From: Mustelus asterias
Taxonomy: Eukaryota
Direction of reading: 5' to 3'
Assembly: GCF_964213995.1 (NCBI RefSeq)
Contig: NC_135811.1
Span: 51,274,001 to 51,338,000, forward strand
Length of the DNA: 64,000 nt
Part shown: piece after piece, positions 1 to 64,000 of the stretch
How the letters are laid out: every line of letters begins with the position of its first letter
Position numbering within the stretch: position 1 is the first letter of the stretch
The notes under the pieces: model-generated
What the model was told of the DNA's origin: nothing
Seen by the model: only the letters and a program-made list of their open reading frames with translations
The model's database searches: none
Program-made: the position numbers and the translations under genes

Positions 1-169
1 GGTCCAACAGGCAGGATCTTCCAGTCCCGTCGATAGTGACCCTCTTGTTGGTTCCCTGGTGGCAGAGGGTGTGAACAATGGGAAGCCCCATTGACAGTGG
101 TGGGACCGTTACATCCCGCTGCCAGCTAATGGTTGGCTGCCTCGCAACCGCAAAATAGGGTGTGGTGAT

Positions 170-494
170 GGGCGGCACAATGGCACAGTGGTTAGCTCTG
201 CTGCCTTACATCGCCAGGGACCTGGGTTCGATTCCTGGCTTGGGTCACTGTCTGTGTGGAGTTTTCACGTTCTCCATGTGTCTGCGTGGGTTTCCTCCGG
301 GTGCTCCGGTTTCCTCCCACAGTCCAAAAGTGTGCGGGTTAGGTGGATTGGCCACGCTAAATTGCCCCTGTAGTGACAGAGGGACTAACTAGGGTAAATG
401 CATGGGGTTACAGGGATAGGGCTTGGGTGGGATTGTGGTCGGTGCAGACTCAATGGGCCGAATGGCCTCCTTTTGCACTGTAGGGATTCTATGA
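170..494 (+). mobile_element. HE1-like V-SINE (tRNA head, V domain, CR1-derived tail)
   Basis: A box TGGCACAGTGG, B box GGTTCGATTCC, V domain GTCTGCGTGGGTTTCCTCCGGGTGCTCCGG, tail GGGCCGAATGGCCTCC...ATTCTATG. Confidence 0.92.
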
Positions 495-1485
495 TGGGTG
501 GAAAATCCCATCTGTAAAGACTAATAGGGGTAGAAATTTATCTCAGTTATTGTGGTGTAAAATATCAGTTCAGAAGCGTGTTATACCCATTGCCTGCTGT
601 TTAGTTCCATTGCAGTCAATAGAATTCATTATCGGGTGCTGCATATAATAGGTGGTTGTTCTGCAATCATCTGTTTTGCCCGAGACACATTTTCACCCCA
701 TGATTTTTAAAATTTCTAAGAAGAATTTTCTGCACGAATGAGTGAGACTCGGAAGATTAATTAATTTCCTTTCTGGGCCAGAAAGATTAATTGGCATTGC
801 ATTAACAATTACCAAATTGTTCGAAGAGTACTTGCACTCTTAAACCTCGACTGTAGATTGCTACGGTGAGTTTAATTTGTGTTCAGTGTGCAAATCCCAA
901 ATAATAATGGGATGCTTGAGGGTGAGGAACATTCTGTGTGAGGCTGCCAGTGGAGAGATGTACATCAACCAGCAGGTCTTGACATTGTCCATTCTCTTTG
1001 AACATCCTTTCTGATTTGTGCATTAATAGCAGTGCGCATCATGAACTCATTCAACAATGTTCTTTGTATGAATTAAATAAAGTTTCCAGAAGCCAGTTGG
1101 CGAGCCACTGTGCAGGAATTTGCTACTTCATTGGCAGGAGGGCAGGCACACTCAATAGCAGTTACCCGCACCTGCCCCGTGGAAATTAAGTGCCCTCCCA
1201 CTGATGCCACAAATTCCGACAGAGTCAACACTGCAGGGCACATCTGTGACACCACCAGGACCATGGTCCATAGATTTTCAGGACCATTGCTCTAACCAGA
1301 TGTGCCACCCGGCTCCAGAGCTTTTAGTTACTTATTTCATTCTATCAGTATGGAGGTCAAAATGAGATACTGGATGTCCACTATATAGATGCAGAACACA
1401 AGTGGGGCCTTGCAGGGAACTGGACTGCATATATGGTGCACCCCAATCAATGAATCACATCATTAAAGACTGTCCCCTCACAAAA

Positions 1486-1915
1486 AGTGGTTAGCACTGC
1501 TGCCTCACAGCACCAGAGACCTGGGATGAATTCCAGCCTCGGGTCACTGTCTGTGTGGAGTTTGCACATTCCCCCTTTGTCTGCATGGGTTTCCTCCGGG
1601 TGCTCCGGTTTCCTCCCACAGTCCAAAGATGAGTGGGTTAGGTTGATTGGCAATGCCAAATTGACCCTTAGGCCAGAACTCTACCACCTCGCCCGCCACA
1701 GAATCGGAGCAGGTGAGGGTCCAACAATGGAAATCTCCATTAACCTCGGCGGGAATTTCTGGTCTCACTCGAGCGAGGCCGCAAAATCCCACCCTTAGTG
1801 TCAGGGGGATTAGCAGGATAAATATGTGGGGTTACTGGGATAGGGCCTGAGTGGGATTGTTGTTGGTGCCGGCTCAGTGGGCCGAATGGCCTCCTTCTGC
1901 ACTGTAAGGATTCTG
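1486..1915 (+). mobile_element. V-SINE interrupted by a MITE
   Basis: Same consensus, with an insertion at 1671-1794. Confidence 0.9.
1671..1794. mobile_element. 124-bp PIF/Harbinger-type MITE
   Basis: Precise insertion in a V-SINE with TTA duplicated (1668-1670 and 1795-1797); imperfect GG..AA(C/T)T TIRs; related copy at 18310-18437. Confidence 0.75.
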
Positions 1916-2954
1916 TGAAAATTCAGCGGAAGACTCACAGAACTCCATTTCGTCACTGCGGAAGCTTTTGCCTGGCTTGGTGATTACTGTACTCACTTAA
2001 AATGATGTAGAATAGGTTACATTATCACTGGCATGCTCTGTCTATCTACATATGATGTATTATATTAATTAACAAAGAATATTTCAAAGAATATGCACCC
2101 CTGACATTATTGCATTGACACAAAGGACCATCGCATTTCATAGCTACAATCATTTGAGAGCAAATACTTTCTCACCCACCTGGGGGAAGAGTAGTGTTAT
2201 CATTTCTCCATTTTTCTTGAATTTCTCACCTCAAATTGATGGAAGTGACAAATTTCCATATAAATTGTTTTTTTATTTAGCGAAGGGGTTTTATCTTGAT
2301 TTTGCAATGTAGCTGTGGAGTTGTACTGCCTAGTTTGAAAATGAAATGATCCCTTGCGGATTTGAGTCAGGTATATTGCATTTAGTACCGAGTTCTCACA
2401 GGGTTATATTTTCTTGTTTTGCAAATTCTCGTGCAAATGTCAATGCAAGTCAGCAGTATTCTTCGCTTCATATTTTTGCTTACTTTTGGACTCGTAGTGA
2501 ATGGAAGAAGATATAATCCATATGTATTATTTATGGACCACATAATTTACATTTTCCTTCACAGTCCACTGACAACAGTTCAAACTTTAAATAACCGTTC
2601 AGTAGAAAAGGAAAGGATCCATAGGGCATCTCAATAGCAATGTTTCAAAAGTAATTCACTTACAATACCTTACTTGAAAGTGAATCAATCATGATTATGA
2701 GAACAAGCTCAGGGTTTAAATGCATAATAAGAGAGCTTGTAGATTCCTGAGAAAACTTGCAGCAGCGAAAGGGAGCACACCTGGAGTACTGTGTGCAGGG
2801 TTAGTCTCCATATTTAAGGAAGGATATTCTTGCATATACTTGGTAGAGGCTGGTTAGCGATGGTTCACTAGATTGTTCCCTGGGATGAGAAGGTGATCCT
2901 ATGAAGAAAGGATGAGTAAATTGGGCCTATATTCTCTGGATTTTAGACAAGTGA

Positions 2955-3297
2955 ATCATAGAAATCCTACAGTGCAGAAAGAGGCCATTCGGCCCATCGA
3001 GTCTGCACCGACTACAATCCCACCCAGGCCCTACCCCCATATCCCTACATATTTTACCCGCTAATCCTTCTAATCTACGCATCTCAGGACACTAAGGGGA
3101 AATTTTAGCATAGCCAATGCACCTAAACCCGCACATCTTTGGACTGTGGGAGGAAACCGGAGCACCCGGAGGAAACCCACGCAGATACGAGGAGAATGTG
3201 CAAACTCCACACAGACAGTGACCCAAGCCGGGAATCGAACCCAGGTCCCTGGAGCTGTGAGGCAGCAGTGCTAACCACTGTGCTACCGTGCCGCCCC
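2955..3297 (-). mobile_element. V-SINE, full length
   Basis: Reverse complement of the consensus from head to TTCTATGA tail. Confidence 0.92.
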
Positions 3298-3373
3298 ATG
3301 CCTTGTACCGTGCCACAAGTGAGAGTTGATCTCAGTAGAACATTTTGCAGGGGCTTGGCAGAGTAGACAGATT

Positions 3374-4057
3374 GGGCAGAATTTTCTCTCATTTTGAAAC
3401 CAAGTGTTGTGGCAGAGGTGGGAACATGTATTGTTTCCCACTGAGGGAGCTGGCCGGAAAACACACCAAATCTTCCAGCCCCGACCTCAGTAATTTTGCA
3501 CCAGGGTGATTTGCATTGTATTCCGTGGCGGGGCAAGCCTGGATGGCACGTAGTCTATGCCTATATGACCTAACACCATATTGAAAAGGTGCCGAACATC
3601 ACTGACCCACTACTGAGGAAAGAGGATGGACCTCCTGAACATGAAGATGGACTTCCAGGGCATTCTGAGGCTGGAAGATGGATCTCCTACAGGACAACTT
3701 GAAGGTCCACTTCCAGATACACCCGATACACTGCTGTGGTGTTCCAGAGTCCAGGATCGCGGCTGCCCTTATCCTGGATGCTGGAGGCAGCCCCAGACAT
3801 TGTTCAGATGAGTCCTGACATCTGCACGCCACGTTGTTCTGGAAGTGTTTCATGCTGGCATTGCGGAGAATTCACGCGAGGGCAGGGGTGAGGGGGTGGG
3901 GGGTTGGTCAGGCCTTCACGTGCAACCCATTAACGGGATGCAAGGAGGTTCACGCCCACCGCTCGTAGGTTTTGCACCGTCATGGTGCGGATAGCAGCAG
4001 GAGATCCCCCATGCCCACCATCGAACCCGCTGGCGGGGCCTTGGTAGAGTTTTGCCC
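3374..4057. mobile_element. About 0.7-kb non-autonomous Harbinger-like DNA transposon
   Basis: Termini GGGCAGAATTTTC / GAGTTTTGCCC; colinear homologue at 8132-8848. Confidence 0.7.
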
Positions 4058-5399
4058 GTAGTTTCTGCAGGCCGATGAATTCGGAACATAGGAGAAAAGT
4101 CCCGGGGACAAGGGGATGATCATTTGGGGCTGAGAAGAGGAGGAATTATTTCACACACCAAGGGTTGAGAATCTTGGGAATTCTCTACTCCAGAGAATGG
4201 ATGCTGAGTCGTTGAATACAGTTAAAGCTGGAATAGACAGCTTTTGGGTGTTTCAAGGAATTGAGGGATGCAGGGAATGGGCAGGAAAGTGGAGCTGAAG
4301 CCAAAGATCAGTCAGTAGCAATTCAGACTCGATGGGCTGAATGGTCTTCTGCTCTTACGTCTTGTGTCTGAGTATACCTCATAAATGTGGATGGACTGTA
4401 CTTGTCGCACGTGTATTTACTTTGAGATATCTTTATACTCTCAATATTGAGATTCTTTATATATTTAATTCCCTGAATCCATTTCATCTCTGCCTCTGCC
4501 TTTTCCTAAGACGAGCTTGTAAACTGACATCAGTATTAAGCTTAATAGCTGTGAAATTGGTGGTTATGTGTAAGTTCATGACTGTCATTTAATCTCCTCT
4601 CTGTGAAGTGCTTTGAGATGTCCTGAGAAGATGAGAGGTTCTTTTTAATAAATACAAGTTTTTTTTTAAACTCTTGCAGACAGCCAAAGTTGCTTCTGTG
4701 CGTGACAGCAGCACTATAGAGACACTCTTCGTACCAGCTTTGAGCAGTGGAGTGTGGTGCACTTTGCAGCTATTTAATTCATAGCCTGTGCTGTTCAAGT
4801 GGCCTTTCTGCACACTACAATCTGTTTGGTTTACTGATTGAAAATGAGACAGCTTACTTATCAACTGAAACCTACACTGCACATTACAGACATTCAGTGC
4901 ACCTCCGAAACTGTACTTGGCATAAAGGAACCAGCGCAGGACAGGAAAAAGCTGATCTTAATGCAGGGTGCCACACAAGCGCAATACAGTATTAAGCCGG
5001 CTCAGGCAACTACACATGAACTCCTATTTATTAAAATGTAAGATTATATGGAAGCAAGAGTGAAGCAGCTGATAAATGTAACAGTTTACACCAAGCATCT
5101 TAGCTGTTTGCCCCAGAGTTTGAACATTTGAAAACATGATGGCAACATTTATTTTAGAATTGAACATCAGTACGCTTCTAATAATAACTCAACAAAATAG
5201 GATGTTGGAGAATATAAGTGGTGTTGGATAAGATGTGCCACATAAGCCTTGTTACAAAATTTCCGTTGTATAGCAGAAGAGGAGGTGAATATAAATTTTG
5301 CCACTGGATAGGAAAAATGGTTAGTAGACAGGGAATGAATAGGTTGAAAGAAGTGTAGTAATTTGGCTCCACCAGTTAAGAATAAACTATAGACATTAA

Positions 5400-6856
5400 T
5401 TAACGAACAGCAACTGTTGGCAGATTTAATGCTTCCAGATATGATTCTAGGACCTAATTGCTAGGGCAATCTGAGACAAGTTGGAGTGAAGCCCCAACTC
5501 GGTTTTCCGATTAGTTAGCCTGGATCATGTGATCATTTCAGAAGACTGCCCCTTAAAGGGGCCAGACACCACGTCTCTCTCCCCTTCAAGAATGGTTAAC
5601 TTATAGAGTCCCCCATAATTTACAACAATGAACACTTTTAATCATTGCATCAAAACCTCAGTCTCTCTGGTGGATTCTTCTTTCCTGTAGGGCAGGGCAA
5701 CTCCAATGATTGGGATGCTTCTGCTGGGGCACTTGCTGTAGAATCTGTCACACTTGCTCCCTCTTCTTGTCCTGATGCTTCAACCTCCTCTGTCCCAGCC
5801 AGAACAATACCCTCGCCTGTCACAGATTAATTCGACATTTCACTTCCCTGGGCAGCCAGCAACACTGCCAGCTGACAACAACGAATCAGAAACACTGGCT
5901 CTCGGAATGACTCTCATCCACACAAATAATCCACATGTTTCCTCAAAATCCTGTCTTGCACACTCACTTCATAGGACAACAGTCCTGCCTTGGTCATGAC
6001 AATTCCTGGAGCCCAGCTTGGGCCACTTCTGAAGTTTTTCACTTAGACTGTATCATCTATTTCGAATGATCTTGTATTTTTAGTCAAATTGATTCCTCTT
6101 TTGGTTGCACTGTCTTGCCTCTATCCTTCTTGATAAGTTTGGGAATACCACGCTCAGCCTGGTCCTTGGCCAATGGCCCATCAGTAGTTCTGTTAGAGAT
6201 TTACTGGTGGTCGAATGCGGGGTGGTCCTGTAAGCTATTTTTGTTTCCAAAAAAGCAGCTAAATGTTTCTTTAAGCGGCTTTGCGAGTCTGGACTGTCCA
6301 CTCAGCCAGTCCATTGGATGAGGAATGATATGGTGCACTCCTAATGTACTTTATCCCATTGAAACTTTAAAATTCGGCGTTTGTGAAAGTCGTTCTGTTA
6401 TCTGATACTTAGGTACTTCAGGTTCTCCATGGAATGCAGTTTCTTGACCGTGTCATGTGCGGTTGTGAATCTCATCTCAAAACCTACATCCATTTGGAGT
6501 GAGCGTCTACCAATCGTAGAAAGATGGTGCCCAGAAATGGTCCTCAATAATCTAAGTGGACTCGCACCCCTGGCTATCCTGGCCATTCCCAAGGGTGCAA
6601 AGGGGCTGTGGCAGGTAAACTCTGCTGTAACTGCTACTGATCACAGTGCTTTACCAGTCTTTCAGTATTGCCATCAACGGATTCTAGGATTCCTGTCCTC
6701 CTCATTTCTGTTTCTAGCAATTTTGGTAATTGTGGTATAAGGTTGTGGAGAGTGAGCCCGCACAGAGAATCCTCATCACATTGTGGGGGTGGACATTTCA
6801 AACCTCCCAAAATTTCGATGTGTTTGGGCACAAACATTTCAAAAACTTGCCACTAA
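5400..6856 (-). mobile_element. Decayed Ty3/Gypsy LTR retrotransposon 3' part (integrase, PPT, start of 3' LTR)
   Basis: Minus strand 6300-6360 reads NGIKYIRSAPYHSSSNGLAE, followed by YRTTPHSTTSKSLTELLMG..RTRL. Purine tract AAGGGGAGAGAG on minus at about 5575-5589. Confidence 0.8.
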
Positions 6857-6857
6857 G

Positions 6858-7405
6858 TTTATTTTGATTTGATTTAGTATTGTCACATGTATTGGTATAC
6901 AGTAAAAAGTATTGTTTCTTATGCGCTATACAAAGCATACTGTACGTAGAGAAGGAAAGGAGACAGTGCAGAATGTAGCATTACAGTCATAGCTATGGTG
7001 TAGAGAAAGATCAACTTAACACAAGATAAGTCCATTCAAAAGTCTGACGGCAGCAGGGAAGAAGCTGTTCTTGAGTTGGTTGGTACATGACCTCAGACTT
7101 TTGTATCTTTTTCCCGACGGAAGAGGGTGGAAGAAAGTATGTCCAGGGGGCATGGGGTCCTTAATTATGCTGGCTGTTTTTCCAAGGCAGTGGGGAGCGT
7201 GGACAGAGACAGTGGGTGGGAGGCTGGTTTGAGTGAGCGCAACCCTTTGTAGTTTCTTGCGGTCTTGGGCAGAGCAGGAGCCATTCCAACCTGTGATACA
7301 GCCAGAAAGAATGCTTTCTATGGTGCATCTGTAGAAGTTGGTGAGAGTCATAATGGACATGCCAACTTCCCTTAGACTGCTGAGAAAGTAGAGGCGTTGG
7401 TGGGC
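6858..7405 (-). mobile_element. Rex1/Babar-type LINE 3' fragment
   Basis: LTNFYRCTIESILSGCITGW...LPSGKRYKSLRS..NQLKNSFFPAAVRLLN, followed by tail GTGACAATACTAAATCAAATCAAA. Confidence 0.85.
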
Positions 7406-8131
7406 TTTCTTAACTATAGTGTCCTAATGGCTCATTGATTATTTCCCAAGTGCATACTGGATGAATGGATCTGCAGGGGGTATGGGAGATATGAAGGAGG
7501 CATGGAGGAGGTAGGAGGTGGCTGTAGGGGCAGTTGGGGTGATGGGAGGTGAGGGATAGAGAGCCTAACAACTAAGATTACAACGGGGCTGATGTCCCAG
7601 TGGGCAGAGGTGGACCTTCTAACAAGCTGCTCTCGCCATTTGCCTGCCTCTTGCTGCCTCAAGTGCAGCTCTAACACATGTTTACCTTCCTGACCAGAAA
7701 ATAGGCATCTTCCAGGATGGGAATGGGGGATGGGGATGGGATTCTTGAGTCGGAAAAGTTCCTGGCTCCCAGGACCCACCTCCTTACCAAAGATCCAACC
7801 ATTTGACTACTGCAGCACTTAGGAATAATGAAAAAGTTGCCAGAACATTGGGTTTGGCTTGGAGGCCTGTTGCAGGAAGAAGACAATGTAATAGTTCAAT
7901 ATCACTTGGCAATCAGCCAATGATGATTTACACATTCCACCTTTGGTAGTCAAATAAACAAGCTCGCAAGTAGATAGCAGATTTACTCTTCAATCCCCAG
8001 TCATTGACTGCGTGCGCTCTGATTTCTAGTCCACCTGATTTTATGACTTTTCACAATACCTCATTGACTTGCATTGTGCCATTGGAGCATGTCTACATAT
8101 ACATGCTTCACACATACATGTAACACACATT

Positions 8132-8848
8132 GGGTGGAATTCTCCCAGCTTGAGACTACTAGGGAGGGTGAATGTGGAGTGTTTCTTTTGCAGCCAGCGG
8201 GAAACACACCAAATCTTCCCGCCCCAACCTCTTGAATGATACACCTGGGTGTTTCACGATATATTTAGTGGCAGACCAGACCTGGATGGCGCATGGTCTG
8301 CCATTGTGTCCAGGCGCTATATTGAAAAGGCGCCCAACATCACTGACCCACTAATGAGGAATGTAGATGGACCTCCTGAGAAGGAAGATGGATCTCTGGG
8401 AACATTCTGAGGTTGGACAATGGACCCCCTCCAGGATACCTGACCTGGAAGGTCCACTTGCAGATGCACCTCTGACCCACTGCTGTGGTGGTCTAGGGTT
8501 GTTGGCGGCCTCCTTCCTGAACTCTGGAGGCCGCCAACAACCCGGCGGGTTGTTCAGGTGTATCCCGACATTTGCACACCAAATTGTATGAACGTGTTTC
8601 ACGCCGGAGTGTTTTCCTGTCGGCGTCGTGGAGAATCTGGTGCGGAGGGTTTGGACTTCCAATGGTATTCCTTTAAGAGGCGTGCTGGCCTCTGGTGGGT
8701 TTTCTGACCTGCCATGGTGGGCAACAGCAGGTTGGTGATCCTGATGTAAATTCACGCTGGCATGAAACCAATTTCTGGCCCTTATGCCATTTTCACCCCC
8801 CACGCATGCCGTCAAACACACTGGCAAGGGCTTGGAAGATTTCTGCCA
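8132..8848. mobile_element. About 0.7-kb non-autonomous Harbinger-like DNA transposon
   Basis: Shares aaacacaccaaatcttcc, atattgaaaagg.gcc.aacatcactgacccacta and gatggacctcctga with 3374-4057; termini GGGTGGAATTCTCC / GGAAGATTTCTGCC. Confidence 0.7.
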
Positions 8849-9463
8849 ATCAACATAAATGTATCACACTCAGATGTACTGCCTGTACATACATGAATCA
8901 CACATGCCCGTGCATACATATATCACAAATGCTTACACATGTATTTATTACACATCCATGTACGCACACACACCTGCACATCTAAGTACTGCACATGATT
9001 CAGACAGGATTAAAAATGAATTTAAAAAACTAACAGTTTTCAGTGGGTCAGTTCATGTTGCCACCACATTGTCAGATTCCCATTACGTCCCCGTTGTAGC
9101 TGTCACTGCTTTGTCCCAAATATCACTGAAGAGGCAGTTTTAATGAAGCTGCAGCAATGTACCCAGAGGCAGTCAGAATGCTATTGACTTTTACAGTTGT
9201 GATTATGAGAGATAGAAGCCATTCGGTCATGTCAATGTTTGTGTTGAGCATCGTCACTGTGTCTCATATGTCAAATTGTGAATTGAAAGGACAGGCTTGA
9301 ATGGATCTGAACTTGTGGTGCTATCTGATAAATTGGCACAGTTAAAAAACAGATTGGAAGCAGTCCAGTCAGTAGAAAAGCTTATAGTAAATACAGCTGC
9401 AGATTCAGAACCTTTTCTTTTTAAATCCTTTATATTATTGTTCTGCCCTCTGCCTTGAGTTGT

Positions 9464-9942
9464 GCATGTTATAATGCCTAGCATAGAGGAGGGGCAGAAA
9501 CTAGCAGAGTGCTCCAAACACCTGTCCTGTCATGAAGTTGCTCCTTCATCAGTTCCTTTCAAACGTGCGAATCGGCCCTGGAATTTTTGTCCAGTTGTTT
9601 TGGGATAGTCTTCTTGCACGTGCTGGTTGAAAATGGGGAAAACCATCGTCCCATCATTCCATTGCAGAAAGCATCGCTGTACAATTGCCCTGTGTCATTG
9701 TGCTGTCTGAATATTTGACTAAACAGACTGCAAGGCTTCCCTCATGGCCTCATGGGACGATGGTTTTCCCCATTTTCAACCAGGACGTGCAAGAAGACTA
9801 TCCCAAAACAACCGGACAAGAATTCCAGGGCCGATTCACACGTTTGAAAGGAACTGATGAAGGAGCAACTTCATGACAGGACAGGTGTCTGGAGCACTCT
9901 GCTAGTTTCTGCCCCTCCTCTATGCTAGGCATTATAACATGC
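9464..9942. repeat. Long inverted repeat with 191-bp arms and a 97-bp spacer
   Basis: 9464-9654 is the reverse complement of 9752-9942, with about 5 mismatches by eye. Confidence 0.95.
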
Positions 9943-10189
9943 TGAGTAAAGGCACCATCTGGTGTAGCGTGACGGCCGGACAGACTAACAGGGCCCAGGT
10001 CCAATTTGGCGCCTGGCCTGAGCTAACCCATCTCATGAGGCATTACTGTGAGCCATCGTGATACTAGCTTGTGGTGGAGAAAGGCAGTCAGTGTTGCTAT
10101 CCTGCAATGGTGGGCAAGTGGGAGAGGGGTTTAACTGAGATCAAGTATTGGGCTGCTGGGAGATACAATGAATGGCAAATAGCATATAA

Positions 10190-10860
10190 ACGTATAAAAT
10201 CCTGATGGAACTTGACAAGGTGGATGCTGAATTTCCCACTGTGGGGGAGTTGAGAACCAGGGGACACAGTTTAAAAATTAGGGATCTCTCATTTAAGACT
10301 GGGATGAGGAGATTTCTTTCTCTCAGAGTTGTTAATCTATAGATTTCTCTTTAAGATTTTTAAGTTTAAGTATTATGGTCACAAGTAGGCTTACATTAAC
10401 AGTGCAATGAAGTTACTGTGAAAATCCCCCAGCCGGCACACTCCGGCATCTATTTGGGTACACTGAGGGAGAATTTAGCACACCTTTCGGACTGTGGGAG
10501 GAAACCGGAGCACCCGGAGGAAACCCACACAGACCCGGGGAGAACGTGCAGACTCCACACAGACAGTGACCCAAGCCGGGAATCAAACCCTGGCCCCTGG
10601 CGCTATGGGGCAGCAGTGCTAAGCGCTGTGCCACCATGCCTCCTAGGGAGCCTCTTTCCCAGGGAGCAGTGGAGGCTGGCTCATCGAATATATTTAGGGC
10701 TAAGTTAGTTAGATTTTTGATTGACAAAGAAGTTGTGGGTTCGTAGGGGTCAACAGAAAAGTGGAGTGAAAGACCACAATCAGATCAACCATGATCTTAT
10801 TGAATGGCGGAGCAGGCTCGAGGGGCAGAATGGCCTACTCCTGCTCCTAATTCTTGTGCT
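10190..10860 (+). mobile_element. CR1 3' end with nested SINE
   Basis: CR1 C-terminal sequence and tail gaatggcggagcaggctcgagggg..gaatggcctactcctgctcc. Confidence 0.8.
10361..10640 (-). mobile_element. V-SINE variant with alternative (Rex1-like) tail
   Basis: V-SINE head and core followed by CTCCCTCAGTGTACCC...GTAAGCCTACTTGTGAC on minus. Confidence 0.85.
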
Positions 10861-11664
10861 ACTGCAATAATCACCAGTGCTCCTGGTCCCCAGATCTCTC
10901 TTCCTCATTCTTGAGCCTAATCTCCTACCCAAACATTTACTTGACGTGTGATCTTGAGTGTGCTGCTACATGATAACAGAGTGTCAGGTCCAAAGCCCAA
11001 CGCTCCTCATTGGAGTACGAGCTGCCAGCACAGTGGGCATGGTGCCCAAGAACAGATGCTGCCATGTGTCTAGGCCAAGCCCCTTCACTTAATCCCTGAC
11101 ATAATTTACACAAGTGCACTTAGCATCCAGCTTAGTCCAGCAGTTAAAATGTCATTAGAATCCTGGTGGCATCATTAAAACCCAATATTAACGACATTTC
11201 AGTTTTACCCAGGCGGAAACATCGACTACCTAAAAAAAAAGGCCCAGTTAAAGCAGTGGTGTCCAGGGATATTTTTCTTTATTTACTCGCGCACGGTGTC
11301 GCTGACTCGGCCAACATTTACCCACCGAGTGAGACAGATTCAAATCGATCATACCCCCTCCCTAATTGTGAATAGATATTAGAGTCATACAGATATACAG
11401 CATGGAAACAGGCCCTTCAGCCCAATTCGTTCATGCTGATAAGATTTCCTAAACTGAACGAGTCCCATTTACCTGCATTTGGCCCATATCGCTCGAAACT
11501 ATTCCCAGCCATGTACCTGTCCAAGTGTTGGGTAAGGACAAGACTTTATGACTCCCTCCTTATCAATATCATTTATGGACATTTATTGTTTACGCTGAGG
11601 TAAAAAGGATGGCATTTGGTGACCATATGCTGAGACACATGGAAACATGGCTGGTAATTTGATA

Positions 11665-12236
11665 ATCAGAAGCTTTTTTCCCAGGGTGGAAGAGTCAATT
11701 ACTAGAGGGCATAGGTTTAAGGTGCAAGGGGCAAGGTTTAAAGGAGATCACATGGTCTGGAATGGGGGGGTGGGGGTGAGTTAATAGGTTGTGATGAACA
11801 AAGCATCGTAGCTGTGAGGGACAGCTCGGTGGATAGGATATTAGGATGTAGATAGGCTCGAAAATTGGGCGGGGATCCTGGATTCAGGATTCAATCCTGG
11901 ACCGGGGAGCGGCGCGGGCTTGGAGGGCCGAAGGGCCTGTTCCTGTGCTGTATTGTTCTTTGTTCTTTGTTCTCTTTGTTCTTTGAGATGTACAAGGCAA
12001 GTTTTTTTACACAGGGTGGTGGGCGCCTGGAACTCGCTGCCGGGTGAGGTATTGGAAGCAGATACGATAGTGACTTTTAAGAGGCGTCTTGACAAATACA
12101 TGAATAGAATGGGAATGGAGGGATATGGTCCCCGGAAGGGTAGGGGGTTTTAGTTCAGTTGGGAAGCATGGTCGGTGCAGGCTTGGAGGACCGAAGGGCC
12201 TGTTCCTGTGCTGTAATTTTCTTTGTTCTTTGTTCT
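11665..12236 (+). mobile_element. CR1 3' end with a second CR1 3'UTR fragment nested at about 11750-11985
   Basis: RVVGAWNSLPGEVLEADTIVTFKRRLDKYM; two gaagggcctgttcctgtgctgta + (TTCTTTG)n tails; GAGAT on both sides of the nested piece. Confidence 0.85.
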
Positions 12237-13366
12237 TAATTAATGGCTGTCTTCAGGAAGGTAAGGAGTATATCAGAAATCAGTGGTAGCACACTGCCGA
12301 TGCATGCACACACAACTGGCACTAATTAATATTTCATTGTGCATGATGCACTTAAAAACTGAACAGTTGTTAAATTGGGGCCAAGAGTTTTACTTGTAGC
12401 CATTTGTTGCCAGGGTAACTATCATTTTACAATTATCCTTCTGCATAATGGTAGCAGTGTTGTTTTGAAAGGCTGGGCCAACGGGAACAATTGAATGAGT
12501 CCAAACTAAATTAACTCTGGCCATTTTTGAGGCAGGATTTGAATCATGTTGCATTTACTAAGGATGAAATAGTCAGCAAATGGATAAATGCAATGTTTTG
12601 TGGGTCTGTGCAGCAGTCAGTGGTGCCGGAGCAATTTGTTTCCTGCTGAACTTGGTGACTCCAATATGTATAATTTAAACACAATCCTTGAGTGTTGGTG
12701 AATGGTGAATTCATGATTATATGAATAGATTAAGTATGGCATTGTACCTAAGACCTTTATTTTGAGTTCCGAAGCTCTCTTGACTGCAGGTTCATTGTCA
12801 GTTTATAAATTTGACATGGTTGAAAATTGTCTTGCACTGGAAGAGCAAATCAGCGGCTGTGAAGTGAACAGGACACCTTTCTGAACGCTCTCTCCCTTGT
12901 AAGCTGCGTGATTCACAGACTGGCTTCTGCCTGGTAAGGAGACTGAGGGAACCTTGGAACTACGCCCACAGGTCTAGACAATCTGCTGAATGAGAAGAGG
13001 CAGACTGGCTGCTACATGTCAGCGGCTTAGTGTGTTGTTCCAGTTCTGTATCTCTTAATAACTGCTGCAGATTGATTCAGAAAGGACTAAATTGATAACT
13101 AAATTACAAGAAGTGACCAGAGACCAGCACCAAATCCAGTGAAGAGACCTCCCCGCCCCCACCGCCAACCCCGTCTCACCTCATCTGGGGCTAGGATGTT
13201 ACTGACTGAACCGATTAATCTATTGAGATATTTTTAAATACCATTTCGTTAAGCCTTTTGTTCATACCCGTTGCTCCAGAGCTTGGTTTGAAAAGCCCTG
13301 ACTGACTTACCCAGAGCTTGAAAGGAATCTCAGTCATTAACTTCAGTTGACAAGATCGAAAAAAAT

Positions 13367-14012
13367 CTGGTTGCCACATTATCGGAAGGATGTGATTGCA
13401 CTGGAGAGGGTGCAGAGGAGATTCACCGGGATGCTGCCTGGGATGGAATATTTAAGTTATGAAGAGAAGTTGGATAGACTTGACTTGAGCTCTGACGAAG
13501 GGTCATCTAAACTCGAAATGTTGCCTCTATTCTCTCTCCACAGATGCTGTCGGACCTGCTGAGATTTTACAGCATTTTCTGTTTTGTTTCAGATTCCAGC
13601 ATCCACAGTATTTTGCTTTTATCTTGGGTCGACTTGGTTTGTTTTCTGTGCAGCAGGGAAAACTGAGGAGCAACCTGATTGAGGTGTACAAGATTATGAG
13701 GAGCATGAACAGGGTGGATAGGGAACAGCTGTTCCTCTAAGCTGAAGGGTCAGTCAGAAGAGGATACAAGTTCAAGGTGAGGGCCAGAAGGTTTAGGGAG
13801 GATGTGAGGAAAAACCTTTTTATCAGAGGATGGTGGTTGTTTGGAGAGGCGGGTTGCCTCACATCCTTTAAAAAGTATCTTGGCATGTCATAACATTCAG
13901 GGCTATGGGCCAAGTGCTGGTAAATGGGATTAGATGGATAGGTTAGGTGTTTATCACATGTCAGTGCAGACTGAATGGGCTGAAGGGCCTCTTCAGCACT
14001 GTATGGTTCTGT
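13367..14012 (+). mobile_element. CR1 3' fragment
   Basis: WLPHYRKDVIALERVQRRFTGMLPG; tail at about 13975-14012. Confidence 0.85.
13487..13623 (+). mobile_element. Solo pLTR of a second Penelope family with hammerhead motif, inserted in a CR1
   Basis: GAGCT-CTGACGA-A-GGGT(CATCTAA)ACTC-GAAA-TG-TT-GCCTC followed by cagatgctg...gacctgctgagatttt.cagcattttct; interrupts CR1 sequence that resumes at about 13630. Confidence 0.8.
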
Positions 14013-14020
14013 GATGAAAA

Positions 14021-14629
14021 CAGTAAGAAGTCTAACAACGCCAGGTTAAAGTCCAACAGGTTTATTTGGTAGCAAACGCCACTAGCTTTCGGAGTGCTGC
14101 TCCTTCGTCAGGTGGAGTGAGAGATCTGCTCACAAACAGGGCATACAGAGACACAAACTCAATTTACAGAATAATGATTCTGTTCTGAATGCGAGTCTTT
14201 ACAGCCAATCAAGTCTTAAAGGTACAGACAATGTGAGTGGAGAGAGCATTAAGCACAGGTTAAAGAGATGTGTGTTGTCTCCAGACAGGACAGCTAGTGA
14301 GATTTTGCAAGTCCAGGCAAATTGTGGGGGTTACAGATAGTGTGACATGAACCCAAGATCCCGGTTGAGGCCGTCCTCATGTGTGCGGAACCTGGCTATC
14401 AGTTTCTGCTCAGCGACTCTGCGTTGTCATGTGTCGTGAAGGCTGCCTTGGAGAACGCTTACCCGAAGATCAGAGGCCGAATGCCCATGACCGCTGAAGT
14501 GCTCCCTAACAGGAAGCACGCTCCGAAAGTTAGTGGTGTTTGCTACCAAATAAACCTATTGGACTTTAACCTGGTGTTGTCAGACTTCTTACTGTGTTTA
14601 CCCCAGTCCAATGCCGGCATCTCCACATC
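14021..14629 (-). mobile_element. Truncated Penelope copy (end of GIY-YIG region + pLTR) with inverted pLTR at the other end
   Basis: 14021-14515 resembles 15014-15500. 14521-14594 is the reverse complement of 14021-14094 and continues with a ~35-nt tail (tgtttaccccagtccaatgccggcatctccacatc). Confidence 0.9.
14079..14115 (-). ncRNA. Minimal hammerhead ribozyme (PLE)
   Basis: Minus strand reads CCAC-CUGACGA-A-GGAG(CAGCA)CUCC-GAAA-GC-UA-GUGG, with intact core and stems I and II. Confidence 0.8.
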
Positions 14630-15013
14630 TGTGATGAAACACATGGACCAGACTTTTCAGGGTCAATGACGATGGGTGGAATAAACACCTTGGCCAGGAT
14701 TCTCCCAAAAAATTCTAAGTTCCCAGTTTGTGTGAAAATGGGAGTAACTGCTGCTGGTTTTTTTAGCGGGATTTTCAGATTGAACCACCCACACTCTGTG
14801 CATCACAGACTGCCCTAAAGAGATTCCCTCTGAAAATCAGTGGGCAGGGCCTATTCCCACTCAATCCTCTGGTCCAAAAGAAGAAACATGAGAAACTATG
14901 GACCAGATTTCCTGTTTTGGATTGGGGCTCCCATGTTGAGGTCAAACATGAGTCGCCACGCCACACTATGTTGGTCATCCCACATTGATTTGGCCCTGGT
15001 TGGCCAATTAATG

Positions 15014-17225
15014 TAAGAAGTTTAACAACACCAGGTAAAGTCCAACAGGTTTATTTGGTAGCAAAAGCCACACAAGCTTTCGGAGCTCCAAGCCCCTTCT
15101 TCAGGTGAGTGGGAATTCTGTTCACAAACAGGGCATATAAAGACACAGACTCGATTTACATGAATAATGGTTGGAATGCGAATACTTACAACTAATCAAG
15201 TCTTTTAGATACAAATAACGTGAGTGGAGAGAGCATCAAGACAGGCTAAAAAGATGTGTATTGTCTCCAGACATGACAGCCAGTGAAACTCTGCAGATCC
15301 AGACAAGCTGTGGGGGTTACAAATAGTGTGACATGAACCCAATATCCCGGTTGAGGCCATCCTCGTGTGTGCGGAACTTGGCTATTAGTTTCTGCTCAGC
15401 GACTCTGCGCTGTCGTGTGTCGTGAAGGCCGCCTTGGAGAACGCTTACCCGAATATCAGACGCCGAATGCCCGTGACCGCTGAAGTGCTCCCCAACAGGA
15501 AGAGAACAGTCTTGCCTGGTGATTGTCGAGCGGTGTTCATTCATCCGTTGTCGCAGCGTCTGCATAGTTTCCCCAATGTAACATGCCTCGGGACATCCTT
15601 TCCTGCAGCGTATCAGGTAGACAACATTGGCCGAGTTGCAAGAGTATGTACCGTGTACCTGGTGGATGGTGTTCTCACGTGAGACGATGGCATCTGTGTC
15701 AATGATCCAGCACGTCTTGCAGAGGTTGCTGTGGCAGGGTTATGTGGTGTCATGGTCACTGTTCTCCTGAAGGCTGGGTAGTTTGCTGCGGACAATGGTC
15801 TGTTTGAGGTTGTGCGGTTGTTTGAAGGCAAGAAGTGGGGGTGTGGGGATGGCCTTGGTGAGATGTTCGTCTTCATCAATGACATGTTGAAGGCTCCAGA
15901 GGAGATGCCGTAGCTTCTCCGCTCCGGGGAAGCACTGGATGACGAAGGGTACTCTGTCCACTGTGTCCCGTGTTTGTCTTCTGAGGAGGTCGGTGCGGTT
16001 TTTCACTGTGGCGCGTTGGAACTGTTGATCAATGAATCGAGCGCTATATCCTGTTCTTATGAGGGCATCTTTCAGCGTCTGGAGGTGTCTGTTGCGATCC
16101 TCCTCATCCGAGCAGATCCTGTGTATACGGAGGGCTTGTCCGTAGGGGATGGCTTCTTTAATGTGTTTAGGGTGGAAGCTGGAGAAGTGGAGCATCGTGA
16201 GGTTATCCGTGGGCTTGCGGTACAGTGAGGTGCTGAGGTGACCGTCCTTAATGGAGATGCGTGTGTCCAAGAATGCAACCGATTCCGGAGAGCAGTCCAT
16301 GGTGCGTCTGATGGTGGGATGGAACTTGTTGATGTCATCATAGAGTTGTTTCAGTGATTGTTCTCCATGAGCCCAAAGGAAGAAAATGTCATCGATGTAT
16401 CTAGTGTATAGCATCGGTTGAAGGTCCTGTGCGGTGAAGAAGTCTTGTTCGAACCTGTGCATGAAGATGTTGGCATATTGAGGTGCGAATTTGGTCCCCA
16501 TGGCTGTTCCGTGTGTCTGGATGAAGAACTGGTTGTTGAAGGTGAAGATATTGTGGTCCAGGATGAAGCGGATGAGATGTAAAATTGCATCAGGAAACTG
16601 GCAGTTGTTGGCGCTGAGCACTGAGGCCGTTGCAGCAATGCCATCATCATGGGGGATGCTGGTGTAGAGTGCCGAGACATCCATTGTGACGAGGAGTGCT
16701 CCTGGTTCAACTGTTCCATGTGTGCCGAGTTTCTGTAGGAAGTCCGTCGTGTCGCGACAAAAGCTGGGGGTTCTTTGTACAATGGGTTTCAGGATGCCCT
16801 CGACATAGCTGGAGAGGTTCTCGCACAGGGCCCCATTGCCCAATACGATGGAACGGCCGGGTGTGCTTGCCTTGTGTATCTTCAGGAGACAGTAGAGATC
16901 TCCAACGCGGGGAGTACGTGGGATGAGAGCACGGAGGGTGCTCTGAAGGTCCGGATCAAAGGTCTTGATCAGAGTGTTGAGTTGACGAGTGTGTTCTTTG
17001 GTCGGATCTGTGGGTAACTGTCTGTAGTGTTCCTCGTTGTTTAGTTGTCGGTACACTTCTTTGCAGTAATCCGTTCTGTTCAATATGACGATGGCCCCTC
17101 CTTTGTCTGCTGGTTTGATGACACTGTTGCGGTTGGTCTTGAGAGCGTGGATGGCGTTGCATTGTGCTTGGATGATGTTCGGGGCTGTCTTGTGAGTGTG
17201 GCTGATGAATTTGGTGTTGACGCAC
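15014..17225 (-). mobile_element. Penelope-like retroelement, 5'-truncated: RT + GIY-YIG ORF with one in-frame stop, plus 3' pseudo-LTR
   Basis: ORF 15740..17260 has PLE RT motifs (KPADKGGAIV, MDVSALYTSIP, GTAMG, RYIDD). A TAA at about 15740 is followed in frame by VVYLIRC...YIGET...RMNEH (GIY-YIG), ending at 15317. Flanked by a 10-bp TSD CCAATTAATG (15004-15013 and 17226-17235). Confidence 0.95.
15068..15112 (-). ncRNA. Minimal type I hammerhead ribozyme in the Penelope pseudo-LTR
   Basis: Minus strand reads CAC-CUGAAGA-A-GGGGCU(UGG)AGCUCC-GAAA-GC-UU-GUG: conserved core, 6-bp stem II, palindromic AAGCUU in place of stem III, stem I CAC/GUG. Confidence 0.8.
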
Positions 17226-18309
17226 CCAATTAATGGCCAGAGGGTGTGCTCACTGTCCAATTAAGGCAGTTGAAGAGCCAATTGGAGGTCTTGTAGCAGT
17301 GAAGGGGTTGCAGCCTGCCATGGCGGGTAAGGGAGAGAGAGGTGGCGCCATCTTGAGGCACCCTCTCAGCATTTTGAAAATATACAAAATAAAAATGGCC
17401 ACAGCTGTCAGACCAGCACTGAGGAGAGGTCCTCTGCAATTACCTGGGACACTGGTCTCCCGGTCTGCTGCTGCCGCCCCCCCCTCCCCCCCGCACCCCG
17501 CACCACCATCAACCTCTGAAAGTTTTCGCTGGAGAAGCAAATGTTGTACAAAGGTCTGTGTAGATCATACTTTCTTTCCTGCTCACTTTCCAGCTCCCAC
17601 TAATGTCCAGCTCCCACTAATGACATGTAATGTGCTGCACTCAGCACACCGGCCTTCAGTTTGCGATGAGATGCCCTGTTTCGCTGCTCAGTAATTGCTC
17701 TCTCAAAAATTACAAGAGATCAAAGTTTCACGAAAATGCGAATCAAGTCAGCCTTTTCATTATTGTTCTCATCCATTGAGGCACCTGTCTTCCCTCACGC
17801 TATTACCTGCCAGTTATATTCCCAGTCCCAGGATAGTTGAGTAGATTAGACTTGTCTTTTCAGTGAAAGGTGCAGTATTGGTTCACTGGAAAAGGAAAAC
17901 ATTTTTTTTTAGTCCTACTGCAAAAAAAGATTTCAACAATTTGAAGATGTGCTTGGTTCTGTTTGACTGGTTGCTATTGGCAGCCTAAAAATAATAGATT
18001 ATAATAAGCATTAGTTGAGAACAGCCAATCTAGAGTTAAGGAAAGCAGCCGTTGCTGACAGTACTTTTAAGTTATTAAGTTTGCAATTACACTTTCAATC
18101 TTGTGATGTACCTTGATATGGAAGCTACCTCACCAGCCAGGTGCCGGTGTGATCTCCAAGTCTACAATGTGAAATTCTCCTCAATTATCCCAAAGGTTTT
18201 TAACACTCGGATGACACAGAGAGTCCGATTGTGATTTCCAACCATTAGAGATTAGCCACCAAGGGGGCGGAGTTCAGCAAATACATTCAAGTGTGCATAT
18301 GTACAGATA

Positions 18310-18437
18310 GGTCGGAATTTTACCGCCATGCCTCACCTCGGATTGGGGATGGGCATGGCTCACAGAACAGAATTCTCCATTGGCCTCAGGCGGGATTTTA
18401 CGAGCCTCGACCGAGCGAGGTTGTAAAATATCGGCAC
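18310..18437. mobile_element. Small Harbinger-type MITE, same family as 1671-1794
   Basis: Shared tctccatt..cctc.gcggga.ttt and cgagcgagg motifs; flanks ATA/TTA. Confidence 0.65.
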
Positions 18438-18562
18438 TTATGTCGATAACCTCCATTTGATCCACAGTGAGCAAGGTAACCAGTCAACTGTCACACACCA
18501 CTGTCCAAAGTTACCAATCTCCATTTGCTGTATAACAGCAGTCTAAGAACTTCAGTTAGTAT

Positions 18563-19591
18563 TGTTATGGTCAGAAAGGGGGGGGTTAATTTAAACAGCA
18601 ATAAGTTCTCCTCTCGCCACCCAGTAAGGTCTTTTGATTTGTTTCCCTCTTTATGAACAGTGACGTATTTCCCAACCCCTCGCTTTTAGTGCCATTCACT
18701 TTTCTATTAGTAATCCACAGCAGACTCGAGATAGGATGAGCTCAAAGGGTTAGTTTATTTGCATGCACTCAGAACACACGGTGGGTTGCAAAGTCACTCA
18801 GTAAAGAGAGGGATAGTGAAAAGAAGGATTTACAGTGCAGAGATCACAGAGAAAATAAATCTGGGTTCACGTGGGGTCCAGAGTCCAGAATCAAAGTCCA
18901 GTGAGGCATTCCTTCTAGGAGGTTGGCGGGCTGAAAACGATGCTGTATCATTCACTTTTCCAGTGGCATTGAAGTCACACGATGAGATAAGCACGCAGAA
19001 ATGATCAGTCTTGAGGGTAATGGTGCAGAATTTCCAGAAGAAGCAGTGTAGATAGGATCAGGACCCCAAAGGTGAACCAGAGCATTTGTCTGTGAAGCTG
19101 CTGGTCAGATGATAAAAAGCAGACCGAGACTTTATAATACAGCAAGGCAATATTACTGGTTCCATAAGCCAGAGGCCCTTGTCACATGGCATCCACTTCC
19201 CCACAATGTCTTTGATAAAGAATGTGCATCCCTCATATGTCGTCCCCAAGATTGTTAAATGTCCCAAACACTAAGAATTGAAAGGAAGGTTGTGGGACCC
19301 TTTGTCTCAGCAGATGAACAACCTCTTGTTGGCTAACCTAGGTTATGAAATACAGATAGCCTTGTATTGATCTTTTTGAATTTGGTCTGTGTAGCCCAGA
19401 GATGGGGTCGGGAGTTGGGGGGGGTGTTATTAGTAACTCTTCAAGGATAACGATGTGTGAGTTTCCTTTTGTTCAGACAGACATAGATTCAACCATTTTA
19501 TCTCTTTGTCCAGTTTGAAATTTTTGGAGATAACAATGATACTACCTTGATATATTTTATTTTTTAAAAATACAGGTCTTAGTTCTTTACA
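18563..19591. mobile_element. Possible solo LTR
   Basis: TGTTA...TTACA termini with 4-bp flanks GTAT/GTGT; no internal coding evidence. Confidence 0.35.
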
Positions 19592-19699
19592 GTGTGCACA
19601 TAGAAATTGAACATGATCAACTAGAAATGATTGTGGACTATATTAGTCAAGAACATTTAATACATAGCAAGGCAATGGACATCCGGTTGGGAGTTGATC

Positions 19700-19912
19700 G
19701 AAGGGTGAATTGTAAAGCATTGGCCAAGGGAACTTTTTGTTCTTGAAATGGTGCCACGGGATCTTTTACACCCACCTGAGCAGCAGCCCAGTCTCGATTC
19801 ATCAGCTCACTTGAAAGATGGCAGGTCTAATAATGCAGCACCTCTTCAATGCTTTACTGAAGTGGCAGCCTGGATTATATGTTTCTGTCTGCAGTAAGGC
19901 CTTGAACTCATG
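19700..19912 (-). mobile_element. Old Deu-domain SINE fragment
   Basis: gtgccacgggatcttttacacccacctgag...ttgaaagatggcag...aatgcagcac is the reverse complement of Deu-SINE-like sequence. Confidence 0.6.
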
Positions 19913-20463
19913 ATCTAATCCTGGAAAATAATAAAAAGAGAAACATTCAGATTTAAAAGTGTGATTTTCATACACCTTATACAGGGAATGAATACGTTAC
20001 ACGCCGCTTTTAGATTATTCTCTGCTGAGGGGCAAATAATTGAGAAGCTTTGAAACATCGGTTGAGAAAGCAATGTAATGTTGAAGCACGGTCATTAAAA
20101 TCTGATACATTCTCCTCTGCTTTATTGAAATTGGATATATATCTGAGAGCGGAGAATTTACACGGCTGTAGAGAAAGGGCTAGGAAATGAGACGGAATTA
20201 CATTGTCCTTTCAAAGATGTGGCACAGGCAGATTACCCTGTGCTGTAAGGTTCTTTGATATTCTATTGTTTGAAATGTTTGTGGTATTGAAGGGACTAGT
20301 GTAATTGCAGTCAGAATGTTTGAATTTATTTATTTTTCAAACAACTGGAAATGCGAGAGCTGCAGCTATAATTTGTTGCAGCTTGGGATGTGCTCAAAGC
20401 CTCCACTTGTGGCTTTGTGAAACACTGCACCACTCCATACCTTTGAATGGGGTAAAGACATCA

Positions 20464-21110
20464 GGGGCGATATTCCGACCTTGCTGCGCCCGCACAGATA
20501 GCGCTACTCCCGGAAAATAGCGTCCGGGCCTACAAATCGGTTCCGCGCCTGGCGCCAAATGGTTTGTAGTCGTTCCCAGTCCCTTTCTAATGGCGCAAAC
20601 CAGATCACACCCAAAAAGAACGTGGGGCCGATTAGCATATTTAAAGCAGCATTTAAATAGGCATAGCCCGTTTGATGCTGGATTCTCCGGGCTGTCGGGA
20701 CCTTCCGACCTTTGGGCCCAGCCCAAACTGGCAAGAATCACTACTGTTCTCCATTAGCAGCGATGGCCATGCCGGGGCGGGGGGGGGGGGGGGGGGCGGG
20801 GGGAAGCTCAGGGACAATTAAAGCCCCCGGGTGGTCAGGGATATGGCAGTGTCTACCTGGCACCCAGCAGTGCCCACCTGGCACCCTGGCAGTGCCAGTT
20901 GGGCCTGAGTTGGGGGCTATGATGGGGGAGCTATTCCGTAGGGATTGTGCGGGGTGGGGGGGAGGAAGGTTGTGCAAGGAGAGTCATGAAGGGGGGGTTG
21001 TGCAGGGGGATTGTGCAGGAGTGGAGCATAATGAGGAATGGGGCATGCCGGGGTACCCATTGGGAAGGCCCCAATCGTCTGATGCCAGCAATTAGTGTCG
21101 GGAAGGGGGT
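20464..21110. mobile_element. GC/CpG-rich probable Harbinger-like non-autonomous element with G-runs
   Basis: Abrupt CpG-rich start GGGGCGATATTCC; G-run at 20779-20803; right end not identified. Confidence 0.45.
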
Positions 21111-21359
21111 GGTGAAACATGCTGTAGATGAGGGGAAAATTGTTTTGCCTTTTAATTCTTGATAAAACTTCAGCCTGTTGTGCTCACATTTGGTTAGACT
21201 CTTCCAGCCTCTTGTACTCCTGACAGGGTACAAGAAAGAGCCTGCCCACCTAAGAAATAAACCCTGCCCAGATTAGATGTGGTACTTGAATGCAATGTTC
21301 ACATCCATCGGCATAAGTACAGATTTGAAAACCTGAGAGAATATATTAATTCATAAATT

Positions 21360-21835
21360 CATAAACAGTTACAGCACAGAGGAGGCCATTCAGCCCATCC
21401 TGCCCATGTTGGTCAGCAAAGATCTGACTACAACAATAGTCTGGCACTTGGCCCATAGTCCTGGATTTGCAGCAGCACAATGAACATCTAAATACTTCTT
21501 AAATGTTACAAGAGTTTCTGACACAACCACCCTTTCAGACAGTGAGTTCCAGACTCCCACCACCCTCTGAGTGAAAAGGTTTCTCTTCAACTCCTCTCTT
21601 ACCCTTTCACCTCTTACCTTAAATCTATGCCCCCTGGTTATTAACCCCTCTACTAATCGAAAAAGTGCCTTTCTATTCACCCTATCTTTGCCCCTCATAA
21701 TTTTATACACCTCTAACAGGTCCCCTCTCAACCTTCACTACTCCAAGGAAAACAGCCCTTGTCTATCCAATCTTTCCTCATCGTTCAAACCTTCCAGCCC
21801 AGTATTCTGATAAATCTCCTCTGCACCCTCTCCAT
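21360..21835 (-). mobile_element. CR1 3' fragment
   Basis: RGDLLEVYKIMRG...TRGHRFKVRG...FTQRVVGVWNSL. Confidence 0.88.
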
Positions 21836-22029
21836 TGGCAGCATGCAAAAGTCAAGGAAATGATAAAATGTGTTTAGTTTTATATTATTGAATCATTTAA
21901 AAAACTAACAGAGGTAACCCAGGTACCAAATACATAATTAGGAATGAGCGTTTTAAACAGTGGAAGATGGGAAAATAGCAGCAAGATCTATATGATGTTC
22001 CCGGCTTGTGTTGTCAGGTCAAAGTCGGG

Positions 22030-22735
22030 TGCGAATTATACAGTAAATGGCAGAACCTTTAGCAGCATTGACATGCAGAGGGATCTGGGTGTGCAGGTTC
22101 ACGGATCCCTGAAAGTGGCAGCACAGGCGGATAAGGTGGTCAAGAAGGCATGCAGCATGCTTGTTTTCATCGGCCAGGGCACCGAGTATAAAAGTTGGCA
22201 AGTTATGTTACAGCTGTATAAAACTTTAGTTAGGCCACAATTTGGAATATTGTGTGCAGTTCTGGTCACCACACTATCAGAAGGACGTGAATGTTTTGGA
22301 GAGGGTGCAAAGAAGGTTTACCAGGATGTTGCCGAGTCTGGAGGGTTTTAGGTATGAGAAGAGGTTGGATAAACTCGGTTTGTTTTCACTGGAAAGATGG
22401 AGGCTGAGGGTGACCTGATAGAAGTCTACAAAATTAAGAGAGGCATAGGTAGGGTGGAGAGTCAGAGGCTTTTATCCTGGGTCGAAGGGTCGACTACAAG
22501 ACAGCACAAGTTTAAGGTGAGAAGTGGTAAGTATAGGGGAGACGTGTGGGGAAAGAGGGTGGTGGGTACCTGGAATGCACTGCCAGTGGAGGTGGTGGAA
22601 GCAGGCATGTTGACAACATTCAAGGTGTATCTTGACAGATGCATGAACAGAAGGCGAACAGAGGGATAGAAACTGTTTTTCTGCACAGGCTTGGTGGGCC
22701 AAAGGGCCTGTTCCTGTGCTGTATTGTTCTTCGTT
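22030..22735 (+). mobile_element. CR1 3' fragment
   Basis: QRDLGVQVHGSLKVA...QLYKTLVRP; GDLIEVYKI; CR1 tail. Confidence 0.88.
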
Positions 22736-22889
22736 TATTGAGTGTCAGCAGTTCTTGTCTCTGGGAATGTTTGTGATTCACAAAGCCTTTGGAGTTCTGC
22801 TTTAGAAAATCTGTACCTGCAGTTCCACTTTGCTCTTGCTGATTAAGAGCCATAAACTCCCAAAGAGGTTAAATTATGTGTGCCTCGAT

Positions 22890-23262
22890 CCTTGAGGAGG
22901 GAGGATTAAGCGGTGATTTGATTGAGGCCTCTAAGATGATTGAAGGAGTTGATAGGGCACTTTGTCTGGTGGGGAAATCCAGAACAAAGGGTCACATGAT
23001 TACAATTAGACCCGGGCTGTTCCAGGATGTTGACGGGAAGCACTTCTTGCCACAAAGGGCAGTGGAAATCCAGCATTCTCTCGCCACAAAACAACTGAGG
23101 CTGGATCAATTGAAAATTATGAAAGGGTGAGCAATTGAAAGTGTGATTTTTGTTATGCAAAGGTGTTTAAGGGAACTGGGACCAAGGCAGGTATATGGAG
23201 TTAAGATATCAGCCTGATCCAATTTAACTCAACCTCGAGGGGCTGAAAGGTCTACTCCTGGA
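22890..23262 (+). mobile_element. Old CR1 3' fragment
   Basis: GDLIEASKMIEGVDR...SRTKGH; degenerate tail. Confidence 0.7.
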
Positions 23263-23311
23263 GCTAAATCAGGGATGAACTAGGTATGTTAATCTGCGTT
23301 ATTATTTATTG

Positions 23312-24498
23312 TGTCAGCTCTGACTCAGTTGGCTGCCCCCTCGCTTCTGTGTTACAAAGTTCCGGTGTTACAACTCTCAGTCCAGCATGTCTGTGTAAAA
23401 ATCGAGATTGACTCTCCAGTGCAGTACTGTCGGTGTGTTGCATTGTTAGAGGTGCTATCTTTTGGATGAGACACTGAATTGAGGCCCCACCTGCCTGTTT
23501 GGATGGATGCGCTATTTCGCAAAAGATTTACACCCTGGTGTCTTGGCCGCTATTTATCAAAATCAAATCATCTCGTCATGATCACATTGCTCCTCGTAGG
23601 AGCTTGCTGTGCACAAGATTGGCTGTCATGTTTTGGACATTGCAGCAATGACTACTTGTGACGATACTGTGCCTTTAAGAAATGTATTTCTATCATGGTT
23701 CTGGTGAAGGTTATGTTTAAGAGCCTGCTCTGTTTAAACAATGCCAATTTGTCTGCTCCTGGCAGCCCACATGCTGAGAATGTAGACGAATAATTGATCC
23801 TAAATATTGGGGTGTTTGTTTTAATCTGAGCTAATGCAGTTTTGTTTATTTTTTGGATTGTTCCATGGGGTTTCAGAGTAGGGATTGAATAGGTTGATTG
23901 ACAGAGGAGGAGCTAAGCTAACAGAGAAAAAGCAGACAGTTTCTGCTTGGGTCTGCAAGGAGCAAAAGGTCACTTTTTCTCTCAGGAGTTCTGCTGTTTG
24001 GGATTGCTAGAACATAGATATCTCTCTCCAGAGGTGTTCTGGAGACTTGAGGACTAGCAGCCCATGTACCAGCATGTAGCACATGTTGTTTGCTAACTGA
24101 TTTTGAAGAGGAGTTTAAATTTATGAGGAATATTGCTTAAATTGGAACTAATAGAGATAGGTTAGCAGTTAGGAATTGTATCTTGTCATGTTTAAGTATT
24201 TCAATTGGTAAAAGTTAAGCTAATTAATTCATTACAGTTAAACTGTATTGTTAAACAAAGTTTATTTTGATAAAAGCTTCCTAGTGGGTCAATAGAATCA
24301 CAACTGGAGTGAAACACCTTACCCTCATACTAATGCCAAAATAAATAGTATAGTTGGGGTCTAGTTGGGCTTCATAACATACCTTGTGGTTTCTGACCTG
24401 GTCCCTAACATTATACTTCAAAAACAAATTAATTGGCTGTAAAGTGCTTTGAAACATATCATCATGAAAAGTGCAATGTAAATGCAAGTCTTTCTTTC
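23312..24498 (+). mobile_element. Old Deu-domain SINE (SacSINE1-like), split by the LTR
   Basis: ctccagtgcagtactg...gaggtgctatcttttggatgagacactgaattgaggcccc resembles the Deu domain; tail ttggctgtaaagtgctttg...aatgcaagtctttctttc at 24430-24498. Confidence 0.75.
23657..24410 (+). mobile_element. Probable solo LTR inserted in a Deu-SINE
   Basis: 754-bp segment bounded by TGTGACG...CCTAACA that splits SINE sequence (…gcaatgactac | …acttcaaaaa). TSD not clean. Confidence 0.6.
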
Positions 24499-24932
24499 AT
24501 AACTCTTGTGTACTTGTTAATTAAAAATGGATGGAAAATCATGGACTGTAAACTTGTGATTCCTTGATCACTACTCATTGGGACTTGCCCTTTGCTGGAA
24601 GTGTTGAGTTTGTGGAATCTCACCTTGGGCTCTGACATTCAGAATGTTATTTTTTTGCCATTGATAACTTTTAACTCTTGATAAGACTTGAGTCTTGTTG
24701 TGCTCATATCCAGCCCTTTGTACCCCTAACCGGATACAAGAGAGAGTCTACCACCTCAGAGGTAATCGTTGCTAAGGTTGTTGCTTGGTATTCCTCTTCA
24801 TGCAACAAAATGTTGAATTTGGCTGTAAACGGTTATCAACATATAGCCTCAAAGCAAAGGATGGTGCTGTGAATCTCAGTGGCAATCCAGAAAATTAACC
24901 AAGGCAGTTTTCACACCACCATAATCACATCG

Positions 24933-25575
24933 AATCATAGACTCCCTATGATGCTAAAGGAAAGCCATTCATCCCATCATCTGTACTGACTCTCCGAAAG
25001 AGCTTCTCACCCTGCCCTTCCCCTCTGCCCTATCACTGTAATCCTGTGCATTTATCCTGGTCAATCCACCTAACCTACACATTTAAAGTTTTAAAGTTTA
25101 TTTATTATTGTCACAAGTAGGCTTACATTAACACTGCAATGAAGTTGCTGTGAAAATCTCCAGTCGCCACACTCTGGCATCTGTTCGGGTGCACTGAGGG
25201 AGAATTTAGTATGGCAAGTACACCTAACCAGCATGTCTTTTGGACTGTGGGAGGAAACCGGAACACCCGGAGGAAACCCACGCAGACACAGGGAGAACGT
25301 GCAGACTCCATGCAGACAGTGACCCAAGCCAGGAATTGGACCTGGACCCCTGGCGTTGTGAGGCAGCAGCACTAACTACTTTGCCACTGTGCTGTTGGAC
25401 ACTAAAGAGACAATTTAGCATGGCCAATCCACCTAACTTGCACATCCTTGGAGTGTGGGAGGGACCCGGGTGGAAACCCACGCAGACATGGGGAGAATGT
25501 GCAAACTCCACACAGACAGTCTCCCAAGGTCAGAATTGTCCGTGGTGCTGTGAGGCCGCAGTGCCATCATGCTGC
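24933..25575 (-). mobile_element. V-SINE with a nested alternative-tail V-SINE (about 25092-25390)
   Basis: CR1-type tail at 24933-25085, alternative-tail copy in the middle, head and core at 25397-25575. Confidence 0.82.
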
Positions 25576-26381
25576 CCAATGGAGAAAGTTTCAAAATGGT
25601 TTTTCGTTGGGTATCAACAATCAAGAGTTGGTATGTGATAAAAATAACTTGTGCAATACAAATTGTAAAATTTTACCTGATTGAAAAATTCCCCGTGTTC
25701 TGAAGGCTGCCTCTTAAAATGACATCAAGAATTAATCTGAGCGCCTCACTTGGAAGAATTCTGCATGGCAGTATAGGTTAGAGTGTTTTTCAAAGATTCA
25801 ATCTATCTAAATGCCAAGATAATGTTCATCAGACAGATTAATTTTAGTTCTCAGTTTGACACCATTGTAATTGATCAATGTGTTATTGCCTTGTCATATA
25901 CTTCAAACAATGCATGCTCCCATATGTATTGCCATTTACTGTTGAAGCATTTTATTGTTTAGCGAAAATGCAACTGCTATCCAGTTGAAAGCCTAATATA
26001 AACCCATCTGGAATATTCATTCATGATACATTAGATAAATTGGAACTATTAAAGTCAAGACAGAACAATAAAAAAGAGCTACAGTTTTGGATTTTAACTT
26101 GCTTTATCAGGTTTATTATAGAAAATCTTTTTTTGTTTCTAGTCATATCCGTTTGATTGTGACAGATGTAATTTTAAAGCTCGCAGCTTTAAATTGATAC
26201 TTAACAGTACATTGGGCAGGTTCCTAGCTATTTAACTTGTAATAAAGATGCAAAATCATTCTTTCTAACAGAGCACAGATATAGATAATTGTAGGTCGCA
26301 ATACAGGTGGAAAAATGCAAATGGATTTTTAAGTTTTATAAAGAGAGGTATTGAATGCGCAACTAAGGAAATGATAGAAAA

Positions 26382-26715
26382 GGGCGGCACGGTAGCACAG
26401 TGGTTAGTACTGCTGCTTCACAGCTCCAGGGTCCCGGGTTCAATTCCCGGCTCGGGTCACTGTCTGTGTGGAGTTTGCACATTCTCCTCGTGTCTGCGTG
26501 GGTTTCCTCCGGGTGCTCCGGTTTCCTCCCACAGTCCAAAGATGTGCGGGTTAGGTTGATTGGCCAGGTTAAAATTGCCCCTTAGAGTCCTGTGATGCGT
26601 AGGTTAGTGGGATTAGTGGGTAAATATGTGGGGGTAGGGCCTGGGTGGGATTGTGTTCGGTGCAGACTCGATGGGCCGAATGGCCTCCTTCTGCACTGTA
26701 GGGTTTCTATGATTC
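26382..26715 (+). mobile_element. V-SINE, full length
   Basis: Consensus head, V domain and CR1 tail. Confidence 0.92.
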
Positions 26716-26750
26716 TTATGCAAAGCATCAGTTAGGGTAGATGGAATCTA

Positions 26751-27265
26751 GGGTGACATGGTGGCACAATAGTTAGCACTGCTGCCTCACAGCACCAGGG
26801 GCCCAAGTTCGATTCCCGGCTTGGGTCACTGTCATTGCAGAGTCTGCACGTTCTCCCCATGTCTGCGTGGATTTCCTCTGGATGATCCAGTTTACTCCCA
26901 CAGTCTTGATGTGGAGTTGCCGACGTTGGACTGGGGTAGGCACAGTAAGTAGTCTCACAACACCAGGTTAAAGTCCAACAGGTTTATTTGGTAGCACAAG
27001 CTTTCGGAGTGTTGCCCACTCACCTGATGAAGGGGCAGTGCTCCGAAAGCTCATGCTACCAAATAAACCTGTTGGACTTTAACCTGGCGTTGTGAGACTA
27101 CTCACTGTGCCTCCCACAGTCTGAAAGACGTGCTGGTTAGGTGCATTGGCCATACTAAATTCTCCCTCAGTGTACCCGAACAGGCGCTGGAGTGTGGCGA
27201 CTAGGGGATTTTCACAGTAATTTCATTGCAGTATTAATGTAAACCTACTTGGAACACTAATAAAA
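26751..27265 (+). mobile_element. Alternative-tail V-SINE, host of a PLE mini-element
   Basis: Head at 26751; tail ...aaacctacttggaacactaataaaac. Confidence 0.85.
26907..27110. mobile_element. Palindromic Penelope pLTR mini-element inserted in a V-SINE
   Basis: Inverted pLTR arms; hammerhead core CTGATGA-A-GGGGC(AGT)GCTCC-GAAA at 27024-27048 on +; 12-bp TSD CTCCCACAGTCT (26895-26906 and 27111-27122). Confidence 0.9.
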
Positions 27266-28547
27266 CTTAAGCTTAAATATTGCATGTGGCTTTTGGTACT
27301 CCAGCATAAGAAGTATATTGAGTCATGGAGAAGGTGCAGCAAAGGTCCAGTGGATGATACCCAGAAATTACGCTTGGCAGTAAGGAAGGCTCATTGTACA
27401 CAGAGGCAACAAAAGTTGGATGGTGATCTAATAGAGTTTGTTCAAACTATGAAAGCCTTTATCTCAGATGCTTGGCGAATCAGAGAGATTAAACTCCGGA
27501 GTATCTTTAAAATGGGCAAGTTGAAATAAATATTTGCATTTGAAGAAGCATCAGAACATGATTTATTAGAAGTGAAAGTGACCTTTAAAAGGGATATGAA
27601 TTAAGTTTTATAAAGGAAGAATATAAAAACAGGAAAGGGCATTGGAACAGGCTTAGAATACATAGCTCCAGTAAAAACTAACACTGACCCAGGCATAATG
27701 AGCTGAATGGCTTCAAGTTCTGTAAATTCTATACTTTCTAATAATCTTTAAAAACTAAGTAATATCACTTTTCCATCTATGGTCTTGGCTACTTTTGTTA
27801 GATCTCGGTTGATAAAGAACATAAGAAATAGGGGCAGGAGTAGGCCATACAGCCCTTCGGGCCTGCCCTGCTAGCCAGTGAGATCATGGCTGATCTTCTA
27901 CTTAACACCTTTCAAAATACACCTGCAGGCTTGTTAACAGAAATCGTTTCATTTGAGGAATAGCATTTAGCTTGATAATTCATGTCCGGAACCATGGAGA
28001 GTAAAAAGGATGTTGCTTCATAGAATCATAGAATCCCTACAGTGCAAGAGGCCATTCGGCCCATTGAGTCTGCACAGATCACAATCCCATCCAGGCCCTA
28101 TTCCCGTATTTACCTTGCTAATCGCCCTGACACTAGGGTCAATGTAGCATGGCCAAGATGTGCAGGTTAGGTTTGGGTTTCAAAACATCTACAGCTAACC
28201 CATTGGCTGCCTTCATTTTGCCCTCCCTCAGAATGATTGTGATTCTAATGTAACATCCCTCCCTTTGATTAACCAAATTTTCTGGGCAGATCGCTGAATT
28301 AGCAGAAAATAGCCATTTTGACCTTTTCTTTATTTCTTGAACGCAGCCTGTCCATTCCCTCTCAGCCAAGCTCTAACATGATTTTACTGGCGTGTGTGCT
28401 TTAAACCCATCGTGGCATGTTTTTCATTGATTGCAAGAGAAGTATCAACAACAATAAATGTCTGAGGGTGATCACTGCTTTGGTAAGCATTATAATTGTT
28501 ACAATCTCCTTCATAGTTTCCCAGATTTCTTCAGTTTAGGCATAGTA

Positions 28548-28846
28548 AGGGTGGCACAGTGGTTAACACTGCTGCCTCACAGTGCCAGGGACCCAGGTTC
28601 GATTCCCGTCTTGAGTCACTGTCTGTGAAGAGTCTGCACGTTCTCCTCATGTCTGCTTGGGTTTCCTCCGGGTGCTCTGGTTTTTCCCCACAGTTCAAAA
28701 GACGTGCTGGTTAGGTGCATTGGCCATGCTAAATTCTTCCTCAGTGTACCCGAATAGATGCCAGAGTGTGGCGACTGGGGGATTTTAACAGTAACCTCAT
28801 TGCAGTGTTAATGTAAGCCTACTTGTGACATTAATAAATAAACTTT
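28548..28846 (+). mobile_element. Alternative-tail V-SINE
   Basis: Ends GTAAGCCTACTTGTGACATTAATAAATAAACTTT. Confidence 0.88.
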
Positions 28847-28851
28847 AAAAC

Positions 28852-29168
28852 TAGAATCATAGAATCCTACAGTGCAGAAGGAGGCCATTGGCCCATTGAG
28901 TCTGCACTGACCACAATCCCATCCAAGCCCCTATTCCCTCACATTTACCCGGCTTATCCCCCTGACTCTAAGGGACAATTTAGCATGGCCATCAACCTAA
29001 CCTGCACATCTTTGGACTGTGGGAAGAAACCGGAGCACCTGGAGGAAACCCACACAGACACGAGGAGAAAGTACAAACTCCATACAGACAGTGACCGGAG
29101 ACCAGAATTGAACCCGGGTCCCTGGCGTCCTGAGGCAGCAGTGCTAACCACTGTGCCACCGTGCCGCC
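28852..29168 (-). mobile_element. V-SINE
   Basis: Reverse complement of the consensus. Confidence 0.9.
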
Positions 29169-29299
29169 CAGTTTAGAATAGAACACCATTAATGCAATTA
29201 AATATCTCAAGGCACTGAGAGGAATTCACATCGAGGAACTTGCCGAGCATTGAGTGGGAATTGAGTAAGGAATGAAGGAAGGTGGCCAAAAGTATGGTT

Positions 29300-29990
29300 G
29301 GAGAAAAGTGACAAGACAAGTTTTAGGTACATAGTGAATGTGTGCAGAACCATGGTTGCTGAAGGTTCTGCCACTAACACTTGCCCTGTAGACTCAGTAG
29401 AGCAGAAGATATGAGTTCGGATACAGGGCTGGAGGGAGTTGCATAAGCCAGTTTATAAATGAGAAAAAAGATTTAGAAATAATTAGACTAGTGGTTGGAG
29501 AGTTAGTGCAGGGGAGAGCAATGAAAAGAGCATTAATGGGTGACCGAGTTTTGATATGGACTGTGATGTGGCGGGTGAAGTTCTGGGTGAATTGCTTTCG
29601 CTTGGTTGGCTTTTGGAACGATCAGGTCTGATGATGGCAATAGGTGAGTGTTCCAGTGACGAGTGAGGTGAGATTAAGATCGAAGTGGATAATATTCTGG
29701 AAGCAAAATATGTAATCTTGATAATGGGTTGGAAGTGGATGTTGAAAATCAGCTTAGGTTTGGGAAGGACACTGAGGCTGTGCCCCATTGAGCAGAGACT
29801 GAGCAAAGCAATGGAACTGAGTGACAATTTCTGACGTGAGTTGGCAAAGTTGGCTTCAGTCTTGCTAGTGTTTAGTTGGAACAACGTCTGGTCCGTACAT
29901 AACAGTCCAATAGTAGAGCAACAGTTGTAGAATAGAGGATAGAGACAGGAGAATGAAGCTGAGCTTCACTATAGCAATGCAGAAGCTGGA
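29300..29990 (-). mobile_element. Ancient L2-like LINE fragment
   Basis: FQLNTSKTEA...KITYF..RILS resembles post-RT L2 sequence; highly decayed. Confidence 0.5.
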
Positions 29991-30004
29991 CACATACCAC
30001 TGTA

Positions 30005-30985
30005 CATGCCCCAGCTATTTACAATCTATATTAATGACTTGGATACAGGGATAGAAGGCTCTATAGCCAAATTTGCAGATGACACAAAAATAGGCAGGAC
30101 AGTAAGTTGCAATGAGGAAAGAAGAACCTTACAAATAGATATAGATAGGTTAGGAGAGTGGGCCATAATGTGGCAGATGGAGTTTAACGTGGATAAGTGT
30201 GAGGCCATGCATTTTGGTCGCAAAAATGGGAAGGCGACTTATTATCTAAATGGGGAGAGACTTTGGGGCGCTCCAATGCAGAGGGATCTGGGTGTCCTCA
30301 TTCATGAGTCACAGAAAACTAGTATGCAGGTACAGCAGATAATAAAGAAAGCGAATGGAATGTTGGCATTTATAGCTAAAGGAATAGAATATAAAGGTAA
30401 GGAAGTATTGTTGCAATTACACACGGCATTGGTGAGGCCGCACCTGGGGTATTGTGCACAGTTTTGGTCCCCGTATTTGAGGAAAGATGTAGTGGCATTG
30501 GAGGCAGTTCAGAGGAGGTTCACTAGATTGATTCCAGAGATGAGGGATTTGTCGTATGAAGAAAGATTGAACAGTTTAGGCCGATACTCTCTGGAATTTA
30601 GAAGGATGAGGGGAGATCAAATTGAGGTATTCAAGATGATAAAAGGTATGGATAAAGTAGACGTGGAGCGGATGCTTCTGCTGGTGGGGCATTCTAGGAC
30701 GAGAGGTCATAGTCTTAGGATAAGGAGTACCAAATTTAAAGCAGAGGGAGGAGAAACTACTTCTCCCAAAGGGTTGTGAATCTGTGGAATTCGCTACCCC
30801 AAAGTGCGGTGGATGTTGGGACAGTGAGTAAATTTAAGGAGGAGTTAGACAGATTTTTAATTGGTAATGGGTTGAAGGGTTATGGGGGGAAGGTAGGAAA
30901 ATGAGGATGAGGAGCATATCAGCCATGATCGAATGGCGGAGTGGGCTCAATGGGCCAAATGGCCTAATTCTGCTCCTGTCTTAAA
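30005..30985 (+). mobile_element. CR1 RT-to-3' fragment
   Basis: PQLFTIYINDLD...KFADDTK...WQMEFNVDKC...RPHLGYCAQFWSP. Confidence 0.93.
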
Positions 30986-32289
30986 CCTTAGAAAATTCTG
31001 TTGAATTGCACCATGCGTCTGAGGAATAATGGAGCCTTGGATCATGCCTGAGGTTACCACTTGTATATTGAGAAGAAGCCATCTCCGCCAGTTTCTCCAT
31101 TGAGTTTGCTACTGATGTTTAATGAATAAAATGGTTTGATTAAATTTACAGATTATTCTATTTGTGACAGCCATGGCATTATAATTAAAATGTGTTTTAC
31201 TTCTAATTGCCTTTTACGCTTTGGCAATTAGACATTTCTTGTGACTAATGCCATGTTTATTCTTTCACTAATGGTAATTAGCTTCATTGGTGCCACTGCA
31301 AGTTTCTGTCATTCTGATGGATTAGGCTATGAAACATTATTCATTTTCTGGAGCTATTATGATATTATTATCATGTTAAAATAGTCATCACAGGGACCAT
31401 TTTGTTTATATGACAGTAGTTACTACATAGTTAAAAATAGACTTGGATTAAAGTTTGCTGTCAGATTATCCCCACTGTACATGTTTTTCATTGGAGTTCA
31501 TTCATTATATTCTGTTGATTTCAATCAACTGTGGACACATTATTCACTTTAATACTTGAGCAATTTTATAGGGATTCGTATTTTCTTGGGTGAATGACTG
31601 ATACCATATTGTTTAAGAGTCACAATAATCATTGGCCTGAGTCATTATTGAATTGTATGTTGTGAATGGCCCTTTATACCATTTAATACAAGTCAGCAAA
31701 AGTCAATTCTTTGCATCTTCAGAGATTTGAGAAGAGACGATACAAGACAGTAACCAGTGATGGTCTGAATCTGTTTACGTGTTTTCATGGATCACAAGAT
31801 CAGCACAATGAATGATTTAAAAATATTACAATATTTATATTCAATATCTTGCTATCCAGTAGGACATCATTAATATAAATATGGCAGATGTACAGGAACT
31901 CATCGAGATTAGGGCTCCTTTTTCGTTATATCTCATGACCATGATCTCATATTCAAAGTTCACTTTTTTATCAAAATAACTTTTCACGTGCTGTTTTGTT
32001 TTGCCTCGGCGCTTTGCTACACTCATTGGTTGTGCTAATGTCATCACCAACTGTCAGAGCTACAGGTTATCTCCTAAACCAGTTAGCTTTCATGCTGAGT
32101 TAGGTTTTATGTAGCTGTTCCAAGGTTCACATTACTCTACCCACACTCTCCCGATCAGGGGATATGCCATGTTGGAATGAGGCAAGGATCGAGTCACTAT
32201 CGGGCACATGGGTAGGAAAGTCTAACCCATTGTGCAGGTTGCTCTGTGTAAGATCTTTTCAGCATTGTTTTCAGGGTGCAATTGGCCCA

Positions 32290-33200
32290 ATTTACCGCAT
32301 GCATTGTGCCATTATTTTATAAAGGTGTGAGGGACAGGCCTGTAAACTATAGGCCGGTCAGTCTGCCTTGAATGATGGGCAAATTATTGGAAATAATTCC
32401 GAGAGGCAGCATACATTTACCCAGAAAGGCATGGATTGATCAGGCACACTCAGCATGGTTTTGCGAGGGATAGATCGTGTCTTACTAACTTAATAGAATT
32501 TTTTGAGACAATAACAAGGAGGGATTAATGAGGAGAGTGCAATGGATGTTGTCTACATGGGTTACAATAAAGCATTTGACAAGGTCCCATATGGCAGATT
32601 GGTCAGAAAAGTGAGATCTCATGGGGTACATGAAAAGGTGGCAGGTTGAATCCAAAATTGCCTCAGTGACAGGAAAAAAGGGTAAAGGTTAATGGGTGTT
32701 TTTGTGAATGGAAAACAGTTTCCAGTGGCATTCCACAGGGTTGAGTTTGGGGCCCTTTCTGTTTGTTGTATATATTAATGATTTAGACCTAAATGTGAGT
32801 GGCATGATTGGGGAATTTGCAGATAGCACAAAAACTGACTGGGTAGCAAAAGGATAGCTGTCAACTCCAGAATGATCTCAATAGTTTGGTTGAGTGGGCA
32901 TGGAAGTGGCCAAAGGCATTCAATCCTGAAAAGTGTGAGGTAATGCATTTGGGAAGAAGGCAAACAAAGTAAGGGAATACTCAATAAACGGGAAGATATT
33001 GAGAGGGGCTGAGGAAGTGAGAGACCTTGGAGTGCATGTTCACAGGTCCTTTAAGGTGGTAGGACAAGTGCATAAGGTGGTCAAGAAAGCATATGGAATG
33101 CTTTCCTTTATTGGGCGAGGTATTGAATATAAAAGCAGGAGGCAATGATGGAATTGTGTAAAATGCTGGTGAGGCCACAGCTGGAGTTTTGTGCACAGTG
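32290..33200 (+). mobile_element. Decayed CR1 RT fragment
   Basis: aactataggccggtcagtc (NYRPVS), cagcatggtttt (QHGF), aaagcatttgacaaggtc (KAFDKV). Confidence 0.85.
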
Positions 33201-33210
33201 TGAAGCTTTA

Positions 33211-34015
33211 CATAAGAACTTAAGAAATAGGAACAGGATTAGACCACACAAGCTATCGAGCCTCCCCCACCATTCAGTACAATTGTGGCTGAACTTGGGC
33301 TTCAACTCCCACCTGCTCCACATATCCCATAATTCCCTGAGAGACCAGACGTCCATCTATCCCAGCCTTAAATGTATTCAATAATGAAGCATCCACAACC
33401 CTCTGGGGTAGAGAATTCCAAAAATTCACATCCCCTTGAGTGGAGAGATTTCTCCTCAGCTCAATCCTAAATTATCGGTCCCTTATCCTGAGACTGTGCC
33501 CCATGCTTTAGATTCCCCGACCAGTGGAAATGATCCCTCCCATCTACCCCATCAAGCCCCTTCAGAATTTTGTAGGTTACACTGAGGTCACCTCTCATTC
33601 TTCTAAACTCCAGAGAAAATAAACCCAATTCAATCTGCTTCTCATCATAGCACAACCCCCTCACCTCAGAGACCAGTCGAGTGAACATTCACTGTACTGC
33701 CTCCAATACAAATATATCCTTTATTCAATGTGGAGATCAAAACTGCACCTAGTATTCCGAAATGGTCTCACCAATGCCCTGTACAACTGTAGGAAGACAT
33801 CTTTATTCTTGTAGCCAATTCCTTTGACATAAAGGCCAATTTACCATTTTCCTTCCTAATTGCTTGCTGCACCTGCATACTAACTTTCTACATTCCTTTC
33901 ACCAGCCCACCCCAGTCTCTTTGAACATCAACACTTACAAGTTTCTCACCTTTGAAAAACATTCTACCTTTTAATTCTGACACCAAAGTGAATAACTTCA
34001 CACTTCCCTGTAATA
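33211..34015 (-). mobile_element. CR1 3' fragment
   Basis: FTRLVSEVRGL...LGLFSLEFRRMRGDL; tail at the left end. Confidence 0.85.
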
Positions 34016-34065
34016 CAACACCATCCATGATGCATGTTTTGATCGTGGTGTCTGTTTTGATAGGT

Positions 34066-34260
34066 ACAGTAAGAAGTCTCACAACATCAGATTAAAGTCC
34101 AACAGGTTTATTTGGAATCATGAGCTTTCGGAGCGCTGCTCCTTCAGGTGAATGAAGGAGCAGTGCGCCAAAAGCTCGTGATTCCAAATAAACCCGTTGG
34201 ACCTGGTGCTGTGAGACTTCTTACTGTGCCCACCCCAGTCCAACGCCGGCATCTCTACAC
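34066..34260. mobile_element. Palindromic Penelope pLTR mini-element
   Basis: Same pLTR sequence (agtaagaagtctcacaac...gtccaacaggtttatttgg) in inverted arrangement, with the tail on the right arm; TGTTTTGAT occurs on both flanks. Confidence 0.88.
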
Positions 34261-36229
34261 CTTTGTTTTGATGGGATGGCCACCAATTTTAATAGTCATT
34301 AACTCTCTAGACAGGGTCTTGGCCTCTTGTGCTCCGAGACATTAAGCCATCACTGCCTCAGTAATGGTGTCTGGTGCACCCATTTCTGTATTCTGAATGA
34401 CTGAACCTTGGTGTAAAGCCACCGTGCTCTCCCTGCAGTGGGATCTCCAGCTAAATCCCACTGTTATTATCATCCCCATTGTACTATACTGCCCTTGCCC
34501 TCCAGTGTACTCCTGGGAATGTAGTTACAACCAAAATCACAACATCATGCTACCTCAGCTGACCTGTGGCTCAGAAGTCTTTAGCTTAAATGCAGCTTCC
34601 AGTGTGGGCTGGCTAGCCTTCACCTGGAGGTGTGCTTTGTGCCCTGTTATCATTGTTGTGGGTCTTAAATGGGTTGTGCATAGTCTGCATTTATAGATAA
34701 AGCTGGAGGCAAGGCTGTTGGTAAACTTTACCCTGTATTGATCATTATATCAGTAGGTACAGTGCATGCTTAACATTAGACTCTACATAGCATTATCTCG
34801 CAACACACTGTTGTCATGTGATCTTAAATCACTGATGACATAGACTCAATATTTACATATTTAACATTAGTTCTTTATAGCACAGGGGCAATCTCCAAAT
34901 CCTGCTCAAGGTTTCCAACGGGGGCCTCTAACTATTGGTTTTGTTCCTTTCTTTGCTGGGCCCTCAGCGCTGGTACAGTTACGGTGCTCACCTGTAGATG
35001 TTTCAATGTACTTTAAGATCAGTCCATTTGTCCACCGGTCCCTGGCGTTCTAAAGTCCACTGTTCCTTTGCTTTGGTATACCGTTTGTTTAACTTCTCCT
35101 TCTCTTCCTGGAGCTTTTCCTCTCTCAGGTCTCCACGCTGTGTGCACATTTAGGCTGTGTACTGCAATAGATGTTTATTCTAAAATGGAAACTTGCCCAG
35201 GTCAGTCTGTATTTGAACTCAATCAACTGCTTTTTTGTATGAGTCACCCTCTGGTCTCATGAGACCAAGTCATTAGCAAGATTCTCAAACTGCGTGTCCC
35301 TGGCACATAAAACAAGAATTATCCATACTCAGCCCTCAACTACTTCACTACTCTCCCGGAGATGGGCGGCCATGTGCCCTAGAATTGATTCCACCAATAG
35401 TGAACAATAATATTTTAATAATCAACCATCAAGACAACCTAGTTGCATTGTTGGAATTTGGGGTATCAGACATTTTATTCCTCTTTTCCCATGTTCTGAA
35501 ATCATTCAAAAGTGATAGCCTTTATTAGTGACAGTGATTATATTTTATTCCATATCCGCTTGACCTGCCGCATGTTAATGTCTGGACAGCAATGTTAAAA
35601 TGCAGCAGCATTACCAAGTGTCACCTCCACATTATCACTGACTGGTCACACCAGTCAATGCAATGTGTAGATGTGGTCCCTCCTCCATCCCTGTTCTCCT
35701 TTGAGTGATAGTTTGCCAGATAGACCCAAACCTCCTTGACCCCAATAACTCTCTCCCCGGTCCAGGGAATTCTTCTTTTACATACTTCCCTTTCACAACA
35801 GAGTCTACGAGGACCCATTTATCCCATTTGCAACCTGCTTTGTCTTGGACAACCTAATTACACAAGATGGTATTGAAATATCCGTGCCTGGCACAAACCA
35901 AGTCAATCCCTTGACACCTTTGTCTTCCCACGCTCTGGCACCTATCTGCCCATCAACATTCCAAGCATCTGACCAAATGCTGACTTTGGCATCCAGCTTA
36001 TTTTGTCTTGGCCTAGACATATCTGAGCCTTTGGGAAGTGCACATCTCTCAGATCCCACACAGCAATCTGTCTGTTTTCACACTCGCCTGGTCTACTGCT
36101 GAAGTTCGCTTCTTTTTGACCGATGGATCTTTCTTAAACACTTAGGGCCCTTAAAACGTTCAGCCAATGAAGACACAAGCCACATTTTCTCATCAAATCA
36201 CCTCTCAACTGTTTTTCCTCAGTGTCACA

Positions 36230-36615
36230 AGCAACCGCAGGAAGTGCAACACCTGCTCTTTATTTCCTCCTTGATCACCGTCCCAGGTCCTAAACACCCC
36301 TTTCAGGTGAAGCAGTGCTTCAAATGCACCTCCTTCAATCTATTCGATGCTCCCAGTGCGGTCTACTCTACATCGGAGAGACCAAACGCAGACTGGGTGA
36401 CCGCTTTGCTGAACACCTTCGGTCGGTCTGCAAGCAAGACCCAGACCTTCCTGTCACTTGCCCCTTCAACACACCACCCTGCTCTCCTGTCTACATGCCC
36501 GTCCTTAGCCTTTTGCAATGTTCTAGTGATGTCCAATGCAGGAACAGCACCTCATCTTCAGATTGGGCACTTTACAGCCTTCCGGAATGAACGTTGAGCT
36601 CAACAACTTCAGAGG
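36230..36615 (+). mobile_element. Degenerate Penelope GIY-YIG endonuclease fragment
   Basis: ORF 36315..36590 contains IRCSQCGLLYIGETKRRLGDRFAEHLRSV. Confidence 0.85.
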
Positions 36616-37451
36616 ATGAACTCTCCCCTCCACCTTCACCCCATTCCCATTTATTTTATTTCATTTTGTTTCTTCTCATTCATCCATTTTATCATCCTTC
36701 TCTCTCACTTCCATTTTTCCACTTCTCCATTCCTGCTCTCCATCAGACTTTCGAATGGTCCTATATATATTGAGCATATCTTTCTCTTCACCCTATCTGT
36801 AACTGCCCTGTATTGCTTCACTGCTGCATTTGCTGGAGGTTTATTGATGACAATTATGTGGCTATTCAATAGTCTATCCCCGATGTTTAAAAGGGATTAT
36901 TTGCCAGTTAGGTACAAGGTACAGGCCCTTAACTGCCCAGCTGCTTCCACTCACCCACTCAACCTGTCAAAGACAGAGCAAGCAGTGCCTTGTGTTGTGT
37001 CCAGCCTGATGTAACTCCCCATTACCCAGCATTTTGGATTAGCTGGCACCGCCCATTGCTGGAACACACTGGATAGCAATAACATTGCAGTATCTTGTTA
37101 ATTAGCAAGGAAACCTGATGTCGGGATTTTTACACTGCTACTGCCCCTGCCCTTTTCTCTGACCCTATTTAAAGGATTTACGCTCCATCTGCAGGCTCTG
37201 CATATAAAACTCCTTGGTCCTCAGAGAGAAGCGATGCACATCTGCCCACAAGCCTTCACTTCAATGCTCTGTAAGCACCTATTGAGAAATGGCAGTGAGT
37301 GGATTGATTTGCTTGTTTTTGTTTTCTGTACAGTCTCCCCATGGGGGAATTGCTTTTCCCCTGCGCTACTTTCTCACAACCCAATCCAAATTGGAAACTT
37401 CATGCGTGTGAAATGAAGGAGACCCTACTCTCCCCCACATCCCAGCACAAT

Positions 37452-38965
37452 AGGCGATGGCCTAGTGGTATTATCGCCAGATTATTCATCCAGAAACTCA
37501 GCTAATGTTCTGGGGACCCGGGTTCGAATCCACGGCAGATGGTGGAATTTGAATTCAATACAAAATATCTGGAATTAAGAATCTACTGATGACTATGAAA
37601 CCACTGTTGATTGTGAGAAAAACCCATCTGGTTCACTAATGTCCTTTAGGGAAGGAAATCTACCGTCCTTACTTCAGTAAGGCCTTTGACAAGGTCCCTC
37701 ATGGCAGACTGGTGCAGAAGGTGAAGTCGCATGAGATCATGGTCTGACCTTGCTGGCAAAGTGGTTACAGAACTGGCTCAGTCTTAGAAGACAGAGGGTA
37801 TCAGTGGAAGGGTGCATTTCTGAATGGAGGGCTGTGACAAGTGCGTTCCTCAGGGATCAGTGCCGGGACCTTTGCTCTTTGTAATATATATAAATGTTTG
37901 GAGGAAAAAATAACTGGTTTGATTAGTAAGTTTGCGGACGACACAAAGGTTGGTGGATTTGCGGATAGCGATGAGGACCATCAGAGGATACCGCAGGATG
38001 TAGGTCGGTTGGAGACTTGGGCGGAGAGATGGCAGATGGAGTTTAATCCGGACAAATGTGAGGTAATGCATTTTGGAAGGTCTAATACAGATAGGAAATA
38101 TACAGTAAATGGCAGAACCCTTAAGAGCATTGATAGGCAGAGGGATCTGAGTGTACAGGTACACAGGTCACTGAAAGTGGCAATGCAGGTGGAGAAAGTA
38201 GTCAAAAAGACATATGGCATGCTTGCCTTCATCGGCTGGGGCATTGAGTTTAAAAATTGGCAAATCATGTTGCAGCTTTATAGAACGTTAGTTAGGCCGC
38301 ACTTGGAATATAGTGTTCAATTCTGGTCGCCACACTACCAGAAGGATGTGGAGGCTTTGGAGAGGGTACAGAAAAAATTTACCAGGATGTTGCCTGGTAT
38401 GGAAAGCAGGAGCTATGAGGAGGGGTTGGAGAAACTTGGTTTGTTCTCACTAGAACGACAGAGGTTGAGGGGTGACCTGATAGAAGTCTACAAGATATAT
38501 GAGGAGCATAGACAGAGTGGATAGTCAGAAGCTTTTTCCCAGAGTGGAAGAGTCAATTACTAGGGGGCGTATGTTTAAGGTATGAAGGGCAAGGTTTAAA
38601 GATGTACGAGGCACGTTTTTTACACAGAGAGTGGTGGGTGCCTGGAACTCGTTGCCGGGGGAGGTAGTGGAAGCGGATACGGTAGTGACTTTTAAGGGGC
38701 GTCTTGACAGATACATGAATAGGATGGGAATAAAGGGATATGGTCCCCAGAAGGGTAGGGGGTTTTAGTTCAGTCGGGCAGCATGGTCAGTGCCAGCTTG
38801 GAGGGCCAAAGGGCCTGTTCCTGTGCTGTAATTTTCTTTGTTCTTTGTTCTTTGATCTGGCTCACATGTGACTCCAGAACCACAGCAAAGTGGTTGACTC
38901 TCAACTGCCCTCCAATGGCAATAAATGCCGGCCAGCCATCGATGCCCATGTCCCATGAATGAACA
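37452..38965 (+). mobile_element. tRNA-derived SINE with L2-type (TGAA) tail, split by a CR1
   Basis: Head GGCGATGGCCTAGTGG...GGGTTCGAATCC; resumes at about 38857; ends cccatgtcccatgaatgaa. Confidence 0.82.
37673..38853 (+). mobile_element. CR1 RT-to-3' fragment
   Basis: SKFADDTKVGG...RPHLEYSVQFWSPHY; (TTCTTTG)n tail. Confidence 0.93.
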
Positions 38966-39777
38966 GAAAAAGTTAAAGCAGTCACTATTTTAGTTTCTAA
39001 TTTAGTGTCCCACTGCCCTTATTCATGATGAGTGTTTTATTGCAGCGCCCACTGAATCACATTGTGTCAGATAGGTTTGAATTCACTGAGTAAAATTGAG
39101 TTAAATGAGAGGTTGTTTTAATTGTTCTAATGGCTTTCTGGATTGTAGTTACAGGCTGGAATTCTCCAACCTCGCTGGGATTCTCCAGTCCCGCTGCAGT
39201 GAATGGAGTTTTTGCTGAGTGCCAAATTCTCCGTTCTCGCTGGCAGCAGTGGTGGGGTGTGGAAGATCAGAGAATTCCGGGAATAAAGTTTCAGAGCAAT
39301 TCAGCTGGTGACTGTTTTGTTCCCTGAATATTTCAGATGCATATAGTTTCCTTTGGGACCGGCATTAATTACAGTCTGACTTTTCATTAGTTGCAGCATG
39401 TCTTGTTCTTGGGGAATTATTGACAATTCTAATGAAGCTGTTATCGTAAGTGGGAGTCCAGGCAGGAAATGCAAATTCTCCAAAGGATAATTTTCCAATA
39501 AAAATGTTTCATAACATCCTATGTGGAGATAAACAGTTCAAAATTTAATATTTTAACAGGATAAATGGATCTGTCTATTGGCGTTTACCTTCATTTAAAT
39601 GAGGGCTAAGCAAATATTTTGTAAACAGCGTATATACTTGGAAGATGAAATTCAATATTCACTTGCATTACAGCAAAGTAATGCCTTGCGTGCGAGTCTA
39701 GTGATGTATGAACGTTTGGAACAGGGGTGGGCCACTCAGCCCCTTGAACCTGTGATGCTATTCAACTTAATCATGAA

Positions 39778-39913
39778 CAAGGTTCCCTCTAAGCTGCATT
39801 GGTGTGCGACAGTTTGGGAGTTACCATGCAGGGAACAAACAACATGAGTGTTCAATGCACGCTTTAGACTGCGCACAAGCGTCACGCGCAGCAATCTTAA
39901 AGGGGCAACAGTG
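39778..39913. mobile_element. Possible hAT-type MITE
   Basis: Imperfect TIRs CAAGGTTCCCTCTAAG / CTTAAAGGGGCAACAGTG; no clear TSD. Confidence 0.4.
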
Positions 39914-40015
39914 CAACAAACAAGTTGCGTACATCAGAGAAATTAGATGGAGCAGTGATCATGGTTTATTACACTCCAACTCTTATTTTCCCACCTTTAC
40001 TTCATATCCATTGAT

Positions 40016-40308
40016 ATTTGATTTGATTTATTATTGTCACATGTATTAGTGTATAGTGAAAAATATTATTTCTTGCACCCTATGCAGACAAAGCATACCA
40101 TTCATAGAGAAGGAAAGGAGAGAGTGCAGAATGTAGTGTTACAGTCATAGCTAGGGTGTAGAGAAAGATCAACTTAATGCGAGGTAGGTCCATTCAAAAG
40201 CCTGATGGCAGCAGGGAAGAAGCTGTTCTTGAGTCGGTTGCTACGTGACCTCAGACTTTTGTATCTTTTTCCCGATGGAAGAAGGTGGAAGAGAGAATGT
40301 CCGGCGTG
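40016..40308 (-). mobile_element. Rex1/Babar LINE 3' end
   Basis: LLPSGKRYKSLRSRSNRLKNSFFPAAIRLLNG; tail TGTGACAATAATAAATCAAATCAAA. Confidence 0.85.
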
Positions 40309-40918
40309 CATGATATATTGACTTAACAAAAATAATCCCTGTCTTGAAAGCTGCAATTATCGCAGCATTCACAATATGTTGGGGAAGAAAGTTCCACGTT
40401 TTTACTGTGTGCGAAGGCACCTCCTGATTTCACTCCTGAGTGGCCTATCTATAAACGTTAAGGTTAAGCCACTGTTCTTCATTCCGCACCACAGAAAATT
40501 GTTTCTTCTTATTTACCCTATCAATGCTTTCGACATTTTAATTAACAGTTCAGTCTCCTTTACTCAAGCCAATACAAACTAAGTTTGTGCTGTCATCATA
40601 ATTTAACCTTCTCAGCCATGGCACCATTTTGATATTTTTGAGAAATGTGGGGCACCATGTAAATGCAAGTTCCTTCTACAAGCTGATATTCCATTTATTG
40701 ATAGTAGTTCATGCATACATGTGTTCAGAACTGTAATACTAACGGAACTCAAGAATCTATAGGCTATTTGTGCTGCAGCTTTTGTTCGATTTGGTCAGCC
40801 CTGAATTTATTCTACCTTGGAGAATAGTTCACATTGCCTTTCAATGTCTTCACTTTGGTCTTTGAGATTCCTGCACAACTCCTTACTGCAAGTGTGACAC
40901 AGTGCCTTAGAATATATA

Positions 40919-41212
40919 TCATAGAATCACAGAATCCCTACTGCAGTGTAGAAAGAGATCATTCGGCCCATTGAGTCTGCACCAACTCTTACCCAGGCCC
41001 TATCCCTGTAACTCCATGTATTTTACCACACTAATCCCCCTAACCTCCATATATCTTCGGACACTAAGGGGTAATTTAGTATGGCCAATCCACCTAACCT
41101 GCACATCTTTGGACTCTGGGGGGGAATCGGAGCACCCGGGTGTGTCAAACTCCACATAGTCACCCAAGGCTGGAATTGAACCCTGGATCCCTGGCACTGT
41201 GAGGCAGCAGTA
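40919..41212 (-). mobile_element. V-SINE with internal deletion
   Basis: Reverse complement of the consensus. Confidence 0.85.
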
Positions 41213-41917
41213 CGAACTTGTCCACTCTTTGAATCGTACAGGTTGGTCACTGTCCATCAGTGTGTTCTTGTGGCTTTTGGCATTGCTTACATCTTTTGAA
41301 ATGGTGTAGCAGTGGTTTGTACCCAGTTAAAACAATTACACTGGATTAATGTCTGATTTATTCTCCATGCTATTGTTGTCATTTATACAATGCATTGTAT
41401 CACTGCATGTAAACGTGGGCTTTTAGTCTTATTTACAGTCATTTTTATTTCAGTAAAATATATTGCCAAGTGACTTTTTCTTGACAAATACATGAATAGG
41501 ATGGAAATAGAGGGATATGGTCCCTGGAAGGGTAGGGGTTTTTATTTCAGTCGGGTGGCATGGTCGGTGAAGGCTTGAAGGGCCAAAAGGCCTGTTCTTG
41601 TGCTGTAATTTTCTTTGTTCTTCGTATGATGGGTCTCTTTGATAGTTTGTTGCGTAATAGTTGATGATTTATATTGTACTGAGATTCTAGCACATTATTC
41701 AAGCTGAAAGCAAGTTAATTACCATCAGGTTATTGTAAATAATGAAGCAATGTAGATGGATACATTGACCTTTTAAACCTTTATCCTCAGTCTCGAGTCT
41801 ATTTTATTGAAGCCTACACCACATTAATTGTATGTAACATCTCATAAGCAATATTAATTGTTTATTGTTTGATGGAGCTCTCAAACTTCTTTACAGCAAG
41901 AAATCTTTGATATCCTT

Positions 41918-42459
<542 letters not shown>

Positions 42460-42625
42460 TAGGGGATTGTTTCCATGTTCATTAATAGATGAAAATGTGT
42501 AATTAAGCTGCTTACAACCTATTTTAAGAATAAATAGCATACTGTTATTTTGATGACCATAGTTTAATTAGAAGGTATTCTGTACGTACTGAACATTTTT
42601 TTAATAAATCCATTGCTTTAGAAAA

Positions 42626-42899
42626 TAGCACTGCTGCCTTACAGCGCCTGGGACCCGGTTCGATTCCCGGATTAGGTCACTGTCTGTGTGGAGTCTGCAC
42701 ATTCTCTCCGTGTCTGCGTGGGTTTTCTCCGGGTGCTCCAATTCCTCCTACAGTCCGAAAGACGTGCTGGTTAGGGGCATTGGCCATGCTAAATTCTCCC
42801 TCAGTGTACCCGAACAGGTGTCAGACTGTGACAACTAGGGGATTTTCACAGTAACTTCATTGCAGTGTTAATGTAAGCCTACTTGTGACAATAATAAAT
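42626..42899 (+). mobile_element. Alternative-tail V-SINE
   Basis: Ends CTACTTGTGACAATAATAAAT. Confidence 0.88.
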
Positions 42900-43146
42900 G
42901 AATATTTGTGGAGTGGTCATATCAGTAATAAGTTCTCTGAGCTGAGTGCAAGGTGGATTAATTCTGCAATATGTACGATCCCCAGGATTTTATTGTTGCA
43001 CATAAGGATAATGTTTAACCATTATCGCTGAGCAATGAACTGATTGGGCAGATCGCTTGATCATTATGGTACATGTGAGACTTTTCTTTCCATTTATTTA
43101 ATGAAATTATTTCAGCTCCATTACAGTGAGTCACATGAATTTACTT

Positions 43147-43784
43147 AGAGTCATAGAGGTTTATAGCATGGAAACAGGTCCTTCGGCCCAACTTGTCCAT
43201 ACTGGCCAGTTTTCACCACTAAGCTAGTCCCAATTGCCCGCATTTGGCCCATCTCCTATACCCATGTAACTGTCTAAATGCTTTTTAAAAGACAAAATTG
43301 TACCTGCCACTGTTACTTCCTCTGGCAACCCATTCCAGACACTCATCACCCTCTGTTTGAAACAATTGCCCCTCTGGACACTTTTGTATCTCTCCCCTCT
43401 CACCTTAAACCTATACCCTCTAGTTTTAGACTCCCCTACCTTTGGGAAAAGATATTGACTATCTACCTTATCAATCCCCTCATTACTTTATAGACCTCTA
43501 TAAGATCATTCCTAAGCCTCCTACGTTCCAGGGAATAAAGTCCCAGTCTATCCAGCCTCTCCTTGTAACTCAAACCATCAAGTCCCAGTAGCATCCTAGT
43601 AAATCTTTTCTGCACTCTTTCTAGTTTAATAATACCCTTTCTATAATAGGGTGACCAGAACTGCACACAGTATTCCAAGTGTGGCCTTACAAATGTCTTG
43701 TACAACTTTCACAAGACGTCTCAACTCCTGTATTCAATGTTCTGACAAATGAAAGCAAGCATGCCGAATGCCTTCTTCACCATC
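43147..43784 (-). mobile_element. CR1 3' fragment with long flanking duplication
   Basis: YKTFVRPHLEYCVQFWSPYYRK; direct repeat at 43106-43136 and 43785-43815. Confidence 0.9.
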
Positions 43785-44224
43785 ATTATTTCAGCCCCAT
43801 TACAGTGAGTCACATAAACCTATTTGGGGTGATTACAGACTGTACTGTACAGAAACAGGCTATTTGACCCAAATGGTTTATGTCATTGTTTATGAACTGC
43901 ACAAGCCTCCACCCATCTTTCTTCATCTAACCCTGTCTGCCTAACCTTCTAGTCTCACGTTTATTCAACTTCCCATTAAATTTATCCATGCTATTCTCCT
44001 CAGTCACTCTTTATGGGAGCACGTTCCACAATTCTTTCTGAGATCTTTGTGTAATTGTAAGGGTACTGTTTTTGTAGTAATCTTAGGCCTGAACCTGCAC
44101 TGTAATAATTTTCTGTTATGGGACTGCCTGGAAATATTAATACAAGTCCAGTGACTCCTTTTCTTGACTTTCAAAACATTGTATCATCTACGCAAAGCTA
44201 TTTTCATTGCGGAGTGTGCACTTT

Positions 44225-44516
44225 AGAATAGAAATCATAGAATCCCTACAGTGCAGAAGAAGGTCATTCAGCCCATTGTGTCTGCACCGACCACAATCCC
44301 ACCCAAGCCCTATCCCCATCACTCCACATATTTACCCTGCTAATCCCCTGACACTAGGGTCAATTTAACATGGCCAATCAACCTAACCCGCGCATCTTTG
44401 GACTGTGGGAGGAAACCAGAGTACCCGGAGGAAACCCAGTGACCCGAGGCCAGGAATCAAACCCAGATCCCTGGCACTGTGAGGCAGCAATAATAACCAC
44501 TGTGCCACCGTGCCAC
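44225..44516 (-). mobile_element. V-SINE
   Basis: Reverse complement of the consensus, with an internal deletion. Confidence 0.87.
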
Positions 44517-45011
44517 CAGGCGGCAACAGAAATAGAATATTATTAATACGGCAAATGCAAAATAATAAGAAATCTGATGATTACTGTTGCAACATTGATG
44601 TACCTAAGGCATGCTGTACAACAGACAAACCTTAGTTATACTGCAGCTGCACCTTCCAGTGGGTTAATGGTGAAGGAATTTTGACTGTAAGTGCTTAGAC
44701 ATTTGCTCACTGGGGGCTAATGTTATAGTGAAGAGGCTGCAAACAATAGTGCTGTTTTTCTCAAATCCTTATTGATTTTTCAGCTTTGTCCTAATGCAAA
44801 TGAATCATTAGGTTAGAAAGGACAGAGAATTTTCTCATCACTTAGGTTTCACATCTCTTGTTTGGAAATCAGAGCATGTTGATCAGTCTCCAACATTTTT
44901 ACAGCAAAATAATCTGATAATGACAATGCTAAGAATTAGAAATTAAAAAAAATATTTTTGCTAAGTTAGTGTAATGAATTAGTGTGGCGTATTTTTGCCA
45001 AATTAGTGTCA

Positions 45012-45321
45012 GGTGGTGTAGTGATTAGCTACTACTGCTGCCAGCACCAGGGACCCGGGTTCAATTCTGGCTTCAGATGACTGTGTGGAATTTGCACTTT
45101 CTCCCCGTGTCTGCGTGGGTTTTCTCCGGGTACTCCAGTTTCCTCCCACAGTCCAAAGATGTGCAGCTCAAGTGGATAGGCATGGAAAATTGCACTTTAG
45201 TGCCAAGGGGACCAACAGGATAAATATATGGGATTATGGGGAATAAGGCCTGGGTGGAATTGTTGTCACTGAAGGCTCGATGGGCTGAATGGCCCCCTTC
45301 TGCACTGTGGAGACTCTATGA
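45012..45321 (+). mobile_element. V-SINE
   Basis: Consensus head, core and tail. Confidence 0.87.
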
Positions 45322-45749
45322 CCATGCCAAAAGGCTGTAATGTCATACAGAAGGCAGCTGCTTCAACCAATAAACTGAACGGTGATCCCCAAATCTGTCC
45401 TTTGGTTGACCATTATGCTGGTCTCACCAGATGTGGCTGTGCCACCCATATACTGGGTCCCACTTGAAGGCATTGAGAATAATTAAAGAGAGAGCTTTTG
45501 CATTGCAATGGCCTGGCAAGAATGGTCAGAGGCTCCAACCTCACAAAGCCAATCCTATATTCATAGATGCTGTTCTGGACCCAGCATACCAGGCTTCTGG
45601 CCAAGTTTCTCTGCATTCTGTGGAATTTTCACTGAAGTGATGGTGAGCTAGGGTTTTTTAGGATGACCATGCATTTTCAGTACCATTTCTTCCAGAACAC
45701 TATCTGCAAGAATGTGATTCAGTTGAAAGTGTTGCAGATTTTTAAAACA

Positions 45750-46007
45750 CTTGGTTCACTGTCTGTGTAGAGTTTGCACATTCTCCCCGTGTCTGCGTGG
45801 GTTTCCTCCGGGAGCTCCAGTTTCCTCCCACTGTCCAAAGATGTGCGGGTTAGGTGGATTGGCCATGCTAAATTGGCCCTTAGTGCCAGGGGGACTAGCT
45901 AGAATAAATGCATGGGGTTATGGGGAGAGGGCCTGGGTGGGATTGTGGTCGGTGCCGACTCGATGGGCCGAATGGCCTCCTTCTGCACTGTAGGAATCTA
46001 TGATTCT
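45750..46007 (+). mobile_element. V-SINE, 5'-truncated
   Basis: Core and tail present. Confidence 0.87.
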
Positions 46008-46196
46008 AATTGGGCACAGTGTGTGACAATACAGTAACTATTTGATCCAACAACTGGGTCAAATGTTTTGAACAAAATTCTCATCAAATTCCTGTCCGAT
46101 TTTCCTGTTTATATTGCCTCTTAAGATGGCAATTTTTAATTTGAGTTGATTAAATATCTTGCAGAGTTTCTTTTTCTTATGCTTTGCAACACAGGG

Positions 46197-46560
46197 AAGG
46201 CGATGGCCTAGTGGTATTATTGCTGGACTATTCATCCAGAAACTCAGCTAATGTTCTGGGGACCTGGGTTCGAATCCCGCCACGACAGATGGTGGAATTT
46301 GAATGCAATAAAAAATATCTGGAATTAAGTATCTACTGATGACTATGAAACCATTGATGATTGTCAGAAAAATCCATCTGGTTTATTAATGTGCTTTAGG
46401 GAAGGAAATCTGCCATCCTTAACTGGTCTGGCCTACATGTGACTCCAGAACCATAGCAATGTGGTTGACTCTCAACTGCCCTCTGAAATGGCCCAGCAAG
46501 ACACTCAAGCTCAAGGGCAACTAGGGATGGGCAATAAATGCCCATGTCCCATGAATGAAC
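46197..46560 (+). mobile_element. tRNA-derived SINE with L2-type tail, full length
   Basis: A/B boxes TGGCCTAGTGG and GGTTCGAATCC; tail aagggcaactagggatgggcaataaatg...ccatgaatgaa. Confidence 0.85.
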
Positions 46561-47053
46561 AAGAAATTGCATGATCTTGAAAATCATGTTTTACAGATGA
46601 TTTTGAAAATGGCTTCCCAAAGTTTATTTGCATTCTTTTTAGAATGTCACCTTTTCTATAAATATGATGGAGATCTCGGTTTTGGAAAGTAAAGGCAATG
46701 CAGTCGATTCGAGCATTCTATTACCATGATTATATTGCACTTACATTGTCCCAAAACTGAAGAGTTTCGGATCTCCAGAGGAGTGATTGGGTGAAATCTA
46801 GATAGTCAATCGGAAGGAAGGAAAGTCATCATCGACTGTTTTTGCAAGACGTCTTTGGGCTGGGTGTGGAGTTGCTCAGGCTTGGTGAGCTGCTTATCTG
46901 CCCCTCTAATCAGCCTGGTAATAAAGGTGGGATGATTAGTAAGCAAAACACAGAAAAATAAGTGTTACAAACTATGAGTAAACAAATACATTAAAAGCAC
47001 AACCTCCGAAAGAGTGGACTCATTTTTAACAGCAAAACAGCACAATAACGGCA

Positions 47054-47400
47054 TGGTGGCACGGTAGCATAGTGGCACAGTGGATAGCACTGCTGCCTCA
47101 CAGCTCCAGGGACCTGTTTTGATTCCCGGCTTGGGTCACTGTCTGTGTGGAGTTTGCACATTCTTCCCATGTCTGCGTGGGTTTCCTCCGGGTGCTTCGG
47201 TTTCCTCCCACAGTCCAAAGATGTGCGGGTTTAGGTGCAATGGCCATGCTCAATTGCCCCTTAGTGCCCCGGGATGCATAGGTTAGAGGGGTTAGTGGGG
47301 TAAATATGTGGGGTTACAGGGATAGGCCCTAGGTGGGATTGTTGTCAGTGCAGACTCGATGGGCTGAGTGGCCTTCCTCTGCATGGTAAGGTTTCTATGA
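47054..47400 (+). mobile_element. V-SINE
   Basis: Consensus match. Confidence 0.88.
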
Positions 47401-47917
47401 TAAGCAATAAGATTGACACAAAACTTCTGAAATTGGCTGTCGCAGTTTTGAACTTTGGTTTTGCCAGGCCATTGGTATCTCTGTCACTGAACAGCCCCGA
47501 GGAGGGGATCTTGCAGATGGCAGTGATCCCTTGTGCCTGTGCCGTTCAATTTTGAACAATTCAAACGCAGTATGTTGTGCCACATTTCAGCGTCTGATTA
47601 CCATAGAAGCGAAGAGCATCATAAATTCTGGATTTCTTTACAAACAGTATAATGAGGATAGCTATTGGAGCCACTTGATATCCAGGCCAAATTCCGAGGA
47701 AGCTCTCAATCTTGCTCATTGTCATGGAGATAGTAGCAAAATTTTTAGAGAACGTCAACCAGGGGGACTGAACAACAACAGCTGCAGTCGTACCCGAGAA
47801 AGAATGAGTAATGATAATGGCCTTGAAGAGGAGCAGTTACAATCGCAGAACAGAATTAAGATGATTCTGTGTGAAACCAAGCCCTCAAGTAAAACCAGAG
47901 CTCGGAGTCTCTTTTTA

Positions 47918-48225
47918 ATATTCATTCATGGGATCTGGACATTGCTGCCTGGACCAGTGTTGATTGCCCATTCCTGAGGGCAATTAAGAGTCAACCACAG
48001 GCCAGACCAGGTACGGGTGACAGATTTCCTTCCCTAAAGGAGATGAGTGTTGTTTTTTTTTTACGACAATCGATTCATGGTCATCATTTAGGTTTTTAAT
48101 TCCAGATTTTTACTGAATTCAGATTTTGCTATCTGTCATGGTGGGATTCGAAGTTGGGTGCCCAGAGCATTACCCTGGGCCTTTGAGTTACTAGTCCAGC
48201 AACAACACCATTAAGCCACCACGTA
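47918..48225 (-). mobile_element. L2-tail SINE
   Basis: Reverse complement of the 46197-46560 family. Confidence 0.75.
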
Positions 48226-48913
48226 CCCTATCTTAGGGATACAAATTCACTTCACTGATGCATGGTGAAAGGCTCTATTACTGTTTTAGGAACATTCCAA
48301 GCATTAATGTTGCAAACTTTGTTACCTGGGATTGAAAATGAACAGTGCTTCTTTTTGTTTTTAATTCCTTCCTGGTGTTTGGGTGTCACTGGCTAGGTCA
48401 GTATTTTTGTTGCCCGTCCTTAGAATCCCTTGAGAAAGTGGTGGTGAGCCACCACCCTCAACCACTGCCATGAGGTTACGTGGGGTTCATACTCAATATT
48501 GAGGACTTCCAGGGCAACTCGCTCCCGACTGTATTCCACTGTGCTCTCATCTCTGGTGGGTCCGTCCAGCTGGTGGAACAGGGCATCTCCAGGGATAGTG
48601 ATGGTGCTGCCTGGAAATATTGGCTGAAAGATATGATTTGATGAGTATGACGATATCAGGCTGTTGCTTAACTAGTCTGTGGGACATCTCTTCCAATTTT
48701 CGCACAAGTTCCCGATGTTAGTGAAGAGGACTTTGCATGGTTGATAGGACAGGATATATTTTTGTCATTTCGGTGCCTGAGTTGATGTCTGTGGTTTATC
48801 CATTTTGTAAGATAGTATATATTCTTATTTGGTTTTTCGGTACCAATATGATACAAGTGAGTGACTTACAAGGGCATTTCAAAGTCCATCACATTGCTGT
48901 GGGCCTCATAGAT

Positions 48914-49557
48914 TCATAGAAATCATAGAAACCCTACAGTACAGAAAGAGGCCATTCGGCCCATCGAGTCTGCACTAACCACAATCCCACCCAGGCCCTA
49001 CCCCCATATCCCTACATATTTTACCCGCTAATCCCTCTAATCTACGCATCCCAGGACACTAAGGGGCAATTTTAGCATGGCCATTCAACCTAACCCGCAC
49101 ATCTTTGGACTGTGGGAGGAAACCGGAGCACCCGGAGGAAACCCACGCAGACACGAGGAGAATGTGCAAACTCCACACAGACAGTGACCCGAGCCGGGAT
49201 TCGAACCCAGGTCCCTGGAGCTGTGAAGCAGCAGTGCTAACCACTGTGCTACCGTGCCGCCCCTTCATAGAAGAGAATCCCTACAGTACAGAAGAAGGCC
49301 TTTCGGCCCATCGAGCCTGCACCGACAACAATTCCACCCAGGCCCTATCCCTGTAACCACACATAACCTAACACTTAAGGGCCAATCAACCTAACCCACA
49401 CATCTTTGGACTGTGCGCAGAAACCGGAGCCCCCCGAGGAAACCCATGCAGACATGGGGAGAACATGCAAAAACTATACAGCCACCCCATGCCGGAATTA
49501 AACCCAGGTCCCTGCCCCTGTGAGGCAGCTGTGCTAACCACTGCGCCAATGTGCCAC
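48914..49557 (-). mobile_element. Two tandem V-SINEs (48914-49262 and 49266-49557)
   Basis: Reverse complement of the consensus, twice. Confidence 0.88.
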
Positions 49558-50309
49558 CTGGAGTCACATGTAGGCCAGACCGAGTAAGGACAGTAGATTT
49601 CCTTCCCTTAAGGACATTACTGAACCAGATCAATTTTTATGACAATCCGGTAGTTTCGTGGTCACTGGTACTGAGAGTAATTTTTCAATCCAGACTCATT
49701 AATAAATTAAAGTTCTCCCTGTTGTTTTGATGGGATTTGAACTCTCATCTCCAGAACATTTGTCCAGGCCTCTGGAATGTTCACCCAGTTATATTTACCA
49801 TTGTGCTACCATTTATAACATGCCTGTCTACCAGGCTGTTCATTGACTTGCCGAATTTTGGGTATCCCTGGGTCGATTTGCTGAGTTCCCTCCTCTGATG
49901 AAGTGTTTTTGCCTGAAGGTGTTGCCTGTGAGACAGGCACCTCGCCCTTATCAACAACTGGGACAATATACCTATCACCATCTCATTTAGAAGCTGGGAC
50001 TATTGATGCTGCACTGCCTTACCCGACAAGGTTGCAGTTAACTTGATTAGAGTTTCAGTACAATAGAAATAGGTTAGAATACTCTTGATCGTACTAGGCA
50101 GAAATAACACTGAATTTTACCCTGATCTTAACCATAGAAACTTGCATCAAAATTTCCCGACAATCTTCTCAACAAATGTCCAGAAGATTAAAAACAAAAC
50201 TTAAAAGGCTGGAAATCCATGAACACAACGGGGGGTGCGAGAGAGTGGAACTTTTGCCATTCTCCTTCTTTAAGTTGCTCTTTATCTTGTCGATATTTGA
50301 AAAAAATTG

Positions 50310-50860
50310 TGAAGCCACTGAACCACCATTAATCTACAAGATGCACTGCAGCAAATCACCAAGGATCCTTAGGCAGCACCTTCCAACACACAACCACTTC
50401 CATCGAGAAGGACGAGGGCTGCGGATGCACAGGAACAAGATGTCCAAAGATGTGCGGGTTAGGTGGATTGGCCATGCCTAATTACCCCTTAGTGGAGACT
50501 AGCTAGTGTAAATGCATGGGGTTATGGGGATAGGGCCTAGGTGAGACTGTGGTCGCTGCAGATTCGATGGGCGGAATGGCATCCTTCTGCATTGTAGGAT
50601 TCTATGATTCTAACACCACTACTTGCAGGTTCCCCTCCAAGCCACTCACCATCCTGACTTGGAAATATATTGCCGTTCCTTCACAGTCGCTGGGCCAAAA
50701 TCCTGGAATTCCCCCCCCTTAACGGCATTGTGGGTCAACCCACAGCACGTGGACTGCAGCGATTCAAGAAGGCAGCTCACCACCACCTTCTCAAGGGCAA
50801 CTAGGGATGGGCAATAAATGCTGGCCAGACAGCGACACCCATGTCCCATGAATGAATGAA
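50310..50860 (+). mobile_element. 3' end of an L2-like LINE (probable partner of the TGAA-tail SINE), with a V-SINE tail nested at about 50440-50611
   Basis: IYKMHCSKSPRILRQHLP...KSWNS..DSRRQLTTTFSR; ends with the same aagggcaactagggatgggcaataaatg...tgaatgaatgaa as the SINE. Confidence 0.75.
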
Positions 50861-51208
50861 AAATAGTACTCGACTAGCATAGGATATTTAGGAAAATATT
50901 AAATTGATCAGCTGTCCTCCTTTTTAGTGCATTAGATTCTGATGCGATTTAAACAAAACATTTGAAATGACAGTAAACTCCCAGACCATGCAAGTCTCGG
51001 TCAGAATTGAAACAAAAACTGAAAAGGTCATTACAGAACACAAGAAAAAGTGCTTTATGTCCTGCTGCATTTCGAAATTTAAGCCTCAGATAGAACTTCG
51101 ATACTTGTAAGACATTTAGGTTCTCTGTGTTTTTGTTTGGCGTTGGGGGAGCCATGTTTACCAGGCTGATTCCTGGGATGGCAGGTCTGTCATATGAAGA
51201 GAGACTGA

Positions 51209-52482
51209 GGGCCTGATTTCACCAAAACTTCCAGGCGTAAAATCGCGGTAAAGTTGGGCGTCGGGCCTATACCATGATCTGCACCCGATTCCGAGCAGAT
51301 CGCGGCTTTACCGACACCCGATTCGGGCGCAGGTCCGGCACTTGCTCGAATTGGGTGGCCTGACGATTTAAATGCATTCGCATGCATTTAAATTGACTTA
51401 ATGAACCGCGCGCCCAACTCTACCGCCAAATCCCACTTTACCGTCTTCTGGCCCGATCCGCGTCGCACTGTTACCGACCTGCAAAACAAAAGTCTGAAGT
51501 CACCGCCGCAGCTTCCGAAGAGCGGGGTCAGAAACTGCAATGGCTCTCTGACCCAGGCCATCCTCTGGTCGGGGTGGGAGGAGGAGAGGGGGTGTGACGT
51601 CTCATCCTCTGGGGGTGGGGGTGGGAGGGGAGGGGGTATGACATCTCATCCTCTGGGGGGGGGCCGGGGGGGGTGGGAGGGGAGGGGGTATGACTGATCA
51701 TCCCCTGCGGGGGGGGGGGGGGGGGGGGGGGGTTGGAGGAGAGGTGGTGTGACGTCTCATCCTCTGATCGGGGGCTTCCACTGCCTGTCTGCAGCCGATC
51801 CCTCCTGGTACCATCACTGGTTCACTACCAGCCACAGATTACTCTTCCCTGCAGGTGTGAGAGAGTGGGAGAGATGGCTGTGGCTGGCAGTGTACCAGTG
51901 ATGGTGCCAGGAGGGATCGGCTGCAGACAGGCAGCGGAACCCCCCCAACCAGAGGATGAAACATCACACCCCCTCTCCACCCCCTCTCCTCCCCCCCCAG
52001 GGGATGATCGGTCACACCCCCTCCGCTCCCAACCCCCCCAGAGGATGAGACATCACACCCCCTCTCCTTCCGCACCCCCCCCGCAAGGGATGATCGGTCA
52101 CACCCCCTCCGCTCCCAACCCCCCCAGAGGATGAGACATCACACCCCCTCTCCTTCCGCTCCCCCCCACCCCCCCCCCCCCCCCACCGCAAGGGATGATC
52201 GGTTACACCCCCTCCCCCGACCAGAGCATGAACGTCAGAGAGTCGCTCTCTCCACTTTCTGCTTATTCTTTCGCGCCTGGATGCGCGCTGTCAGATTTTT
52301 TTCGAACTGCGCATGCACAGTTCAGAGCTCCGATCGGTCCGCCAGCACTAAGCCCCGGCCACGGCGCGGATCGGGCCGGAGCCGGCAAAACACGTATGGG
52401 TGTGCTGGAAAGAGGATTCCAGGCACGGATCTATTTGACGCCCAGATCCAGCACTTAGACTCAAAATGGTAAAATTCCCCCC
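51209..52482. mobile_element. 1.27-kb CpG-rich non-autonomous Harbinger-like element with internal fold-back minisatellite
   Basis: Splits CR1 (gagac-TGA | TAA-gtcggttagg); imperfect TIRs GGGCCTGATTTCACCA / TGGTAAAATTCCCCCC. Confidence 0.75.
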
Positions 52483-52726
52483 TAAGTCGGTTAGGATTGT
52501 ATCCACTGGAGTTTAGAAGAGTGAGAGGGGATCTCATAGAAACTTATAAAATTCTAACAGGGTTAGACAGGGTAGATTCAGAAAGAATGTTCCCGATAGT
52601 GGGGGGTCCAGAACTAGGGGGTCATAGTTTGAGGTCTGAGGTAAGGAGACATTTTTTCACCCAGAGAGTGGTGAGTGTGTGGAATTCACTACCACAAAAC
52701 GTTGTGTGATTTCAAGAAGAAATTAT

Positions 52727-53062
52727 TCGGAAAAGCAGCCAGCATAATTAAGGACCCCACACACTTTGGACATACTTTCTTCCACCTTCTTCCATTGGGA
52801 AAAAAATACAAAAGTCTGAGGTCACGTACCAACCAACTCTAGAACAGCTTCTTCCCTGCTGAAGCTACTGTCAGACTTTTGAATGTACTTACCTCGCATT
52901 AAGTTGATCTTTCTCTACACCCCAGCTATGACTGTAACACTACATTCTGCACTATCTCCTTTCCTTCTCTATGAACAATATTCATTGTCTGTACAGTGCA
53001 CAAGAAACAATACTTTTCACTGTATACTAATAAATGTGACAATGATAAATCAAATCAACTCA
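52727..53062 (+). mobile_element. Rex1/Babar LINE 3' end
   Basis: Same family as 6858-7405; tail tgtgacaatgataaatcaaatcaa. Confidence 0.85.
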
Positions 53063-53134
53063 AAAAGATATAGCTCTTGGGGCTAAAGGGATCAAGGGAT
53101 ATGGGGGCAAAGCGGGATCAGGATTTTAAAAAAG

Positions 53135-53475
53135 TTATTAATGGGATGTGAGCGTCGCTGGCTGGGCCAGCACTTTTTCCCAAACCTAACTGTCCTCCGT
53201 TTCAGAGGGTATTTAACTGCATTGCTGTGGGTCTGGAGTCACATGTAGGCCAGACCGGGTAAGGATGCCAGATTTCTTTTCCCGAAGGGCATTAATGAAA
53301 CAAATGGGTTTTTACAAGAATTGACAATGGTTTCATGGTTGTCGTTGGACTTTTAATTCCAGATTTTTTATTGAATTCAAATTTCACATCTGCCGTGGTG
53401 AGATCTGAACCCAGATCGTGCCCTGGATCTCTGGATTATTGGTCCAGTAACAATACCACTACGCCACTGCCTTCC
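53135..53475 (-). mobile_element. L2-tail SINE
   Basis: Reverse complement of the 46197 family. Confidence 0.78.
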
Positions 53476-54660
53476 CATTTGATGAATGGCAGAGCAGGCG
53501 CGAAGGGCCAAATGGCCTACTCCTGCTTCTATTTTCTATGTTCCTATGAATAAGCTAAGTGGGATTTTGCTGAGTCTAACTGTGCAACACCACAACTGAT
53601 CTCTGAAATTCGTGCATGTTGATTTTCTTTGACTTACGACTGGTAGTAATTAGTTATTAACAGACTGTCTCAGGGGAGAAAAATGTGTACCCTGTTTGCC
53701 CTTACATTTCAGTTATGCAGAAACTTGCCAGGAATCTATAACCCTTTGTAAAATTTGTACATGGATGCTGCACAAATCTTTGGATTTTAAGTTTTGTTTC
53801 TGGATCCCAAATAACCAAATGAGTCAGTAAAGGAGAAAACTAGAAAATATATTTATAAACTAATATATATATAAGGATAAAAACATGATTTGGAATGTGA
53901 TGTTCCAGTGGAAATTATTGTTAGTTCTTTTGCTGGGACACAGTAGGCTATGATGTGAACAACACTACATCATTAATGTTGCTATGTAAAGGAACATCAT
54001 TCCATTCTTAGAAAAGGTTATTGTGCTCTATTAATAAATGATTGAATATTAGATTATGCACTCTTCAGGTCTTAATCTGAAGGACCCAGATTCATGCTTG
54101 ACGAGCAGAGGTGTAGTGGGGGAGAATTGCCAGTTTCCCATGTCGGGCTCGAAATTGTCAGTTATGGTGACTTATCAAAGTCAGGACACGTGCCATCAGC
54201 GACAGTCAGCCTGAAGATGTACCAGCAAGAAGTTCCGTGCCACTTTGGTGCCTGGGAAAGGCCAGAAAGCTGATTTTTGCTCCCTAGGGAAGAGATGTTT
54301 GCCCACATTGGATCCATTGTGGGATCGATCATCATTGCCTCCGATGTTTGGGAGGATTTTTAATGGAACTCACGCCAGCAGTTAGCTTGTGAGGGTGCAG
54401 ATGAGCTTTTGCAATGACATAAAAAACTGTTGTCCCCAGGATGAATTGGAAACTTTACAGAAATTTTACTCTGAACAAAGACCGGCCTTCTTTTGATACC
54501 TCCAGATGGAGGAGGAGGCAGTGGTGTAGTGGTATTGCCAGTGGGTTAGTAATCCAGAGACCCAGGGTAATGCTCTGGGGACCCGGGTTCGAATACCATT
54601 ACGGCATATGATGCGATTTCATAAAAATCTGGAAAATAAAAGACTAATGATGACTAATGA

Positions 54661-56039
54661 TTTCACCATCAGTAGTGGGGAAAATCCTCAAATCTATTAT
54701 CAAGAACTTTATAACGGAGCATTTAGAAAGCAGTGGCAGGATCAGACAGAGTCAGCATGGATTTAAGTAGGGGAAATCATGCTTGACAAATCTGTTGGAA
54801 TTCTTCGAAGATGTAACCAGTAGAGTTGACAAGGGGAAACCAGTTGATGTAGTATATTTGGACATTCAGAAAGCGTTTGACAAAGTCCCGCACAAGAGAT
54901 TATCATTCAAGATGAAAGCACATGGGATTGGGGGAAGTGGATAGAAAACTGGTTAGCAGAGAGGAAACAAAGAGTAGGAATTAATGGATGCTTTTCAAAT
55001 TGGCAGGCAGTGACTAGTGGGGTGCCACAGGGATCGGTGCTGGGACCCCAGCTATTCACAATATATATTAATAATTTGGATGAGGGAATAAAATGTAACA
55101 TCTCAAAGTTTGCAGATGATACCATGTTGGGTGGGAGGGTGAACTGTGACAAGGATGCAGACATCCTTCTGAATGATCTGGAAAAGTTGGGTGAGTGGGT
55201 TAATCAATGGTAGATGCAGTATACTTTGGATAAATGTGAGGTTATTCACTTTGGAAGCAAAAACAAGGCAGCAGATTACTACCTAGATGGCTGTAAATTG
55301 GAAGAGGGGAGTGTGCAGCGGGATCTAGGTGTCCTTGTGCACCAGTCACTGAAGGTAAGCATGCAGGTGCAGCAGCAGTAAAGAAGGCAAATGGTATGTT
55401 GGCCTTCATTGCGAGAGGTTTTGAGTATAGGAGCAGGGATGCGTTGTTGTAATTATACAGGACCTTGGTGAGGCCACACCTAGAGTATTGTGTGCAGTTT
55501 TGGTCTCCTTTCTGAGGAAGGATGTTCTTGCTCTCGAGGGAGTGCAGCGAAGGTTTACCAGGCTGATTCCGGGGATGGCGGGACTGATGTATGAGGAGAG
55601 ATTGACTAGGTTAGGATTGTTTTTGTTGGAGTTCAGATGAATAAAGGGGGGAATCTCATAGAGACTTATAAAATTCTAACTGGACTAGACAGGGTAGATG
55701 CAGGGAGGATGTTCCCGATGGTGGGGGAGGCCAGAATCAATGGTCACAGTCTGAGGATTCAGGGTAGACAATTTAGGACAGAGTTGAGGAGACATTTCTT
55801 CACCCAATGACTGGTGAGTCTGTGGAATTAATTACCACAGGAAGTAGTTGATGCCAAACCATTGAATGTATTCAAGAGGCGGCTGGATATAGCACTTGGG
55901 GTGAATGGGATCAAAGGTTATGGGGAGAAAGCAGGATTAGGCTATTGACTTGGATGATCAGCCATGATCGTGATGACTGGTGGAGCAGGCTCGAAGGGTC
56001 AAATGGCCTCCTCCTGCTCCCATCTTCTATGTTTCTATG
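54661..56039 (+). mobile_element. CR1 RT-to-3' fragment
   Basis: [23 protein letters not shown]...KFADDT; tail TTCTATGTTTCTATG. Confidence 0.92.
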
Positions 56040-56127
56040 AAACCATTGTAGATAGTTGGAAAAACCCATCTGATTCAGTAATGTGAAGGAAATCTGCCAT
56101 CCTTACCTGGTCTGGCCGACATGTGAT

Positions 56128-56265
56128 GATGTGGAGATGCCGGCGTTGGACTGGGGTAAACACAGTAAGAAGTTTAACAACACCAGGTTAAAGTCCAACA
56201 GGTTTGTTTGGTAGCAAAAGCCACACAAGCTTTTGGAGCTTCAAGCCCCTTCTTCAGGTGAGTGG
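56128..56265 (-). mobile_element. Solo Penelope pLTR inserted in a SINE
   Basis: Closely matches 15014-15112 plus the tail; TSD-like ACATGTGATG on both sides; hammerhead GAAA decayed to AAAA. Confidence 0.88.
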
Positions 56266-57099
56266 TACATGTGATGCCAGATCCACAGCAATGTGGTTGA
56301 CTCATAACTGCCACTCAATTCAAGGGCAATTAGGAATGGGCAACAAATACTAGCTTTGCTACCGACGCCCAACACCCCATGAAAGAATAAAAAATATTTG
56401 AATCTAACTGCAGTGGAAATCTAATGGAGCCAGATAGTACTCCTTAAATGAGATCCCTGAAGGGTGAGATGTCCATCTACTGCTCTCAGGAAATTACGGT
56501 GGTGGGGGAGGTGGGGAGGAGGGGGTGGTGGTGGTGTAGAAGTTGGACTCTGTAATGCCGATGTTTTAGCTGCCACGTGGCCTCCTAATTGCAGCCGAGA
56601 TGCATGCGTGTGTGTTTGATGAGAAATATGCTGGACACCATCTTGGTAAAGAGACTTGTACACGTGCACCTTTAGTGATCTCTGGCAGTATATAGAGCAG
56701 GCAGATTATGATAGTAGTCAGTGTGGAATGTGAAACATCCATATTCCAGTCTTAATCATAGCCAAACACCTCATTAAATGGCACAAAAGAATCCCCACTC
56801 CCCCACAATCCCATGAACTACTTGCAGGCTAGTTGATGGATTATTTCTTCTGGATGTTGATGCAATTATCTTTGTTTTTGGAGCTTTCCTACACTTAATT
56901 CAGTAATCTCCAAAGAGTGGCCTGGCTGCTGCTTTCTTGAAACTTTCTTGTTGATTTTCAAAGCTGAAACCAGTCGCCAACAGATGTTGGTGGCCTGGTG
57001 GAGTTTCCTCGGAGAATTCAATATGGCCAACAGACTGAAGAGAGGCTGCACACAGAGCAGAAGAAACTGCTAGAATAGGGAAGAGCAGCAAGCTACAGG

Positions 57100-57380
57100 G
57101 TCGATAGCGAGCAATTATTTCTGAATTTAAATGACGAACAATGCTTGAGGTCTTTTAGCTATGAGGGCGTGTCTGAAACCCGCCAACTGCTGCAACCACT
57201 GCTGCAAGTTCAAAGTGACTGAAGGACAGCATTGCCTGTGGCTGTCAAGGTGACCCTTGCCTGTGTTCCTTCTAGGCTGTTACTGGAGCAATAAACAATC
57301 TCCCGATTTGCGGTATACTGCTTCATAAAGGAGAGGCCTGAGGCATCTCTATACATAGAGAAACATCTAATTCCCTCTTT
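57100..57380 (+). pseudogene. Decayed PIF/Harbinger (HARBI1-like) transposase N-terminal fragment
   Basis: Interrupted translation FLNLNDEQCLR...RTALPVAVKVTLA...FAVYCFIKE resembles the Harbinger HTH region; contains stops and frameshifts. Confidence 0.55.
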
Positions 57381-57944
57381 CTCAAGACAGATGTAGAAAG
57401 GTGTTGATCCAGAAGGAACTGTTCCAGTGTCGACAATAAAACTTACTCCAACTTATAAATCAAAGAAAAGGTTTAATAAAAAAAACTTCATTAATCCAAA
57501 CTTGAGGCCTCACCCTGGGCCATTCCAAAGTTCCCCACAATTCCCAACATGTTCTAATTGATGCTGAGTCAGCTGATCATCGCATCATTCTGTCATTGGT
57601 TACATTGTTTACTGGGTCAGCAGACCCTTACAGCTTGTTACCATTGGTCATATTACAACAGGTCCAATGTTATTATGGGTTATATTCTAACAAAAGATTG
57701 AGGGTTTGCATAGAAAGTAGGCTTGCCTATGTTGTACAGTGCATTGACTGCATGCACGTCGCCTTGCGTGTAGCTCATGTGAATTTTGTCTTGTTCATGA
57801 ACTGAAAGGGATTCCACTCCTTTAAGGTGCAGCTGGTGTGTGATCACAAGCCGTGCATCAAGCAGATGAATGCCCATTTTCCTCTGCCTCAGAGACTGAT
57901 TCCTGGGTAATGAGGACTACCCATCCATGACAAGCCCTGGGCTT

Positions 57945-59910
57945 TGATTAGATTTATTGTTGTCACGTGTATTGGGAAACAGTAAAAAGTATTGTTTCTT
58001 GTGCGCTATACAGACAAAGCATACCGTTCATTCAGTACATAAAGGAGAAGTAAAGGAGAGGTTGCAGATTATAGTATTGTAGTCACAGAGAGGGTGTAGA
58101 AAACAAAGAACAAAGAAAATTACAGCACACGAACAGGCCCTTCGGCCCTCCAAGCCTGCACCGACCATGCTGCCTGACTTAACTAAAACCCCCTACACTT
58201 CCAGGGACCATATCCCTCCATTCCCATCTCATTCATGTACTTGTCAAGACGCTCCTTAAAAGTCACTACCATATCCGCTTCCACTACCTCCCCCGGCAAC
58301 GAGTTCCAGGCACCCACCACTCTCTGTGTAAAAAATCTGCCTCGTACATTTCCTTTAAACCTTGCCCCTCGCACCTTAAACCTGTGCTCCCTAGTAATTG
58401 ACTCTTCCACCCTGGGAAAATGCTTCTGACTATCCACTCTGTCCCTGCCTCTCATAATCTTGTAGACTTCTATCAGGTCTCCCCTCAACCTCCGTCGCTC
58501 CAGTGAGAACAAACCAGGTTTCTCCAACCTCTCCTCATAGCTAATGCCCTCCATACCAGGCAACATCCTGGTAAATCTTTTCTGTACCCTCTCCAAAGCC
58601 TCCACGTCCTTCTGGTAGTGTGGCAACCAGAATTGAACACTATATTCCAAGTGCGGCCTCACTAAGGTTCTATAAAGCGTCAACATGACTTGCCAATTTT
58701 TAAACTCAATCCGGCCAATGAAGGCAAGCATGCCGTATGCCTTCTTGACTACCTTCTCCACCTGCATTGCCACTTTCAGTGACCTGTGTACCTGTACACC
58801 CAGATCCCTTTGCCTATCAATACTCCTAAGGGTTCTGCCATTTACTGTATATTTCCTATCTGTATTAGAGCTTCCATAATGCATTACCTCACATTTGCCC
58901 AGATTAAACTCCATCTGTCATCTCTCCGCCCAAGTCTCCAACTGATCTATATCCTGCTATATCCTCTGATGGTCCTCATCGCTATCCGCACATCCACCAA
59001 CCTTGTGTCGTTCGCAAACTTACTAATCAATCCAGTTACATTTTCCTCCAAATCATTTATATATATTACAAACAGCAAAGGTCCCAGCACTGATCCCTGA
59101 GGAACACCACTTGTCACAGCCCTCCATTCAGAAACGCACCCTTCCACTGCTACCCTCTGTCTTCTTTGACCGAGCCAGTTTTGTATCCACCTTGCCAGCT
59201 CACCTCTGATCCCATGCGACCTCACCTTCTGCACCAGTCTGCCATGAGGAACCTTGTCAAAGGCCTTACTGAAGTCCATGTAGACAACATCCACTGCCCT
59301 ACCCTCATCAATCATCTTCGTCACTTCCTCGAAAAACTCGATCAAGTTCGTGAGACACGACCTCCCCTTCACAAAACCATGTTGTCTCTCACTAATACGT
59401 CCACTTATTTCCAAGTGGGAATAAATCCTGTCTCGAAGAATCCGCTCCAATAATTTCCCTACCACTGATGTAAGGCTCACCGGCCTGTAGTTACCTGGAT
59501 TATTCTTGCTACAGGCCACAGCCACAGGCTGAAAGATCAGCTTAATATAAGGTAGGTCCATTCAAAGGTCTGATGGCAGCAGGGAAGGAGCTGTTCTTGA
59601 GTCGGTTGGTACGTGATCTCAGACTTTTGTATCTTTTTCCTGACGGAAGAAGGTGGAAGAGAGAATGCCCTGGTGCGTGGGGTCCTTAATTATGCTGGCT
59701 GCTTTTCCAAGACAGCAGGAAGTACAGACGGAGCCAATGGATAGGGGGCTGGTTTTCATGATGGACTGGGCGACGTTCATGACCCTTTGTAGTCTCCTGG
59801 TCTTGGTCAGAGCAGGAGCCATACCAAGCTGCAATATAACCAGAAAGAATGCTTTCTATGGTGCATCTGTAAAAATTAGTGCGTGTCCTAGAGGACATGC
59901 CAAATTTCCT
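57945..59910 (-). mobile_element. Rex1/Babar LINE 3' fragment split by a CR1
   Basis: Tail at 57945-58100; TNFYRCTIESILSGYIAAWYGSCS at 59531-59910. Confidence 0.85.
58102..59512 (-). mobile_element. CR1 RT-to-3' fragment
   Basis: [15 protein letters not shown]...[12 protein letters not shown]...DFSKAFDKV...[10 protein letters not shown]; frameshift near 58950-59000. Confidence 0.95.
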
Positions 59911-60124
59911 TGGACTCCAGTCTGGAACCTGTATATGTGTGCACGTACAATGAGAGCTTTGCTGCCACAAGGAATATTATAGAGTGTACCACCCATGTCC
60001 TCGAGCATTACTTCAGCTGGTTTGGACTGATCTGGAATGGCCCATCAGCATTCACCTAACTGGGTGGCAAGAAGGGGATCCCTATATCGGAGCTTCTCTT
60101 GTTTTTCCCTTTACTATTGCAATT

Positions 60125-60723
60125 GTACTGCTGCCTCACAGCACCAAGAACCCAGGTTCGATTCCGGCCTTTGGTGGCTGTTTACATGGGTTTCCTCCGG
60201 GTCCTCTGATTTCCTCCCACAGTCCAAAGATGTGTAGGTTAGGGGGATTAGCCATGGTAAATGCGTGGGGTTATGGGGATAGGACAGGGAGTGGTGGGCC
60301 TGAGTAAGATGCTCTTTCGGAGAGTCAGTGCAGACTCGATGGGCCTAATGGCCTCCTTCATCTGCATTGTGGGGATTCAGTGATCCTATTTCATTAAACG
60401 GTTAAAAGTGGCACAGTGGTTAGCACTGCTGCCTCACAGCAGCAGGGACCCAGGTTCGATTCCCGGCTTGGGTCACTGTCTGTGTGGAGTTTGCTCGTTC
60501 TCCCCATGTCTGCGTGGGTTTCCTCCGGGTGCTCTGGTTTCCTCCCACAGTCCAAAGATGTGCTGGTTAGGTGGATTGGCCATGTTAAATTGCCCCTTAG
60601 TGTCAGCGGGACTAGTTAGGACAAATGTATGGCGTTTGGGGATAGGGCCCGGGTGGGATTGTGGTCAGTGCAGACTTGATGGGCTGAATGGCCTCCTTCT
60701 GCACTGTAGGATTCTATGATTCT
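60125..60723 (+). mobile_element. Two tandem V-SINEs (60125-60385 and 60408-60723)
   Basis: Consensus match, twice. Confidence 0.87.
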
Positions 60724-60914
60724 AATTGCTCCTCTTCCTCCTCTTCATGCTGCTGATTGGTGGTGATGAGGTTGTTCCCTTGTAAAAGCCAGCTTATACA
60801 TCATGCAGCATATTATCATCAATCTTTCTGTTTGATTAAATAATCAACAAGCAATTCCAATAACCTCAGCTACATTTCCCCATTCAGCAAGCATCCCACG
60901 TTTCTTACCTTCTA

Positions 60915-61863
60915 CTATGACTTAGAGGAGGGGGCTGAAGGGTGGATCAGTAAATTTGCTGATGACACCAAGATTGGTGGAGTAGTGGATGAGGTGGAGG
61001 GGTGCTGTAGGCTGCAAAGAGACATAGATAGGATGCAAAGCTGGGCTGAAAAATGGCAAATGGAGTTTAACCCTGATAAATGTAAGGTGATTCATTTTGG
61101 TAGGACAAATTTAAATGTGGATTACAGGGTCAAAGGTAGGGTTCTGAAGACTGTGGAGGAACAGAGAGATCTTGGGGTCCATATCCACAGATCTCTAAAG
61201 GTTGCCACTCAAGTGGATAGAGCTGTGAAGAAGGCATATAGTGTGTTAGCTTTTATTAACAGGGGGTTGGAGTTTAAGAGCCGTGGGGTTATGCTGCAAC
61301 TGTACAGGACCTTGGTGAGACCGCATTTGGAATATTGCGTGCAGTTCTGGTCACCTCACTATAAGAAGGATGTGGAAGCGCTGGAAAGAGTGCAGAGGAG
61401 ATTTACCAGGATGCTGCCTGGTTTGGAGTGTCGGTCTTATGAGGAAAGGTTGAGGGAGCTGGGGCTGTTCTCTCTGGAGCGGAGGAGATTGAGGGGAGAC
61501 TTAATAGAGGTTTATAAAATGATGAAGGGGATAGATCGAGTGAACGTTCAAAGACTATTTCCTCGGGTGGATGGAGCTATTACAAGGGGGCATAACTATA
61601 GGGTTCATGGTGGGAGATATAGGAAGGATATCAGAGGTAGGTTCTTCACGCAGAGAGTGGTTGGGGTGTGGAATGGACTGCCTGCAGTGATAGTGGAGTC
61701 AGACACTTTAGGATCATTTAAGCGGTTATTGGATAGGCACATGGAGCACACCAGGATGGTAGGGAGTGGGATAGCTTGATCTTGGTTTCAGATGAAGGTC
61801 GGCACAACATCGTGGGCCGAAGGGCCTGTTCTGTGCTGTACTGTTCTATGTTCTATGTTCTAT
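60915..61863 (+). mobile_element. CR1 RT-to-3' fragment with open frame
   Basis: KFADDTK through WQMEFNPDKC...RPHLEYCVQFWSP...WNGLP; (TTCTATG)n tail. Confidence 0.95.
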
Positions 61864-61904
61864 ATCACTGACCAAAACGTTGTCCTCACCAGGCACTCCG
61901 GTTT

Positions 61905-62207
61905 AGTTTAAAGTTTTTAAAGTTTATTTATTAGTGTCACAAGTAGACTTACATTAACACTACAATGCAGTTACTGTGAAAATCCCCTAGTCGCCACACT
62001 CTGGCGCCTGTCCGGGTACACTGAGGGAGAATTTAGCATGGCCAATGCACATAACCAGCACGTCTGTGGGTGGAAACCAGAGCACCCGGAGGAAACCCAT
62101 ACAGACACAGGGAGAACGTGTAGACTCCGCTCAGACAGTGACCCAACCCTAGCCAGGAATCAAACCAGGGTCCCTGTGAGGCAGCAGTGTGCCTCTGTGC
62201 CACCCCT
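61905..62207 (-). mobile_element. Alternative-tail V-SINE
   Basis: tttatttattagtgtcacaagtagacttacattaacac followed by the V core. Confidence 0.85.
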
Positions 62208-62388
62208 AGGGCCTAGAAGGGTCAGCTTCAGACTGCACCATTATAGCTTGGATGGCAAAACTCTGGGGTGGCTGGCTGACAGATGACATCAAGGACATTG
62301 GTGCAAACTCAGTGGCTGGAGAACAAATGCTGTCATTCTGCAAAGAACAGCATATTATCATATTCTACAGAGTCACTGCTCTGGAAGG

Positions 62389-62782
62389 GAGGCAATGGCC
62401 TAGTGGTATTATCACTAGACTATTAATCCAGAAATTCAGCTAATGATCTGGGGACCGGGTTCGAATCCTGTCTCAAATGGTGGAATTTGAATTCAATAAA
62501 AAATATCTGGAATTAAGAATCTACTGATGACCATGAAAGCATTGTTAATTGTCATAAAAATCCAATGTCCTTTAGGGAAGGAAATCTGCCGTCCTTAACT
62601 GATCTGGCCTACATGTGACTCCAAAGCAATGTAGTTGACTCTCCACTACCCTTCAAAATGGCGTAACAAGCCACTCAGCTGCATCTCAAGAAGGCAGCTC
62701 ACCACTACCTTCTCAAGGGCAATGAGGGATGGGCAGAAATGCTGGCTTAGCAAGAGACGTCCTTGTTCCACAAATGAATTTT
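62389..62782 (+). mobile_element. L2-tail SINE
   Basis: Same family as 46197-46560. Confidence 0.8.
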
Positions 62783-63073
62783 TAAAAATCCCACATATAC
62801 ACCCATCAGCCTTTTACTGTAGCCTGGCCCATCCTCCTCTGACCAGTGTGTGACCTTCACCACCAGTGAGCTTTGATGGTGGGATGAGGGAAGAATTCAA
62901 AGGGAAGAGGATTAGGTATGCAGATACACTTGTCATCAATGCAGCCCCATCCATGGCCTCGTGATGCCTCCTCTATCCAGGGTGGCCAACACTCTCTCCT
63001 CCATGTGGGTTATGCCTTCTCCAGCTCTGCTGCTGACTTCTGTTATGTTCCATCTTCTCTTGCTTGCTGAATG

Positions 63074-63390
63074 GGGTGGCACAGTGGTTAGCACTGCTGT
63101 CTCACAGCGCCAGGATCCCATGTTCAATTCCGGCCTCGGGTCACTGTCTGTGTTGGAGTTTGCACATTCTCCCCATATGTGCGTGGGTTTCCTCCCGCGT
63201 GCTCCAGTTTCCACCCACACTCCAAAGATGTGCAGGTTAGGTTGATTGGCCATGCTAAATTGACCCTAGTGTCAGGAGAAATAGTGGAGTAAATGCATGG
63301 GGTTACTGGAATAGGGCCTGGGTGGGATTGTGGTTGGGACAGACTCAATGGGCCAAATGGCCTCCTTCTGTACTATAGGGATTCTATGAA
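63074..63390 (+). mobile_element. V-SINE
   Basis: Consensus match. Confidence 0.88.
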
Positions 63391-63699
63391 ATTCTCCTGC
63401 AAGAAAGAGTAAAGTGAGTCAGGGAATGTCTTTTAATATGCTTGGGTGATGCAGTTGCCATGGTTGAATAGTTAGCAGTGTGTACTGGTGACGCTTGCAG
63501 TAGTTCTGTGTGTTAAATTGAGGCAAAACATATGGATTTTCGGGTTGGATATTGGCTGATAGATATTGTTGGTTGGTTACGGGGGTGGGGTGAATTGGGC
63601 AGCTCTTGAAGCAGTTGGTACGATTTGTCATCTGGAGGTGAATGCAATCCCCTTGACATCTCATGTGATTGGATGTGGTGCAGGAAAAAGTTTAACTAC

Positions 63700-64000
63700 T
63701 TTCTTGGAGCAACATTACTGGCACATCACTCATTACCATCCTGCCAAGAGACCAACCCTGGTTCAATGAGGAGTGCAGGATGGCATGCCAGGAGCAGCCC
63801 AGACATACCTAAATGCAAGCCTGATGAAGTTGCATCTCAGGACGACTGGGATGCTAAACAGCAGGAACCGCACATGGTGGACAAAGCAGAGATATCCCAC
63901 AGCCAAAAGATCAGATGAAAGTTCTGCAGTCCTGCCACATAGAGTTGTGTACATTGGTGGTAGCCAATTGAATAACTCACTGAAGGAAGAGGCTCCACAA
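63700..64000 (+). mobile_element. Decayed LINE ORF2 linker fragment (CR1/L2 group), running off the window
   Basis: caaccctggttcaatgaggagtgcagg translates to QPWFNEECR. Confidence 0.55.

Follow-up and report, generated by a model that had tools for sequence, protein, structure and literature searches.

Minimal hammerhead ribozymes (min-HHRs) are known from metazoan Penelope-like elements (PLEs) (Cervera and De la Pena 2014, PMC4209133). As far as the sections of the papers drawn on here go, they agree with the motifs described below in their type-I core, an unpaired base between 9 and 10.1, a G10.1-C11.1 pair, a palindromic 15.2-16.2 and a short stem I, as well as in occurring mostly as single motifs in truncated copies or as pairs on opposite strands with 100-700 bp between them. 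The available text and supplement file 2 of that work name no cartilaginous fish and map no 5′ ends, whereas 5′ ends are mapped here. An inverted 5′-truncated copy, a tail and a target site duplication (TSD) make up the standard PLE layout, and the C-terminal EN+ PLEs Neptune and Nematis (Craig 2021, PMC8557442; Arkhipova 2013, PMC3846280) share with the present families a single RT+GIY-YIG ORF, a CX2-5CxxC linker, partial tandems, an inverted pseudo-LTR (pLTR), a one-sided tail of 30-40 bp, a TSD of 8-12 bp, and a TATA box with an initiator-like motif in the pLTR; the present insertions differ in that many measure no more than 100-220 bp in total and in that 5′ ends are piled at one position. 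In the Anolis Poseidon element PAc (Frangieh 2024, PMC11167929), two internal RT starts bound the tail, both target strands are nicked and extended, as is proposed below for the shark, and the main substrate is uncut RNA; PAc, of the Poseidon clade, has an ORF that begins within the hammerhead, while in our family 1 the ATG lies about 100 nt past the cut, at the tail end. Animal non-LTR retrozymes, reported in one chondrichthyan genome (Li, Clavereau, Pollet 2026, 10.64898/2026.07.22.740005), are, like the short insertions or stubs described here, non-coding and pLTR-derived with a type-I hammerhead, but their units, each with its own hammerhead, are arranged in tandem head to tail, whereas the stubs are single or head-to-head. 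Among the records returned by a literature search, nothing relevant was found on Penelope hammerheads in sharks, on Penelope in shark genomes, on hammerheads in cartilaginous fish or on Penelope twin priming, and nothing on a Penelope strong-stop with a transcription start site. Hammerheads and pLTR layout in PLEs are already published, and the stubs, rather than a new ribozyme system, are members of an ordinary element class; the formation of tandem and inverted ends and the role of the hammerhead are described in the PLE literature, in the parts cited, as open questions.

The window is a stretch of 64,000 nucleotides from the shark Mustelus asterias, and the seven insertions that an earlier note had reported in it are all present at their sites. 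They represent the 3′ ends of two RT+GIY-YIG PLE families of the Neptune/Nematis type, each insertion belonging to one of the two. Insertion A (13488..13622, + strand) is a single family-2 arm of 135 bp from an older C3:G8 subfamily; it runs from the first base of stem I to the tail, its hammerhead (13492) has an intact core with the second stem I pair broken and one mismatch in stem II, and its flanks have a 6-bp word in common and no more. Insertion B (14020..14629, − strand; 610 bp, 12-bp TSD) joins about 500 bp of the family-1 3′ end, comprising the endonuclease C-terminus, the UTR and a complete hammerhead at 14111-14073, to an inverted pLTR piece with a tail at about 14520-14629, which begins within stem II. 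Insertion C (15014..17225, − strand; 2212 bp, 10-bp TSD) is a 5′-truncated family-1 PLE that amounts to 71% of the 3097-bp unit and has no tail. Called near-intact in the earlier note, it is missing the 5′ pLTR and the initial 769 bp of its ORF; the RT part of the ORF (15740..17225, − strand; PF00078) stops at an in-frame TAA (15742-15740), beyond which the CX3CxxC linker and GIY-YIG endonuclease part (15317..15739, − strand; PF01541) continue in the RT frame, and the complete minimal hammerhead lies at 15064..15112 (− strand), with the cut predicted after 15074. The minis at 26907, 34066 and 41918 are long fold-backs, a trait missing from that note. Insertion D (26907..27110, no strand assigned; family 1, 204 bp, 12-bp TSD) has its tail on the left arm and on the right arm, sense on the + strand, a hammerhead (27024) with core and stem II present and the first stem I pair broken, and insertion E (34066..34261, no strand assigned; family 1, 196 bp, 9-bp TSD) has its tail on the right arm and decayed cores, including a 3-nt core deletion. 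Insertion F (41918..42135, no strand assigned; family 2, 218 bp, 8-bp common flank word) has its tail on the left arm, and its right arm, sense on the + strand, begins at the first base of stem I and contains a complete U3:A8 hammerhead at 42035-42083. Insertion G (56129..56266, − strand; 138 bp, 10-bp TSD) is a single family-1 arm with a tail that begins 8 nt 5′ of the core, and its hammerhead has G12>A. The size of 140-220 bp given earlier for the minis does not hold for the 610-bp insertion B. In a self-comparison of the window, arms were single or inverted only, with no head-to-tail units containing complete hammerheads.

Both families have abundant coding parents in the 3.68-Gb assembly searched, in line with the earlier proposal of two high-copy families. 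Family 1, the younger, has a 3.1-kb unit with intact ORFs and, by extrapolation, about 250,000 insertions; its parent is a 3097-bp tandem unit, a 913-codon open frame was present in all 20 loci fetched for it, and 22,329 RT candidates were found in the genome. The family-2 parent has a 732-aa RT+GIY-YIG frame, 34% identical to the family-1 protein, and its long copies terminate in the same hammerhead as the stubs; no intact full-length ORF was found among the 150 scored of 14,521 candidates, eight of which were fetched. A single ORF with RT followed by GIY-YIG places the families among the C-terminal EN+ PLEs, and the CX2-5CxxC linker ahead of GIY-YIG together with a CCHH motif, seen in both, is of the Neptune/Nematis type; the GIY-YIG profile match is above the cut-off in insertion C and below it in another genomic copy (L203), where the motif is visible by alignment. 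The pLTR layout is likewise present, with partial tandems, an inverted 5′-truncated copy, a one-sided tail of 30-40 bp and a TSD. Both families may already be named in Dfam or Repbase.

A strict descriptor of the hammerhead (core, stem II of at least 4 bp, GAAA-NN-UH and stem I of at least 3 bp) gave three matches in the window (14111−, 15104− and 42043+) versus none in each of 100 shuffles, and 62 matches in 1.29 Mb of random genome versus none in three shuffles. The resulting density, 48 intact motifs per Mb, is far above the 4,000-9,000 per genome given for coelacanth and Xenopus in the cited part of PMC4209133. By this descriptor three of the seven window insertions are complete and four defective; the statement that each has all or part of a hammerhead stands. 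The traits of type-I min-HHRs are present, namely a conserved core, an extra base after A9 (A in 61 of the 62 descriptor matches, lying unpaired between 9 and 10.1), G10.1-C11.1 and a palindromic stem III remnant, and the earlier assignment to minimal type-I hammerheads in PLE pLTRs is right. The four stem II variants quoted before (GGAG/CUCC, GGGGCU/AGCUCC, GGGGC/GCUCC and GGGU/ACUC) are correct, while of the stem III palindromes AAGCUU and AGCU the latter has to be replaced, since family 2 has ACGU. The older family has a U3:A8 core swap, which is also known from the S. mansoni min-HHR (PMC4209133, in the part cited); insertion F had been considered a dead core, a reading that was dropped, as its UUGACAA is this variant, found in 8,062 exact copies. 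Conservation of the stems, also claimed earlier, is seen across subfamilies, where 14 cells with two-sided changes were counted versus 2.4 after shuffling, over three pairs, a count that stands for few lineage events because the rows are related and were mostly picked by pairing. These two-sided changes fall in stem I and, in family 2, also in the 3:8 core pair; stem II differences within a family are mostly one-sided, from A-U to G-U. In an Rfam scan up to E 1, hammerhead families were absent and the hairpins gave chance microRNA matches only. Monomer folding energies lie mostly within those of shuffles (z −0.7 to 0.4; −2.8 for insertion F), stems I and II appear in the folds of insertions B and C and of the parents, and cofolding, which is uninformative for dimer cleavage, did not yield an active dimer. 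Fold-backs D and F each form one hairpin when folded (z −19 and −24).

Across the genome, copies form a continuous size series with TSDs. In 130 family-1 arms from 129 random 10-kb loci, 5′ ends range from 65 nt after the core to more than 120 nt before it, and among 34 short fold-backs of this family just one breakpoint pair recurred, with differing seam letters. Exactly one tail was present in 52 of 57 inverted pairs and two tails in none, while 35 of 50 single arms had no tail, and an 11-15-nt duplicated word was found in 40 of the 57 pairs. The 5′ ends of the two arms lie within 4 nt of each other in 18 of 34 pairs versus 3.3 expected by permutation, an agreement inflated by the selection of short pairs and by palindromic seams, and one that snap-back self-priming predicts too.

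The 5′ ends of the stubs cluster at the front edge of the ribozyme, 30 nt past a TATA box which itself falls outside the minis. The effect is sharpest in family 2, where 58% of 8,062 copies leave the template at one base (exact copies along the genome-wide ladder: 9,454 > 8,062 > 3,390 > 3,122), versus drops of 15% and 8% at the adjacent steps, and where 17 of 46 5′ ends lie at −6 to −2. Within 9-3 nt before the core, a window picked after the histogram was seen, 21 of 186 5′ ends were counted versus 4.9 expected (p 7e-8); by family-1 branch, the pile-up is not significant in the young one (3 vs 1.8) and amounts to 18 vs 3.1 in the older ones. The first T of the TATA box stands 30 nt upstream of the sharp end in 18 of 20 family-2 and 28 of 35 family-1 TATA-bearing upstream sequences, whereas 27 of 62 family-1 upstream sequences have none. 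From this arrangement in the sequence, the sharp 5′ end is probably the start of the parent RNA. A TATA-type promoter is not general in Penelope, that of D. virilis being internal and TATA-less. An excess of cap-derived G was not found before the family-2 end (G 1,264 vs C 1,459 and A 1,949), and untemplated T is strangely rare there. The first four bases of family 2 are the palindrome AGCT, so that microhomology may sharpen the end; a perfect AGCT seam recurs in three pairs among the first 100 places listed, and also at locus L231. A stem-I snap-back seam accounts for 120 of the 1,264 G-preceded family-2 copies, about the level of base composition, and a splice acceptor (polypyrimidine tract plus AG) was rejected, the big drop lying 5′ of the AG and the preceding letters varying among copies.

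It is likely that the seven insertions are 3′-end copies of the two coding families and that the short ones are dead-end products, not separate mobile elements. Given the size continuum, the TSDs, the one-sided tail and the unshared family-1 seams, the best account of the minis is that the parents produced them, as truncated copies or as fold-backs, and the TSDs, tail and 3′ ends identical to those of the coding parents agree with insertion by PLE machinery, as first supposed. Reinsertion of the minis in trans by PLE RT, as transcribed SINE- or MITE-like units of 140-220 bp, is improbable. Short copies are indeed commoner (in family 1, 69 of 130 arms begin at most 16 nt from the core, or later), sequence can be mobilised in trans by pLTRs on their own (PMC3846280, in the section cited), and in family 2 the 5′ end is fixed in more than half of the copies and a perfect AGCT seam recurs, features expected from independent formation as well. 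Family 1, however, lacks the combination of fixed ends and a common internal seam, all stem variants of the minis occur in long copies too, the minis lack the upstream TATA box, and a hairpin copied again would lose the strict one-tail rule; the mini-element families of the earlier note are not supported. As products of the parents, the stubs are predicted to lack both mobility and catalytic activity, since the TATA box is left behind and the fold-back, as a long hairpin, would bury the hammerhead, and selection on the ribozyme would act in the parent lineages and not in the stubs.

For the way in which the stubs form, we put forward as a possibility, somewhat short of an even chance, that PLEs integrate through a retroviral-style strong-stop cDNA, extending from the start site at the tail to an RNA 5′ end that coincides exactly with the hammerhead's first base, with a dimeric enzyme that uses two fixed starts to copy a single RNA onto both of the nicked strands. 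In the mechanism that goes with the preferred reading, transcription from the pLTR promoter would begin on the first base of stem I, which is the A of AGCU in family 2 and lies about 5 nt before the core in family 1, the RT-endonuclease would make staggered nicks about 10-13 bp apart, and reverse transcription would begin internally on the RNA, from either of two sites that lie about 38 nt from each other and whose interval is the tail. Copying from the 5′ pLTR would run off the RNA 5′ end after 100-140 nt, leaving a strong-stop-like stub with a whole, uncut ribozyme; where both nicks are used, with one start site each on the same RNA, the cDNAs would be joined 5′ end to 5′ end, and this head-to-head joining would give a fold-back with a single tail. 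A rather less probable course is that the stubs are dead ends whose fold-backs form when one cDNA snaps back at a short palindrome and primes itself, with the pile-up due to RNA structure or microhomology and not to an RNA start. Seams often lie on short palindromes, junction palindromes are interpreted as self-priming by Arkhipova 2013 (PMC3846280, in the section cited), and the missing cap-G excess points the same way; yet if tail-less cDNA, the commoner kind, snapped back, pairs without a tail should result instead of the one-tail pairs seen, RT pausing would be expected at the 3′ foot of a structure and not beyond its 5′ edge, the 30-nt TATA spacing is held in both families, and the single arms A and G have the same end. 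That stub ends come mainly from hammerhead self-cleavage, so that insertions record ribozyme processing, is very unlikely. Three of 53 arms of the young family-1 branch begin at the cut versus an expectation of 0.68 (p 0.03, post hoc), with two of the three in one insertion (L063), but the pooled family-1 arms give 3 versus 2.0 expected, the older branches 0 of 96 and family 2 only 2 of 46, and in six of the seven window insertions at least one arm spans the predicted cut. This route can be minor at most.

The 5′-end pile-up is one testable mechanistic hint. If strong-stop integration from two starts is true, hundreds of thousands of stubs would preserve the PLE start site and the two RT starts as a fossil record at base resolution, and the stubs of one young branch would also record ribozyme cleavage in vivo; with intact, near-identical coding copies and a huge set of footprints, the start site, two-start priming and cleavage are directly testable in this genome. 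As to its surroundings, the window sits inside a cGMP-dependent protein kinase 1 gene, and a PRKG1 host exon (42223..42390, + strand; E 2.6e-31) lies about 90 bp past insertion F.

The seven insertions of hammerhead-bearing Penelope-like elements (PLEs) that the earlier note had claimed are all present, at 13488-13622 (A), 14020-14629 (B), 15014-17225 (C), 26907-27110 (D), 34066-34261 (E), 41918-42135 (F) and 56129-56266 (G), in intron sequence of the cGMP-dependent protein kinase 1 gene. Each is flanked by a duplicated word, of 6, 12, 10, 12, 9, 8 and 10 bp, respectively, which is a target-site duplication (TSD) in B, C, D, E and G. In a self-comparison of the window, one terminal repeat is common to B, C, D, E and G (family 1) and another to A and F (family 2). 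Insertion F, a fold-back of two inverted repeat copies (arms), lies about 90 bp upstream of the splice acceptor of the exon at 42223-42390 (+), and the kinase pre-mRNA would hold its 90-bp hairpin beside this exon. A apparently lies within a fragment of a non-LTR retrotransposon RT. D landed in a common short repeat (26760-27240), by its appearance presumably a tRNA-derived SINE.

In C, a stop codon separates the RT and GIY-YIG domains, which lie in a single frame. Its RT as query yields 22,329 candidates in the genome, and a 913-codon open frame is found in many of the 115 that were scored and in all 20 loci fetched for that frame. The family-1 unit is 3097 bp and its protein 893 aa counted from the ATG, with which the end of the tail, a one-sided extra 3′ stretch, coincides. 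C covers the unit only from position 770 onward, so that the earlier description of it as near-intact was overstated. In the youngest family-1 branch, about 60 bp are inserted at the ORF end, which alters the last residues (L158:5500-5620 and other intact copies); C lacks this insertion. A 30-nt word of the family-1 repeat occurs exactly 54,936 times in the genome; 129 random 10-kb loci (1.29 Mb) contain 130 arms, of which 50 stand alone and the others form 40 inverted pairs; this density of 70 insertions per Mb extrapolates to about 257,000 in the genome. As for family 2, of 29 further copies of F, seven reach upstream into shared sequence encoding an endonuclease C-terminus, and this piece as query gives 14,521 candidates. 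Most of the eight long ones fetched terminate in the hammerhead and tail of A and F, and the best has a 732-aa RT+GIY-YIG frame; the eight are 85-91% alike and therefore older. Proteins of the two families are 34% identical and share the CX2-5CxxC linker, which PMC8557442 gives as a mark of Neptune/Nematis. Since each family has RT+GIY-YIG copies, both have coding parents.

These parents bear on the proposal that the short insertions are mini-element families of their own, mobilised by PLE RT. Separate families are not supported: besides the parents, sizes are continuous, with family-1 5′ ends running from 65 nt past the hammerhead core to >120 nt before it and on to kilobases, and family-1 seams are unshared, with only one recurring breakpoint pair, its seam letters differing, among 34 short fold-backs. 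The tail sits on exactly one arm in 52 of 57 inverted pairs and on both in none, and an 11-15-nt word is duplicated in 40 of the 57, a few of the remaining pairs probably being chance neighbours. Arm 5′ ends lie within 4 nt of each other in 18 of the 34 short fold-backs (3.3 expected), an agreement that the choice of short pairs and palindromic seams inflate and that snap-back self-priming predicts as well. This arrangement is the layout published for PLEs, in its shortest form. As RNA, D and F would each form one long hairpin with the hammerhead buried.

In the window, B, C and F match a descriptor that requires core, stem II, GAAA-NN-UH and stem I, and 100 shuffles give no match. A and D keep the core with stem I broken, E has a deletion in the core and G carries G12>A; Rfam returned no match to the hammerheads of the seven insertions. 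Within the core of 31 family-1 motifs only N7 and H17 vary; two stem I pairs switch from C-G to U-A (13 cells), and most of the variation in stem II is one-sided. The 95% pairing in family 1 is circular because 28 of the 31 rows are descriptor hits, and the two-sided changes stand for a few lineage events. In family 2, older copies such as A have C3:G8 as their core pair and younger ones such as F have U3:A8, with 8 U:A, 3 C:G, 2 U:G and 2 C:C in 15 unbiased copies; the U3:A8 hammerhead has 8,062 exact copies genome-wide. In the oldest branch a stem I pair is additionally shifted to U-A. All these traits, including the U3-A8 swap, already appear in PMC4209133.

Arms also pile up at a sharp 5′ end. 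Of 186 unbiased family-1 arms, excluding three cut by locus edges, 21 begin 9-3 nt ahead of the core, where 4.9 would be expected, in a window picked after the histogram; the excess lies in older branches (18 vs 3.1), the young branch showing no significant one (3 vs 1.8). Of 46 family-2 arms, 17 begin at -6 to -2, one of them (the left arm of F) misplaced by the aligner. Genome-wide, 9,454 exact family-2 copies extend to -3 and 8,062 to -4, the templated base being kept at -5 in 3,390 and at -6 in 3,122, a loss of 58% at the single step from -4 to -5. Of 42 family-2 rows, 20 have a TATA box, which in 18 of them starts 30 nt before the sharp-end base; in family 1, where 27 of 62 rows lack one, it starts 30 nt before -5 in 28 of 35. 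We read this as probably the RNA start. Against this reading, no cap-type G excess is seen before the family-2 end, and the AGCT palindrome there can itself seed seams. In the proposed mechanism, a promoter would set the RNA start, reverse transcription would run off there, and both nicks would be primed on the same RNA, from two start sites within it; for another PLE, Frangieh 2024 (PMC11167929) established the two RT starts and that both strands are nicked. Genome-wide, A (1,949), C (1,459) and G (1,264) are common as untemplated letters before the family-2 end, T without the templated T after it being rare (268). Family-1 subfamilies without a TATA box are those of loci L113, L121, L237 and L258 and of B in the window, and some short copies of such subfamilies start a little further upstream, at -9 to -16.

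At the predicted ribozyme cut, pooled family-1 arms show 3 starts against 2.0 expected. After a post hoc split by branch, the older branches have 0 of 96 and the young branch 3 of 53 (0.68 expected, p 0.03), a weak hint of an excess. Two of the three are the arms of one insertion, the young fold-back L063:5903-6069 (TSD 12-14 bp), both beginning at this site. Most short insertions contain the uncut ribozyme, in agreement with Frangieh 2024 (PMC11167929), in which uncut RNA was the main substrate in vitro.

The system is real and of a kind already known: the two families are newly found EN+ PLEs that carry hammerheads and have left many short landings. Searches of the open literature, a scope exclusive of Dfam, Repbase, one PMC4209133 supplement and the supplements of a 2026 preprint (10.64898/2026.07.22.740005), turned up no description of such shark-like families or of a start-site pile-up.

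Elsewhere in the window, another long imperfect hairpin (51787-51934), whose Rfam microRNA match is by chance, belongs to neither PLE family in the self-comparison and adjoins a GC-rich tandem repeat (~51950-52200). Non-LTR retrotransposon RT fragments, which we take to be CR1-like by their look, lie at 21938-22351, 29943-30779, 37838-38524, 58183-59561 and 60844-61779 (PF00078 in two tested). An open frame at 7016-7423 (-) matching PF09004 (ALKBH8_N) probably derives from the 3′ end of a further retroelement.
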